DNA of 62,906 bases, filler included, from Sanchytrium tribonematis (lineage: Eukaryota), in the NCBI GenBank assembly GCA_018985235.1. It is 11 parts of 11 records of this genome, joined end to end, with 100 filler letters (N's around TTAATTAATTAA, not from the genome) between each part and the next. Parts side by side here need not be neighbours in the genome. Positions count along the whole stretch, not along the records: positions 1 to 19,640 come from JADGIG010000101.1; positions 19,741 to 22,272 come from JADGIG010001029.1; positions 22,373 to 24,900 come from JADGIG010001030.1; positions 25,001 to 27,526 come from JADGIG010001031.1; positions 27,627 to 30,147 come from JADGIG010001032.1; positions 30,248 to 32,755 come from JADGIG010001033.1; positions 32,856 to 35,361 come from JADGIG010001034.1; positions 35,462 to 37,965 come from JADGIG010001035.1; 3 more parts are not named here. One strand, written 5' to 3'. Below the pieces are notes generated by a model. The model saw only the letters and a program-made list of their open reading frames with translations, made no database searches and was not told where the DNA came from. The position numbers and the translations under genes are program-made. The stretch's first letter is position 1. Every line of letters starts with the position of its first letter. Shown piece after piece: positions 1-62,906 of this stretch.

Positions 1-1
1 G

Positions 2-1819
2 GTCAAAAGCTTGAAATTATTTAAAAAAACAATTTTGAAAAGTGAGCAACTTATTGCAGAGAAGAAATTTGAGGAAATATTCGATATGCTAAAATCAGTG
101 GGAGATTTTCCTGACTTCAAACGTCTTGATACAATTCCTCCCAAGATTGACAGGCCAATGCAATTAATGTATGACGAACTTCAACAAAAACTTCTTCAAT
201 ATTTGACCGCAAAAAAGACAGATTCGGTAGCCGAGATGATTGGGCTTCTCCAAGACTATTTTACTATCCATAAGGAGCAACAAGGCACCAGTGTTTTTAT
301 AAAGAGTGTCAAGACATTGTTCGATGATCAGCTACAACAAATTCAGCAACAACAGGTAGACTCAATAGTGACTTTAATTAAGTGCATGGATTCTTTAAAC
401 TATTTAATTATAAAACTTTACCAAGGATTGATTAATGGTATTGGTGAACGAGGATGTAGAGTTGTTTTTGAGAAATTTTATAAATATGCTGATGATTTAA
501 TCCAACAGCTTTACAAGAAATGGATATCTGCAAGAAGTTTTTCAAAGATTTCTGCGGAACTAAAAACTCTCGATCTTAAGAAACGGGAAGACGGAATAGT
601 TTACATAGAAACAAATATAGACTTAAAAGATCTTTCAAAGTTTTGCAATGAAATGGCCAGTGTAATAGAAAGATATAACAAATTAGCTTATTTTGCTAGC
701 TCTAAAAAAATATACGATTTTAAAAAATCGGCTCTTAGTATAAGCATTGATGAGCTATACTCACAATATAAGGTGATTGAAGTTGTGTATGTCCAATCTT
801 GCTTTTCTAAATTTTTCCTCAACTTTGAGATTGAAGATTTACAAACAAATATTGTTGAAGACTCAGTTCATTTGTTGAAAGCATCATACGCTAGAGTTGC
901 TTCTTTGGGAAATTCATTATTTGTTGACGATTTACTATACGGCTTATCAACGATTTCAACGAAACTGCTTCTTGAAAACCTTGTTCATCTTTTCGAGTTT
1001 TTTGTTCAATTCGAAAATAATGAAGAAAATACTAATATCTTGCCCAAAATTCTGTTGAAAGAAATAGACTGTTTTAATGATAAACTAGATGAAATATATA
1101 ACCACGTTATCAGGGTCATTGGAAAATTGTCGGACAAATTCGATAAAGAATTTTGCACTGTGACCGAAAAGTTGTTTGTGAAACGTTTTGACTGGAATTT
1201 TAAGCCTGACGATGTTGATCGTCTTGTTAAAAAGTTTTACAATAGTCAATTGAAGCGTTCGCTAACTTTCAATTGTAAAAAACTATTTAGAGACGTGTTG
1301 AGAATTGCAAACTCTTCTAAATATGTTGTTCCATTAGATATAAATAACACTACCTTAGAGTCACGCCTCATAGGGAACAATCCTGTCATGGAAGTAATTT
1401 TAAAAACAAATTTTGGTGAGTTTCAAGATTTTAAGCGAGACATTTTTTTCAGATTGTTGATGGAGTCCATTGATGTAATTGTGGAAAAATATGTTGAATC
1501 GGTTTTTGAATCCACAATCAATTTGAGAGGAGCTGCGTTTTTGGAAAGGGATGTGCGGTCGCTCCAAAAGGTTTTAGATAATTATTTTCATTCGTCTTGT
1601 ACGGCAGACATTTATTTCCAAAAGCATCATGTATTAAGATCAAAATTTTCGAAACTTTTAGAAATCTCAACCATTGTCAACTCAGAATCAATCGAAGATG
1701 CCAAAGATATGCTTCATGATCCTTCTTATCAATGGTCGCTTTCCTCTCAGGAAATTCGTAAATCTCTTCTCTTGCGTATGGATTTTAAGACTGAGGAAGT
1801 CGCTAAAATAAATATTTAA
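2..1819 (+). CDS. COG4: Conserved oligomeric Golgi complex subunit 4 (5' partial; frame open to window start)
   Basis: C-terminus GAAFLERDVRSL...RSKFSKLLEISTIVN...WSLSSQEIRKSLLLRMDF matches the COG4 C-terminal signature; the TTG at 11 is not a real start. Confidence 0.75.
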   Translation, partial: VKSLKLFKKTILKSEQLIAEKKFEEIFDMLKSVGDFPDFKRLDTIPPKIDRPMQLMYDELQQKLLQYLTAKKTDSVAEMIGLLQDYFTIHKEQQGTSVFIKSVKTLFDDQLQQIQQQQVDSIVTLIKCMDSLNYLIIKLYQGLINGIGERGCRVVFEKFYKYADDLIQQLYKKWISARSFSKISAELKTLDLKKREDGIVYIETNIDLKDLSKFCNEMASVIERYNKLAYFASSKKIYDFKKSALSISIDELYSQYKVIEVVYVQSCFSKFFLNFEIEDLQTNIVEDSVHLLKASYARVASLGNSLFVDDLLYGLSTISTKLLLENLVHLFEFFVQFENNEENTNILPKILLKEIDCFNDKLDEIYNHVIRVIGKLSDKFDKEFCTVTEKLFVKRFDWNFKPDDVDRLVKKFYNSQLKRSLTFNCKKLFRDVLRIANSSKYVVPLDINNTTLESRLIGNNPVMEVILKTNFGEFQDFKRDIFFRLLMESIDVIVEKYVESVFESTINLRGAAFLERDVRSLQKVLDNYFHSSCTADIYFQKHHVLRSKFSKLLEISTIVNSESIEDAKDMLHDPSYQWSLSSQEIRKSLLLRMDFKTEEVAKINI

Positions 1820-1887
1820 GAAGTTCCATGTTTTTCGTTTGGTGATAATAAAAAACCGCAATAAGATAATTTTTCAAACGCACAAGA

Positions 1888-3036
1888 ATGCAAGCGACAC
1901 CCTTTTTATTGGACCATGGCTCGTTTTTCATTAAATCTGGAATAAGTGAACCATCTTTAAACATAAGCTGTATTGGACATTCATCGTTTCCAAGGGTAAT
2001 TCATGGTGAGCAATTCATATCTCAAAATGCATATAAACACAAAGGAATTTTAAGTATTGAGTATCCTACTGACACAGAGAACTATACACAGTTAATGCTC
2101 TTATGGAACTATTTGTATGAGAAACACATTGTCCAAAGTGACCAATTTCCATTGTTTTATACGTTGCCACCACTTTATGCAACAAAACATGTGGATCAAT
2201 TGATGCAGATTTTTATGGAGCAGTATAATCATCCCGCAATTGCCATGATGACTCAGCCTGTATTGTCTCTATACGGTCTTGGGAAGACTAGTGGAATCGT
2301 ATTGGATATTGGGCACACTAAAACTAGCTGTATGGCATTATACCAGGGTCACAAACTTACTAATACTGTCATTCAGACAGATCTTGGTGGTAAAAAAGTA
2401 ACAGAATACTTGCAAATATTATTAAGAAAACAAGGCCACGCATTCACAAGTTCAAGTGAATTTTTGATTGTCAATGACATGAAAAAATCTTGCCATATCG
2501 TAAAAGACGTTTTAAAAGCTACTCGAGAGTATGTTTCTTCAGGGCAGCAAACGTTGTATACTCTTCCTGATGGGCAGATCATTGATATTGGTATGACGTC
2601 ATTCATGGCTCCAGAATTGCTATTCAATCCAAAACTCATGTCCATGACTTGCCCTGGTGTTACCGATCACCTGCTTCACTCTCTTTTGGGCGCAGATGTT
2701 GACATCAGGAGTGAGTTGGCAGAGAATATCGTTGTTTGTGGCGGCAGTTCTTTATTTTCCAATATGGGTGACAAATTACTTCATGATCTTAAACAGAAAT
2801 ACCACAGTCACACGGCTGTGACTGCTCTCGGAACTTCCATAGGACAACAACCGAGTGTACAATCGATAAACCAATCTCCAAATTTATCGCTTAAAATTCA
2901 TTTACCTCCTGAGCGACTTTACAGTTCTTGGGTAGGTGCACAAATAATATCTCAATTAGACACATTCAAGCATTTTTGGGTCACAAAAGAGGAGTATACT
3001 GAAGACCCGTATGTTATCCACAAAAAAATATTTTAA
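1888..3036 (+). CDS. ARP1: Actin-related protein 1 (centractin, dynactin filament), divergent
   Basis: Actin fold; Arp1-type motifs HKGILSIEYP, FTSSSEFLIV, ERLYSSWVG...LDTFKHFWVTKEEY. Confidence 0.8.
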   Translation: MQATPFLLDHGSFFIKSGISEPSLNISCIGHSSFPRVIHGEQFISQNAYKHKGILSIEYPTDTENYTQLMLLWNYLYEKHIVQSDQFPLFYTLPPLYATKHVDQLMQIFMEQYNHPAIAMMTQPVLSLYGLGKTSGIVLDIGHTKTSCMALYQGHKLTNTVIQTDLGGKKVTEYLQILLRKQGHAFTSSSEFLIVNDMKKSCHIVKDVLKATREYVSSGQQTLYTLPDGQIIDIGMTSFMAPELLFNPKLMSMTCPGVTDHLLHSLLGADVDIRSELAENIVVCGGSSLFSNMGDKLLHDLKQKYHSHTAVTALGTSIGQQPSVQSINQSPNLSLKIHLPPERLYSSWVGAQIISQLDTFKHFWVTKEEYTEDPYVIHKKIF

Positions 3037-3040
3037 TAAA

Positions 3041-3277
3041 TCAGTGATGTTTATTGACTTTTTCAAATATGTCACCACAATACCCACAAGTTCCTTTTCC
3101 TTGATCTAAATTTATAAATACTCTAGGATGGGTATTCTTACCATCACAAACAGCCTTTCTAGCTTCCACTTTATATACTGGTTTTTGCAAACTTATGGCT
3201 GAAATGGGATTTGGTTGAGTTTCCAATATCATTTGTTGGAATCTAGCTGATTTAAGTCTTAATATTTTTGAAATCAT
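3041..3277 (-). CDS. NDUFS6: Complex I 13-kDa zinc-finger subunit (zf-CHCC)
   Basis: CDG..HPRVFINLD...CGYCG motif; basic N-terminal presequence-like stretch. Confidence 0.85.
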   Translation of the reverse strand: MISKILRLKSARFQQMILETQPNPISAISLQKPVYKVEARKAVCDGKNTHPRVFINLDQGKGTCGYCGDIFEKVNKHH

Positions 3278-3417
3278 GTTTCTATTTCGCTCCTTTAAAA
3301 ATCAAAATTTAAGTGATTATTTTAAAAGCTCATTTCTCTAGCAACAATCATTATATCACATTATGGTAAATCAATTCGTCAAGAATCAATCTAAACAATT
3401 ATTTTAGAAACATAGGG

Positions 3418-4917
3418 ATGACAAATTCAACCATAACTTCAAGATTAAAAGATATTGAAATAAGACACCAATTAGTTCTCATGCAATTTCCAGAGCTAAT
3501 TGAATTGAATAAGGAGTTTTTAAAGAGACAGCAGGAATATAAGGACAGTTTTAAGCCTAGTTTGAGTCAACCTAGTCCCTTTGTAAATCATGCCAAGTCA
3601 AATGATTCTCCAAAGAAGGATAGAATAGAGGCACGAGTTCAGAGCTCATTGAGGAGCATGTCACCTACCCGATCAGTCTCACCGCATCGTCATATTAACA
3701 AATCGGTTGATGCTCTCTCACCACCTAACAAATTTTACAATGTTAGATTAGCCAATCATCCAATATTTTTACGACGAACTTCTATTAAACCTTCACATTT
3801 TGATAATGTTCCAAGAAAATCCTTGCCAGAACAATCACAATATAGAGGCGAAAAAGTTGTCAAGGTTATTTCTCCGATTAAAAGAAAGACTGCTAATGCT
3901 AATCTTCAAACGATAGAAGAAATCCGGTCTTCCGAGCAAACTGCCTCTGATGGAAAGCAAGAAATTCAAAATTATGATTACAAGAAAGCTGCAAATTTCC
4001 CTATAATTGTTGAAAAGTCAGTCGCAGTAACTCAAACTGAGGATATGAAATATGCCAAGACCGAGATATTGCAAACTTCTCCTCCACAATCGGATACAAG
4101 CTCTGATAAATCAAATCAAACCTTTAAAAATCTAGCTCAAAGACACTTGGTAGACTGGATGGTACAGCAAGCCTTCATAAAAGCTATGGGCAATTCTGAA
4201 GATCCCACAATAAGTCAAATTTCTTCTAGCTTTAGCTCAAGTTCAGATTCTTTATTCGAGAACTATGCTCAAGGTATCTTGAAAAGAGCTTTAAAAGAAA
4301 TCATTGTAGATCAGCTAGGAGTTGTTAAAGCCAATGTGCCCGAGAAAGTAGAAAATGTACTCTCTACTCCTGCAGAAATCGAAAGCTTCACTATGGCATC
4401 AACTGACATTTCACAATACAAAAAATCATCCAGTTCCTCCTCAAAATCTAAGAAAGTGAGTTTTCTAGCCGATGCTAAAACATATGAGAAAGAAACTCTA
4501 AAGACCCCAATGAGTGATATTAGCATTGACCCTGTGCCGAATTCTGTTGGCGACCAATTAGATTCTCCTGCTATTAGCGCGAGGAATCTCGCTTCGATTA
4601 CTGATTTGTCTATGACAGAAACGACTGGAGAAATAATACCTATTGGTTCAGTTGGCGAATATTTAGAACTTCCTTCGTTTTCACAAATGCTAAGTAACGT
4701 AAATATTTCCCTAGATTCTCATGATGAAAATCCTCCAACTTTTTCATCAGCAGATTTAAATTTCACATCAAGTGAGGCAGTATCTGTAGGTCAGATATTG
4801 AACTCTTCATCTCGCGAGTCCGGAGAGAAAAACACATCGAACAGTGAAGGTGAAATTAAGATCGCTCGTAAAAAATTCACATCGCTTCCTTCTTCCTTTG
4901 GATCTGAAAGTTCATAA
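3418..4917 (+). CDS. Ser-rich, largely disordered protein, possible TALPID3/KIAA0586-like centriolar protein
   Basis: 499-aa ORF; segments LVDWMVQQAF and ALKEIIVDQLG plus C-terminal S(V/E)GE repeats; identity tentative. Confidence 0.45.
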   Translation: MTNSTITSRLKDIEIRHQLVLMQFPELIELNKEFLKRQQEYKDSFKPSLSQPSPFVNHAKSNDSPKKDRIEARVQSSLRSMSPTRSVSPHRHINKSVDALSPPNKFYNVRLANHPIFLRRTSIKPSHFDNVPRKSLPEQSQYRGEKVVKVISPIKRKTANANLQTIEEIRSSEQTASDGKQEIQNYDYKKAANFPIIVEKSVAVTQTEDMKYAKTEILQTSPPQSDTSSDKSNQTFKNLAQRHLVDWMVQQAFIKAMGNSEDPTISQISSSFSSSSDSLFENYAQGILKRALKEIIVDQLGVVKANVPEKVENVLSTPAEIESFTMASTDISQYKKSSSSSSKSKKVSFLADAKTYEKETLKTPMSDISIDPVPNSVGDQLDSPAISARNLASITDLSMTETTGEIIPIGSVGEYLELPSFSQMLSNVNISLDSHDENPPTFSSADLNFTSSEAVSVGQILNSSSRESGEKNTSNSEGEIKIARKKFTSLPSSFGSESS

Positions 4918-4944
4918 TAAAACCATATTTATTCCCCTTTATTC

Positions 4945-7179
4945 ATGCTTCGATTTTATTGTCCATCACTCTCCAATATTGATCTACAAGACAACACTGT
5001 CTTTTATGCGACCAAAAAGGGAATATGCTCAATCAATCTGGAAACCTACAAGTCTGAGATCGATTTTTGGGAATTAAACTGCTCAGTAAATCTTGCAGTT
5101 AGAGACAACATTAAGGCTATTTCTTTAAAAAAGTCAGCAATCGTTTTAGAAAATGGTAAGGATAAAAATTTAAGAATCGCCTGCACGAAATTGAAATGGA
5201 ATAATAACGTCTTATCTGGCGTTGGCAGAAATTTTTGGATGTATGACTATGTTAGTGATGCCATGACAACTGTAAGAACATTGAGTCACCAGGCAACTAA
5301 CTTGGCCTTTAATAATGACACGTTAGCAATATCGACTGTCAAAGGTCTTATTATATACGATGTACGTCAAATATCGAAACCAATCTTTGAAACTCATTTA
5401 TTTGGTATTCAGGATATCAGTTGGCAAAAAGATAATCTGATTGTTGGTTCGATAGATAAAATAATTTCACTAGGAAATACATTTGAACAAGAATTTGAAA
5501 TAGCGACAGATTGCTACAAAATAATTGATCATGAAGACTATATCCTAAATGTTCCTTTGTATGATAGATCCTCGATTCAAATATACCAAAAACAAAATTT
5601 CATTAACGAATTTTTTCCCACTGATGACTATATTGTAGACGCTAAATTCGATCCTGAATCAAATAGTGTCATTAGTTTAACAGACAATCAGTATATTGAA
5701 GTCTCAAAAATACCACAAACCATTCAGATGTCTTTAAATACAAACACTACATTAAGGCCTAAACTAGAGCTTGTTGGTTACCCGACTTCTGTTGCAGAGG
5801 AGGTGTTTAATTGTACAAATGCAATCAAAGATATGCATGCAATTCATTTGGATTTTTCATCCAACATATTTCTCTTCGAGGTTACCGCTGGGAATTCGTT
5901 TTTAGTAACAATTAAAATTCGGCTTCCCAAAGGCTATCCAAAAAGTGCGCCAATTCAACCATATGTTGAGAGTTCAAAATTTGGAGACTTACAATCTGAT
6001 CTTTGCTCGATTGGGAAAAGCTTTTATATAAAAGGGAAACGCTGTATGAGAGACCTTTTGGAATATGTCCGACAGTATCCATCCCGAAGACTTACGAATA
6101 AAGAGGAAAATGTGGTTGTCGAGGACAAATTGGAGGAAACAAGAGAATCTGAAAATGTACCATTTCCTTGCTTATGTGGCGTGGCATTTTCTCCGAGAGG
6201 CATGGCTGTATTTTTTAGCCCAATTTATTTGGAAAAGCCAACAGACAAGCCAGGTTCTGCATTTGTATTTCGGATTGGTCTCCAAAATCATCCCCGGTCA
6301 TACGAAATGTATAAGCAATTTAAAACTGTGGCCTTTAAGTACCTCAAGGAAGTTCCTAAATATTTGTCACCTATAGGTGGGAATCCGACCATAAGTATTA
6401 CTTTGATTGACGATATACCAGGACTTTTACCATCGACTCTATTGAGTCGATTAGATTTCAATACAGAAAACTTTGATGATTTCTTGACTCAGAATTCGGA
6501 AATAGTTAAAAGTTTACAGAATCCTATGTCCTACTTTATTTGGATCTCTTTTCAGAGTGCAGCAAAATTAATCGATGCTCACTTTTGTCAAAAGGCTCTT
6601 TTTGGACTATTACAACAAAGCGTCTACAGAATTATTCAGCAGGATGACATTTTACTAGCATCCTTACTCGCTGGAGGTATAAGTTTACTCCGAAAACAAA
6701 TTAAGAGAAAAGTCGATGTCCCTAAAGTTGATAGTTCATTAATTGTTTTCAATATGCTCAATTATATGAAAAGTCTTCCGGTTGCAGAATTTATCGATAT
6801 CCCAGGAAGCAATGGAGTGGACAAACTTTTGCAAATTATAAACCCATTGGTCCAGCGATTTATTCAATTGCTTCAGAAATTTGAGATGCACCGAAAAAAG
6901 ATGGAATTTCTTAAGATTCTGGGAATTAGGTCGGAAGGTATCAATGAAATATCTTCCAACTACTTTTGCTATAACTGTAACAATAAAAGCGAAACCAAGC
7001 GATGTCAGCGGTGTTCCTTTGGCGTATCGACTCTGTGTGTTGTTTGCCAAAATCCAATTGATTCCTTGAGTTATTTCTGCCCACTATGTCATCATGGAGG
7101 CCATATTTTGCATATAATTTCCTGGTTTCGATCAAGACCTACATGCCCAACTGGTTGTGGATGTAGTTGTTTGTTTTAG
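4945..7179 (+). CDS. WDR59: GATOR2/SEACAT subunit WDR59/Sea3 (WD40, RWD, C-terminal zinc ribbon and RING)
   Basis: RWD motif LPKGYPKSAP; VPFPCLCGVAF; terminal CVVC...CPLCHHGGH..H...WF...CPTGCGCSC. Confidence 0.85.
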   Translation: MLRFYCPSLSNIDLQDNTVFYATKKGICSINLETYKSEIDFWELNCSVNLAVRDNIKAISLKKSAIVLENGKDKNLRIACTKLKWNNNVLSGVGRNFWMYDYVSDAMTTVRTLSHQATNLAFNNDTLAISTVKGLIIYDVRQISKPIFETHLFGIQDISWQKDNLIVGSIDKIISLGNTFEQEFEIATDCYKIIDHEDYILNVPLYDRSSIQIYQKQNFINEFFPTDDYIVDAKFDPESNSVISLTDNQYIEVSKIPQTIQMSLNTNTTLRPKLELVGYPTSVAEEVFNCTNAIKDMHAIHLDFSSNIFLFEVTAGNSFLVTIKIRLPKGYPKSAPIQPYVESSKFGDLQSDLCSIGKSFYIKGKRCMRDLLEYVRQYPSRRLTNKEENVVVEDKLEETRESENVPFPCLCGVAFSPRGMAVFFSPIYLEKPTDKPGSAFVFRIGLQNHPRSYEMYKQFKTVAFKYLKEVPKYLSPIGGNPTISITLIDDIPGLLPSTLLSRLDFNTENFDDFLTQNSEIVKSLQNPMSYFIWISFQSAAKLIDAHFCQKALFGLLQQSVYRIIQQDDILLASLLAGGISLLRKQIKRKVDVPKVDSSLIVFNMLNYMKSLPVAEFIDIPGSNGVDKLLQIINPLVQRFIQLLQKFEMHRKKMEFLKILGIRSEGINEISSNYFCYNCNNKSETKRCQRCSFGVSTLCVVCQNPIDSLSYFCPLCHHGGHILHIISWFRSRPTCPTGCGCSCLF

Positions 7180-7184
7180 TAAAT

Positions 7185-7964
7185 TTATTCAGGATTAGAT
7201 TCCAAATTAAGATTTCCAAAAGATTGCTCAACAGACTCATTGTCGTCTGTATCATCAAACTCACCTGAATACCACAAGTAAAGATTAGGAATAATATCAT
7301 CCTTGATTGCGTCAGCAATGTCGATGTCCATTTGTGCTTGCTCTTGAATATCAACTTCGTCAGAATTATTATTTGGGTGAAGTTTGAAATAATGAAAAAA
7401 GGAATCCAGGATGATCTCAGAAACAATGGTTCTAGTTTGATTAGTGTGTTTGTTTCTTTGCTTTTTGGTCACTTTTTTAGTTAAAATATTCTTTTCCCAA
7501 TCTATGGTCGTTGCGAAAACATTTCCAAATTGAACTCCTGGTAAATCGCAAGGTTCTATCTCTGGCAATTCTATGTCCAACTTAGGGTAATCTTCTTCTG
7601 AATCCTCTATATACTGATACTTTTTCACGACTTGATTATTTTTAAAATAAGGATTTGGGTGAAACTTAAAGAACAATTCAAAGCCATCCTCGTTGTACTG
7701 CAATTGGATATCCCATAAATATTGAAATAGCTGTACATCATCTTCTGTCACGTAGTTTCTGAGAACAGGATGATTCGCAAAGCATTCGAACCAAATAGAT
7801 TTAGAGCTCTTTTGTAGAAGATCAGATCGTGCCTTCCATAAAGTTGTCATGGATTTATGAAACTCAATTTCCTTTAAAATCAATTGCTTTTGAAAATTTT
7901 CATAGTGTTTTTGAAAAACAAGATTTAAAGTTTGTAAATCTGTATCAAACTTTTCATCATTCAT
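7185..7964 (-). CDS. NAP1: Nucleosome assembly protein (NAP1/SET family)
   Basis: WFECFANHP, FKFHPNPYFKN, TTIDW, KKQRNK, DSFFHYF, IKDDIIP, acidic tail. Confidence 0.85.
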   Translation of the reverse strand: MNDEKFDTDLQTLNLVFQKHYENFQKQLILKEIEFHKSMTTLWKARSDLLQKSSKSIWFECFANHPVLRNYVTEDDVQLFQYLWDIQLQYNEDGFELFFKFHPNPYFKNNQVVKKYQYIEDSEEDYPKLDIELPEIEPCDLPGVQFGNVFATTIDWEKNILTKKVTKKQRNKHTNQTRTIVSEIILDSFFHYFKLHPNNNSDEVDIQEQAQMDIDIADAIKDDIIPNLYLWYSGEFDDTDDNESVEQSFGNLNLESNPE

Positions 7965-7998
7965 GTTGCAAACACTCCTTAAAAAATGTTAATTGCAT

Positions 7999-10900
7999 TT
8001 ACTGAAGCTGCTTGATTCTATCATGCATTTGCTTCTTTGCCAACATTTTGATCAAAGTCGTCTTTTCCATTGAAAGAAGATCGCTGTCAGTAAGATTTAA
8101 GCCGCATTTCTTGGTTCTTGTCAAAAATATATATTCATCCAAAATTCTTTCATCGCTTGTTCTTAAAAAATCAAATATGGGGTGCTTACCCTCTGTTAAA
8201 TCCATTGACAAAATTAGACCTACTAAAAATCTAGCATTCATGAGCTCTAGAATATCAAAATCTTTCATGGTATTCAGTTTTTCTCTAAGCAGTAATTTCA
8301 AAACAAAGTGAATTGTTTGCAGCTGAAATCTTGTTTTTATTCTCTTAACATTGCTAAACCAATAATTTAGTAATAAATCGGATTGCATAGCTTTAATATC
8401 CAATAAATGTAACTTCTGAAGATAATAATCAGCTTGAATTTGGGCGCACTTTTTTTGAATTTTGGAATATGCTACATCTAGTTTGCCACTTGATTCAAAT
8501 TGCTGGAAAAAATTAAGAAAATATTTAGTGAATTGAAATTTTTCTGGACCCAGTGGCATTGAATCTAACTTGCTGGCCAGGAAAGCAATTGAGAACTCAA
8601 GATTGTCCATGCAATCAATAAGTTGAGTGAATTTTTCGGATTGTTGAGATAAATAGCGCTCGGGCTTTAGCACGTGTACCTGCCATAATAAACCTCTACT
8701 CTTAATGTAGTCGGGATAATTAAATGATGTTAAAATCTTTGAAAATTTCATAAATTTTTGATGTATTTCAATCAACTGGCTGCATTCCTTAAAATCTATG
8801 ACAGAATTTAGACAAGGATCATTTATATTCAGCGATGATACATCAATCATTTTGCTCAGATAAGGATTTTCAATAAAATTTCGTAGAGTTTCTAAATTAC
8901 TTGATAAATTGGTAAATATTAACAAATATTGATCTTTGATCCAATCCTGCATATCAAAACTCGCACAATGTAGTAACTGCAAACACCCCACATAATTAGA
9001 ACAATTAATGTAATGATTGTATAACGACTCGTTAAATGAATACACATTTTTCAAATCAGAAGAAATATTCAATAATTGTGATAAGCGGCTGCTCAAAACA
9101 TAAAATTTTTCTTCTTTAAACAAATTGAATAAATAGGGCATTTCCGCTGTGGCATCCAGACAATCTTGAACCACAAGTCTAATATCTAGTGAGGATTCGT
9201 CATTTAAAGAAATATTAGCTTCAAATTGAGTACAAATTTCAAGTATGTTCATCCAGAAAAGAAGGGACTTGTCGCAATGAACCAGAAACACATTAACGAA
9301 GTAGCTCAAAATTTCGGAAAATGTCCAATCAGGGTCACTTGTCAAAATATGACATAGAAGAAGCTGTGGAATTTCAGGTTTAATATAAGAAAATTGCTTT
9401 GATGTCAACAAGTGATTGATTTTCAAAGATTCGGTGTATATTGGATACTCTGGAGATTGGAATTTTTTGATTTTGTCATCATTTCGAAATTGGAATGCAG
9501 CACTAACTAAATTCATTTGAAAAATTGGATCTAAAAACTCACATTGTTCATAAGCGTCTATAAAGACATTATCATCAATGTCTTCCTCAATTTCGCTCTG
9601 AAGTTGGCTTAAATGTGATAAATTTCTTGGCTCTTGCAACTGCCATTTCTTGACTTCCTCAATAGTCTTTTGGCTAAGGTGAATATTAGAAAAGTCAGGC
9701 AAGTGTAGTAACATATCGTCATACCTTAAAGATTCCATAACAATGTCGTCAATAGTAATTTGTAAGTAAATATCTAAATGATTATTGTCAAAAATGAAAA
9801 TAAATTCGCTAAGTTTCCCATCTTGACAATATCGAATCATAATTAAGCTGAGCAGCTCAAAGATTCCAGATGCTTGTACCTGAAACTTAAATATTTCCAT
9901 AATCTCAATTAAAATTAACATTTCGTCTAAGGAGTGGAAATTATTTTGCTTTGCTATCAATTGTATATACTTGGAGAAGGAGTAGTCTGTTGTGCTTTTT
10001 TCATTGATACTATAATGTTTGAGATCATCAAAATACGATATACGAACAATTTTTAAGAGTTTGACTCTTGAATCAAATGAGAGCGAGTTAATTTTTGCAG
10101 AGACCACATTTAAAACATATTCGTAATCTGAATTTAATAATAAATACTTTAGCAAGCTTTCAGAGTCTGCCAATATATCATGATTGTTAAGTAAAGATTC
10201 GAAGATTGAATTATAAGATATAATATTGTCCAAATCAATAAATGAAGAAGTCTCACTAAGCTGCTTATAAAGCTCTAATAGTTGGATCAATTCCTTAAAA
10301 TAGGAATTATTTTTTAAATATTTTATGAATTGTTTTGGAAATTGTAATTCTACGGGACCATTGTAACACACGTTCGCCAAAAGGCTTTTGATGCATTCGA
10401 TATTAGGGTCAGAATCTTCTAATATTGCAGAGTCTGTTAGTATTGCGGGACTTTCAAGGTTTATCACTTTAATCAATTTTGGAGTTTTCAGCAAGATCAA
10501 CCCATCTGAAATGTCAAATTCTATTACTTCGTCCAACTTTAATTTATCCACAAAATACACGCAGAAATCGTTTGAAAGAAGATTGTACTGTAATTTCATT
10601 AGTTCTATATTCAGACTTCCAGCAACAGAATTGGCATTTTGATTAAAATATTTATAAATCCGATTTTCATAGCTAAAGCAAGATAATTCCTTATCGAACT
10701 GATAAATGGGTATAAGAGATTCTAGATCGTACATTGTTCTGCCTATAACAACAACAAGTTCTGTTGCTGAAACTATTTTCTGATTTTTTAGAGATAAAAT
10801 TCCAGTATTTACACATATTGTGCTTTTGTAAAGTTTAATTTGAAGCCCAACTAGCACCAATAACGTTTTATATATGCCACCGATGACAAATATATGATCT

Positions 10901-11205
10901 GGCTTTTGATCAAGCTTAATTTCGAAGACAAGCTTTTCACAATCCAAACAAAATATTGTTTTCCCAGTTGTATATATCAACATCTTTGGATCAGAGTGAG
11001 CTAGTTGTATTGGGTTTGAATGATACAATTTATAGCTTTCTTCCACTTTTTTATATAGTCCATTTTTCGTTGCAATAAATGTTTTATTCATTGCCAAAAT
11101 GTCAGACTTGAGATCGAGTGTAAGTTTTTGGTTCGTATTCAAGTCAAATCTCTCAAGGCTGCAACCATTCGCCTGCCAAACAATATTTTCAATCTTCAAA
11201 AACAT
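7999..11205 (-). CDS. Large hypothetical protein, probable N-terminal beta-propeller plus helical solenoid
   Basis: 1068-aa uninterrupted ORF; beta-rich N-terminus, Leu-rich helical remainder; family not recognised. Confidence 0.6.
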   Translation of the reverse strand: MFLKIENIVWQANGCSLERFDLNTNQKLTLDLKSDILAMNKTFIATKNGLYKKVEESYKLYHSNPIQLAHSDPKMLIYTTGKTIFCLDCEKLVFEIKLDQKPDHIFVIGGIYKTLLVLVGLQIKLYKSTICVNTGILSLKNQKIVSATELVVVIGRTMYDLESLIPIYQFDKELSCFSYENRIYKYFNQNANSVAGSLNIELMKLQYNLLSNDFCVYFVDKLKLDEVIEFDISDGLILLKTPKLIKVINLESPAILTDSAILEDSDPNIECIKSLLANVCYNGPVELQFPKQFIKYLKNNSYFKELIQLLELYKQLSETSSFIDLDNIISYNSIFESLLNNHDILADSESLLKYLLLNSDYEYVLNVVSAKINSLSFDSRVKLLKIVRISYFDDLKHYSINEKSTTDYSFSKYIQLIAKQNNFHSLDEMLILIEIMEIFKFQVQASGIFELLSLIMIRYCQDGKLSEFIFIFDNNHLDIYLQITIDDIVMESLRYDDMLLHLPDFSNIHLSQKTIEEVKKWQLQEPRNLSHLSQLQSEIEEDIDDNVFIDAYEQCEFLDPIFQMNLVSAAFQFRNDDKIKKFQSPEYPIYTESLKINHLLTSKQFSYIKPEIPQLLLCHILTSDPDWTFSEILSYFVNVFLVHCDKSLLFWMNILEICTQFEANISLNDESSLDIRLVVQDCLDATAEMPYLFNLFKEEKFYVLSSRLSQLLNISSDLKNVYSFNESLYNHYINCSNYVGCLQLLHCASFDMQDWIKDQYLLIFTNLSSNLETLRNFIENPYLSKMIDVSSLNINDPCLNSVIDFKECSQLIEIHQKFMKFSKILTSFNYPDYIKSRGLLWQVHVLKPERYLSQQSEKFTQLIDCMDNLEFSIAFLASKLDSMPLGPEKFQFTKYFLNFFQQFESSGKLDVAYSKIQKKCAQIQADYYLQKLHLLDIKAMQSDLLLNYWFSNVKRIKTRFQLQTIHFVLKLLLREKLNTMKDFDILELMNARFLVGLILSMDLTEGKHPIFDFLRTSDERILDEYIFLTRTKKCGLNLTDSDLLSMEKTTLIKMLAKKQMHDRIKQLQ

Positions 11206-11227
11206 AATTTATAAAACTGGGAGTCAG

Positions 11228-13537
11228 ATGATATTTTCGGAAGTCAACTTGCCTTCAATATACCCGAAATCATCCAGAGCGGATTGCCAATTTCAAGTAC
11301 TTAGACAAGGCTCTGAAATAGGAAGGGCAGATACAATTCTAATAGGTCAAAATGGAAGCAACATCAATGCATTGCATCTTTTTCAAGGTATCTATTCTTG
11401 GACTGAGAATAGATTATGTCTGGATTTCGTTACTCAAGAAGAATTTGTGATTATTACATGTGCAGAAGAAGATTTAGAGAAGGCAGTAATTATTATGTGT
11501 AGATTAAAATTGCAAAAATATATTTCTACGATGCAGCAAAGATTTAATTCATTTGGTTTTCCAACCAATTTAAATTTTGATGCAGATGCAACCAGTTCCA
11601 ACAATTTTGATCCTGATTATGCAACATCCGGGTATTTAATGATGAATTATGCCAGATTTGGTAATTGCCCAGTTTTAATGATAAGGATTATATGTTCCCT
11701 TTTCTTGAGCAATTCATTTGATAAATTTTTGGCAATGGTGAGAAATTTGTATGAAATTTTGAAAAATACTGATAAAGGAAATGTGTTGATGAAGACCATA
11801 TTGAATTACATATATGATCATTATTCAGAAAAGCACTTGTTTTTGTATCAGTTATACAAGAGTAATTTTGAATTAGAAGATCTACCGATTAAAAAAAGAC
11901 AATTCCCATGGTATGAAAAATTATGTCAACAGTTTTCCACCAATTCTGATATCAATCTTTCAAAAAGCAAATTAATAGTTGCCGCTGTTTTTTATGGGTT
12001 TAAGTCAAAACTGTACGCAAAGTCGATTGATATGGCTCAAGAGTATTGCGATTTGTACGGACAATTATCTGATGACACCACCATCCATCTTTTATTTAAA
12101 ATGTCATGTAGTTATTGGGAGTTGGGCCGGAAGAATGAAGCTAGCTGCATTGCAGTCCAAATTGTGTCAGTGGTGCGTTTCCCGGAAATGACCACAAAAT
12201 TATTTCAGATAATATTGGATACTGGAGTAATCGACGGTAATCCCATCGTACCAGTAGTTAATCAGGCAGATCTGACGTTTTATAAGGAGAACAAACTTGA
12301 CATGCTTGTCAAGCTAACTCTTTTATATAGTGAACTTCAGTTTCACGATGACTTCAACTCATACTTTAAAAAATACATTCAAGATCAAACCTGTCGCGCG
12401 AGAGATGTTAAATTAAAGAAAATGAAATTCTACATTAAACCAAAAGTTTATAAGTCAGGAAATATTATAATTGAGGCTCTTGCTTGCTTTCAGAGTCATA
12501 TCTATTTAAATTTTGATTCTCTAGGGATTTTCTTGGGAGACGTATTTGTCAATGTAGAAAATGTTAAAATTCAAGGTCCTTGTAAAGATCAATTGCAATT
12601 AAGAGGTGAAAATGTTGGTGTGGGATTTTATCAGGTCAATTCTGTTGTCGCAAAATTAAAGAATGCTGAAATTCATTTTACTTGCGATCCAGCTGATATT
12701 CGCGTGGAAAAATTTGTTGAGAAAAGTCCAATACTTCTTCATTTTGATCAAGTGGCTTTGCAAGAACAATTTAGACACTCAATTGATAATTTTAAAGATT
12801 ACAAAATCTTGTCATCTTCGCATTCGTCTGGCATTTTAGATTTCGATTGTTATGTTGAAGAATGTTCGCTTATCATATCATTTATCCCCAACAATCACGG
12901 GTCTAATTTCTTTGAGATTTATTATGGTAACTCTGAATCCTCGTTTCGTTTATACCATCAATTCACAGCAATAGTTGCTCTGAGTTGTACAGTGGATTTT
13001 GTCTTTTGTGGAGACGCTTTATTTTTTTTAAACTTTAAAAACAGGTCAAGCAATGATGTCGAGATAAAATGCGAATATGATATCTCAGGAGAGTCTCTTT
13101 TACTCAAAAGTACGTTAGAAGGCTCCCTTCCGTGTCATTATGAAGAGATTCCATCCGCCATCACATATTTTTGGAAAAGTTGTGGAAATGAGAGATGGAT
13201 TTCTACCAATGTTCCAATTTTGGTAGCGAATGATTTGTATACATATATAGACTCCATCGGAATTGTTCAACCAGGCCAAATATTTGATATAAAATATTGG
13301 GTATTTAATATGACGGGCAAGTCCACTGGCGTGGTGGACTTTGTGTTTCCTGATGGGCCTTTTACCCTTGTTAGTGGTCTGCGCAATTTCAGCGATGAAA
13401 TCAAAGATAGAAAATTAAAATGCTACAGATACTCTGCAATGATAGAAGAAACCGGTAGCTATATAGTACCTTTGATCCAAATGGAAAAGCTTAAATTTTC
13501 GGATTTCGAAATATTATGTTTGTACCCAGAAAAATAA
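11228..13537 (+). CDS. Probable large TRAPP subunit (TRAPPC11/Gryzun or TRAPPC10-like)
   Basis: Long ORF, likely ATG 11228; C-terminal Ig-like pattern GQIFDIKYWVFN...FTLVSGLRNF...YRYSAMIEETGSYIVPLI resembles TRAPPC10/11 C-termini. Confidence 0.45.
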   Translation: MIFSEVNLPSIYPKSSRADCQFQVLRQGSEIGRADTILIGQNGSNINALHLFQGIYSWTENRLCLDFVTQEEFVIITCAEEDLEKAVIIMCRLKLQKYISTMQQRFNSFGFPTNLNFDADATSSNNFDPDYATSGYLMMNYARFGNCPVLMIRIICSLFLSNSFDKFLAMVRNLYEILKNTDKGNVLMKTILNYIYDHYSEKHLFLYQLYKSNFELEDLPIKKRQFPWYEKLCQQFSTNSDINLSKSKLIVAAVFYGFKSKLYAKSIDMAQEYCDLYGQLSDDTTIHLLFKMSCSYWELGRKNEASCIAVQIVSVVRFPEMTTKLFQIILDTGVIDGNPIVPVVNQADLTFYKENKLDMLVKLTLLYSELQFHDDFNSYFKKYIQDQTCRARDVKLKKMKFYIKPKVYKSGNIIIEALACFQSHIYLNFDSLGIFLGDVFVNVENVKIQGPCKDQLQLRGENVGVGFYQVNSVVAKLKNAEIHFTCDPADIRVEKFVEKSPILLHFDQVALQEQFRHSIDNFKDYKILSSSHSSGILDFDCYVEECSLIISFIPNNHGSNFFEIYYGNSESSFRLYHQFTAIVALSCTVDFVFCGDALFFLNFKNRSSNDVEIKCEYDISGESLLLKSTLEGSLPCHYEEIPSAITYFWKSCGNERWISTNVPILVANDLYTYIDSIGIVQPGQIFDIKYWVFNMTGKSTGVVDFVFPDGPFTLVSGLRNFSDEIKDRKLKCYRYSAMIEETGSYIVPLIQMEKLKFSDFEILCLYPEK

Positions 13538-13554
13538 ATGAAATTTTTCAAACA

Positions 13555-14379
13555 ATGTTTTTTTCTCAACAATATCGAGTATTTGGATTTGATTTGCTTC
13601 CTGGAGACCGATCCAGTTTAAATTACGGTGGGAAGATAATTCTGCCTCATAGTGCTTTAATGCGCCTTCAAAACTTTTTTGGAAGTGCTATGTTTTTCAA
13701 AATAGAGTCAAATCAATTAAGCACTTATGCCGGTGTGCTAGAATTTATTGCGGAAGAAGGCAGAGTCTATCTACCCAATTGGATGTTTAAGCAATTTAAT
13801 ATACAGCAAGGTCATATTGTGAGAGTTACAATGGAAGATTTGCCAAAAGGAAAATTTGTAAAGTTAAAACCACAATCAGTTGATTTTTTGGATATAAGTG
13901 ATCCTAAAGCCGTTTTAGAGAATGCTTTTCGTCATTATTCCTGTTTGACCACAAACGACATTGTGGAATTTGAATACAATCGCAAGTCTTATGCAATCAA
14001 AATAACCGAGTCAAATCCCAGTCAAGCAATCAGCATCTTAGAAACTGATCTCGAAGTGGATTTTGAGGCACCTGAGGGATACGTGGAACCAAAAAAAGAA
14101 GTCAAATTACCACACCACGCTCATTTTAATACTCATGCAACGCTTTTAAATAGTCATCCAGAAATCCTCGATAAAATGTTGAATAGTGGGAATAAAATTA
14201 AAGAGAGAGAGCAAAAGCCAACGAAGTGGTCTGCAGAGCTTCTAGAGAAGGCGCAACAGCAAAAGTTGGCCCTGGATTTACCACTTACAAGTATTTTTAC
14301 AGGATATATTATAAATCGATCTGAAGAAGATAAATCCTTGGATCATACCTTTAAAGGAAATGGATACCGTTTAAAATAA
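13555..14379 (+). CDS. UFD1: Ubiquitin fusion degradation protein 1
   Basis: NYGGKIILPHSAL, GVLEFIAEEGRVYLPNWM, FLDISDPKAVLE, ETDLEVDFEAPEGYVEP, C-terminal SHP box FKGNGYRL. Confidence 0.95.
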   Translation: MFFSQQYRVFGFDLLPGDRSSLNYGGKIILPHSALMRLQNFFGSAMFFKIESNQLSTYAGVLEFIAEEGRVYLPNWMFKQFNIQQGHIVRVTMEDLPKGKFVKLKPQSVDFLDISDPKAVLENAFRHYSCLTTNDIVEFEYNRKSYAIKITESNPSQAISILETDLEVDFEAPEGYVEPKKEVKLPHHAHFNTHATLLNSHPEILDKMLNSGNKIKEREQKPTKWSAELLEKAQQQKLALDLPLTSIFTGYIINRSEEDKSLDHTFKGNGYRLK

Positions 14380-14424
14380 AGTTTCGAATTATTTAAAATT
14401 GTAAAATCATGGGGAATTTGTTTG

Positions 14425-14952
14425 ATGCTATCAAAAATATTTAGATTAAATTGTTTAAAATGCCATTCGAATTTGCCACATCCATTTGTTTTTTGTGGAC
14501 AATGTAAAGAATTACAGAATATTCCTAACCTTAATTACTTTGAGCTATTTGCAATAAAGCCTGAGATTCAAAATCCGGCAAATCTTAAACAAAAATACAG
14601 AATTTTGCAATCCCTAAGTCATCCAGACCGACACAATAATGAGGATAGTGCTCAAAAAATGTCGTCATTTGTGAGTAAGGCATTTGACATTTTATCGGAT
14701 CCATTCTTGAAAGCTGAATATGCTTTAAAACTTAAAAATGTTGTTATAACGGACTTCGACTCCGTCCCTCAGTGCTTTCTGATGCAGGTTATGGAACTGA
14801 ATGAAAATGACGATATTGATGTTCTTGATGCCCAAATATTAGATTTGAAAAACTCGTTTTGGTCAGAATACAAGGCGGGAAATTTTATTAACGCAAAAGA
14901 TGTGCTTCTAAGGTGGAAATTCTTAAACTCCATCAAGTCGAAATTTGCCTGA
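14425..14952 (+). CDS. HSCB: Fe-S cluster co-chaperone HscB/Jac1
   Basis: N-terminal CxxC...CxxC, NYFELF, J-domain HPD, KAEY, FLMQVMELNE. Confidence 0.85.
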   Translation: MLSKIFRLNCLKCHSNLPHPFVFCGQCKELQNIPNLNYFELFAIKPEIQNPANLKQKYRILQSLSHPDRHNNEDSAQKMSSFVSKAFDILSDPFLKAEYALKLKNVVITDFDSVPQCFLMQVMELNENDDIDVLDAQILDLKNSFWSEYKAGNFINAKDVLLRWKFLNSIKSKFA

Positions 14953-15025
14953 GTATACTGTATCAAGTTCAAGCTTCACTTTTTCACAATAAATCATGTG
15001 GTAATATTCGTAGGCTGAAACGAAT

Positions 15026-16105
15026 ATGACAAATTCGGAAATTTTACATTCCAATTTTCCAACCGAAAGGGAAGTAAATCCTACAAAATTTGATCACTTA
15101 ATGAGTGAGTGGAGGGAAGTTTTAAATAATTACTTCGACCAACACCAAAAAAAGCTTGTTTTCGATTGCAATAACATACGTAATGATTTGAATTACCCAG
15201 GATTATATACTGCTCTAGATGATTTTTTGGGAAGGCAGGTTCTGATACACAGCTATCAATTGCCCTATTTTTGTGACTCATTTTGGAAATTTTTCAGATT
15301 TGTATTTTGCAAAGCATATATTGCAGAATATCGTAAAGATCATTTAGAAGGTAATTTGATACATATTGAAAGAATCAGATCTTTAGAAAAAGAAATCAAA
15401 ATGAAAGCTGGCTTTGACCGGTCTTCCAAATTATTTTTGCTAGCAGAATTTAATCAATTTATATCCAAATATACAAATGATGTAGATTTTTTCATCAGAT
15501 ATCTTCATGCGAACAAGAGCATTAATATAAAAGGAAATTTAATTAAATTCGGGAGTGAACCAATTATAAATGCTGATACCCAGATTTTGACTGTCAAGAC
15601 AACTCTGAGCACACTTAATAGACATGTTGAAAAGCTAGAACATGACATCTTAAACATAACAGATCTAATCTTACAAAATAAAACAAACAAGTCAAAAGCC
15701 CTAACTCTGTTGAAAAAGAAAAAACAATATCACATCTTACTGCAGCAAAAATTTACCACTATTGAAACCTTGGAAAACATCTTACTGAAAATCGATAACT
15801 GTGAAACCGAAAAACAGATAATGGATGCATACCAAAACGGTTCCTCAGTAATCAAAAATACTATGAAAGAATACGGACTTACCGTTGAAAATGTTCAAAA
15901 CGCTGTTGAACTTGCTCAGGATACTATTATGGACTCAGAGGAAATTCAGCAAGCATTACCGTCTGTAGAAATCGATGAGGACATAGAAAGGGAGTTTGCT
16001 CAAATTTTGAAAGATTTTGAATTAAAACCAAGCCTGCCAGCAGTACCAACTGAAATCATAGAATCTTCCTACAATGATCAGATTAAAAATCTGGTTCCTC
16101 AATAA
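15026..16105 (+). CDS. CHMP7: ESCRT-III related CHMP7/Chm7
   Basis: Extended N-terminal region followed by a Snf7 core (ALTLLKKKK...LENILLKID...IMDAYQNG). Confidence 0.75.
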   Translation: MTNSEILHSNFPTEREVNPTKFDHLMSEWREVLNNYFDQHQKKLVFDCNNIRNDLNYPGLYTALDDFLGRQVLIHSYQLPYFCDSFWKFFRFVFCKAYIAEYRKDHLEGNLIHIERIRSLEKEIKMKAGFDRSSKLFLLAEFNQFISKYTNDVDFFIRYLHANKSINIKGNLIKFGSEPIINADTQILTVKTTLSTLNRHVEKLEHDILNITDLILQNKTNKSKALTLLKKKKQYHILLQQKFTTIETLENILLKIDNCETEKQIMDAYQNGSSVIKNTMKEYGLTVENVQNAVELAQDTIMDSEEIQQALPSVEIDEDIEREFAQILKDFELKPSLPAVPTEIIESSYNDQIKNLVPQ

Positions 16106-16110
16106 ATTTA

Positions 16111-18022
16111 CTATGACATCATCGTGCCTTCAAAATGCTCGAGACATGTCTTAACACGCCCTCGAACATCTGCGTCAGGATCAGATAAATGAGACCTTAA
16201 CTTTTCAGAGAACCCGTATTGGCGAAGCTTTTCTGTTCTTTGAAAGCTTTCCTGCTCTTCTTGCCATGTCAAATTAATGACTGCCCACACTGCAGCAACC
16301 CTAATACTAGGCTGCTCGTGGGATATATAATTATAAAGCGCTTGTATTAATATTTCAGAAGATAGGATTGCAGATTTGTGTGTATAATTACCAGTTGCAA
16401 CATTTACGACTACATAGAGAGCCTGTTGTAAAACTGGAGTGCTGACATTTCTAACTTTGGTTTCCAATATTTGGATGAATTTTGAAGCACCTATGCCATT
16501 AAATACATCTTCTATATCCTAAATAAATCAAAATTACCTTTTCCTCCATACAAGCCAAATTACGTATTAAATTCAACGCGTGTTCCTGTACCTGTGGATC
16601 GTCCTCAAGTAAATTAGTAAGATTTGAATATGTGAGGCAAGCCATAACTCGCCTTTTTAGGTCCGTTTTAGATTGGTATACTAAATTTTTCAAAGCCCAT
16701 ATTGCATTTAATCGTAGCTTTGAATTTTTGGACTTTGATAATTCAACTAGCTTTTCAATTCCTCCATTATCAGTGACCTCATCTTTGACAGGACTAAAAT
16801 CCAAAACAATATTACAAAGTGTGGCGCAAGCTGATATTTGAACCTCTTCACTCTGATCCATGAGCAACTTTAAAATCGACTTAACTATATTTGCATCGAC
16901 GAGAGCAGTCCTGAGTGTTTTGACTGATCTAGAAAGACTTCTGGTGAGCTGACATGCAGCAGATCTAATAGATGTTCTACTGCATTCTAAAAGTCTAGAA
17001 ATGACCGATAATACTTTTGTATCAATAACACGCTTCCTACAATCCTCTCTCAAACTCGCAATTGCAGCCAAAGCTGTCAGACTAGCCTCCACATCTAGCA
17101 TTGTAGAATCTGAAGAGTCCTCTGTCCAAGTTCGAACTACGTCACTCAATTTCGGAATTGCTTCTGCTTCAGAAGCATTTTTCTGTAAATCTTCATTCCC
17201 GGCGGTGAGGTATGCTAAAACAAAAGCGGCTTTATACCCAACCTCAGTTGGAAGTAGTTTGACTAAAGTTGGCAACACTATCAAGTGTATATCTTTTGTA
17301 ATATTACTTGCCACATTTGTCGCAAACAAATTGACGATACAAGAACAAACTATAAGCTTATCGCTGTGATTTTTCATGGTTTTTACCAAAGTCAAGAGCA
17401 ACTGTATTAAATCTGTTTCTCGTTGATTTACTATGAGCTTCAAGCCAATTACGTACTTGGAAATATCTTCATTTTCTTTAATAACCGCTGCAAGGGCCTG
17501 AAGACAGGTAGATATTAGTTTCATATTATCCGATGAAAGTAGCTGTATCATTTTGTCTATGCCTCCACTTTCTGCAACAATATGCTGGTGCTGTTTCGAT
17601 CTACAAATTTTTGATAGTAATTCACAAAGAACTAAGCTCAATTTGAATGACGAACCTGTCTGAGACAATTGTAAATTATCGACGATGCTAAGAATGTTGG
17701 CTTGATTAATTGGAAAATTATGAGTGTCATAGATGCTACGCAGGCATTTGGCGCTGGCCACTTTGGTCTCTTTATTATCTACTTTGACAAATAAATCCCA
17801 AATCATTTCTGTTGCCTCGTACGAAATTTTAGCTTCTGGCATTAATAAACAAGATGAAATAAATATCAGAGTGTGTTGCAATAAATTTGGGGCTTTTTGA
17901 TTTTCTAAAGTTTTAAGCAAAGCATCAAATGTTCCATTATTAATGTATTTTAGCTTTTCAAATGGATTTCCTATGACCTTATTGCGAAGGCTTTTAATTT
18001 CTTTCTCATTTAAAATCTCCAT
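16111..18022 (-). CDS. ARMC8: Armadillo repeat protein ARMC8/Gid5 (GID/CTLH complex); two exons, intron 16519-16537
   Basis: LRNKVIGN, SLSRSVKTLRT, LCNIVLDFSP, LRLNAIWALKN; removing the 19-nt intron fuses ORFs 16499-18022 and 16111-16467 (MEEK|DIEDVF...LETKV). Confidence 0.9.
16519..16537 (-). other. 19-nt spliceosomal intron GTAATTTTGATTTATTTAG
   Basis: GT-AG; removal joins the two ARMC8 ORFs in frame. Confidence 0.9.
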
Positions 18023-18052
18023 GTGACAAAATTTATTATCTATGGTTTAAAT

Positions 18053-19640
18053 TTACTCAGACATTGTTGACGCTGTATCCCATTCAGAGTCCTCTTGAAG
18101 TTTATCAAAATTAAATTCCTCTGTTTTACATTCAAACTGTAGACTACGAAACAATTTCAATTGATTCTGAAGCTTAGCTGTTTGAAGAACAATAGTAATC
18201 GTTGATTCCATTGAAAATAATGGTAGCACATACTTTTTTAACATTTCTATAACGTCTGCTTTTTTGATTGACGGTAAACCTTCTATCGATTTTGACAAAC
18301 GATTTTTTGACGATTTTAACAAAACGGTGCGTTGAAAGCACTTAGCAGCTGCGCTTGCGAAAGTTTTCTCTTGCCGGACTTGGGAATATATTAGCGATGC
18401 TTTGGCGCCCTGAAAATGCTCATCCTCCAGTAGAGAGGGGTTATTTATATATTCAGTAACAATATTTTTACAAGCTAGATATGCATTGAATGGATCCACA
18501 CATTCCAAAATGTACAATTCTAAAAGAGAAGCTTCCACGGATCTATTTATACTACATCCATACGCTAAACCTGCTCCTCGAACTTTTCTCCAAAAAGGAC
18601 CTTCTGTCGCCTCCAGTATTTCCAAAGCTAAGGAGAGAGCCAATCTTTCGAATGAATCTAGGTGGTTTTTAAGTGAGTAGGATGCGTATAAGTAACCAGA
18701 GTCTACCACTTTGGGTGCGTAAAAGATACACTTTCCCTTTTGCAAAATTAAAAATTCTTTGTCTTTCACGGACCTTAACTCATTCGAAGCCTTGTTATTC
18801 TTAAATTTTGTAAAACTATTTAAAGCTATCTTAGAAGGCTCAGGACTTCCCTGGAAATGGAAATATGCATCGGATCCTTGTAAATTTAACAGCAAGGTTG
18901 TTAGATCCAAAATAATATCATCAGCTGGCTTCGCAAGTAGATTTGAAACCACATGGTGTTGATTAAATAACGAAAATAAAGGCCTATTCGATTTTTTAGA
19001 AAAGTTTCTATATTGAAATAAAGAATCGACCAAGTATTGGCCATCTCTTTTTAAATTTGACAGTTCCTTTTTCATTTTCTCAAGTGCGCTGTTGATACGC
19101 TCTTGATTTAAATGAAGATTAAACAGATTTTTGTATGCCCAATTAACTCCTTCATTGACCATCTCTTTTCGAACTCGAAGTCGAATATCTAAATATTCTC
19201 CAAAAAATCCTGGTTTGAACGATTCCGAATGCAATCCGCAGCCAACACCAAATTCTAAAGTTTGATCTTCTAAAGAGTTCAAAACTTCCTTTAAAGGAAT
19301 GACTTCTCCATTCAAATAGAGTTCACAATTAAATATTAAAAAAGTCAGCAAAGGCAAAAGTTGCTTGTACTTAAGATCAATTGACGAAGTGTCTATCATG
19401 ATCCGAATAGAACAAAATTCGCTTTCATATACATCCAATTGTGCAAAACCGCGAAAATCAATTGAAATTCCATCTACATAATCTTGCAAAGCATTGTTTT
19501 CAAGTCTATAGACAGAAGGAAATCTAGCAGTTTCTATTTTATAGGGTTTCACACTTAAAGTTACATTGGGAAAACTCTCAAAAAGAGACTGAGGTACAGG
19601 CCTTTCATTATTCTTAATAGCAGATTTTAATTCTTCAGCA
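18053..19640 (-). CDS. M16C-type metallopeptidase-like protein, C-terminal part (5' truncated by contig end)
   Basis: EGPFWRKVRGAGLAYG motif of PreP/M16C-like proteins; frame open to the gap. Confidence 0.75.
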
Positions 19641-19740
19641 NNNNNNNNNNNNNNNNNNNNNNNNNNNNNNNNNNNNNNNNNNNNTTAATTAATTAANNNN
19701 NNNNNNNNNNNNNNNNNNNNNNNNNNNNNNNNNNNNNNNN
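19641..19740. other. Artificial contig spacer (44 N + TTAATTAATTAA + 44 N); identical spacers at 22273-22372, 24901-25000, 27527-27626, 30148-30247, 32756-32855, 35362-35461, 37966-38065, 40567-40666, 43167-43266
   Basis: Identical 100-nt blocks with a linker giving stops in all six frames; intervening contigs decrease from 2532 to 2500 nt. Confidence 0.98.
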
Positions 19741-20248
19741 CACTCAAAACAAATTGCCTAAATATGATGCAATTGATAAGTTTGATTGTTTTATATCTTA
19801 TACTGATTAATCTGTTCTGATTTTTTCAAAGTCAATTTTATGGAAGGGGTATGCCCATAATTCAATTTTGACTTAAGGAAATGATAGATATGTAAGATTT
19901 CCATATAGTGCATCTTAATTTGGGTAAATCGAAGAAAAAGACATTTGAAGTACTTTGGATGAGTCATTTTGACTCGATTCTCCCCGTGTTTGCTCCCTTG
20001 TTCTTTTGAGTTTCTAAACAAAATGCATGTGATTATGCTTTTGAACTCATTGTTCAATGTATAAATACAGTAAGTTTAATGCAGCATAAATAATTTATTC
20101 TTTCGCGACGGTTGGAAATGGGACAAATGGAGGGGTAATTTACTTCATTTAGATTTCAATGAGTCACCTGGATTGTAGCTGTCTGTGGGGGGAGAGTATT
20201 ATGATTTTTTTCCACCCTCCTGGATGCATGATATACGGATTGAATGAG

Positions 20249-21750
20249 CTAAAGAAGCCAAACAAGTACAAATACTGTGTAATAAAAGGGGATTTGAGTG
20301 ATTTTTGACTGGTTTGCAAGTGATGCAAACAATTTTGCACTTTGTTGAAGTCGCAGAATGGATCTTCGAACAGTTACTGCATCAATAAATTCATTATGCT
20401 TATAAAAAAAGGGTTCTATGTTAATAAAACAATTTACTAAATAGTCTCTCCCTATATTGTTTTGGCGGCGTCTTGAGATCCATAAACACTCTCTCAAATG
20501 GTCTAGTTACCTGAGGAAATTGTAATTGTATTCCCAGATTCTCTGGCATTTTTGAACGTATACAAACGACTGATGCTTTCGAACTGGGATTTATTAATTA
20601 GATACTTGGAATTTTGCTTCTCCAAGAACCTACATTCCAACAACAACTCATCTAAAGCCAAAAGCACTGTATTAGAATGTTCTTGATGTTTTGGAATCCG
20701 TTTAAATGGTAAATGGTCAACTTTGTTGAGCATTTCTTTGCTAGAAACTTCTCCACCAGCATTTCCCCCAATTTTTAGCATGAAAGGAGGTAAATTGCGA
20801 GACAATACATCGGAAGGGTTTTTAGTTCCCTTAACATATACAATTTCAAAATCAAAAACAGCCATTCTTAGACACCAACGACCTAACCTGCCGAATTGTG
20901 GATTATGAAACAGCCATTTAAGTGAAATCATGTCAGAATATACGATGACTAGTGCACCAATGAGGTAGTATTTGAAATGCTCAAGTCTCAGAAGAATGGC
21001 ATATGCTTCAAGCTCATACGATTTATATTTTCGTTCCAAAGATGTAAACTTACGGCTTTCATATCCAATGGGTTGATGATTTTGCATCAAAACAAAACCC
21101 GCAGCTTCACCAGACGCATCAACATAAAGGTCAAACGGCTGTCCGAATTTGGGCTGAACTAATTGTAGATTTCTAGAGATTTCTTTTTTTATTGTATCAA
21201 ATGCTAGCTGCATTTCGCCAGTTCATATAAATGACTCGTTTGTTTTGGATATTGGTCAATGGAAGAACAATTCGAGAATACTCTGGAACAAAATCTTTGT
21301 TGTAAACACACAATCCCAGAAATGACTTCAAGGATAAGAAATTCTTCGGTGCAGCCATTTGTGTGATTTTCTCAATCTTTTCTAACTGCATAGTAATACC
21401 CGTACCACTAATGGTGTGTCCCAGCCAGATTACTTCCTCCATTCCAAACACTTTGACAACTTACAATTCATATGAAATTTTGACAATCTTTCCAACACTC
21501 TGTCCAAGCGGTCACGCAATTCTGCAACAGTATCCGCATAAATCAGTATATCGTCGATGTAATTGCAAAGTATATCACTCAGACCATCTAATATATTATC
21601 CATTAATCTCTGATTTTCCTCCGATCCACTTGCGACGCCAAATGGCAATACAGTGAATTGCTTTAATCCCAACGGAGTATTTATAATGTTATACTTTTGA
21701 TATTCAGCCCAAATCATCACTTTCAAACCACCGGGCAACACCTTGGGCAC
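20249..21750 (-). mobile_element. Decayed Ty3/Gypsy LTR retrotransposon pol fragment (RT and RNase H), frameshifted
   Basis: TPLGLKQFTVLPFGV, YIDDILIY, WLGHTIS, LKSFLGL, YVDAS...PIGYESRK...ELEAYAI...GRLGRW...SDVLSR across three frames. Confidence 0.9.
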
Positions 21751-21787
21751 TAGATTGGTTTTAATTGGATGTCTACTTTCTGGTTAA

Positions 21788-21823
21788 TAGCCATCAATGT
21801 AGCCACCAATATAGCCACTAAAT
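21788..21823 (+). repeat. Imperfect 12-bp tandem repeat x3 (TAGCCAYYAAWN)
   Basis: tagccatcaatg tagccaccaata tagccactaaat. Confidence 0.7.
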
Positions 21824-22372
21824 GGGCAATTTTTATGCGCGTTTTAAAGTAGACTTTCACAATTGACAATTCAAAAATTGTAAACATTCTACATGGTTTC
21901 TTTTTTGTTAATGCCAGAGAACGGCGTTTTTCATTATTATTCGTATTAAAGGAGTTTGCGATGAAACATCAGCATGTAAACTGCCAGGGGGGGGTATTTC
22001 ATGCTAGAATGACATTATGGTCATCATTTGTCAGATAAGCCACTGTGACAAATCCGTGTAACAACCTGTACGGTGCAACTACGAACATTAGGAATAGTCA
22101 AAAAATGACAGATTCCGTTTAAAAATTTCAAAATTTTTCATTTATTACATAATATCTAAATCTTCAAAATAAATGACTGGCTCTACATGCTTCAACAAAT
22201 AATCATAAAATTGAGTAATAATTAATATTCTGACAAGATATGAAAATGGCCTCAATTCCCAATCCAAGGAGANNNNNNNNNNNNNNNNNNNNNNNNNNNN
22301 NNNNNNNNNNNNNNNNTTAATTAATTAANNNNNNNNNNNNNNNNNNNNNNNNNNNNNNNNNNNNNNNNNNNN

Positions 22373-23240
22373 TAGAAATCAATTCCAGAGTAATGAAGTA
22401 TTCTGACTGAATGAGTCTTCCGGTATTAGTACTTTGTGACAATTTAATAGGGAAATTAATTATATTTGATATTGGAACAAGATTCAGCCTTGCACCATTT
22501 AATTCATATATCTTGCTATCTATCATCTCTGTAATTGATTTTCTTCGACTAAAATTAAACAAGCTAAACTGTGTACCACTGAAGTTTGAAGTTCTATATA
22601 ATGACAGTCTGACGGAATCAATAATCTTGGTAGAAGGATTCTGGATTTCATATTTGATAACAATAACATCGTTCATTAGATATCCTTGTTTTACGAGCAC
22701 ACATTTAAATGTAATTTTTGTTTGTAGAAATATGAGAAATCGCTGCCGTACAACAACAGAAGATTGAATTGATGTGCATAATTCTGGTGTAAGACATAGT
22801 GTGTCTAGCACCATAATATATCTTCTGTGTTTCAATTTTTTAAACTTTTTAAGCATCACTACTTCAATATAATAATTAATAGATCCAAATTCTGATTCCA
22901 TAGTTGATGGTATGTGTGCAGAGGGAATTATGTAAGTAAATTTAAATTCATGTGAACCCTTGTCCAAATCTGATTCAAATCCAAAAAAAGTTGGGTTTTC
23001 ATTTCCAAATAAAATAACCTCTTTCTCAAATATAATGTTTTTTGATCTAAAATTGCTAAATTTTGTTGAAAAGGTAGGGCCCATTAAATTGAAATGCGTT
23101 TTTTCTATTCCTTTACATTTTATCCTAAGAGAAGAGATGGTACATTTTTCCTCTAATGACACTTTAACTAAGCCACAAACTGCCTCGCCTGGATAATACG
23201 GTCTTTGAGTATCAATAATCAGATCCAAATTTATTCCCAT
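22373..23240 (-). CDS. Alpha-arrestin domain protein (3' truncated)
   Basis: YYPGEAVCGLV, LDKGSHEFKFTY.IP, PSTMESEFGSINYYI, KQGYL..D.I.I..EIQNPS. Confidence 0.85.
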
Positions 23241-23373
23241 ATTATCTCTGCAAGTTTCAGCGGAGTTCGTTTGGGTGTGCCATTATTTGGAAAGCGCAAA
23301 TCATAGTTAACGAGTAATTGAAATCAATGAAAATGGCAGAATCTAAATTCGAGAAAATACCCCAACTTTATTT

Positions 23374-24900
23374 ATGCAATTTTTCAAACGTATGATGAAT
23401 TATAAAGTGGATTTGCTATTAGATATCGAGCAGTTCATCTTCACAGGTACTGTTAAAGTCAGCGGTAATGTCAGGGAATTGAACGCCAAAAATTTAACAA
23501 TTCATAATGCGAAGTTAGAGGAGGGAAATGTTGTTTTACCAGATTCAAACGAAATTCATTTTGATGGAATCTTAAATGACCAAATGGTTGGATTCTATAG
23601 ATCAAAGCTTCCTAGTGGTGATCATATGTTTTCCACGCAAATGGAAGCACCATATTGTAGACAATGCTTTCCCTGCGCCGATAATCCTTCGGAAAAAGCA
23701 ACTTTTGACATAAGCCTTATTATTCCAGATCATTTAGAAGGATTAAGTAATATGCCAGTTTCTAAAGTCGAACCTTTTCACGGAAAATTGCATGAATATC
23801 AAAGTTTCTCTCCTAAATTTCCTTTGAAAAAGGTGACTTTCCATCAAACGCCAAAAATGTCAACATATATTTTGGCTTTTGCCGTTGGAAAGTTTTACAG
23901 AAATAGCAAACAGATTCTCTCAACAAGTGGAAAATACATCGACCTTAGCATTGTTACTCCAATTTTGGATCAGCTCAAGTCGACAGATTTTGCCATGGAA
24001 GTTTCTGAAAAATGCCTAAAATTTTTTGAAGAGTCTTTCGCAGAACCCTATCCGCTACCAAAAGTTGATATGCTTAGCGTGCCAAGTTTTGCTATGGGTG
24101 CTATGGAAAATTGGGGACTTATCACTTATCGTGAAAAAAGTCTTTTATTTGATCCCAAAACATCTGATATACATTCTAAGCAATGGGTTGCGGGAGTGAT
24201 AAATCATGAGCTGGTATTTTAAATTAATGTAGGCTCACATGTGGTTCGGCAATCTCGTGACAATGAAAGATTGGGACGATTTGTGGTTGAATGAGTCATT
24301 TGCTACTTTTATGGGAAATATGGCCTGTGAAAATGATTTTAAGGAGTGGAATATATGGACTCAATTTTTGGCCGATGAGTTTACACGAGCGCTTTCTTTA
24401 GATGCTTTAGAAAGTTCACATCCTATACATGTTCCAATTTCTAACGTCGACGAGATCGATAGTATTTTCGATGCAATAACTTATTCTAAAGGAGCTTCTT
24501 TGATTAAAATGCTCTCTAGTTGGTTGACTTTGCCAGTGTTTTTAAAAGGTGTTAAAAGTTACATTCAAGAATTCAAATATGGGAATGCTTCTGCTGACGA
24601 TCTTTGGAAACATCTTTCCGTTGCTTCTTCCAAAGACATCAAATCTTTTATGGACGGATGGATTTTACAGACTGGATATCCCCTGATCACGGTCGAGTCT
24701 CAGATCAGTGGCAATGAACTTAGCCTTGACCTAAAGCAAGAGCGATTTTATGAATTAAAAAAACAGGCATTAGGTACTGAACTATGGTGGGTCCCACTAA
24801 AAATTAAAGTCTTGTTTAAGGACGGAAGCTTTAAAACCCAGCAAGTTGTTTTTGACAAAAGGTCATCCAAATTCGATTTCAAATTCGAAAAAGAAGTCAA
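23374..24900 (+). CDS. M1 family aminopeptidase (Ape2/puromycin-sensitive type); intron 24214-24232; 3' truncated
   Basis: GFYRS, TQME..CRQCFPC.D.P, GAMENWGL; HELAH..W restored by splicing; LWLNESFA, YSKGASL. Confidence 0.95.
24214..24232 (+). other. 19-nt spliceosomal intron GTATTTTAAATTAATGTAG
   Basis: Splits the HEL|AH zinc-binding motif; contains an in-frame stop. Confidence 0.95.
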
Positions 24901-25114
24901 NNNNNNNNNNNNNNNNNNNNNNNNNNNNNNNNNNNNNNNNNNNNTTAATTAATTAANNNNNNNNNNNNNNNNNNNNNNNNNNNNNNNNNNNNNNNNNNNN
25001 CATTTTGTAATACGGGTGATTTGGAGTATGAAATTTTTATATTTTAGAGTGGACCAATCAAAATAAATAGGGGTGGCGATGTCTTTTTAGTCGAAAATGT
25101 TAGATTACATGTAT

Positions 25115-25633
25115 TTATTTATCATTCATTTTATGTACATAACTTATGTATTTAGCACACATATTCTGCATTTCCACTATCATTTGAGTATATTTATGAA
25201 TTTCTTGTGGATTTAATCGAGTCAAATCTATTTTGGTGCCTTTAAAATTGATTCTGGAGTGCTTAAATTGGTTTAATTCCTTCAATAGCCTCAGTCTTTT
25301 GTGATTGATGTGTCTCTTATATTTAGCATGTCTATTAAAGAACCAGGATCGCAAATAAATGATGGAAGGGATGGTAGGATGTTGTACGATTAATTGGTTC
25401 AATATTTTAGTAGGTGGATTTCCATCTCTGATTCGTAAATAGACTTCTTCTAAATCATGAGAATATGGCTTTAATTCTCCAGGACTGGCTGTTGTTTCTG
25501 TAAATTCACTAGAGTCTATCGATTCTAAATCCTCTTTATTTACAAGATTGGAAATATCCATCTTGGAGTGAATCGACTTGAGGGGAATAGGTCTTATATA
25601 TTCTCTCTTCCATGTGTTGATTAAATATGTCAA
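25115..25633 (-). CDS. Divergent homeodomain protein (true start possibly MDISNLV)
   Basis: LEEVY....NPP...LRSWFFNRHAKYKR resembles homeodomain helix 3 WFxNRRAK. Confidence 0.6.
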   Translation of the reverse strand: MTYLINTWKREYIRPIPLKSIHSKMDISNLVNKEDLESIDSSEFTETTASPGELKPYSHDLEEVYLRIRDGNPPTKILNQLIVQHPTIPSIIYLRSWFFNRHAKYKRHINHKRLRLLKELNQFKHSRINFKGTKIDLTRLNPQEIHKYTQMIVEMQNMCAKYISYVHKMNDK

Positions 25634-25978
25634 AATGACGATTTTACGACGTCCTCAGATGATGATCTCTCATCAATTTAAAATGACTGCTTTATTTCAA
25701 ATTATGTTCATTTTTATCGAATTAAATACATCTATTAGTTTTGACGAAATTGAGGCTTTTTACTGATAGAAAATCCAAATGTTAGGTCGTTGGATCCATA
25801 TTTGAGAGCCTCGAGGTCTGGCCTAATCTGTTTCACATGAAATCTTTTTAGAACTCAATAGCATATTCAAGAAACTATTCTTCAGATGAATCACCTAAAG
25901 CATTACCCATTTATGTTGTTCAAACTATATCCTTGAGATTTGAGTCACAAATATATCCTTGTGTTTAAAACAATCCCC

Positions 25979-26752
25979 ATGAATATTTTGATTCTTTTTT
26001 CCATTTATGCCATGAATCTACATCATCCCAAGTCCAATTATCCATTTAAAATCACTAAATTATTAGGAAAAGGTACTGGTGGTAAAGTATACAGTGGATT
26101 CTATCAAAATATCCCAGTTGCCATCAAACAAAATCTCCAATTAAATGATTTAAAATCCCATAAATCATTCAAAAATTACACATCCAAGCAATTAAAATCA
26201 TTCATTCCCATCAATTACAATCAATTAATCCAAGAATCCAAATATTTGTACCAATTACAATCCCCATTTATTGTTAAAATTTATAATGTGTATCGATCCC
26301 CATCTTCCATTTCTCTCATATTAGAACAATGTAAACCATCTAATAAACACAGAGAATTAAATATTTATCAATATATTCATGATATAGTGAATGCACTCTC
26401 ATTTATTCATTCTAAATATATTTGCCATTTAGATATCAAACCAGATAATATCATGAATTGTCATGGTACGTATAAATTATTAGATTTGGGAATGATGCAT
26501 TCTAGATGCTCTCATTTATATGATTATACGGGTACAGATGGATATGCAGCACCAGAAATCATCAAACATCAAAAATATCCTTATAATGGATATTCTACTG
26601 ATATTTATGCATTTGGAATGACCATCAAGTATTATTACAAGACTGAAATGTATAGAAATAAGATCATTGAGCAAATGATTGAATGTATGACTCGTCAAAA
26701 ACATCGATGTGATTTGAAAAAAGTACGTCAATTATCCATGGAATTGAAATAA
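25979..26752 (+). CDS. Ser/Thr protein kinase with short hydrophobic N-terminus
   Basis: LGKGTGGKVY, VAIK, HLDIKPDN, DLG, GTDGYAAPE, DIYAFG. Confidence 0.9.
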   Translation: MNILILFSIYAMNLHHPKSNYPFKITKLLGKGTGGKVYSGFYQNIPVAIKQNLQLNDLKSHKSFKNYTSKQLKSFIPINYNQLIQESKYLYQLQSPFIVKIYNVYRSPSSISLILEQCKPSNKHRELNIYQYIHDIVNALSFIHSKYICHLDIKPDNIMNCHGTYKLLDLGMMHSRCSHLYDYTGTDGYAAPEIIKHQKYPYNGYSTDIYAFGMTIKYYYKTEMYRNKIIEQMIECMTRQKHRCDLKKVRQLSMELK

Positions 26753-26903
26753 ATGTTAATAAATTGGTAAATTAATAATCTTGATGGTCCTACTACCAGA
26801 TATATCAGATGTCATGATTTGTATTGTAGACCTGTGATTGTCTATTAAGCGTCATTGATTGGCTGTTCAATCTATTTGATATTGAAGCAACTTTCTCGTG
26901 TAC

Positions 26904-27526
26904 ATGAGACTATTAATATTTATCATGGGATTATATGCGGGAGACGCTGGTCCTTTGAGGGGCCTAATCCAATTACAAACATTAGCAGTAGTTGGTGGTA
27001 AAACAATTAATGACAAAGGTCGTGATACTACAATATTTGACAATTTAAAACAATTACCTCATGATAAAAGTGAAAAAACCATCAAGCTAGAGAATTTAAT
27101 AGTAAATTCTCTTGAAGATCCCGCAAATCAAGATAAGATACTCGATGTGGCTGAATTATATACCCAAATGGATCCCAAATTAATCACTACAGAAATTAAT
27201 AAGGATATGTTGAAGATAGTACCGCATGTTAGAATTGAAATTATTGAAATTCTGAAGCAATTATATGAAGAAATGGATAAAGCTAAAATCACGGAAGATA
27301 CCCTTAGACTAAAATTTGAAATTCGTAAAGATTTGCACTTGCGAGCATTGAATGATCCTCATGGACCATTTAAGAAATTGAAGTTGGAACCAAAAAGTCC
27401 AGAAAGTCTAGAAGTCGCGCGCTTAAAACATGATACGCTCTTCACTTTGATGGATGCAGTTCAGAATGAATCAGGTGAATTTGGTTTTCAGAAAGATAGA
27501 AGGGTCAAACCAAAAGCAGTATTTAA
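26904..27526 (+). CDS. Hypothetical secreted protein (3' truncated)
   Basis: MRLLIFIMGLYA signal-like start; open to contig end. Confidence 0.55.
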
Positions 27527-27626
27527 NNNNNNNNNNNNNNNNNNNNNNNNNNNNNNNNNNNNNNNNNNNNTTAATTAATTAANNNNNNNNNNNNNNNNNN
27601 NNNNNNNNNNNNNNNNNNNNNNNNNN

Positions 27627-28525
27627 TACTGGAACATTAAATGGGCCATTCCCTGCCAATTTGACGCGATTATCATTCTCAAATAATCAATTGACTGGCA
27701 ATTTACCCCTATTGCCTCCAAAAGTAGTCAATGTATTTTTTGATTTCAATCAATTGACTGGTCCAATTCCAGCGCAATATGCAACTCAAGTAAATGGCTC
27801 GCTAGTACTTAACTCCAATGCGCTCACAGGATGCCAAAATACGACATTTGTTTGTTCTATTTGCAAATTGAGTGAAAATCGATTGCAGGGTGAATTAACC
27901 TTTAAGGCGCCTACTGTATTGAATCTGACATCCAATTTAGTCACTGATGTGAATGTCATGAATATGACTGCCATTTCTACCTGTGATTTGAGTAATAATC
28001 CAATGTTAAACACGATTTCTGCAAAATCATTCGCCAGTAAATGCAGCTCTACTAATGCGTACGCTGATCCTGGTATAAATTGTGATGTATCTACAGTTGC
28101 ATCTGCGGCAGTGCTTAGCAATAGCGACAGCAGTAGTAGCAGTAGCAACAGTGAATTGAATTTTGCTTCTTCTGTTATTTTTGTTTCTGACCTATCTAGC
28201 CTGGAAGTCGACTCAAACTCAGTGGTCACACGTATTTTGTATTCATTTAGGATCTATTTTAGGACCTAATATTGCCTCTAAAAGTGTAATAACTACACTC
28301 TCTAAAAACGTTGTAAATATCAAATCTGTGGTTTCTACTAGAATTACTAGCTTACATATCACCAGCTTGATCAAATGGGAGGGTAAATCAGAGCTAGAAG
28401 CCATTCAATTCAAATATTTAATGTTGGTCAAATTGGGCATCAATTTAATATTTATTGGAATTATTTTGGCCAAGTTGCCATACAAGAGAGATGCTACAAG
28501 ATTGTCAATGTTTAGTAAATTTTAG
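27627..28525 (+). CDS. LRR protein with Ser-rich stalk and C-terminal TM helix (5' truncated; intron 28232-28250)
   Basis: Plant-type LRR units NxLTGxLP; splicing joins to a frame ending LMLVKLGINLIFIGIILAKLP. Confidence 0.75.
28232..28250 (+). other. 19-nt spliceosomal intron GTATTTTGTATTCATTTAG
   Basis: GT-AG; joins ORF 27661 to the TM-encoding frame ending 28525. Confidence 0.8.
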
Positions 28526-28544
28526 GTAATTATATTTATTTACA

Positions 28545-29413
28545 TTAATCAATTGATTTGTGATGACCAGGGAATATAAAATATTTACATGCTTTTAAAA
28601 ATCTGTCATCTTCTTTCACTCTATGAATTAGAATAGTCGTTGGTGTAAACGGATGTGACCAGCTTCCCTTGTTATCACCCTTAAAATCTGGAGAATCATA
28701 AAACTACATAAAAATGAATTTACATCTTCATCTTCAGATATGAAATGTTTAATCTTATTGCCGTGTTTTAACCAACTAGCCAGTAATCCGTCTTCTTGTC
28801 CAACAATATGCTGTCTCGCATACTCATCCTTTGCGATAAAATCAACTAGATCCCAACTTAATAAATAGCCCATTCCTGCTTGGAATATGGTCCCTTTGAC
28901 GTGTCTACCATAATAAACACCAGTAAAATCACTACCCACTTCTTTTTTCAATTTATTAATACGGCTAATGAGATTATATAAATGAAGAAACACGTCATCA
29001 TCTGTTTTAAACAACATTTCATATTTTAAATTGAGAGATGCCCATTTCACGAATGAATATGTCTTGCCATCATCTAAATTCTCTTCTATATCCATTACAA
29101 TAATATCATTGTAAAGAGAAGATTCCATATCTAGTAAATTCTGTTCAAATTCATTTTTGGGTTTACCAAATATAAATTTGACCGTCATTCCAGCTGGAAT
29201 ATCTCGCATATAACAATTTCTAATTAATGATCTGCGCTCATATTTGCTGATCATGGTTAAAATACCAACAAAGATTGTATTTGGACCAGAATTGGATTGA
29301 TGATGGATAACAGATTGATGTGTGGGTTGCTGGCCATCTTTATTGGTGACTAATAATAGTAAAACCAAGATGATAATACCATAAGCATAGAATTTAAAAG
29401 ATTCTCTTTTCAT
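28545..29413 (-). CDS. GT31 beta-1,3-glycosyltransferase (type II membrane); intron 28704-28723
   Basis: N-terminal TM, RRSLIR, EENLDDGKTY, KTDDD, GMGYLLSWDLV, QEDG; spliced tail FYDSP...WSHPF..TILIHRVK. Confidence 0.85.
28704..28723 (-). other. 20-nt spliceosomal intron GTAAATTCATTTTTATGTAG
   Basis: GT-AG; removal restores a GT31-like C-terminal HxxK-type motif. Confidence 0.85.
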
Positions 29414-29433
29414 GGATATTTAGAGTTTCAGAA

Positions 29434-29697
29434 TCAAATGAAATTTATTTTCAAGTCGCGTATAATAGATGGTAAATCAATGGGATAAAGGAGGTCGTGG
29501 TCATATTGGTTGATGTAATTATATCTTGTAGAGCGCACTGTAGAGACGCGTGACTCAAAATCATCAATTCTTTCTAATAATTCGCTCATTTGTCGTTCTA
29601 TGTCTTCGAATCTTTGAAGAATAGTATCTATTATCTGTGATCTATTAGAATCTAATCTTATTAAATGCGAGTGACGCATATCTTTGATTCTATCCAA
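29434..29697 (-). CDS. Small hypothetical coiled-coil protein
   Basis: ORF with heptad pattern; no family recognised. Confidence 0.4.
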   Translation of the reverse strand: MDRIKDMRHSHLIRLDSNRSQIIDTILQRFEDIERQMSELLERIDDFESRVSTVRSTRYNYINQYDHDLLYPIDLPSIIRDLKINFI

Positions 29698-29974
29698 TTG
29701 ATTTTATTCTACGCGAAACCAATCAGCATTTGATGACGATGTGACGACATTTTGTGATTCGTCATAGACACCAAAATAAATGAAAGCCGTATCTCTCATA
29801 AAATGTTGAAAATCTCACATCTTGTGTTTTGCAAATTCAAACGCTGTAGCAATCTCCAGGTCTGCAAGCCAATCAAAATTGTCTGATAACAGAGATAATG
29901 TCTGTTTCTCCATTTGATTGGGTGACAGGGCTTCTGTAAATGGATTTTGTTTTGAATTCGCCGTCTCCTGAGAC

Positions 29975-30147
29975 ATGATGAAACCCAACCGACCGACTCG
30001 CAACTGTTTGTGGGACAATTGTGACCGTATATTCCCTAATGATGAGATGTGTTTAAGACACGTTAGATTGCATCATCTTGATAAAAATAGTAGACGCTGT
30101 TATTGGGACAGATGCACAAAAACAACATCTACAAAATGCAATCTAAA
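29975..30147 (+). CDS. C2H2 zinc-finger protein (3' truncated)
   Basis: CLWDNC...F....C..HV..HH followed by CYWDRC. Confidence 0.75.
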
Positions 30148-30247
30148 NNNNNNNNNNNNNNNNNNNNNNNNNNNNNNNNNNNNNNNNNNNNTTAATTAAT
30201 TAANNNNNNNNNNNNNNNNNNNNNNNNNNNNNNNNNNNNNNNNNNNN

Positions 30248-30612
30248 TATACTAAAATTGTGTAATTCTACAGTCTGCTTTAGCAGAAATGGATGCGATC
30301 CCGTTACAACCACTAAATTGAGCACGAGTACGAAATCAGTAACGCGTTCTAAAACTTGGGGTAATACATGGGACTCAAATGATGACGAAGACGGCAATGT
30401 AACTCTTATTTATTTAGCAAGAAGACTGCGCAACTGCTGTCAACAACAATTCTACCATGACAACCACGAAAACAGTGAATTATGAAGCCATCAAGCAGAG
30501 TTATTCAGCGTTACAAAGCATGTCTTCCATTGATGCTGCACAAGCTACCCATGCCAACAGCGGCAATCATTTATTGATGATCTTGTATTTGATTCTGTTA
30601 ATGTTGTTTTAG
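30248..30612 (+). CDS. 3' end of putative GPI-anchored surface protein, paralog 1 (intron 30399-30417)
   Basis: Spliced tail KTVNYEAIKQSYSA...HANSGNHLLMILYLILLMLF nearly identical to paralog 2. Confidence 0.75.
30399..30417 (+). other. 19-nt spliceosomal intron GTAACTCTTATTTATTTAG
   Basis: GT-AG; restores the frame conserved with the paralog. Confidence 0.85.
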
Positions 30613-30781
30613 TAAATATATTTATGGAGAAGTGAAACGAAGTCTTTTCATTTACTGGTACTCATATTTAAAATCATCCAATTTTTGTATAACTAGTCAT
30701 ATATATGCACATGTCAAACTTTATATTCCATAAATTCAAAATTCTCTCTCAATGTGGCTTTATTCTTGAGTTTCTGTTAAC

Positions 30782-31925
30782 ATGGGACAAACTGAGTCAA
30801 CGTGTATCAATAATGACAAACCTGACTATTTCTTAATAAGTTCCAATTCCACAACGTATGATCGCGTCAATTACATTGATCCCACTAGTAATTGCACCTA
30901 TAAAATGTATTTTGACTATGATTCTGACAAGAAGATCCAAGAGCCTCATCTAGCTTTTTTTTACTCTAAAAGAGAGTATCCTTTAGGTAATTACACGCGT
31001 CAACAATTAAAAGATGGTGTTTCTATTGAATTACCTGAAAGTGAGGTTACTGACTTTGTATTTGACTTTAAGACGACTTTAAAGAGTTTTGAGTCATTTG
31101 AAGTCGCCATTAAAAGAATGGATGTTTGCAGAACAAAAGATGGTTCTACAATCTGTTATGGTGCGCATTATTGCCCTCCATTAACGAATCAAACAGTCAT
31201 AAATACGAAATGTCAGAAATATCCAATTACGGAATATATTATAGAGCCACTCGATACAAAAGTCAAGAGACAAGTCACTCCATACTACTATGAAGGCTAT
31301 TACACTAAAATATTCTTTAGTGATTTCGGATTACCCGATTTAATGGTCAATCAAAAATTCACCATTTATACGTCTTTAAATGCCCCACAACCATTTGATG
31401 AAGTCCAAATTAAACGGGGTGGCCCTAATAACAATGGATATGATACCCATACCAAATGGTGGATGGAAACATATGGTGTTGATATCGAAGGCAATTCTCA
31501 ATATAATATGACGTATTTCTATATTGGTACGCATCAGAATATCAGTGCAGTCGTAAATAGTGTTAAATTATGTAATTCAACCCATTGTTTCACCAAACAT
31601 GGCTGTGGAAATCCAACAACTACGAATTCTCTCAAAATGACGAGTACGCAAAGTAAAACATGGAGTAAATCATGGATGGACCAAGAAAATGATGACAATG
31701 AGGATGGTAATGATACTGTAAATCATGCTTATTTAGGTTAATTGTACGACTACTTCCAATTCAACCACTGCAATGGCCAAAACAGTGAATTATGAAGCGA
31801 TTAAACAGAGTTATTCTGCTTATTTGCAGAGCATGTCATCTATGGATGCAGCACAACCAACACATGCCAATAGTGGAAATCATTTAATGATGACCCTGTA
31901 TTTAATCATGTTGATGTTGTTTTAA
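30782..31925 (+). CDS. Putative GPI-anchored Cys-containing surface protein, paralog 2 (intron 31718-31736)
   Basis: 319-codon exon 1; spliced hydrophobic C-terminus NHLMMTLYLIMLMLF. Confidence 0.75.
31718..31736 (+). other. 19-nt spliceosomal intron GTAAATCATGCTTATTTAG
   Basis: GT-AG; restores the frame conserved with the paralog. Confidence 0.85.
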
Positions 31926-32103
31926 GTCAGAAAATGATGAAATTGTACATAATAAACTATATAAGAATCTAATTGTATTAATTCAACTTGTGCATCACCT
32001 GTTGCATGAACACGCTATTCTGCATCATTTGATTGGTGTCCCTGATTGGCTCTGACAGTATTTATTGCCATCATCAAACAAATCGCTCAAAACACCCCTG
32101 AAA

Positions 32104-32755
32104 ATGTATCCCGGTCAACAAAGATTACAAAAACAAAAAGAGAAACAACAACAGCAACCCAATACTGCATATCCATCAAATCAATACACCAATCCACCTG
32201 CTTATCAACAACCTTTTACACAAATGCCACCCAATCCTCCAATGAATTCTCCAATGCATCAACAGGGTTATCAACAAAATTATCCCCCTCAGAATCATCA
32301 ACAAGGTTATCCACAAGCGTATCCACAACAGAATTATCCACCTCAACAACCATATCCTGCGCAACAACCCTATAATGCGTATCCCCCTCAACCCTATCCA
32401 CAACAACAACAAGGATATCCCGTACAGCAACCTGTTCAACAACCGTATCCACCTCAACAACCCGTTCATCAGCAATATCCGCCTCAATATCCCCCTCAAC
32501 AATCCAATCCTTCTATCCCACCAGCTGCCACAGTCCACCAACACACCGCATTTACAGATAATGTGCGTGTATCAGGCAATAAAAAGGCATTATTAATTGG
32601 CATCAATTATTTCAAACAGCAAGGCCAATTAAAAGGATGTATTCAAGATGTCACCAATATCAAGCAATTTTTACTCCAAATCTACAAATTCAATCCATCC
32701 AACATGTTAATACTGACAGATGATCAATCTAATCCAAAATACATTCCTACTCGTC
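32104..32755 (+). CDS. MCA1: Type I metacaspase with Q/P/Y-rich prodomain (3' truncated)
   Basis: KKALLIGINYF, LKGCIQDV, ILTDDQ..P...PTR. Confidence 0.93.
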
Positions 32756-32855
32756 NNNNNNNNNNNNNNNNNNNNNNNNNNNNNNNNNNNNNNNNNNNNT
32801 TAATTAATTAANNNNNNNNNNNNNNNNNNNNNNNNNNNNNNNNNNNNNNNNNNNN

Positions 32856-33101
32856 GCATGTTTCGTCCCTCTTGTTTAGTGAAGGATTGTCGCATGAGTC
32901 TGGATTGACAATTTTGGCTTGATTTAATGCAGCTGTAAGCCAGTCTTTGCATGTAATAGGAATATCGCCAGTTAACTGTGATTTGTCAGTGGGACATTTT
33001 GCTGCTATCATGGCTTTATGAAATGCTTTTATTTGCTTTCCCATTGCTTTATATGAATTAGCAGAGTGTGCAATGCACAGAATGACAAATAAGTAGATCA
33101 T
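32856..33101 (-). CDS. Small secreted Cys-containing protein (3' truncated)
   Basis: MIYLFVILCIAHS signal-like start. Confidence 0.5.
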
Positions 33102-33268
33102 TTGCTAAAAATGGGACATTTGGCATTTTAAATAAAAAATGATGCCATTTATGGAACATGTGATTGAAATGACGAATATTACAAGTTTCCAATATTTTAA
33201 TTTATTTCTCTTTTGATTCGCAAATAGACGCCATTACTATCAACCCTATCATAAAATTACCAAATTTA

Positions 33269-33844
33269 TTAAATCAAATTGTATGTGGATGCATTCTCTC
33301 CATTAGATTCAATCGTATCATCAAAATATCCACCCAATTTATCCTCGGGTACCAATTTCACAACAATCCCCAAAATAGTCCCAAAAACACTTAAAATGAA
33401 TATTTTATATGGTTCTATATGATGTACAGACCATTTAATATATAATTCATTATCTGGTGATACAATAAACACATAAACTAAATAAGAAATCATAGAAGTC
33501 AATAAATGGCAAATTACAGCTAATTTTGCAGTTGAAACTTGATCTTCTCGTTCTTTCTTTTCATCTACATCTTCGTTATAAACAGGTGGTTTAAATAGTT
33601 TACCATAATAAAATGCAAAATAGCAGTGGCCATTTTTATCTTTTTTGCAAATGACGCCCAAAAATGAACAAATAAAGCCAATCAAGCTAGCCACGCCAAT
33701 AACTACATATTTGTATGTCAAATCATCACTTTGAGTTTGAAATGCAGAGATGGATGTGTACATGGCAATGCTATTCCCTGCTGCATATCTTTTAACCAAT
33801 TTTAATGCATCTGAGTCATCTTCCCATTGCACTGCAGATGTCAT
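33269..33844 (-). CDS. Hypothetical membrane protein (about 3 TM segments)
   Basis: Hydrophobic helices in a ~190-aa ORF; first ATG gives MTSAVQW. Confidence 0.55.
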   Translation of the reverse strand: MTSAVQWEDDSDALKLVKRYAAGNSIAMYTSISAFQTQSDDLTYKYVVIGVASLIGFICSFLGVICKKDKNGHCYFAFYYGKLFKPPVYNEDVDEKKEREDQVSTAKLAVICHLLTSMISYLVYVFIVSPDNELYIKWSVHHIEPYKIFILSVFGTILGIVVKLVPEDKLGGYFDDTIESNGENASTYNLI

Positions 33845-33989
33845 TTCTACAAATGGCAACGCGCTTCATAAATCATGGCAAATAGACGCCACGTTATTCC
33901 AGCTGGATGGCTCATTGGTTATCAAATTATCGCCAAATGGCAATGAAAGACGATTCGAATATAGAGTGAATTTTTAAATGAAATTTAAT

Positions 33990-34964
33990 TTATTGCAAAT
34001 CTAATGAAGACAAGTAATGCTCACAATCTAATGCAGCCATGCATCCAGTTCCAGCAGCAGTAATAGCTTGTCTATATTTCTTATCTGCCACATCTCCACT
34101 CGCAAATAAACCTGGCACATTCGTATGGGTGCCATGTACTTTAATATATCCATCTTCATCTAATTCCACTAATGAATTAAGCCATTTCGTGTTTGGAACA
34201 TGTCCAATTGCATAAAATAAGCCATTGACACTCAAATCTCTTGTTTTTTGAGTTTGTGTGTCCATTAATGTCAATTTTTGTAATAATTTACCATTGCCAT
34301 CGCATTTGATGGGTGCTGTGTTCCATAAAACTTCAATTTTCTTATTTTTAAACACTCTTTCTTGCATGACTTTGGAGGCTCTAAATTCATTTCTACGGAC
34401 TAGCATATACACCTTAGATGCATATTTAGTGAGGAACGTAGCTTCTTCACAGGCTGAATCACCTCCACCGACTACTGCTAATTCTACATTTCTAAAAATG
34501 GGGCTGGCACCATCACAAACAGCGCACGCAGAAATGCCTTTTTGCCAATAAACATCTTCACCGGGTAAAAATAACCTTTTGGCAGTTGCACCAGTAGCCA
34601 CAATGACTGAATGTGCTTGAATTTCTTCATTTTCTTCATTTTTAAGAATAAAAATATCATTCTTTTTTGTAATGGACGTGATTGTCTCAGTAATGACTTC
34701 TGTGCCATTATGGATAGATTGCTCTCTAAATTTATCAGTGAGTGCCATTCCGGATATAGTAATATGCCCTGGGAAATTTTCTACTTCCGTAGTTGTTGTT
34801 AGTTGGCCTCCTGCTGCGATGCCACTAGCAAGAAATCCCTCATATAAAACTGGCTTTAGCATGGCTCTAGAGGTGTAAATAGCTGCTGTGTGCGCAGATG
34901 GACCACTTCCGACGATAACTACTTTGTGAATCGTGGACATGGATTTTGCAAATTGTTTGAGCAT
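33990..34964 (-). CDS. TRR1: Thioredoxin reductase (low-molecular-weight fungal type)
   Basis: GSGPSAHTAAIY, GGQLTTTTEVENFPG, SACAVCDG, GGGDSACEEA, GDV.D..YRQAITAAG. Confidence 0.97.
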   Translation of the reverse strand: MLKQFAKSMSTIHKVVIVGSGPSAHTAAIYTSRAMLKPVLYEGFLASGIAAGGQLTTTTEVENFPGHITISGMALTDKFREQSIHNGTEVITETITSITKKNDIFILKNEENEEIQAHSVIVATGATAKRLFLPGEDVYWQKGISACAVCDGASPIFRNVELAVVGGGDSACEEATFLTKYASKVYMLVRRNEFRASKVMQERVFKNKKIEVLWNTAPIKCDGNGKLLQKLTLMDTQTQKTRDLSVNGLFYAIGHVPNTKWLNSLVELDEDGYIKVHGTHTNVPGLFASGDVADKKYRQAITAAGTGCMAALDCEHYLSSLDLQ

Positions 34965-35138
34965 ATCTCCTTTTAAATGATTATTTTTTACAGATTTGGA
35001 ATATGATGCTTTGGGAGATGGGATCGAGGACGACACATGAATATGAGCTATTAAACTAATCACACTATAAAAAACAGCATAATACCAATCAAATTAAAAG
35101 GCATTAAAATTAAAAAGACGGCCACTCTCACATTTGAA

Positions 35139-35361
35139 ATGAAGTTACAGTATATAAAAGATTTGAAGAATCCTCACACATATGATCCAACAAGAAAAGA
35201 TATGTATTTGTTTTACTACATCAACAACGGAATGAAACTATCGAAAGTAGAAGAAGAAAAACTTCAAAAGCATTGGAATTTAAAGACAAAAGGATATACG
35301 TACCGCGTTGTTACTGAGTGCCATGAGAGACTAGAATTTAATAGATCTGCAAATCCAATTG
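35139..35361 (+). CDS. Hypothetical protein (3' truncated)
   Basis: ATG-initiated ORF open to the gap. Confidence 0.35.
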
Positions 35362-35461
35362 NNNNNNNNNNNNNNNNNNNNNNNNNNNNNNNNNNNNNNN
35401 NNNNNTTAATTAATTAANNNNNNNNNNNNNNNNNNNNNNNNNNNNNNNNNNNNNNNNNNNN

Positions 35462-36034
35462 ATGTATTTACAACCCGATGTTCAAGAAAAAATTCTTTCT
35501 GAGTTTTCAAATCAGGGCCACATGCTCTTATCAAATTTTCTCCTGTCTGAAAAATTTGAAACCCTGAAAAAAGAATCAGATTCAATACAATGGGAGCATC
35601 AAGGGCCACTTAATATAAAAAACTATTATCGCGGTGCAAATTTACCGCCAGTCTGTAGAGAGTTTCAGACATTGCTATCTCTAATTCAATTTAAAGACTT
35701 CTTGAATATTTTGACTGGAATGGACAGCCGAATATCGCTAAATGAAAGTTGTAGGCAATTCAAATTTGGAAATTACAAGCTTTTAAGAGACGACCAATTA
35801 GAAGTATGTGGTATAGATCTGGAATATTATCTAACCACTTCATCTGCTTGCACAACTTATTGTACAATGGACTGTGAATTGATATCTATTGAACCACAAA
35901 GCAATTCATTGTCTCTAGTTTACCGGGACGAGGGGGTGATGAGATGTGTAAATTGCAATACTGGACATGGTAGGATTGATTTTGTGGGGACATACAATGA
36001 AATTTCACCTGAAGATTCTGATATGGAAGAATAA
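35462..36034 (+). CDS. OGFOD1: Prolyl hydroxylase Tpa1/OGFOD1, C-terminal domain (5' truncated)
   Basis: W...GP.....Y, FLNILTG, CRQFKFGNY.L, ELISIEP..NSLSLVYRD. Confidence 0.75.
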   Translation: MYLQPDVQEKILSEFSNQGHMLLSNFLLSEKFETLKKESDSIQWEHQGPLNIKNYYRGANLPPVCREFQTLLSLIQFKDFLNILTGMDSRISLNESCRQFKFGNYKLLRDDQLEVCGIDLEYYLTTSSACTTYCTMDCELISIEPQSNSLSLVYRDEGVMRCVNCNTGHGRIDFVGTYNEISPEDSDMEE

Positions 36035-36060
36035 AATTTTAGTTTTAAAAAAAATTTGAA

Positions 36061-36537
36061 ATGAAGAAAATTTTATTCCCAAAAGAGCTCTGGGATGACA
36101 TCATAAAGAAGTCATATCATCCAGAAGAAATTTCGCAACTTAGGATGTACAAGGTTGGAGTAAGATTAAATAGAACTCTTTATTTCCCTTTTAAAGATTT
36201 ATTCGATATGAAGGATATTTACATATTTAGGAATCAAATAGTTATTGTAAAACCACTTGGAAAGGACTTGTGTGATTATTGCAAAATAGTTATGCGTATT
36301 ATTTCTGTGGATGACCCAAAAGAGCATTATCCTTATCTTAAGCTCATAGGAAAGCTGTGCCATTCATGTGCTTGTAACATCCAGAATTGCAACCAGAGTA
36401 AAAAGAAAACTCTTAACAATATAAATTGCAAGGCATGCATGCCAATATTGAAGAGCCTTAATTCATTTCTGGGACCACAGGCATCATACGCTGTTTACTG
36501 CGAAATAGAATCTGAATTGACAAAGATTAGTAATTGA
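36061..36537 (+). CDS. Hypothetical Cys-rich protein
   Basis: 158-aa ORF with several CxxC pairs. Confidence 0.5.
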   Translation: MKKILFPKELWDDIIKKSYHPEEISQLRMYKVGVRLNRTLYFPFKDLFDMKDIYIFRNQIVIVKPLGKDLCDYCKIVMRIISVDDPKEHYPYLKLIGKLCHSCACNIQNCNQSKKKTLNNINCKACMPILKSLNSFLGPQASYAVYCEIESELTKISN

Positions 36538-36585
36538 ATAAATTCAAATTCCGAGACTACAAATTTGTCAAAATACCCCGTGAGG

Positions 36586-37812
36586 ATGCACCCTTTTGCG
36601 CAATGGCTGTCTTCTCAATCCTTGGACTTTAACTCATTATATCAAGATAAATTCTCTTGTCTTGGAATGCTTAAATTATTTCCGCAAGAAGATCAAGTTC
36701 TAATACTTCAATTGTTATTCTTGAATGATCCTATCGCGAAAGATGTTAACAATTCTGCTCTGATTGATCTTTGTATAATAAAAAAGAGCGTAAAAGATGA
36801 GAAAATGGTTTTGCTGAATCCCTTATACCAGCAAAATTTAAGAAAGATTTTGGTGCAACCGACTCTTTTAGATGCAATTAATTCTAATACTGAAGTATAT
36901 GATCATGCAAATGATAGACTCAATGAAATACTGCAGTCTTTGGTAAAAAGCAATACGTCAAAAATGAAAAACAGCATACGAATTCTAATGAAAAATGCTG
37001 AATTGATTTCTAAAGACTCTATTACAAACAAAGGATTCCAATTTTTATTGCAAACTACATCGCTCCAATACTGGTCATTGATTCAAGTTTATTTGAAGTT
37101 AGCAACGACTGAAATGCACCTAGTGTTATTAGACGTTGTCAAATTTATTTTTCTCTTAACTCTATTAGAGCCAGGTAAAGGTTTCAACTCGAGTGCTCTG
37201 ACCAAGACTCAAACCGCAATACTGGATGACTTCCACACATTAGGATTGTGTTATTACGATAAAGAAGCGCATCTATTTTACCCTACACAATTTACCACTT
37301 GTCTTTTAAAAGAAATCTCGCACACCAACACAGACTCTAAATTCATTATAATAGAGACTAACTTTAAGATATATGCATATACGGAAAGTGAGCTACAAAA
37401 GTCTATTCTAAAATTATTTATACATATGAAAACAGAGTTTAAAAACATGGTTGCTGGTCAACTTTCTAGAGATAGCGTACGAACTGCTCTCAATTGCGGT
37501 ATTAGTGCGAACCAAATTGTCGATTATCTATCGACTCACTGCCATCAACTAATGAATTCTGACCTTCCGATGAATATAAAAGACCAATTGTATCTGTGGG
37601 AACAAGAAAGAGACAGGCTTATTTCTTATAACGGGTTTCTTTACTCGGACTTTCCCAGTTCACAGCTGTACAAAAGCACGTTAGAATACGCTACAAGAAT
37701 GAATGTTTTGATCTGGAGCAATATAAATGACAGATTAATGTTTATACAAGATACAGGACACGATTTAATGAAACAATTCATAACAAATGAACAGTCCAGG
37801 CTGACAAATTAA
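36586..37812 (+). CDS. TFB2: TFIIH subunit Tfb2/p52
   Basis: ITNKGFQFLL, FIIIETNFKIYAYT, RDSVR.AL..GISANQI, DQLYLWEQERDRL, GFLYSDF. Confidence 0.95.
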   Translation: MHPFAQWLSSQSLDFNSLYQDKFSCLGMLKLFPQEDQVLILQLLFLNDPIAKDVNNSALIDLCIIKKSVKDEKMVLLNPLYQQNLRKILVQPTLLDAINSNTEVYDHANDRLNEILQSLVKSNTSKMKNSIRILMKNAELISKDSITNKGFQFLLQTTSLQYWSLIQVYLKLATTEMHLVLLDVVKFIFLLTLLEPGKGFNSSALTKTQTAILDDFHTLGLCYYDKEAHLFYPTQFTTCLLKEISHTNTDSKFIIIETNFKIYAYTESELQKSILKLFIHMKTEFKNMVAGQLSRDSVRTALNCGISANQIVDYLSTHCHQLMNSDLPMNIKDQLYLWEQERDRLISYNGFLYSDFPSSQLYKSTLEYATRMNVLIWSNINDRLMFIQDTGHDLMKQFITNEQSRLTN

Positions 37813-37889
37813 TAAATCAATTATTCAAATATGGTCTAATGTTTTGACTAATTAATAAATCAATTATTCAAATATGGTATAATGTTTTG
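37807..37889 (+). repeat. Tandem duplication, 43-bp period (40-bp units, 1 mismatch)
   Basis: aattaataaatcaattattcaaatatggt(c/a)taatgttttg at 37807-37846 and 37850-37889. Confidence 0.9.
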
Positions 37890-37965
37890 CGAAATAAGAA
37901 TCCTTATTTCGTCATGAACTAGTTCCAACGAAGAATCATCATTAGAGTCGAGGGCTAATTTTCTG
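37860..37965 (-). CDS. 3' end of an unidentified gene (5' truncated)
   Basis: Open frame RKLALDS...IIPYLNN-TGA from the contig end. Confidence 0.4.
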
Positions 37966-38065
37966 NNNNNNNNNNNNNNNNNNNNNNNNNNNNNNNNNNN
38001 NNNNNNNNNTTAATTAATTAANNNNNNNNNNNNNNNNNNNNNNNNNNNNNNNNNNNNNNNNNNNN

Positions 38066-38239
38066 ATATTTACAGATTGTCTCTAGCAATTCGTACTTTT
38101 TTGCATAATTTTGCTGCCATGTCATCCTATCTGAAAGTGACAAAGTCGAGATTGCTCGATTAAATTGCTGACTGTTCAACTTGAGTTTCTGTTGATTCGA
38201 AAATAATGATAAATTAAGTTCCTTGTAATATTGCGACAT
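38066..38239 (-). CDS. Hypothetical protein (3' truncated)
   Basis: ATG ORF open to the gap. Confidence 0.35.
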
Positions 38240-38388
38240 ACGATTTTCAATAAAATTGTTTTAAAAATTTCTTCTTAAATCTCGAACCTAATTTGCAGAC
38301 AAACAAAGTAGAGCAAGTGACACAAATTTGGAATGAATTTATTTAAAAAGTTAAAAAACTGTATGATTGAAATTCTATAATGCTGTTA

Positions 38389-38943
38389 CTAGTCATCCTT
38401 TTCTTTGTTAAAAAATTGAAAAACAACACGAATGATGCTGATTAGATATACTATTGAAATCCAAATGGGATCCTTGTACCATAATAATTTTCGACCACTG
38501 GCATGTTTTCTGCATTTCCGAGCCAAATTCTGAAAAGATCTCAAATCTTTCATGAAATAAAATCTAATAAAGAAGTAAATATAAACATCAAGGTTTAAAC
38601 TGCTGTACTCTATAATATCAAGTAATGCGCCTTGATGTCTATACAAGAATTCAATATACATTTCCTCGTCGACAATATTTAATTCATGTGGCAAATTCAG
38701 TAGTTCGTTTCCATACAGTTTTAATAATGAATAAATGATGAGACCATTGGCAATTGTCCCACCGAATCTACCACTTGAAAGAGTTTGAAACGACTGAAAT
38801 TCTTTGTTGCCTTTTTGTAATATAAAATTGTAAAAATCTTCATCAGCCTCCTCTTTTTCTGCAAAATTAGTGACGTCGTAATCAAAAGATTCATCGTAGG
38901 TATGATCTATTGATATTTTACCATTAGGGATCAGCAAAATCAT
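38389..38943 (-). CDS. Hypothetical protein with C-terminal TM helix
   Basis: 184-aa ORF; hydrophobic tail IWISIVYLISII. Confidence 0.5.
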   Translation of the reverse strand: MILLIPNGKISIDHTYDESFDYDVTNFAEKEEADEDFYNFILQKGNKEFQSFQTLSSGRFGGTIANGLIIYSLLKLYGNELLNLPHELNIVDEEMYIEFLYRHQGALLDIIEYSSLNLDVYIYFFIRFYFMKDLRSFQNLARKCRKHASGRKLLWYKDPIWISIVYLISIIRVVFQFFNKEKDD

Positions 38944-39177
38944 ACGAAGTTTGTTTTGAAAAATATTCTGATGAATAAAAGCTCTAATAAATTTATTTGG
39001 TATCTAGAAATTTTGGGAAATCGTCCTTGATCAGTTTAAGAAAAAGCGTAGCCAAGATCAGCGTCGTCTCCATGTGATCTTTTAAGTGATCTGTTACATG
39101 ACTCAATTTGCCAAATGTGTCAAAGAGGAGATATTAGGAGAAGCTTAAAAGCGGATTGTTCCCTTTAAATTTCAAAC

Positions 39178-40566
39178 ATGACCTTTCACTCAGACTCAGA
39201 AGATGATCAGCCTAAGCTGTTGCGTGTTGATTCAAGAATGAACAGAAGAGCATCAATGAAATCAAACCTAAGCCATATGACAAAAGAAGAATTTATTTGG
39301 GAGGACAAGGATGAAGAACTACAGCATTCTAGACTAACCAAATGGATTCCGGTCATATCTGTAGTTATTTTGCCGATTTTTCTGGTTCCATATTTTGTTG
39401 GAATTGGAATGGGAGATTTAAGTACGTTTGATAATTCCAAAAATCCTAAAATTGAATCTTCTGATAGTTCAGTAGGCGATCTCAATTCAAATGGTATAGT
39501 TGTATCTCAGGAACTGATGAGATGGGGAATTTGGCTTACTAGTATTTATAGCATTTTTGTTGTAAGTTGGGTTTCTCTCCATTTTTTACCATTTATTTTT
39601 TATAAATTATATATCCTGGTCACTAAGCGTAAATCTGAACGATTCAAAGACTTATTCGAATATTTAAGAGCTTTAAGGAGATACATTATTTGGCTTTGTA
39701 TCGCAATTTGTAGCAACATCGTTTACGAGGTTCTTTGGAACACCCTAAATAGAGGGGGGGATGACAGGGCTGCACCAAATTATATCGTAATTATTTCTTA
39801 CCTTTTAAGAATATTTGTATTCTATAGTATTTTCAGACTTGGTGAAAAATTGTTAATGATGGTTTTGTTTATACATTTAAAGCATAAGACTTTCAAGGAT
39901 AGGATAGAGGCATCCAAAGTTGCACTTAAAACAATAGAACATTTGGAAGTTCAACTTGATAGATCACACGATTGGAAAGAAAACAAGAATCGTTTGTTGA
40001 ATGAAGGAAGCAAACTATTTTCGTGGATCAAAAGTGGACAAGTTAACGAAATGGATATAACCTCAGACATAAATGCCAAGAGATTAGCCAAAAAATTGTT
40101 CACAAGTTTATCTAAAGACAAACAGATCATCAGGCCTGATGATTTTTATCCTTATTTTTCAGATGTCGAAACTTCCATGGATGCATTTTATTTGTTCGAC
40201 AGGGACAGAAATGGAGATATTAGTAAGAGTGAAATGAAGACAGCCATCACTTCAATTTATCAAGAAAGAAGATTTATTTTGAGTTCTTTTAAAGACATTA
40301 ATGATGTTGTCAAAAAATTGGATCGAATTCTCTTTACTATAGTTTGCATTATTACAATTGTTTACGGCTTCACTGTATTTGGCAACAATGTCCTCGCAGC
40401 TGCAGTCCCTTTACTAAGTGGATCATTGGCTTTAAGCTTCATGTTTGCGGAAACCGCAAAAGAGTTTTTTAATTCTTTATTATTTTTATTTGGAACTCAT
40501 CCTTTTGATTCTGGTACTAATTATTAATTCAGGCGACATTATTATGATCAAAGACGTTTATTATCG
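39178..40566 (+). CDS. MscS-like mechanosensitive channel with EF-hand (Msy1/2-like); intron 40514-40532; 3' truncated
   Basis: Multiple TMs, AKRLAKKLF, EF-hand FDRDRNGDISKSE, SFMF, HPFDSG|D restored by splicing. Confidence 0.9.
40514..40532 (+). other. 19-nt spliceosomal intron GTACTAATTATTAATTCAG
   Basis: Removal restores the MscS motif HPFDxGD and removes a stop. Confidence 0.9.
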
Positions 40567-40666
40567 NNNNNNNNNNNNNNNNNNNNNNNNNNNNNNNNNN
40601 NNNNNNNNNNTTAATTAATTAANNNNNNNNNNNNNNNNNNNNNNNNNNNNNNNNNNNNNNNNNNNN

Positions 40667-40963
40667 ATTACAAGACAACTCTATGGTTGAAATCCCAAAT
40701 TTGACCTTATTTTCACTTAAATACGGACTTTTTCTGCAAAAGTTTGACTTGAATATCAGATTGTTTGAAGCAGATGCGATTCGAATAACATTACAGGGCA
40801 ATATTATCGAGTTGGTTTTTTTCTTAATTTGAATTTGTTGACCGTCCCATTTTATGCGATATTCTTGAAGGGTTGTTGTGCCTTTAATTAGTTGTAATTC
40901 CGTTTCACCAGAGGTACATTTCAATGGACCAAATAGATATGCAAAGAGGGTTGTAAAAATCAT
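40667..40963 (-). CDS. Hypothetical secreted protein (3' truncated)
   Basis: MIFTTLFAYLFG signal-like start. Confidence 0.4.
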
Positions 40964-41114
40964 TGGAAATTTGAAGGAGAACAAAGAAGGAGACGGAGAC
41001 CCGTTATAGTAATGCACGGAAAATCAATCACAAATAAATAAGATTCTGATGTTTTAATACTATTTCATGTATCTTTAAGTGTCATTCCCTATTATCTCAA
41101 ATATTTTTTCAAAC

Positions 41115-41927
41115 ATGTTACGCATCGCTCTTCTACAACTCAAAGTACAATCCAATAAATCATCCAATATCCAAAATGCCATCACCCATATCCATCAAGC
41201 AGTAGAAAATAAAGCACAAATAGTCATATTACCAGAATGTTTCAATTGTCCATACCATATTGATTATTTCCAAGAATATGCTGAATCCATGAATGGGAAT
41301 ACATTTAATCAGTTAAAATCCATCTCTAAACAACATCAAATACTATTAATTGGTGGTAGTATCCCAGAATTAGAAAATGGCAAATTATTCAACACTTGTT
41401 TTGTATTTGAAAATGGACATTATTTGGGAAAACACCAAAAAGTGCATTTATTTGATATAAATATCCCTAATAAAATATCATTTCAAGAATCTAAAGTATT
41501 ACATCCAGGACAACAAATCACCACCCTTGAAACTTCATTTGGTAAAATTGGTATTGGCATTTGTTATGACGTGAGATTCCCTGAACTAACCATCAAGAGT
41601 GCACGACAAGGTGCTTTTCTACAGTGTTTCCCGGGTGCATTTAATTCAGTTACAGGTCCATTACACTGGGATTTATTAATGCGCAGTAGAGCCTTAGACT
41701 CTCAAATATTCGTAGCTGCTTGTGCACCCGCATTGGATTTAAAGGCATCTTATCATTCTCATGGTCATTCTATGGTGGTAGATCCCATGGGACGCATTTT
41801 AAATCAAGCTGATGTGGATGAATGTATTATTTATGCGGATTTGAATAGACAAGATATGGAGGATGCTAGAGAGAATATTCCCATTAATAAGCAACGTCGA
41901 TTTGATTTGTATCCTGAAATCAAATAA
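41115..41927 (+). CDS. NIT2: Omega-amidase (nitrilase family, NIT2/yeast Nit3)
   Basis: LPECFNCPY, GGSIPE, KVHLFDI, GICYDVRFPE, TGPLHW, SRALDSQ. Confidence 0.93.
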   Translation: MLRIALLQLKVQSNKSSNIQNAITHIHQAVENKAQIVILPECFNCPYHIDYFQEYAESMNGNTFNQLKSISKQHQILLIGGSIPELENGKLFNTCFVFENGHYLGKHQKVHLFDINIPNKISFQESKVLHPGQQITTLETSFGKIGIGICYDVRFPELTIKSARQGAFLQCFPGAFNSVTGPLHWDLLMRSRALDSQIFVAACAPALDLKASYHSHGHSMVVDPMGRILNQADVDECIIYADLNRQDMEDARENIPINKQRRFDLYPEIK

Positions 41928-41937
41928 ATACAATTTA

Positions 41938-43166
41938 TTAAAACAAACTCTTTTTTATACTTGATTTTGTGTTGGTTGTATTTGTAGTTGTAACAGTATT
42001 TAGTGTCCCAAAAGAGTGTTTTCTACCAAATCTTGATTTCACTTGTGGTGATTTCAAATATCTACTGGCTATAATCAATATTAAGAATATAAATAGCATC
42101 GTGCCCACTAAAATGTAAATTAAAGAAGGATCTACTTGAAATGTGTTTGTATCTGTAATATTGGGTAATAGGGACTCGGTAGATGTGATAATGGTTGATA
42201 GGGTGGATTCACTTGTTGTAGAATATATAAATGTGGTATTTGATGATGAATTTGATGTATCTGTGCGAGATTTTAAATGGCGAATTGGGCGTGTGATTTC
42301 TGAAAGAGTAGTTTCTATTGAGGAATCTGTAGTAGAGTCACTTGTGGCTGAATGGGTGCTATCTACAGTGGCAAAAGTATTGGAGGATGTGCCAGTGACT
42401 GTGCTGATTTTAGTCGTCAATAAATTTGTGGTTAATTTCTTGATTGAAGTCGTAAATTTAGTAGTGGACGCACTAGTAGATGTACTAATGCCATAAATGA
42501 ATTGTGGGGTCATTTTACACTTGGTATATTTACTTATAGTGCTAATATTTAATTCATTAAATGATAAATCACAAGCAGTCAATAAATTAAAATTAGTAAA
42601 TTTGACAGAATCAAAGTAATTATGCTGTATTTCAATAGCAGTAGGTGCATTTAGTGATATAGTACCATTTAATTGATTATCATTCACTTTCAAATATGTT
42701 AATTGAGATATATTGCCAGTTAATGATCCATTTAAATTACAGGTATCTAGTCGCAAATACTTCATGGATAGTGGTATATTAGGGATACTACCACTTAATG
42801 AGTGATAATCTGCATGGTATTCAATGATTTGATCATTAAATGGAGGGATTTGACCTGTAAATAAATTGGTTCCTAAATTGCAGTAATACATGGAATCTGG
42901 TAAAGTGGGTAATTTACCAGTAAATTTGTTTAAAGGCGCTTCAATATAGCTTAAAGGTGATTTTAATTGGAGGCTGCCACTAATGTCATTATTGTAAATA
43001 TTGAAATAAACCAATGTTTTGGGTAAAACGGGGAGAGGACCTGTCATTCTATTTCCCAGAATCGATAGACGCATCAGATTGAGTGGTAATTTGGGTATTG
43101 ATCCAGTGAATCCATTATTAGTACCTTGGAAATATTTTACGCCATTTGGTAATGTGGGCATTCTTC
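41938..43166 (-). CDS. LRR receptor-like protein with Ser/Thr stalk and TM helix (5' truncated)
   Basis: N.FTG.IP.LP repeats, T/S-rich stalk, TM LIYILVGTMLFIFLILIIA, basic tail. Confidence 0.85.
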
Positions 43167-44236
43167 NNNNNNNNNNNNNNNNNNNNNNNNNNNNNNNNNN
43201 NNNNNNNNNNTTAATTAATTAANNNNNNNNNNNNNNNNNNNNNNNNNNNNNNNNNNNNNNNNNNNNGATGGATATGTGACATCCGTTTTAAATAGGTATA
43301 TAAAATTGTTTTTTTTCATATTTTCTACATGCTCGGATTCGATATATGGAGGTAAATCTATTGAGTTATCCGCCTGTAGAAATAAATGAAATAATGGATA
43401 AATACGGATAAAATCATAAATGGTGAGATTGGATGGATCAGTTATCATTGATGAGTTCAGGGCTTCAGAATTGTTTCAAGAATAAATTGAAACAACCTCA
43501 AACTGAACCCCTGCAAATTCCTAAATCATTTGATATCCTTGCCATGCTTCTCATTGACATTATAAAATGAAGGATCCACGAAATTGTTTCTGATAGGGGT
43601 TTGTTAGTACTCTTATCAAAGAGATAAATACCACTTTTCTCCTGCCTTAAGACATATTGTAATCGGAATTCTGTCTAGCTGGCTGTTTGTTGCCGTATAC
43701 TGTCGACACTAAAAGCAACTAGATTTATTCCATGTCGTATATAACATTTTTCAGAACCTCGCACAATTGTGCCCAGCAATTTGCTTGACGGCTAACTAAA
43801 AGTTCATCTAATTTGATTCTACCACTATTTTTATGATTTCCAGGTAAACTAACACCACACAATCTTTGCATATTACACAAGAGAGATCTGATATCTGCAA
43901 TGTTTCCAAAATGGCTAATCTTAGACCATAATTTTCCATTTTGTTTCGTACTCTTAAAATGCCCTTTAAGAAACAATAATTCACCTTGGTTATCATTTTT
44001 AAATAGTATTAAAATGAACAATAAGATTCCCGACTGATTACTAATAACAAAATCTTTTTATTATATTATGAAAGGCGGGGGATATGTTGAGAAACAAGAA
44101 GCTGAAAAAATCAACTGTCCATAAATAACGAAATCGATAATTTGATGTCCATATATCTTCATTGTAGACAAGAGTTTAGGATGTATGAACCGAATTGTGA
44201 TATTGTATTATTCGACAAGAATTTGAAGCGGATAAA

Positions 44237-44870
44237 TTGCATAATTTGTTTGAAATCTATGGAAAGAAGCCTCAAAGCAAGATCAACGAGAACCCCATGA
44301 AAAGGTTTTTTCCTGTTAGAGATCACACTACTAACCCTGGAGACCCAGTAAGGCTCAAAAAGGTTTTGGCCAAAGTGGTGGGACTGGGAACTGAGTATGT
44401 GGTAATAGTCACGGCGGTTGGGGACATGGCGGGCGACCCACCTCTACCTTCCCGTTACACCTGCACTATTGGGATTAAAGTACAGAAGGATCTGCAAACT
44501 TGGTTCGCGCTTCTCGTATTGGAATAAGTTAGTCTATTTAGATTGAAAACTATTGGAAACTTGAACCAGCTATATGCGTTGACAGGGAGAAAAGAAAATC
44601 GTTCTAAGGGAGAGCGTCGTCAAGCCAGAGTATCGACCGATGTGGAGCATTTCAAGTTATCAGACGAAATCAGCAATCGACAGAAGGAGATCGAAGAGTA
44701 AGTTAAATCAATTGGTGGCTCAATACGCGTAGCTGTTCGTTTTATTGAAAGGGACCGCTTTGAACCAAGACTGTCGGATCATTATAACATCCTCTTGGGA
44801 GAACGATCGGGTTATGGGGACGTCGTTGCAAAAAATTTAGTATGGGAGGTTCTGCCCGTGCCAGTGTGAG
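44237..44870 (+). pseudogene. Decayed GC-richer reading frame with in-frame stops
   Basis: One frame continues about 200 codons interrupted by isolated TAA stops; product unknown. Confidence 0.35.
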
Positions 44871-45733
44871 ACTTAAAAATATGTATGCGGAGGCTGAGTC
44901 AAAGCTTACCCACGACTTGGGTGGCCAGCTGTCTAAGTTGTATCTGAAAACAGCCGCCCGGTTGATCGCTGGTAGCATCCGGCTTCCTGCCACTAGTTTT
45001 TCCCAAATGAGACTTGAAGTAGGGAATAGGGTGTCCTGGCTCTCTTCCCCCATATCATGGACAGGGCGTGCTTAATATTTTCTGCGGATAGCTGACTATT
45101 TAGAAAATCTATATCCTCCAGTGTCTCCGATTCATCTGGTTCCGCCATCAGGTCCATCGCATTTGGGTCGGGACCTCCAACCAGCACGACTACTTCTCTC
45201 GCTTTTTTTTCTTGTCGTCTGGTGGTCACGTCGGCTAACATGGCCTCACTAGTCGTGCTTAGGTCAGCACAATTTACTTTCTCTCTCTTCTTAAAGACTA
45301 AGTTCTCCTTAAAGTCCAACAGAGGACTACGCGGTGGGGATGAGGATGTTTCGATTACCCTTTCCCTCTTAGAAATTTCGACCATGACCTTGCGTAGCTT
45401 CTGTAACTTTCCAAAGGAACGATCCCCACGCACTACAATACTGTTAGGCTAGGGCTTACTTTTTTACCAGTAAGTGGTCCGCCCATGGCTGCTCATTGGG
45501 TAAGAGAGCTACAACTTTCCCTAGGAGTGGAGCCTTATTGTATTTCGAGCTGTTCTTGATAGGTGATCTTTATTTTGAAAATAAATTATCCCTTTTTTAG
45601 TATTTGATAAAGCAATAAGATAAAAAAAGTCACAGTCATCGACCCATTTTGGACAAATTTGGTTCGATGATTTAGCACTATGAGTCATAATTTATGACAT
45701 GTAAGAAAATGAACTGTGCAATTTCTAAAATGT

Positions 45734-46130
45734 TTGATTGTAATTACGGGATTCCATTTGGGCATGTTTTCACCTAAGCTGGGTGTTTTGGATTTGTATA
45801 TTTTTTAATTGTGTGTATGGATTTGTCGATATTAATTTCAGCAGCTTGAAAAGATAGCTGGAATAAATTTTCAGATGTTTCAAAATCTAATTTTGCTGAG
45901 TTATTGAAGAAAAATCTGTCTTTAATTATTGAATGATCATGCGGTCAAACCATAATGGTTCTATCATGACATTTTCAGAGCTGATATCAAGAAAAAATTT
46001 CTGTTTTTGATAAATAAATTGGAGTGTTTCGTCTAGTTTTTGAGAAAAAGCGATTGTTTTTGCTTCGTTAAGCTTTATGTTACTCCTCAAATAATCTTGA
46101 ATAATTGATTGTAATTACGGGATTCCATTT
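45734..46130 (+). repeat. 26-bp exact direct repeat TTGATTGTAATTACGGGATTCCATTT at 45734-45759 and 46105-46130
   Basis: Seen directly; weaker similarity continues to GGGTGTTTT downstream of each copy. Confidence 0.85.
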
Positions 46131-47094
46131 AAGCGTATTTTTACTAATATGGTGGGTGTTTTACATGTCATATCCAGAAATTTTATAAAATGCCTTTCCA
46201 AATAAACTCAAATCGTGGCAGATAATATTCCACGCGAATGTCATTTAGAACACTCCAGTAACCCCTTTGCAATTTTTGGCAAAATCACTGGAATTATGTT
46301 CAGTTACCACCTTCTCTAAAGTTCGTTGGCTTTGGTTCAACTCGTAACCTTGCAATATTTTTGAAAAAATAAAAATTCTTGGTTAAAAATGTGATATAAA
46401 ATGCATTGAAATGCTTAGAGAATTCTTATGAATTTGTAAACGTATGCAATGGATTGGAAAATTCTCACTTGCATCAGTACGTTTATATATCATTTTCTTC
46501 AAGATGTTTTCGGCAAATCTATTTAAATTATTTCCAAGCGGTTTTTCGACGTCCGAGAAATGTCAAAGATTAAAAAACTATTGATAGGCATTACTCCATT
46601 GTTTCTTCCTCAAATATTCACATATAAATTTCGCATTTAAATATTTAAATCAATTTTAAAAAACAGCATAATTATTTTTATTCAACTTCAATGAAAGTTT
46701 TTTTGAAACAATGAAATAGGAAGGAAAAACAATTCAACCTCTCCGAATCAATTAAGCAGAAACAAAACCTCGACGAACACTTACTAAACCAAAGTAAGTC
46801 ACATTCAAATAGGCAACATTCAATGGATCTAAAGCTTGAGGAGTCTGGCAATACTCCGGTTCACCAACTGGCTGCCCCATTCCCTTGTACTACTGATCAC
46901 CATAAGTCACTTACTCCTCCATATATTCAAAGTTCCCCTACCCAATCTCCATTACCTGATCATATTTGAGGAAAGCAGTAGCAATCAGCACAAAAAGAGG
47001 GTGCTATTTAATTTATTACTCGGTCAACCCCTGTCCTTTTTACAACCACACTTTTCGGGTTGCTTCGTCATGAAATCAGCGGCATCATGATAAC

Positions 47095-50000
47095 TTTTAT
47101 ATATATATTTATTTATTAAAGCATTTATTAAGATAAATTAAAGGATCTGTTATTTGATTCAATGATGAGATCAAACGTGCAATTTTAACATTTTTCTGGA
47201 TCAAGTTGAAAAATCATGGTTTTTGGCAATAATTGAATAGGCGTAGTGAATGGATCTGTTTGATGATAATAATGGATTTGAGCGACATCGATGGACACTT
47301 TGAGGTTGACTGGCGAATTTCAGTTCATAGAATAAGTCACTTTAGGAAAAAATTGAGGCAGTTCATTCTCCAATTTGAGACGTTGAATTTCATGAATTCA
47401 TTCTTTGACGGTTATAAAGGTCTGACCAGCGATTATAGAAATGATCTACTTTAATAAAGGAATAAATAACAGAATAAATAACATTGTTAATCATTTTAGA
47501 AGCACTTCCAATGAGTTGATTTTGTTTGCAAGTGTTTGCGTGGGTGGGGAAATTTTGAGATTTTTCTCGATTAATGGGAGAACAGTAGCTTGATATACAC
47601 GCAATCGACCACTTTTTTTCAATGATTTATTGAGAAATAGTACTACCTCCCTTGTAGAACCAATAGACTAGGTTGGCAATGCATCATAGTGTAGTCTAAT
47701 TAATGCCAGGTGCTTATCTAAAGGTTCTATTTCGCTTTCTTTCGAAAATTCAAGTCGAAATACGTCTCTCTCTCTTTTGTGTTTCTTTTGCGCATCAATG
47801 CTTTGTATTTAGGGTTGATATTTAACTTCAATATGCTAATATCGGCTTGTGAATGGTAATGCGTAAGATAATCAACTAAGTGATTGATACTTTGGGGATT
47901 TGAGTGATCATAAACCTTCACATATTTGAATTGCATAGATGGTTGTAGCATATTTAATACTTGACTAATAATATCAATACTGTAAATATTATAAAGAGTT
48001 TTGATCCATTCATAACATCTATAAAACCACTATTTGCTGCTTTATTGTCACAGAAGAATGTGATTCTGGGATTTTGGGTGTCAAAGTGCTGGTTTAAGTG
48101 GATAATTGAATTGGCTAGACCGCATATTTTTGCTCTGGTCGAATCAGCAATTTGTAGGTGACTTAATTTGTGTACTTTAAATGCAAAATTCTCTTTTGAG
48201 ATGACAATAAATGCTGAAGTTGCAATGTTGAAAGGTGATTTATGGACACTTGCATCACTGTAAACGTGTATTTCATCACAATTCATTTGATTTTGATAAA
48301 TTCGAATATTTGCTGTCCAATCAGGTGGGATTTGAATCACAGTTTCGCCCTCATGTAAATTGCGAACTGAATCCAACTCATTATTAAATTGAAATGAATG
48401 ACATTAAAATAGTTTGTTAACGAATTTATGGGTTCCAATGCATTTGCTGCAGTCCATCTCCCTGTTTGGATACTTTCGTGTGAATATTTGGTTTAAAAAT
48501 GGATGCTTAACTGCTTGTTTGGATAGTTGCTTGTTCATTGTGAATGAGAATCTGGGTTTAGGGGCAAATTCAGTGCTTTTTAGCTGATTTTGTTTAACTG
48601 CGACTCTGTTTTTAAGTTTTGCTTCTAAACAATGCCATCGCTCTAAGTACGATGAATAGCCACAATTTTCACGTATATCTGCAATGGGAGTTGGGAATGG
48701 GATCCCCAATAGGGCCCTTACAGCCAAATTTATGAAGACATGGAATTTCACGGCGATTTCAGGGATTGGATCATGCAATCCAAGGCCTAATTCCAATATA
48801 GCGTAATAAATGACTGCTTTTAGCCGCATTTTTAAAAATTCCAAGATTGCCAGCAATCGGAGCTTATTCTTAGCTTTTTGTAGATTTCTAGTTGCTTGTT
48901 GATTCCCATTAATTCCGTGGCAATTTGCAGTAAACCAAGCCAATACTCAAAGTCATGGGTCATTGAAAGTGAGCCCAATTCTTGAGAGTCTAGATTGGAT
49001 ATCCAGTTGCACTTCATCATATTCTGTCTTTTTAATAGCATAAATAATGTCATCTGCAAACCATACTGATAAATTGTCCATCCCATCCATTACCATGTCA
49101 ACTAATTTAGTGAAGATATGTAACAGACCACGACCACGAGACTGCAATTTAATATCTCCAATGAGTAGTGGAATATTCTGGCGAGTGCATAGATTAATTG
49201 CGAGTGATTTGTAGTTATCTGGCATATTTAATCCCTCAAATAATTCCATCATTGGCTCATATTTAATTGAATCAAAAGCAGCAATTACGTCGCCCTTTAC
49301 TAGTAGATGCTCATCAGGGTTGTAACCCATTTCCATTAATCTGTTTTGCAGGCACCACGCAGCATCAAGTGTGCTTACGGCTGTTTTGAAACCGTGTTGA
49401 TTTTCTTTCGTGTGTAAAAAATCTATTAAACGAGGTTTCCGCATCAATTCGAAAAACTTGCGAAGTGTAGACACCAGTCCTATAGGCCTATATTCTAATA
49501 TACTTTCATAATTACTTGTGCGGCCCTTGTGAACGGGAACGATCAGAGAATATCTCATCAAATCAGGCATCATCCCATGTTTCCCTATTAAGTTCATGTA
49601 TTTACATAAAAGGGACTTAAATCTGTCTCTAGACTCATATAAAAGCTCATTTTTAACCCCATCATCACCTGTTGAATTGGATTTGGGTGTTTTCATGAGA
49701 ATTTGCAAAAAATCTTCCATTGAGTAGTCATTCCAATTAACAGTGGCTAGTGAATTAGGAACAAATGCATCATGTGCATCATCTTCAAGTTATGGATACA
49801 TATTTGCTAGAAAGAATCTTTGTATCTTTTTACTCTTTAAAGTAGCTTCATAGTCATTGAATTGAGGGTCTGAGTCGGTAAGTGCTAGTTTACTTAGTAA
49901 TTTATCTAATTTCTGAGGGTTGTTCGTAATTTGTGACGCTGAAATGTTGACTTGCGCGGTCATGCTTTCGTGACTGTGGTCTTCTTGTGGAATGCGATTT

Positions 50001-52170
50001 GGTTCTTGGTATTGAGAATATAGAGGTCCAATTCTTAAACAAACTTTTTGCTAAATTATCATAAGCTTCATCATATATATATCATGGTGATTTGGCTCCA
50101 AATGATCAATCATCTTGCACACTCTAGAAATTTTATGGAACGCGGACCGCAAATCATATTTCTTTACGAAATAATCGTCACGCCGCTTCTTCGGAATCGA
50201 TTTGAGGAAGTCATTTATGTCTGTTACTGCATCTGCAACACTAGATCTACGCTTGTACGCGTATTGGACCGGGGTGGTTCTAAAACTTTTTGAGATGTGT
50301 GGTCATACCGAGACCATGGTGCTCAAATATTTTATTATACTCCTTTTCTTTCGGAATTGGAACAAAAATTGTCGATAGCAATTGATCAGGCACTTCTAAA
50401 TTGATTTGCATCTGATTCAGGAGATGTTGAAGCCATTTATAAACAAGTGGATCTGCATGAACAATGAGCTTTATTGTTAGTTTGTCAATACCTGCAGATT
50501 TCGATATTGGCAGGGATTTGGCAGCAGTCTCAATTTCATTAAGCTCAATTAATTGTAAATCATTTGCGACTTGTGACTTGTCAATGAATATATTTAGCAT
50601 TGAATGCTCTAATTCTTGGGCTCTCCATTTATTTTTAACTAAAAAAGTTGCGGATTCCTCAATTTGACTAAAATCAAGCATCACTTTGGGATAAAACTTG
50701 GCTTTCCTGGCGTTCTTAGTCATTTTTAATAAATCCAATCCAGACAGTGATTGTTTATTCTTTTGGATCTTGTAAACATTTTAATTGATCTTTGGTGTAT
50801 TTATCCCAATGATTTAGATTCAATGAAACACTGTCAGAATGAAAATCGTCAAACGCTTGTGAATACTCAATCATATATTGTGGGATTAAATACGGTATTT
50901 TGCGGCCATTTATGGGTATTATAATGGTCATTTTCAACCGAGTTAAATGTAAATTTTGTTTTATCCCCTTTTGGCACTTTAAAAGGATAATCTTGCTGTT
51001 TGGCAGGACGTTATAAAGAAGCATTCTTGAAGGTTAAATCTGAAAGGCGGTATATTGGTGACAGGATCTGATATGCCGTTAGGGAAAGCATTTGCTAGAG
51101 AAATTATAGACTGGGAATCATTAATCAGATTTTATGCTCAAATTCTTGTAATACACTGACTAAATTATCATTAAAATGGGACAAATGGTCATTTGGACCA
51201 ATGTTTCTCATCTCAACATCCTAATTGGATGAATTTGATTGGTCAGAAAGATGGGGTTGTGATTGGGGATTCAAATGCTTTTGAGAATTACTCTCAAGAC
51301 CCTCATCAGAATCAAATGTCATTTGGCCACTCAATGCATTTGCCAATGCATCTACTCGTAAGTCATCGACATTTTTTAAACTTGTTTTTACGCATTTCTT
51401 TGTTGATTTGAGTCTCAGCATCCAGTTTATACGCTTTTAAGTCAAATCCATCACCATTTAGCAACTTTAATGCATTTATCCGGACATAGCTGCGGCCAAA
51501 AAAGCATGTTTGGACTTTCTAATCAGCAAATTGGCACCATATTCAACAATAAAAAATTTCTGAGTGCATTGTCTTCTCGAGGGGCACGATGAATCACATA
51601 TTTGTGCCATTCATCTGATGAAAAAATTTGTAAAAAATGTCCACGAGTTGTTTTATCTGTTTGAAAAGCAGAAATCACATCTCGCAAAGAACTTTCTACT
51701 TAGGCATCAAACACAATTTCTAACAAATTATGTTTACCTATAAACTCCAAATGGGAATAAATGACTTTTAATCTTTTCAAATGACGAACTCGTATTTCGT
51801 AATGCATTTGCAGGACCGGGTCGAATACCTGTCAATAAAATGCGTTTGAATTGATGCGGATCATCAAACTTAGTAAAATCTTTCTACTTTTGCTTTTCAA
51901 ACTTTTTGAACTGTTTAGTTGGTGACGAGAGCCAAAGGCAGATTACAATTAGGGGTATCCGTGTGTCATAAACGTGGTAACTGAACAAGTTTAATATTTA
52001 TAATGAAGGTAAAATTTTTAGTCTTTTTCATTTCAGAATTGTATCTGGGCTTAACTGGGTGCTCTTTCAAAGCGATTCCACTTGGTTCCATCTTAAATCC
52101 ACCCCCTTTGCATGCTAAACAATTACGATGCTAAGACTGCCTGATCACAACTTGTACTTGGCGAATTTCA
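47095..52170 (-). mobile_element. Decayed non-LTR (L1-like) retroelement: ORF1-like relic, partial RT1, RT2, zinc-finger remnant, RNase H; boundaries approximate
   Basis: RT1 KSAGID/VPIPK/QYAY/DLRSAF (50738-50123); RT2 STGDDG/YRPIGL/QHGFK/DVIAAFDSI/FADD (49720-48953); CSKC; RNase H YSDAS...CDNK...DHS; AATAAA and (TA)n near 47095-47130. Confidence 0.8.
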
Positions 52171-52173
52171 GAA

Positions 52174-52229
52174 TTTGGTTTGGGATTTATACATATTTGA
52201 GTTTGGTTTGGGATTAATACATATTTGAG
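52174..52229 (+). repeat. 28-bp tandem duplication (1 mismatch)
   Basis: tttggtttgggatt(t/a)atacatatttgag twice. Confidence 0.9.
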
Positions 52230-53039
52230 TTAGTGAGTGTTTAGCATTCTAAAGTGCAGGTAATTGTTATCGGGACCTCGTAACAATCCATGTTTTTTGA
52301 TGGAAATTGATAAGTATTAATTAGTGTTCTATATGTGAAATAAATCGTAGATAAATTTTGATTTGAGGGATAAATTTGGTGTTAAAATATTCATCTCCCC
52401 GCGGGAGTATCAGACAAGCTTGAAAGTAATCATAAACAGCGCTTTCATTTTCAGAAATTGACTTCAATATTTAACAGTCATTCCAACGTGTTTCGGAAAA
52501 TGTTTAAATCCTTTAAGTAATTTGTGCGGCTTTAAATTTAAATTTGTAGACTAGTTTTCGAATTTCTTTGAATATTGTATTATTTTACCCAGTAGCAGCA
52601 TAGCTCAAATTGGCACCATCAAATTCATAACAAATCAATTTTAAATCATTCTACTTTAAAATAGAATAAGGTTCCCGAATTTGAATTTGAACTCGCAATA
52701 AAAGAATTCAATGTGTACTACATTTAGAGATACTTTAAAAGACGAGCAAATGCGTAATTCAAGCACACCAAAACAGCTGCAACTAGTTTTTGGTCCTCAA
52801 AGAGACTTCATACTATAATGAGATTCAATGAGATTCAATTTTAGTCAAATTATGGTTCACAAAAAATCGAATTTGAATCGAATCAAAGCTACCCACGTGA
52901 TTGTCAGATGGCAAAAGCCATAATTTATATCAGTTTTGTACAAAATAGAATCAGATTTGATCCATCCATTTCAACGAGTGAATCTGATTCTCGAAATACA
53001 CAAATTCAAAACCAATTCCGAAAGTTCTTAAATACTTCA

Positions 53040-53700
53040 ATGTCTGCTTCACCAGCAGAAATGTTGCCACAACTCCAATTTGCTCAGCAACAACAACAGC
53101 TTGAATTACTGGAAATGCAACAGCACCACAATTCTCAAACACAAGCACAAAAACAACAAGGCACTGCTCAATGGAGTGACGATGCTATTCAATATTTATT
53201 TAGTAGAATCGAAAAATTGTGGAAACAATGTTGAAAAGTTAAACAAATCCTAATCAACATCATTTTGAGAAAGTGTCAAACAAGTTCGCTGCATAACACA
53301 TTTATGGACATAATGTGAAATTTGCAAGTATCGAAGAGTTTATGATGGAATGCAAAATGATTATTAATTAAAAATTGACTAAAAAATGGATTGAAAACCA
53401 AGTATTAGAATGTGTATTAGATGGATCTTTCAAAATATCATTAAACTAATTAAAGCAATGCTAAAAAGAAATTGATTAGTCAACAGATCAACTACACAAT
53501 CCACTTATAAAAAGAAAAAATGAAATTAGAAAATTCAGCTGCACAACACATTCAGAAAAGAATCTGCAAATTATGCGGACGATAATAAAAAATATTACAT
53601 TTATGATTGCAAATAAGAAAATGGATCAAAAATTAAACCTTTTATTGTAAATGCAACAACAAGTGCAGCTAAATTAGACTCTATTGAGATCAAAAAAGAT
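53040..53700 (+). pseudogene. Decayed Gln-rich ORF with possible Myb/SANT (trihelix)-like start
   Basis: polyQ, then QWSDDAIQYLF; stops and frameshifts downstream. Confidence 0.3.
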
Positions 53701-54916
53701 TTTATGATGGGATATACTAAAAAAGGATGGGTTACTTAATCATTATTAATCAAATATTTGAATTACATTTTACCATTTGGAAATGCAATATAATTCTATT
53801 TATGATCCAATTAAACTTTATTTACTCCATGAAAATCCACCACTGTGGTCAACTATACACTACTAATGATCACATGGACACATTACAGGATCTAGGCATA
53901 CAAACGGCAGCAACGGAATTTCACCAAGAACATTTCGAATACCATTGGGAAAAACTGCTAAGGGGTAACTGTATTACACTCACTCTAATGCCAAAGAAAC
54001 CCAATCAAACAATTTCTCCACCCTCAAAGTGCGTGGATAGAATATTAATGGTATTTTGAATAATTTTCAATTCAAGATTTGATAACTAAGAAGATATTGA
54101 CATTTCCTGTATCTCAATGTAAAGTTAAACAAGTCGCGCATTGTTCAAGTATTTCCGTGTTTTTAATCCGTCAAATTCTCCATATGGGTGCGCCATTTTC
54201 TATTACCCTCAAAATTATTCTTAAGAAGATCTGAATGTATTGGGATCGGAAACTCACTATAGGAAATGAACAATTGTTTCCTCTTTAATGAGATCACTGC
54301 ATAGCAATTCATACAATGGATTAAAGCAGCAACAAGAAAGAGAAACATTTGTGTGAAAAATGAAATAAATTTATTTTAATTGATCAAGTATTTGACAGAG
54401 TCCCCAGGTTAATCGAGGGCTAAAAGGCACTCATTGGCGATGCAATTGTATATAATGCGCTTGATTAAAACATCACATTGTACGATGACCCTAAACTAAA
54501 GAAACTAGAAATTAAAAGACATTGGGGATTTATTTTAGAAAGAAAATCCATACTATATGTTAAGACCGGTTTCAAGTCATTTTTCAGCACTTTGCCAATT
54601 TTATTGTTAATTTATAAAATCAATTGAAAATTATGACAACATCTCTTTTGAATTGGCCAAATTGCAATGGCAAAATAAAATTAAAAATCTATTGAAAAAA
54701 TAGAGGCAAATTGATACATCAAACACAGTTTAAGTAGATGATGTTAAAGCAAAAACATCAATGAACACTTTAAAAGTACCAATTCCAAGAATTGATTTGA
54801 CACTAAACCTTCCCAATGAGAAAGTGGTAGACTCTACTCGAATTGTGTTCAAATCAATTTATTTCTATATCTAATGGTTGCGTACAGGCTCGTATTTATT
54901 CTAATTTAATCTTTAT

Positions 54917-57454
54917 TTATGCATTTCTCAATACTGAATAACTCCTCTGTCTTTTATTCCATATCCGCCAATTTCCATTCGATTTAAAATATTCATCCAA
55001 AATCAACACAGAACTACTCACAATCACAAGCATCATCACTGTAAATACATTTAATGCACTTGTTTGAAAGATTCTCTGCATAAATGGCACATAAATCGTA
55101 CTCAATTGCCCAATAGTCGTCATCCCAACTGTCCAATTTAATATCTTATTTTGCTGTAATTTCAAGATGCTTCTATCCGGATGCTTACAAGAATACACTA
55201 GAAATACAGTACATAAAAAGAAATTCATAAATACGGCAGACATGGCATATTCCAAATTGTCATAAAATATCAGAAATATAAACACATTCAATAAACTCAT
55301 TAATATCGCATTTCTACCCACAATATTTAATGTATTTCTATCTAGCAAGTGAGAATGTCGTGGTCTAGGTGGTTCTTTAAAGATACTCGCATCTATTTCT
55401 TCAAATGCCAAACTTTGAGCTGTTGGGCCATCCATCAGAATATTAATCCACAGAACCATCATGGGGTTCATCGGGGATGATTTATTCAGCAGACTGCATA
55501 TTCCAATTAATAATAAAGCAGCTACACTGGTGCTCAATTGATATTTTAAAAAGTTTTGCACAGAATGAAACACGCTTTTACCCTGGTGTATTGCCATTAA
55601 AATATGACTCAAATCATCATCAATTAGAATTAAATCACTAGATTCCTTACATACATCCATTGAAGTGCCCATAGAAATACCCACATCTGCAGCACGTAAT
55701 GCAGAAGTATCATTCACACCATCCCCAAGCATCCCAATGACATATGGCTGTATTTTACGATATAATTGAATGATTTTGAGTTTATGGTGTGGCTTCATCC
55801 GATAAAACAAGTTGATTTCTGGCAATTTATTCAATAATTCCAAATCTGAATTATTGTCGATTTCTGAACCAGAAATGCATTTAATATGCTGTAAACCACT
55901 CTGTTCTGCTATATGGACTGCAGTAGATTGTGCATCACCTGTCATAATGATACACGCAATACCCGCATCCTGCAATTTATTGAGTATTTCATTCACATTA
56001 TTTCTGGGTTGATCTACCATCCCAATCATGCCTATAAATGTTAAATCATTATCATGGCAATTATTTGGATTCAATTTCATTGCGAATGAAATCATTCTAA
56101 TGCCTTTATTCCCCCATTTCCATTGAATTTGTTTTAATTCATTTTTCATGTCATTTGTCATTAATTCCCCATAATATCTGGTACATTTAGTCAATATCAC
56201 ATCCAATGCACCTTTAACCACTAATATTTTAGATTTGCCACTATTCAAATTCTGAGATTTCTGAGATTCTACTAAAATCCCCATCCATTTATCTTCTGAT
56301 GAAAATGGTTTCTGCTCCATCTCAACAAAGATATCCTGACAATTGGTCCATTCCCGTAAACAGCAATCCACACTCAATTTAGAAATAGCAGCAATTTTAC
56401 ATGCTTTTTGCAATAAATCCACTCCAATGGTATTTTTGAGATTTGTAAGCACGTGTTGCACACTCAATTGATTCATCGTCAATGTACCCGTCTTATCCAT
56501 AAATAATAAATTAAGAGATCCCAAAGATTCCAATGATTTGGGTGATTTTATAAATACATTTTGATTGGCTAAAATATTGGCAGAAATGCTTAATGTGCAA
56601 CTTATAATAATAGGTAGTCCTTCTGGAATAGCTGCTACTGCCAATGATACGCCCAATGTCAATGTATCTAGCCATGGTTTGCCTTGAATTAATCCAATGA
56701 TAGAAATCACAAAAATGACAATTATTGATATTACAGATAATTGATGGGCTAGGGCGTCTAAAGTGATTTGGAGGGGACTAGGTGGTTTAATTTGGTGTTG
56801 GAATATGTTGGCTATTTGTGTATCATTCCCAATTCTGATGATTAGTGCGTGACAAGTGCCATGGGTTAAAAATGTGCCACAAACACCTTGTCGTTGATTA
56901 TCAAAGGATCTAGAGGGATATCCATGTAAATAACATTGTGAATAATCATCCGATGTATCCATTTGATGTAAATTATGAAAATCAAATTCTATAAATGATT
57001 TCTCAACATGTTCAGATTCTCCAGTAAATGGGGATTCATCCACGTAGACCTGGTTACATTTAATAAATACCACATCTGCAGGAATACAATCACCTGCTTC
57101 TAAATAAATCACATCTCCAACCACCAAATCAGCCACAGAAATAGATTGTAATTTAAAATCACGAATTACTTGACAATATTTAGGAAGGATATTCTTGAGA
57201 GATTCCATTTGTTTATTGGATTGTATATCTTGATATATGGCTACACCACATACAATAATTAATGCTAATAATATAGAAATGGCATTATCATATTCTTGAA
57301 TACATGCTGAAATAATGGCAGAAATCACTAATAATCCATTTAATGGGGATAATAAGGGTTCAAATATGTCATACCAGGGTGCTTGTTCATTAATAATGAT
57401 GTTTTTAGCATGTTTTGATCGAATCATGGCTTCTGAAGTTGATAATCCATTCAT
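54917..57454 (-). CDS. PMR1: Secretory pathway Ca2+/Mn2+ P-type ATPase
   Basis: TGES, AVAAIPEGL, DKTGTLT, KGA, TGD, GDGVND, WINILMDGP.AQSL..E. Confidence 0.93.
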   Translation of the reverse strand: MNGLSTSEAMIRSKHAKNIIINEQAPWYDIFEPLLSPLNGLLVISAIISACIQEYDNAISILLALIIVCGVAIYQDIQSNKQMESLKNILPKYCQVIRDFKLQSISVADLVVGDVIYLEAGDCIPADVVFIKCNQVYVDESPFTGESEHVEKSFIEFDFHNLHQMDTSDDYSQCYLHGYPSRSFDNQRQGVCGTFLTHGTCHALIIRIGNDTQIANIFQHQIKPPSPLQITLDALAHQLSVISIIVIFVISIIGLIQGKPWLDTLTLGVSLAVAAIPEGLPIIISCTLSISANILANQNVFIKSPKSLESLGSLNLLFMDKTGTLTMNQLSVQHVLTNLKNTIGVDLLQKACKIAAISKLSVDCCLREWTNCQDIFVEMEQKPFSSEDKWMGILVESQKSQNLNSGKSKILVVKGALDVILTKCTRYYGELMTNDMKNELKQIQWKWGNKGIRMISFAMKLNPNNCHDNDLTFIGMIGMVDQPRNNVNEILNKLQDAGIACIIMTGDAQSTAVHIAEQSGLQHIKCISGSEIDNNSDLELLNKLPEINLFYRMKPHHKLKIIQLYRKIQPYVIGMLGDGVNDTSALRAADVGISMGTSMDVCKESSDLILIDDDLSHILMAIHQGKSVFHSVQNFLKYQLSTSVAALLLIGICSLLNKSSPMNPMMVLWINILMDGPTAQSLAFEEIDASIFKEPPRPRHSHLLDRNTLNIVGRNAILMSLLNVFIFLIFYDNLEYAMSAVFMNFFLCTVFLVYSCKHPDRSILKLQQNKILNWTVGMTTIGQLSTIYVPFMQRIFQTSALNVFTVMMLVIVSSSVLILDEYFKSNGNWRIWNKRQRSYSVLRNA

Positions 57455-57498
57455 TTGTTTCAAAAAATAAAATGGCAAAAAATAATCATCTCATATAT

Positions 57499-58374
57499 TT
57501 ATTGGCTCACTGAAGAATCATAGAATATTGCATCAAATCCCAGTTCTTCATGAAATTCACTTTCTTCAATTTCAAGTAATCTATCAAATACCTCTAAAAA
57601 ATCTTTATAATTGGAATGACCACGCTCAAGATCTTTCTTCAACAACACTATAGTTTCAATTAGTACCTTTCCCAAATTACTCTCTTTTGTAATTCGAATA
57701 CTAAGATCTTTCGTATTTAATAATTTCAATAAAACTCTTTTTAATGTTTTCCTATTAATATCGGGTCTCAATTGAAATTGCTGAGATCTAAAAAACTCCA
57801 CGTCTTTCAAATTCAACAAATCATCCAAGCATTTTTGTGAAATTTCCACAATATAAATCGCATTATTCAAAATTCCATTGTAGATTTTGAGTGCATTGAA
57901 CCATTTAGTCTCTGTTTTTGCCAGTGCATCACAATAAATTGGAATCAATTCAAATGGTGCGTAACTGAATGTGTCTATTTTTAATGGCACATACGGGTTG
58001 AAGCCCTTGGCCAATAATCCCTCAAACTGATCGAACTTTTCGTCATCCATTGCCAAATGCAATAAACTTCTATAGCTCCATAATTCAAAGGCATGGGAAC
58101 CTTCATGGTGAAATTCAGTCACAGAATAGCCTTTCATCATTAGAATTAGCTTCTCACTTGGACGTTGCGCGTCAAGTTGTTCTGTGATGATTTTTGCCTT
58201 GCATTTTAATGAATTGAAATACATTGTACCCCAAACTTTGTATTTCTTTCCATATTCCTCAAATAGATGGATAATTTGCAACCAATTCCTTTTATTACAT
58301 GCTTCTTCTATTGCTGTTTTATGAGGATTGATAAATAATGAAAATGAATGTACCAAATGTAAAAAAATCAACAT
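57499..58374 (-). CDS. Secreted protein with ankyrin-like repeat, paralog of 58594-60186
   Basis: Signal-like start; shared blocks SLLHLAM and IPIYC.AL. Confidence 0.75.
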   Translation of the reverse strand: MLIFLHLVHSFSLFINPHKTAIEEACNKRNWLQIIHLFEEYGKKYKVWGTMYFNSLKCKAKIITEQLDAQRPSEKLILMMKGYSVTEFHHEGSHAFELWSYRSLLHLAMDDEKFDQFEGLLAKGFNPYVPLKIDTFSYAPFELIPIYCDALAKTETKWFNALKIYNGILNNAIYIVEISQKCLDDLLNLKDVEFFRSQQFQLRPDINRKTLKRVLLKLLNTKDLSIRITKESNLGKVLIETIVLLKKDLERGHSNYKDFLEVFDRLLEIEESEFHEELGFDAIFYDSSVSQ

Positions 58375-58593
58375 TTCAAGGGGTCAAACATTTTTTGAAT
58401 TTGGGGTATTTTGTACAAAAAAAGGAGTTGATCTATTTTTATCAATTTTTTGATTGATACAACATCACTATTTTGTCCATTTTGTTTAGTGAAGATTAAA
58501 ATATCTAATAAAATATACGATTATATTTGGAATTATTTATTCTTATTCATTTCTGATGCATAAAGGCATTCCTGAGGCGAATTTGATATTCTT

Positions 58594-60186
58594 TTATTCC
58601 TTTAATGCTTCCTCAAAATTAAGAATAATAGTCTTTTGTTTTTGATCAGCCAAATCGATTGGAAGTTTCCCTTGTATATTCCTATCTCTCAAACCGCTCC
58701 AAATTAGAAGAGGTTTGATTGATTTTAAATGATCTAGTGAATTGCGAAAAACAAGCAAGTAATATTCGTACATTTCCTTCCCATTTATGTATTCCAATAA
58801 TATTTTCAAACTCTCCTCACTTTCAGACTGTGCTGCCAAATGCATGGGATTATCCCCATGATTATTTTTAACGGTAAAAATTGGTGGATATCTCATAAAA
58901 TATCGCACACAATCCAATCTCTGGTAAATAATGCAAAAATGCAATGCTGTATTTCCATCGATATATTTTACATATGGATTTACAGGCTGCTTATTCATGG
59001 CTTGTTGCAACCACTGTCCTGGGATTGACAATGGGGCAAATGGATTTGTTTTTGGTAACAATTTTTGATAATTGACACAAACATAATATATTAATGGCAA
59101 ATTGTTGGAAAATAAAATTCGCTCTACGTCGTCATTGGTTAATATCACATCAGAATTTGCACTTGCAATGAATTCAAACTTGCGCACTCTCATGTCTCCA
59201 AATAACATTGTACTGAAATCCTTGAATCTTATCAAATTAGGATTGATCTTTTGAATTTCTTTTAATCTACGTAGAGACAAGCGAACAAAAGCATTTTCAA
59301 AAAATTCTGCATCTTTATAAAATTGAATGTTGTAACTATCGATTATTTCTGATAATGCTATCAGTAAATTATCTGTAATTGGTTTCGAAGCTAATATTAG
59401 TGCCATCGCTTTGAATAGTTCTTTCATCTTTTCAGTGGAAATGGATTCTTTTAAATTAGATACTTTGTTTAGTAGTACAATTAGTCTATCATTTGTAATA
59501 TAATTATTCAATGAGATTTGCTGATTGTTTAGAAATGTCGAATCAGCCAAGTCAATTACTTTTTCAAAGCATCTGTTTGATTCAGCTGGTAGTAAAATGG
59601 CACTTTTCAAGATTCCAGGGTAGGTTTTTAAAGCATCGTAATACTCAGCCGTTTCTTCATACATTTCTAATGCCTTGCAATAAATAGGAATATTGTTAAA
59701 TTGTACGATTGGACTGAAACCATGCTCTAAGTTTAGGTCTATACCCAAGGCTCCCCCTGCGAGTCTTACCTTTAAATCCAATAATGCTTTAAATTGTTCA
59801 ATATTTCTAGCCTCCATTGCCAAGTGCAATAGACTTTGATATTCCCAATAATTTTTTGGAAATACTGCTTCATACATAAAATTAGGGTCAATATATTGAT
59901 AACCAAGTAGTTTCGCCATCATTTCATTCATGTTTGAATTAAACTGATTTAAATTATCTTGGATGATGGGGGCTTGTGGGCATTCAATATTGAGATTATC
60001 CCATGATTGATGACTTTTGAAATATTCATTTAATGTGTCAATGATTCCAACCCAATCCTTTGATTCACAATATTCATTGATTTGAGTTCTCATATTAACT
60101 TGTGGTGCTACTGAAACTATATTTCTTCGTTTAGGGTTTGATCCGAACAGTCCCACTGCGACTAAAAGCAACGCAACAATCAACAT
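58594..60186 (-). CDS. Secreted ankyrin-repeat protein
   Basis: Signal peptide MLIVALLLVAVGLFG; GNTALHF, GDNPMHLAA, GKLPIDLA. Confidence 0.85.
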   Translation of the reverse strand: MLIVALLLVAVGLFGSNPKRRNIVSVAPQVNMRTQINEYCESKDWVGIIDTLNEYFKSHQSWDNLNIECPQAPIIQDNLNQFNSNMNEMMAKLLGYQYIDPNFMYEAVFPKNYWEYQSLLHLAMEARNIEQFKALLDLKVRLAGGALGIDLNLEHGFSPIVQFNNIPIYCKALEMYEETAEYYDALKTYPGILKSAILLPAESNRCFEKVIDLADSTFLNNQQISLNNYITNDRLIVLLNKVSNLKESISTEKMKELFKAMALILASKPITDNLLIALSEIIDSYNIQFYKDAEFFENAFVRLSLRRLKEIQKINPNLIRFKDFSTMLFGDMRVRKFEFIASANSDVILTNDDVERILFSNNLPLIYYVCVNYQKLLPKTNPFAPLSIPGQWLQQAMNKQPVNPYVKYIDGNTALHFCIIYQRLDCVRYFMRYPPIFTVKNNHGDNPMHLAAQSESEESLKILLEYINGKEMYEYYLLVFRNSLDHLKSIKPLLIWSGLRDRNIQGKLPIDLADQKQKTIILNFEEALKE

Positions 60187-60299
60187 TTCAAGGGGAATAA
60201 TTTGGAAATGACTTTGGGGAACAGGGAGTCTATCAAAACAATCTCGCTAAACTCAAGTTACACAAAAAAATGTTACATTTTTACCCCAATTGAAACAAA

Positions 60300-61421
60300 A
60301 TGGATATCCCCAAATTGCCATTTGAATTATTGATTAAATGTATCCCATTTGAATCTCAACCACTGATTAACAAAGAAATCACCAAGAATTACTTGAAAGA
60401 ATGCTATAAATACTTGAGAAGAATAAAAATTCCAAAATCAACTTTATTTGATTATCATGCCATGGTTCAACAGATATCCATTTATAATTCGGATGACATT
60501 GATTATAATCTACTAAGTAATTTAAAATTGGTGACGACTGGTGACTATAGTCTTTATTATCACGATATTTCTTTTAATTTCAAACGACTTGCAACTTCAA
60601 ATATTGCAGGAAATATTAAAGAATTGAAACTAGATTTGGAATCAGATATTAAATGTATGGATGATTTATTAAATTTCACGAGTTTAGAGTGGCTAACTCT
60701 CCCAGAATTTAAGCAAGATATTTCACAGTTGCACCAATTGCGTAAATTGAGGTGTCTGACCATAAAAGACATTGCTGGTGGTATCGCTTATCACAAATTA
60801 GAGCCATTTGTCAATATCAAGGAAATCATAGTCCATCAACCGACTCAGCAATTTCTATATCAATGTAATTGGTTATTCCCAAATTTAGAAGAGATTCAAT
60901 TGAAGGACTCCTTTATAGATGAAATTGATGCATCTTGCTTACATAGTGTCACCAAATTGAAAATTGATGAACAAATTCATGGATTTCCACCCAATTTGAA
61001 AATTTTACAGTGTTTCGAGGAGCGATTTGAAGTTGATTTACCAACCAATCTTGCTTTTTATAGCCATCAATTTGATTTTAGCAGTGTATATCACGATGCT
61101 GGATTTATAGACTGCATGATGTTCAAATTATCCGAAAATCCAAATATGCTCGTGTTTTGCAATTGCAAAGATCGATTTATCATTTCAAATCAAAAATTAG
61201 ATCCTATTTATTATGATGCATATTATTATCATAAATTGGAGATACTCCCAAATGGATTCCATCATTATTATAATAATATAAAGACGAGTCTTTTTCACGC
61301 ATGCACAAAATATGAATATTTTAAAGTGACTTATATCAGTGATATGGGGAGTGAGACAAGCTCAGATTCTGATGTAGAGATATCAGAGTATATGGAATCA
61401 AGTGATGAGAGTGACGCGTGA
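60300..61421 (+). CDS. F-box-like/LRR protein
   Basis: N-terminal LPFELLIKCI; LRR-like LxxLxL units; acidic tail. Confidence 0.6.
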   Translation: MDIPKLPFELLIKCIPFESQPLINKEITKNYLKECYKYLRRIKIPKSTLFDYHAMVQQISIYNSDDIDYNLLSNLKLVTTGDYSLYYHDISFNFKRLATSNIAGNIKELKLDLESDIKCMDDLLNFTSLEWLTLPEFKQDISQLHQLRKLRCLTIKDIAGGIAYHKLEPFVNIKEIIVHQPTQQFLYQCNWLFPNLEEIQLKDSFIDEIDASCLHSVTKLKIDEQIHGFPPNLKILQCFEERFEVDLPTNLAFYSHQFDFSSVYHDAGFIDCMMFKLSENPNMLVFCNCKDRFIISNQKLDPIYYDAYYYHKLEILPNGFHHYYNNIKTSLFHACTKYEYFKVTYISDMGSETSSDSDVEISEYMESSDESDA

Positions 61422-61666
61422 ATAAATTAAAGTCAATTTTGATGTTTTGCAAATATTCCCCTTCAAAACAAATGAATGTAAATTTGTTGTATGCGCCATG
61501 GACAGTCAATCCATCCATCACATATCATGTTGAATATGACCAATTAATATTTGAATGTAATGAATATGACTCAGATACAGAGTTATCTGCTATTTGAGAA
61601 TATTCCGTTTCTTGCAAATTATTTGATTCCATTTTAGTATCATCTGAGCATCTATCAGAGCAATTG

Positions 61667-62906
61667 ATGGAGATATGGTTGATACATGATGATGATTATA
61701 TTGTGCAGTGTCATAATCAGGTCATTTTCACCAGTCAATTACCATCTACAGTGAGAATCAAATTGGTGTGGAAAATCACTAAAACTGAGAATCACATGAG
61801 GATTTCTAGATTGCAACTCGTGTTAACTGGTAAAGAGAAGCAGTTGGGACTAAACACTGTCCCCTATGACTCCAATTTACTAATTTCATCAATTGAAAAT
61901 GGTCGCCCATCTCAACTTCCGATTGTTACTTTCAAAGGATATTTAGCGAGCGGTAAAGCCATGTTTTGCAAATCGAATAATGAGGATAAGCTATTATTTA
62001 CTAATCAAGTGGCTTACAAAGTTTTAAATTCCAAAGAAGTGTTTGCGAATCCAGTCAATTTGAGAGAATTTCCAGAAATTTACAAAAAACTAGAAATCTT
62101 ACAAAATGCAGTCTTGAGTCACTATGTTAGGAATACGCAATTATTTTATGTATTACAACATGTCTCGCACTCACAGCATATTCATATTCCAGTGTATATA
62201 GTTGGAAATGCTATTTTTGACATTTTAAATAGAGATTATAAATTAAATGCAGTTTTAGAGCAAATGGTTGGTAAAGTTGACATTCTACATGCATATGCAT
62301 CTGACAGACTCACTAAATTGTACCAAACCATTCTCCCACACTACAAATTACAAGAATCTTCTCAATTTCAATTTCAAGTCTTTAAAACTATAAAATTGAA
62401 GCCAACACATCATTTTTTACGATCAGAACCGCTTAGTCTTTCAAAAGATAATCAATTGCAAGGATACGGTGATTTGTCAGATTCAGAAACACGTGTTTTT
62501 ACTATTTTTTGTCTCTATTTTGATCCATTAAATGGCCAATTATATGATCCCACTGGATTTGCTCTATATGACACATCTAATAGAATTATAAGATGGTCAT
62601 TAAATGCAGAATCGACTCATTACAACTTCTCATTAAATTTTAAAATATTCAAAATGTTTCAAAAATTAGATTTGAAATTAATATTTGGACAAGATAATCG
62701 TGGCGATAGATTAGAATGGAATACTATTGCATTTGATACTGCTTTAAAAAGAATTCTACAGAAATTATATTTGCCAAGTATATACGAAAAGAAACAGAAT
62801 TTAAATCAATTTTTTGATTACGGTTATTTAGATGCGCTTCACAGAGAATTAAATGTATTTATAAAAGATATAATGTATCCAATGAACCTTGAATTATTCA
62901 AACACT
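61667..62906 (+). CDS. Degenerate class II nucleotidyltransferase (CCA-adding/PcnB-like head domain); 3' truncated; absent from the ORF track
   Basis: Frame open from 61598 to window end; IPVYIVGNAIFDIL and DSETRVFTIFCLYFDPLNGQLYDPTGFALYD...RIIR. Confidence 0.7.
   Translation, partial: MEIWLIHDDDYIVQCHNQVIFTSQLPSTVRIKLVWKITKTENHMRISRLQLVLTGKEKQLGLNTVPYDSNLLISSIENGRPSQLPIVTFKGYLASGKAMFCKSNNEDKLLFTNQVAYKVLNSKEVFANPVNLREFPEIYKKLEILQNAVLSHYVRNTQLFYVLQHVSHSQHIHIPVYIVGNAIFDILNRDYKLNAVLEQMVGKVDILHAYASDRLTKLYQTILPHYKLQESSQFQFQVFKTIKLKPTHHFLRSEPLSLSKDNQLQGYGDLSDSETRVFTIFCLYFDPLNGQLYDPTGFALYDTSNRIIRWSLNAESTHYNFSLNFKIFKMFQKLDLKLIFGQDNRGDRLEWNTIAFDTALKRILQKLYLPSIYEKKQNLNQFFDYGYLDALHRELNVFIKDIMYPMNLELFKH

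Follow-up and report, generated by a model that had tools for sequence, protein, structure and literature searches.

Introduction

Very short introns are known from several eukaryotic lineages. Those of the heterotrich ciliate Stentor coeruleus are 15–16 nt long, with the branch A at position 10 of 15 (PMC9505925), those of chlorarachniophyte nucleomorphs are 18–21 nt (PMC10245619, PMC2483917), and those of mikrocytids are 16–17 nt (PMC10245619). The microsporidian E. cuniculi has introns of 22–76 nt (PMC3629993, PMC6349667) and myxozoan introns have medians of 22–27 nt (PMC13644364), while the introns of the fungus Yarrowia lipolytica are long, with a median of 204 nt (PMC2483917). Here we analyze a 62,906-nucleotide stretch of DNA (the window) from Sanchytrium tribonematis, assembled from 11 contig pieces joined by N44-TTAATTAATTAA-N44 linkers, in which an earlier note had recognized introns of 19–20 nt. 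That note cited ciliates and nucleomorphs as the known short-intron cases, a list that lacks mikrocytids, microsporidia, myxozoans, and dicyemids. A literature search found no description of these sanchytrid introns, which are shorter than any that we found reported for fungi.

The sanchytrid introns resemble those of Stentor in their GUA start, AU-rich composition, branch A (here predicted) at −6 from the 3′ end, and 5-nt tail (PMC9505925). Two splicing factors given as not found in Stentor, Slu7 and Prp18, are both missing from the annotation of the sanchytrid Amoeboradix gromovi. They differ in being four bases longer from the 5′ site to the branch, and the present host is a fungus with far fewer introns and an independent origin of them. 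Nucleomorph introns fall in the same length class but belong to an intron-rich relic nucleus, reportedly without a branch-point signature, whereas the sanchytrid introns lie in an intron-poor main nucleus and carry a fixed putative branch signature. Mikrocytids are likewise reduced parasites with few introns of narrow size range and conserved sequence; however, they are rhizarians in which 17–19 spliceosomal proteins were identified, compared with matches to 32 of 39 probes in A. gromovi. Microsporidia are the closest relatives with short introns and are also intron-poor parasites with a constrained 3′ end. Myxozoans and dicyemids are opisthokont parasites with convergent shortening and retained ancestral positions, but they are animals with longer introns and weakened splice motifs. 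Y. lipolytica, also a fungus, has a branch point anchored just before the AG, in introns that are long.

Results and Discussion

Seven Inserts with a Common 3′ Signature

S. tribonematis is a little-studied fungus that parasitizes algae. The GC content of the window is 33%, and the published value for sanchytrids is about 35%. Reading of the sequence confirmed seven inserts on five of the 11 contig pieces, all at the places given by the earlier note and all GT…AG on the gene strand, six of 19 nt and one of 20 nt (28704-28723). The inserts and the genes that carry them are as follows.

16519-16537, minus strand: ARMC8/GID5 intron, 19-nt GT-AG, phase 0, predicted branch A 16524; homologs, X1 contig, break in relatives
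16111-18022, minus strand: ARMC8/GID5 gene, exon 1 16538-18022, exon 2 16111-16518
24214-24232, plus strand: M1 aminopeptidase intron, 19 nt, phase 0, splits the HEXXH zinc motif, predicted branch A 24227
23377-24900, plus strand: M1 aminopeptidase gene, incomplete, ends at contig edge
28232-28250, plus strand: LRR-like protein intron, 19 nt, phase 1, predicted branch A 28245; frame and codon score
28704-28723, minus strand: beta-1,3-galactosyltransferase-family intron, 20 nt, phase 0, predicted branch A 28709; frame and codon score
28545-29413, minus strand: beta-1,3-galactosyltransferase-family gene
30399-30417, plus strand: tandem paralog 1 intron, 19 nt, phase 0, predicted branch A 30412; paralog alignment
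30249-30612, plus strand: tandem paralog 1 gene, start missing at contig edge
31718-31736, plus strand: tandem paralog 2 intron, 19 nt, phase 0, predicted branch A 31731; paralog alignment
30782-31925, plus strand: tandem paralog 2 gene
40514-40532, plus strand: MscS-like channel intron, 19 nt, phase 1, predicted branch A 40527; homologs
39178-40566, plus strand: MscS-like channel gene, incomplete, ends at contig edge

All seven begin with GTA and share a 3′ signature that the earlier note had missed, YTNATNYAG, with an A at −6 from the 3′ end in every case (p about 9e-5, before correction for positions looked at). By analogy with Stentor, this A would be the branch nucleophile. U12-type introns are marked by the 5′ site RTATCCTT and the branch motif TCCTTAAC, and neither is present in any of the seven inserts.

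The seven introns come from ~42 kb of coding DNA (~0.17 per kb) and were detected through broken frames; within that scope no longer intron turned up, as the earlier note had also found, and in the other conserved genes each Pfam domain fits within a single ORF. An unbiased frame-rescue scan of the window over lengths of 12 to 30 nt gave 11 candidates at 19 nt and 2–10 at other lengths, with no clear peak; at its thresholds it recovers three of the seven inserts and is too noisy to inform. The intron case therefore rests on homology and the shared signature. A motif scan, which is circular, returned zero to four matches per length at other lengths against about 1.2 expected, which is near chance. 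These matches were rejected as antisense, as in frame within a domain that is intact, or as no more than chance would give. Among them, an 18-nt in-frame match (2191-2208) lies in an actin-like gene whose Pfam match covers 5-409 of 410 in one ORF, and another (20135-20152) lies where there is no conserved gene. Removal of a 25/28-nt candidate (7975-8002) would merge two distinct genes.

Removal of the Inserts Restores Conserved Coding Sequence

Coding sequence is restored at three inserts as judged by homologs, at two by paralog alignment, and at two by frame and codon score. Junctions were tested by gap-free alignment within 8 residues on either side of the spliced junction, among spanning homologs only. 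The spliced junction was gap-free in 196 of 202 homologs for the M1 peptidase, 111 of 115 for MscS, and 77 of 92 for ARMC8, bearing out the proposal that removal of the insert rejoins HELAH in the M1 enzyme as well as the MscS and ARMC8 sequences. The Pfam Peptidase_M1 match also continues across the insert, covering 1-76 in the first exon and 76-218 in the second; no close sanchytrid ortholog was found within the length limits of the M1 homolog searches. The A. gromovi MscS ortholog P0242 runs uninterrupted through the junction. In the two tandem paralogs, a 19-nt insert stands at the aligned place in each copy, followed by a conserved tail, so that the rejoining of these tails claimed earlier also holds.

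For the LRR-like and galactosyltransferase genes the basis is frame and codon score, not homologs: the spliced frame is free of stops over 90 and 52 codons, respectively, and without its insert the LRR-like gene gains a 90-codon tail that contains a hydrophobic stretch. Comparison of galactosyltransferase exon 2 with the PDB gave non-significant matches only. The spliced frame had the best codon-usage score in all seven cases, marginally so for MscS (11 codons).

X1, a public DNA run that may be the source of the window, has the ARMC8 insert in a contig with 0 differences at a depth of 157; for this insert only, an assembly slip is thereby made less likely. If the inserts were assembly errors, or damage by insertion into genes in decay, this would fit with reads backing just one of the five contig pieces. 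We nevertheless consider this very unlikely, given the GT…AG ends and −6 A in all seven inserts, the exact restoration of conserved motifs with intact, well-scoring exon 2 frames, the perfect match in X1, and, as described below, the recurrence of the break in three related genomes and the positions common to distant homologs.

Relatives Break at the Same Positions

The best matches to the window's ARMC8 are two ENA proteins and A. gromovi EP00835 (70, 67, and 64%; next ≤43%), with identity to A. gromovi at 67%. The four proteins are set apart from the others by a branch whose SH-aLRT is 100 in a quick, one-gene tree of 27 chosen rows with no blastoclad among them. The best MscS match after the window's own protein is from A. 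gromovi, at 60%. Thus, the organism groups with A. gromovi and is placed as a sanchytrid fungus (Sanchytriomycota).

The relatives' ARMC8 proteins (P0122, P0123, and P0124/P0240) all end 4–8 residues past the same codon, with Val (GT) as the first residue, and these read-through peptides, when back-translated, fit introns of 19, 20, and 21 nt with the signature. The fit is strong for P0122, in which 19 nt is the sole length under 26 that permits an AG and the next Asp codon and the full signature fits, an outcome seen in 0.026% of 200,000 simulated long AT-rich introns. P0123 (4 residues) fits 20 nt and P0124 fits 21 nt ending in an in-frame TAG, with longer introns possible for both; each is weak alone because 6.3% of the long introns simulated also gave a 19–21-nt fit. 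An A. gromovi MscS paralog, P0243, similarly fits 21 nt ending in an in-frame TAG, longer lengths again being possible, and breaks one base off the window's MscS site. The locus was not found in relatives in either of two scans of metagenome contigs. In light of the 19-, 20-, and 21-nt fits, the earlier description of the introns as length-fixed is slightly too strong, though the spacing from branch to AG does look fixed.

More distant homologs bear on the age of the introns. Four distant ARMC8 fragments, three of which group with the chytrid Kappamyces, and seven distant MscS fragments are interrupted at the codon and in the phase seen in the window's genes. The ARMC8 and MscS introns therefore look like old introns that have shrunk. 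Of 11 distant read-throughs, only 2 fit 19–21 nt. No position shared with homologs was seen for the M1 intron.

The introns could instead be real but represent the shortest members of a wider range of lengths, with longer ones elsewhere in the genome. The sample is small (seven introns in the window and four inferred in relatives), longer lengths are possible for P0123, P0124, and P0243, and E. cuniculi retains a 76-nt intron alongside short ones (PMC6349667). We regard this as unlikely, since all seven window introns, spread over five independent contig pieces, are 19–20 nt; 35 gene pieces yielded none that is longer; and at the old ARMC8 position the intron is tiny in two or more genomes with proteins 69–70% alike.

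The Splicing Machinery

In the published annotation of A. gromovi, 32 of 39 spliceosome protein probes are matched, including Prp8, Brr2, SF3B1, U2AF1/2, BBP, U1-70K, Prp40, and Luc7. With most of the probed factors annotated, this survey does not establish the remodeled spliceosome suggested earlier. Slu7 and Prp18 are absent from the annotation, but so are Prp19 and Prp28. Because the latter two are likewise unannotated in the same file, loss of Slu7 and Prp18 was not accepted. An Rfam search of the window gave no match. Yeast can dispense with Slu7 and Prp18 when the distance from branch to 3′ site is short, and Prp18 has been proposed to set a minimum for that distance (PMC10711555); their possible loss is therefore a sharp prediction.

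Non-spliceosomal removal or bypass (DNA elimination, ribosome hopping, or endonuclease-type splicing) would suit a 19-nt size below those found reported for fungi and the core factors unannotated in A. gromovi, but is the least probable account in view of the canonical GT-AG ends, the branch-like A, the positions common to distant homologs, the many annotated spliceosome factors, and X1 contigs over 9500–19600 without a joined DNA form (although contigs drop rare forms).

A Model for Excision and Shrinkage

The earlier reading of the inserts as ultra-short U2-type introns of a fungus, here identified as a sanchytrid, is supported, and so is a miniaturization separate in origin from those of ciliates and nucleomorphs. 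It is likely, on sequence grounds, that these are genuine U2-type introns shrunk to 19–21 bases in sanchytrids and excised via a predicted branch A at −6. In such a mechanism, U1 and U6 would read the GTA, while U2 would pair weakly with the U-rich branch region and bulge the −6 A, giving a lariat loop of 14–15 nt and a 5-nt tail. The stretch from the branch A to the AG is too short to hold a polypyrimidine tract, and the AG would be selected by its fixed short distance from that A. Most introns may have been lost, with the survivors, at least two of them at old positions, eroding to a physical minimum during genome compaction.

A broader proposal, which we advance tentatively and think somewhat doubtful, is that the whole phylum has the shortest opisthokont introns (mode 19 nt), with a −6 branch A and loss of Slu7 and Prp18 from an otherwise near-complete fungal spliceosome, the same solution as in heterotrichs.

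Implications

The earlier note had predicted mis-annotation, and in the public protein collection the window's ARMC8, M1, and MscS genes are indeed present as unspliced, truncated read-throughs (P0121, 507 aa; P0391, 282 aa; and P0241, 449 aa, respectively). The published sanchytrid proteomes come from TransDecoder calls made directly on genomic contigs, without a splice model (PMC8371127). As a consequence, datasets derived from EukProt contain genes with introns in truncated or split form, and gene losses and lineage-specific proteins can be overcounted.

The finding adds an independent origin of sub-22-nt introns within Fungi, to which the main model organisms for splicing belong, and comparison with yeast spliceosome structures is therefore direct. 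That a −6 A, the predicted branch point here, recurs between a fungus and a ciliate suggests that the geometry of the 3′ splice site has a physical minimum. If tiny introns do prove phylum-wide and Slu7 and Prp18 lost, this would pick out a small, testable set of changes by which the minimum intron size is lowered.

Seven Probable 19- to 20-nt Introns Interrupt Reading Frames

The earlier note had claimed seven GT…AG inserts on five contig pieces, all 19 nt long except one of 20 nt, and each lies where it was placed, on the gene strand of its host:

16519–16537, minus strand, intron of ARMC8/GID5
24214–24232, plus strand, intron of the M1 aminopeptidase
28232–28250, plus strand, intron of the LRR-like gene
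28704–28723, minus strand, intron of the galactosyltransferase-family gene (20 nt)
30399–30417, plus strand, intron of tandem paralog 1
31718–31736, plus strand, intron of tandem paralog 2
40514–40532, plus strand, intron of the MscS-like channel

The note's second claim, that removal rejoins the frame, held as well: conserved junctions return relative to homologs for ARMC8, M1, and MscS, and in both tandem paralogs a 19-nt insert falls at the corresponding alignment position, the two inserts having a common 3′ end and diverged middles. Without splicing, a stop or the wrong frame follows shortly past the site in every one of the seven genes. Counting only homologs that span the junction, and taking gap-free to mean no alignment gap within 8 residues on either side, the spliced junction is gap-free in 77 of 92 homologs for ARMC8 (109 matches), 196 of 202 for M1 (240 matches), and 111 of 115 for MscS (150 matches). 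Across the M1 intron the Pfam M1 profile stops and resumes at the same position, 76. Under a codon model built from 14 further ORFs, the spliced frame scores better for all seven second exons, marginally for MscS. For the LRR and galactosyltransferase introns the basis is this model, the open frame, and the 3′ signature; a PDB search with the galactosyltransferase second exon gave no match. The ARMC8 insert is unchanged at a depth of 157 in the public DNA sequencing run X1, possibly the window's source. A frame-rescue scan accepting any GT…AG gave 11 candidates at 19 nt versus 2 to 10 at each other length between 12 and 30 nt, and it retrieved three of the seven introns; thus, chance could account for the frame rescue by itself.

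The Introns Share a 3′ Signature

Aligned at their 3′ ends, all seven introns show Y at −9, T at −8, A at −6, T at −5, and a terminal YAG, and all begin with GTA, a shared signature absent from the earlier note. With an interior A content of 26%, A at −6 in all seven has p ∼9e-5 before correction for the number of positions examined; taken singly, the T and Y columns carry little weight (0.03–0.07). A motif scan with the signature gave six matches at 19 nt versus a simulated mean of 1.05 and maximum of 5 (100 Markov simulations), a count that is circular, and found no extra 19- to 20-nt candidates and near-chance counts (0–4) elsewhere in the 13- to 40-nt range. In Stentor the branch-point adenine is base 10 of a 15-nt intron or base 11 of a 16-nt one, which is −6 with a 5-nt tail (PMC9505925), the same position as the invariant A of the window's introns.

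The most likely mechanism is ordinary two-step U2-type splicing acting on a minimal substrate. The 5′ site would be GTA, U2 would pair weakly with the −6 A bulged, the loop would span 14–15 nt, and the AG would lie at a fixed 5 nt past the branch. The termini, the signature, and frame restoration are direct observations; from the DNA we infer branching at the −6 A, excision, and its efficiency. Microsporidian short introns are often poorly spliced, and the same may apply to the introns here.

Splicing factors were sought in the Amoeboradix gromovi sheet of the published eggNOG table (PMC8371127 supplementary file 4). Queries were factor names together with KEGG/KOG identifiers, and some factors were scored by match counts only. 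By these queries 32 of 39 factors had a match in the table, and Slu7, Prp18, U1C, Prp39, Prp28, Prp19, and SF3B6 had none. Because Prp19 and Prp28, which are core factors, were unmatched too, the table holds false negatives, and loss of Slu7 and Prp18 is therefore a lead only. Both are also listed as not found in Stentor (PMC9505925) and are reported to be dispensable in yeast when the branch-to-AG distance is short (PMC10711555). Rows 1135–1136 of the eggNOG table divide the A. gromovi branch-point binding protein between two neighboring ORFs of a single contig, a split probably caused by an unmodelled intron.

Lineage and Genomic Surroundings

Among top-ranked matches to ARMC8 exon 1, three proteins stand at 70, 67, and 64% and the rest at ≤43%; the 67% match is A. 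gromovi (EukProt) and the others are ENA proteins. In a quick ARMC8 tree of 27 rows hand-chosen from 120, with no blastoclad included, the window's ARMC8, A. gromovi, and the two ENA proteins share one long branch (SH-aLRT 100). For MscS, A. gromovi is the best match (60%) once the window's own protein is set aside, and the thioredoxin reductase is of the low-molecular-weight type. Judged from these comparisons, the organism is a sanchytrid distinct from A. gromovi. For the pieces that carry the LRR and galactosyltransferase genes and the paralogs, this placement comes solely from GC (33% for the window) and the shared intron signature.

The eleven pieces are joined by an artificial N44-TTAATTAATTAA-N44 linker (19641–19740 and nine more joints up to 43266); sequences on either side are not genomic neighbors. 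Genes in 1–19640 are packed very tightly, with convergent ends 5 nt apart (7179/7185 and 16105/16111), and most conserved genes there lack an intron. Degenerate retroelement remains occupy 20503–21222 and 47954–50780 (LTR-type RNase H/RT, minus strand; a broken, non-LTR-looking RVT_1 region). Run X1 contains two-allele bubbles at 11806–11917 and 15706–15820 and 15 single-base differences over 10 kb, which suggests heterozygosity or a mixed population. What look like lineage-specific surface or secreted proteins lie in 30249–31925, 27628–28525, 41938–43166, and 57499–60186; they include LRR-like proteins with Ser/Thr stalks, a related ORF pair with hydrophobic N termini (one with ankyrin repeats), and the tandem paralogs (30249–31925), whose hydrophobic C-terminal tail is reachable only once spliced.

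Putative Introns in Relatives and Probable Intron History

The relatives' ARMC8 proteins P0122, P0123, P0124, and P0240 stop a few residues past the break codon of P0121, the window's own unspliced entry, and every tail begins with Val. Intron lengths were obtained by back-translating these read-through tails. For P0122, an AG followed by the Asp codon is possible below 26 nt at 19 nt only, with the full signature present. P0123 is compatible with 20 nt. For P0124 and for P0243, an MscS paralog of A. gromovi, 21 nt fits, the last three bases being an in-frame TAG. All three would also accommodate longer lengths. Among 200,000 simulated long AT-rich introns, 0.026% gave the full 19-nt fit and 6.3% any 19- to 21-nt fit; 2 of 11 distant read-throughs fit 19–21 nt, both with very short tails. 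On these fits and rates P0122 provides strong evidence and the other relatives modest evidence. The A. gromovi MscS ortholog P0242 is continuous across the junction, confirming the spliced MscS sequence and implying that its gene lacks the intron. The P0243 break lies one base off the window's MscS site; within sanchytrids an intron may thus have been lost in the ortholog and shifted by one base in the paralog.

None of the seven window introns has a length divisible by three, and an in-frame stop ends both inferred 21-nt introns. One idea is that selection favors decay of unspliced transcripts; these features fit it, with detection bias applying.

Nine of 83 ARMC8 anchor-motif homologs end shortly beyond the motif, five sanchytrid-like and four distant (three grouping with the chytrid Kappamyces); in all nine, Val stands at one shared codon. 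For MscS, 16 of 124 homologs do so, 7 of them, selected by eye, reading through past the same phase-1 Gly. Short tails in M1 (6 of 209 homologs) revealed no other clear match and no common site. Since the ARMC8 and MscS break codons are common to distant homologs, at least two introns look old and since shrunken. Intron density is ∼0.17 per kb (7 in 41.8 kb; 35 gene pieces bounded by hand), lower than the 1.30 of Allomyces and 3.93 of chytrids but higher than the 0.01 of microsporidia (PMC8476143).

Within the literature reached, introns of sanchytrids are nowhere described; in the passages covered of two sanchytrid papers "intron" occurs only within a reference title, and the genome paper predicted its proteins by TransDecoder on contigs (PMC8371127). 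Published lengths are 22–76 nt for E. cuniculi introns (PMC3629993) and 22 nt for the shortest animal median (PMC13644364), and within the same literature 19 nt is below reported fungal and animal values. The seven-intron feature is real and probably undescribed so far, and it probably marks an independent origin of tiny introns inside Fungi with a Stentor-like 3′ geometry.

What the first reader, a model, noticed from the sequence alone, without database searches (positions are those of the whole stretch)
24214..24232. Fixed-position branch point: A at -6 and T at -8 in all seven mini-introns
Seen: the 3' ends are TTTATTTAG, TTAATGTAG, TTCATTTAG, TTTATGTAG, TTTATTTAG, CTTATTTAG and TTAATTCAG (consensus YTNATKYAG), and all introns start GTA. 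Known: YTNA fits the U2 branch-site core, and an A six nt from the 3' end is also reported for Stentor tiny introns. Inference: branch site fused to the acceptor with no polypyrimidine tract and a lariat loop of only about 14-15 nt, convergent with ciliates.
Basis: partly seen in the sequence, partly recalled or inferred. Interest (0 to 1): 0.75.

Follow-up and report, generated by a model that had tools for sequence, protein, structure and literature searches.

The report
Nineteen-base introns in a parasitic fungus
Genes of this tiny algal-parasite-type fungus are interrupted by introns only 19-20 bases long that all carry an adenine exactly six bases from their end, likely the branch point, a layout known from the ciliate Stentor and the yeast Yarrowia but not found reported at this size in a fungus.

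Summary
Observation confirmed. Seven GTA...YAG introns (six of 19 nt, one of 20) have A at -6 and T at -8 in 7 of 7. Four are fixed to the residue by homologues; two others are paralogues. A at -6 is far beyond chance (6e-5 in 200,000 shuffles; 0.0015 for any column). T at -8 alone is weak (0.02). The organism groups with the sanchytrid fungus Amoeboradix gromovi. Intron-blind protein calls of relatives read into such introns: 7 of 8 distinct tails decode to 19-24 nt introns with A at -6, and one does not. A second haplotype changes only -5 and -4. The heptamer reads TAYTNAY, a T-rich TACTAAC, so branching at -6 with a 14-15 nt loop is likely but unshown: no RNA, lariat, U2 or genome data. The geometry is known (Yarrowia, heterotrich ciliates). 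The 19-nt size in a fungus was not found in my searches. A. gromovi keeps U2AF and BBP but has no annotated Slu7 or Prp18 (weak lead).

The parts
24214..24232 (+). 19-nt intron, phase 0, inside the HEXXH motif of an M1 aminopeptidase; predicted branch A at 24227
   Evidence: present without gaps or differences in run X1 contig
23374..24900 (+). M1 (puromycin-sensitive type) aminopeptidase gene, two exons, cut by contig end
16519..16537 (-). 19-nt intron, phase 0, in ARMC8; predicted branch A at 16524; same site broken in three relatives
16111..18022 (-). ARMC8 (armadillo repeat) gene, two exons
28232..28250 (+). 19-nt intron, phase 1, in an LRR-like protein with a hydrophobic C-terminal stretch; predicted branch A at 28245; not anchored by homology
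   Evidence: joins 201 + 90 open codons; 8 frame-restoring GT-AG choices in all
28704..28723 (-). 20-nt intron, phase 0, in a beta-1,3-galactosyltransferase; predicted branch A at 28709; second haplotype differs at -5 and -4 only
28545..29413 (-). Galactosyl_T (PF01762) gene, two exons
30399..30417 (+). 19-nt intron, phase 0, in first of two tandem paralogues of unknown family; predicted branch A at 30412
31718..31736 (+). 19-nt intron, phase 0, in second tandem paralogue; predicted branch A at 31731; 4 of 19 bases differ from its paralogue, none in the last 8
40514..40532 (+). 19-nt intron, phase 1, in an MscS-like EF-hand mechanosensitive channel; predicted branch A at 40527
   Evidence: A. 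gromovi orthologue P0209 continuous across it
39178..40566 (+). MscS-like channel gene, cut by contig end

Best explanation
These are real 19-20-nt GT-AG introns in genes of a sanchytrid-type fungus, with an adenine fixed six bases from the 3' end that is likely the branch point used by an otherwise ordinary U2-type spliceosome. Shown: the introns, their ends, the fixed A, its 3' anchoring across 19-24 nt in relatives, and the taxon. Inferred: U2 GUAGUA would pair with the heptamer at -11..-5 (TAYTNAY, a T-rich TACTAAC using G-U wobbles) and bulge the -6 A, which would attack the first G to give a lariat loop of 14 nt (15 for the 20-nt intron). The YAG three bases on would then be the only AG in reach, so no pyrimidine tract or scanning is needed, and the second-step factors Slu7 and Prp18 might be dispensable. 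The whole intron is GTA, about 5 spacer bases, the branch heptamer and K-YAG. At least the MscS intron is probably an old intron shrunk in place rather than a new insertion.
For: Residue-exact junctions for 4 of 7 introns. A at -6 7/7, P 6e-5 at that position and 0.0015 in any column; decoys 2 of 64. Y at -9, A at -10 (5/7) and T at -11 (5/7) extend the match to the U2-pairing heptamer. The -6 register gives the best pairing score in 5 of 7 introns. Relatives' read-through tails: 7 of 8 distinct ones decode to 19, 19, 19, 21, 21, 21 and 24 nt with A forced at -6, including a GC-richer one (P0364). The decoder recovered the window's own two test introns. Null rate for the Y-T-n-A-T-n-TAG ending is 0.073 per tail. 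A second haplotype has two substitutions in the 20-nt intron, at -5 (T to C, a better U2 pair) and -4, and its three flanking exon changes are synonymous in the spliced frame. A. gromovi's published annotation lists Prp8, SF3B1, U2AF1, U2AF2, BBP, Prp22 and the debranching enzyme Dbr1 (PMC8371127 supplement file 4). Low intron density (7 in about 43 kb of coding sequence, 36 genes) fits the link between intron poverty and fixed branch-AG distance (PMC2483917). 7 of 110 distant MscS homologue ORFs break after the same glycine.
Against: No RNA, lariat, U2 snRNA or whole-genome data were available, so neither splicing nor branching was seen. Only 6 independent window introns. In 2 of 7 introns another A pairs slightly better with U2 (-10 in 16519; -13 in 40514). 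The A. gromovi ARMC8 tail (P0124) has only a 15-nt in-peptide solution, with T at -6; it fits only if its stop lies inside a longer intron. Three tails also allow a 27-nt solution without the A. The tails come from three gene sites, so they are not independent; the stop codon is assumed to be TAG in four of them; most of the relatives are unnamed. The second haplotype comes from a run that may be the source of the window. Three introns lack homology anchoring.
Confidence: 0.85

Rival explanations
1. The introns are real but branch at a different or flexible adenine, most plausibly -10, which would give a 10-nt loop as in Stentor; the -6 A is a secondary signal.
For: A at -10 in 5 of 7; it is position +10 of a 19-mer, Stentor's branch position; better U2 pairing score at -10 in one intron and at -13 in another.
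Against: -10 is T or G in 2 of 7 window introns and G in 2 relative tails, while -6 is invariant across 19-24 nt. A or G at -10 is what the TACTAAC register centred on -6 predicts.
Confidence: 0.07
2. The YTNAYKYAG string is an extended 3' splice-site motif read by protein (as U2AF reads the TTTCAG end in C. elegans), and does not mark the branch.
For: The motif abuts the AG; A. gromovi keeps both U2AF subunits.
Against: The conserved letters follow the U2-pairing pattern (Y, T, n, A, Y preceded by T, A), and a 19-nt intron leaves little other room for a branch helix. One relative decodes to a near-canonical ACNAAY at this register.
Confidence: 0.05
3. Chance or selection bias: AT-rich short introns, picked by eye, happen to share an A.
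For: Small n; two introns are paralogous; T at -8 alone is only P 0.02-0.04; the any-register test on three anchored introns gave 0.09.
Against: Four junctions are fixed by homology without the motif. Shuffle and decoy controls, relatives and the second haplotype all keep the A.
Confidence: 0.02
4. The segments are not spliced: they are assembly errors or frameshifting insertions in pseudogenes.
For: No transcript evidence could be examined.
Against: GT-AG ends, residue-exact restoration of conserved motifs including a catalytic HEXXH, the same breaks in other species, no gaps in run X1 contigs, and synonymous variation in the downstream exon frame.
Confidence: 0.01

Closest known systems
Heterotrich ciliate tiny introns (Stentor coeruleus 15-16 nt, PMC9505925; Blepharisma undulans 15 nt, PMC13685798; passages read)
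   Same: GTA start, T-rich body, conserved A six bases from the end; the Blepharisma motif ends TTTATWTAG, almost the same string; low intron density.
   Different: Four bases longer here (loop 14-15 nt versus 10-11); all seven window introns are non-3n whereas heterotrich introns are mostly 3n; unrelated lineage (fungus).
Anchored branch point without pyrimidine tract in Yarrowia lipolytica, Trichomonas, Giardia (Irimia and Roy 2008, PMC2483917; passages read)
   Same: Yarrowia has ACTAAC plus 2 nt plus AG, which puts the branch A at -6 and T at -8: the same geometry, in an intron-poor fungus.
   Different: Yarrowia introns are long (table values near 200-270 nt) with a strict ACTAAC. Here the branch motif is degenerate and T-rich, and the whole intron is 19-20 nt.
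Chlorarachniophyte nucleomorph introns, Bigelowiella natans 18-21 nt (PMC6009652; passages read)
   Same: Same length range, GT-AG ends.
   Different: No discernible branch A is reported there; they are intron-dense remnant algal nuclei.
Microsporidian introns of about 25 nt (PMC6349667) and myxozoan introns, median 22 nt (PMC13644364); passages read
   Same: Ultrashort introns in reduced parasitic opisthokonts; myxozoans keep U2AF1 and U2AF2.
   Different: Shorter here. In myxozoans the candidate branch As move away from the AG as length grows, whereas here the A stays at -6.

Membership tests
U2-type spliceosomal intron | GT...YAG ends whose removal restores a conserved reading frame | tested here: met
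   7 of 7 GTA...YAG; 4 of 7 residue-exact by homology; 3 by frame only
U2-type spliceosomal intron | Branch-site sequence able to pair with U2 GUAGUA | tested here: met
   Heptamer TAYTNAY, scores 3-5 of 6 against the canonical U2 hexamer; the organism's own U2 was not seen
U2-type spliceosomal intron | Removal from transcripts | not testable with these tools
   No RNA run was available to lay on the junctions
U2-type spliceosomal intron | Lariat formed at the predicted adenine | not testable with these tools
   Needs lariat sequencing
U2-type spliceosomal intron | Major spliceosome encoded in the genome | tested here: inconclusive
   No genome held; no Rfam hit in the window. The relative A. 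gromovi has Prp8, SF3B1, U2AF1/2, BBP, Prp22 and Dbr1 annotated
Anchored branch-AG architecture (Yarrowia type) | Fixed branch-to-AG distance across introns of different length | tested here: met
   A at -6 in 19- and 20-nt window introns and in 7 of 8 relative tails of 19-24 nt
Anchored branch-AG architecture (Yarrowia type) | No pyrimidine tract between branch and AG | tested here: met
   Two bases between the A and YAG in 7 of 7; the upstream part is T-rich (54 of 92 interior bases)
Anchored branch-AG architecture (Yarrowia type) | Strong ACTAAC consensus | tested here: not met
   0 of 7 window introns carry ACTAAC; the motif is degenerate and T-rich
Anchored branch-AG architecture (Yarrowia type) | Intron-poor genome | tested here: met
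   About 0.16 introns per coding kb, 7 in 36 genes, window only
Heterotrich-type tiny intron | Length 15-16 nt, mostly 3n | tested here: not met
   19-20 nt, 0 of 7 are 3n; works like them but is not homologous

The most novel reading that the evidence does not exclude
Sanchytrid fungi have the shortest spliceosomal introns among fungi and animals (mode 19 nt), missed so far because their genomes were annotated without introns. They arrived independently at the Stentor-type 3' end, and their spliceosome has co-evolved by dropping the second-step factors Slu7 and Prp18 and the G+5 contact at the 5' splice site, so the branch helix alone sets the acceptor.
Probability: 0.3. Interest if true: 0.78.

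Novelty: new member of a known kind. Interest (0 to 1): 0.55.

Why it matters
It adds an independent fungal case near the lower size limit for the spliceosome. Unlike the same-sized nucleomorph introns, the branch position is visible here, so the minimal lariat loop (14 nt versus Stentor's 10) and the need for Slu7/Prp18 at a 5-nt branch-to-end distance can be tested. The repeated arrival at -6 in Yarrowia, heterotrich ciliates and sanchytrids suggests a structural floor on branch-to-AG spacing. In practice, public sanchytrid proteins were called with an intron-blind tool (PMC8371127 methods passage) and some are cut at these introns (P0124, probably P0210, and perhaps the two-ORF BBP). Gene-loss claims for the phylum may need re-annotation with a minimum intron near 18 nt.

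Tried and rejected
No whole genome is held, so no genome-wide logo and no U2/U6 search. No RNA holder listed; this says nothing on expression. Rfam: 0 hits in the window. Scans for DNA of relatives: viral contigs nothing, prokaryote genomes nothing, JGI metagenomes only 4 distant loci at 33-38% identity and 44-50% GC with no break at the HEXXH site. A motif-blind ORF-joining scan listed 151 candidates and a motif scan 49 matches; by inspection I accepted no eighth intron. Rejected: +20135..20152 (18 nt) and -20416..20437 (22 nt), which match the motif but lie in a decayed Ty3/gypsy region full of stops, and matches inside open conserved frames or on the antisense strand. In-frame 18/21/24-nt candidates in genes without fetched homologues could not be excluded. 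The alternative 20-nt cut -28688..28707 in the galactosyltransferase was rejected by homologue alignment and relatives' break point. ESM Atlas gave no usable hit for the tandem paralogue. Literature: sanchytrid+intron (2 papers), Amoeboradix+introns, Sanchytrium+intron, Sanchytriomycota+splic (42, 3 listed) and ultrashort introns/fungi/zoosporic (89) showed no description of these introns in the listings. In the three papers I searched inside (PMC8371127, PMC10459994, PMC10406608) 'intron' occurs only in a reference title or not at all. A 2022 aphelid genome paper is not held; two supplements of PMC8371127 were too large and one was unreadable, and they could mention introns. I have a vague recollection of short mean intron sizes being quoted for small zoosporic-fungus genomes; I could not trace it and it is unverified.

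Full report
Setting. The window is eleven contigs joined by N-linkers with a stop-codon spacer. It is about 33% GC and densely packed with eukaryotic genes. No whole genome is held. The ARMC8 protein's nearest named relative is Amoeboradix gromovi at 68% identity. On a 29-protein quick IQ-TREE tree the window, A. gromovi and two unnamed proteins form one long-branched group with SH-aLRT 100; the careful search did not finish. The MscS-like protein's best hit other than itself is also from A. gromovi, at 60%. The organism is therefore a sanchytrid or close kin; the species is not determined.

The observation. Four are fixed to the residue by homologues, independent of any motif. The aminopeptidase intron splits the HEXXH motif at Pfam position 76. 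The ARMC8 exons abut exactly against Rhizophagus, Paraphelidium, Amoeboaphelidium and a chytrid. The galactosyltransferase exons abut against Spizellomyces and others. The MscS exons match the continuous A. gromovi orthologue, and 99 of 110 homologues continue with the same x-G-D. The other three join long open frames but have 2 to 8 frame-restoring GT-AG choices each, and two of them are paralogous. Aligned on the 3' end: A at -6 7/7, T at -8 7/7, T at -5 7/7, Y at -9 7/7, A at -10 5/7, T at -11 5/7. In 200,000 interior shuffles A at -6 arose at 6e-5 and any all-A column at 0.0015 (0.006 with one paralogue dropped). T at -8 alone arose at 0.022. Among 64 decoy GTA...YAG 19-20-mers, 2 had both letters. 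On only three anchored introns the any-register test was 0.09, so the window alone is a small sample.

Independent evidence from relatives. The public sanchytrid proteins were called on genomic contigs with TransDecoder (PMC8371127, methods passage), so they read into introns. Four related ARMC8 proteins (three distinct) and four related galactosyltransferases stop just after the window's donor site with a tail that starts with valine, as GTN predicts. An A. gromovi MscS paralogue does the same one base from the window's site. I enumerated every GT...YAG length of 12-40 nt compatible with each tail and with the next exon residues expected from the alignments. The method returned the true 19- and 20-nt introns for the window's own two proteins. 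Of 9 relative proteins (8 distinct), 7 gave a shortest solution of 19, 19, 19, 21, 21, 21 or 24 nt with A forced at -6. T at -8 was forced in 4 and undetermined in 3. Against this: the A. gromovi ARMC8 tail gives only a 15-nt solution with T at -6, unless its stop lies inside a longer intron, and three tails also allow 27 nt without the A. The four 3n cases assume the stop is TAG; the chance that such a tail ends in this pattern is 0.073 each. The tails come from three gene sites and are not independent. The galactosyltransferase relatives are unnamed (50-64% identity, against 47% or less for named chytrids) and were not placed on a tree.

A natural variant. Run X1, which may be the source of the window, holds the aminopeptidase intron unchanged. 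It also holds two contigs across the 20-nt intron, one identical and one with five differences. Two lie in the intron, at -5 (T to C) and -4 (G to T), leaving -6 and -8. The three exonic ones are synonymous in the spliced frame; the two downstream ones would change residues in the read-through frame. So -5 is Y rather than strictly T.

Mechanism. The heptamer at -11..-5 reads TAYTNAY, a T-rich form of TACTAAC that can pair with U2 GUAGUA through G-U wobbles. The -6 register scores best in 5 of 7 introns, and another A scores slightly higher in 2. I infer branching at -6, a loop of 14-15 nt (up to 19 in relatives) and use of the adjacent YAG with no pyrimidine tract. Slu7 is unnecessary when the branch is 9 nt or less from the 3' site (PMC10158995, passage). 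In the published eggNOG table of A. gromovi (3,755 rows held; the second species' sheet is cut at 171 rows) I found Prp8, SF3B1, U2AF1, U2AF2, BBP, Prp22 and Dbr1. I found no Slu7 or Prp18 by name or by KOG or KEGG number, the numbers being recalled. This is a weak lead: only about half of the proteins are annotated, calls are intron-blind, and C. merolae lacks both factors despite long spacing. G at +5 is absent in 7 of 7 window introns and present in 1 of 7 decoded relatives; that G+5 is usual in fungi is recalled. On origin, 7 of 110 distant MscS homologue ORFs break after the same glycine, which suggests an old intron that shrank here and was lost in the A. gromovi orthologue. The aminopeptidase intron has no counterpart in its two closest relatives, so gain or loss there is open.

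Comparison with what is known. Stentor places the branch A at position 10 or 11 of 15- or 16-nt introns, predicted from sequence (PMC9505925, passages). Blepharisma's motif ends TTTATWTAG (PMC13685798, passages). Yarrowia lipolytica has ACTAAC plus two bases plus AG and no tract, which is the same -6 geometry in long introns (PMC2483917, passages). Nucleomorph introns of 18-21 nt show no branch A (PMC6009652, passages). Encephalitozoon introns are about 25 nt (PMC6349667, passages) and the shortest animal median is 22 nt (PMC13644364, first third plus passages). So each ingredient is known. What my searches did not find (inside-paper searches) is any description of these introns in sanchytrids, or of 19-nt introns in a fungus. 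The library lacks most subscription papers, one relevant paper was not held and three supplements were unreadable. Earlier scan notes on Rozella (25-32 nt) are unchecked leads.

Verdict. It is a new, independent member of the known tiny-intron, anchored-branch kind, notable for its size in a fungus and for exposing truncated public annotations. Interest 0.55.

Noticed in passing
window 19641-19740 and nine similar joins: The window is a concatenation of 11 contigs with N44-spacer-N44 linkers; adjacency across linkers means nothing.
   Followed up: yes
all seven introns, positions +4 to +6: 5' splice sites keep only GTA; G at +5 is absent in 7 of 7 and T at +6 present in 6 of 7. This may go with a changed U6 or U1.
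   Followed up: partly
PMC8371127 supplement file 4 (A. gromovi): BBP/SF1 is annotated as two adjacent ORFs on one contig, perhaps split by an unannotated tiny intron; Slu7 and Prp18 are not found.
   Followed up: partly
window 27627-30147: Run X1 has paired contigs with many single-base differences (31 listed), as from two haplotypes or strains; possible diploidy.
   Followed up: partly
window 22373-24900: The X1 contig differs at 17 places, all within about 220 bases of this contig's ends.
   Followed up: no
window 19741-22272 and about 47700-50800: Decayed Ty3/gypsy-type retroelement pieces (RT, RNase H, integrase remnants); two chance matches to the intron motif lie in the first.
   Followed up: partly
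window 30248-31925: Two tandem paralogues with a Ser/Thr-rich stretch and a hydrophobic C-terminus, no Pfam family above cut-off and no Atlas hit; both carry the same 19-nt intron.
   Followed up: partly
window 3370-4917, 7999-11208, 11036-13537, 18053-19640, 57499-58383, 60294-61421, 61649-62906: Long ORFs (294-1069 aa) with no Pfam family above cut-off.
   Followed up: no
proteins P0123-P0125, P0204, P0210, P0361-P0364: Public protein records of relatives end at intron donor sites; such truncations may be widespread in sanchytrid proteomes.
   Followed up: yes
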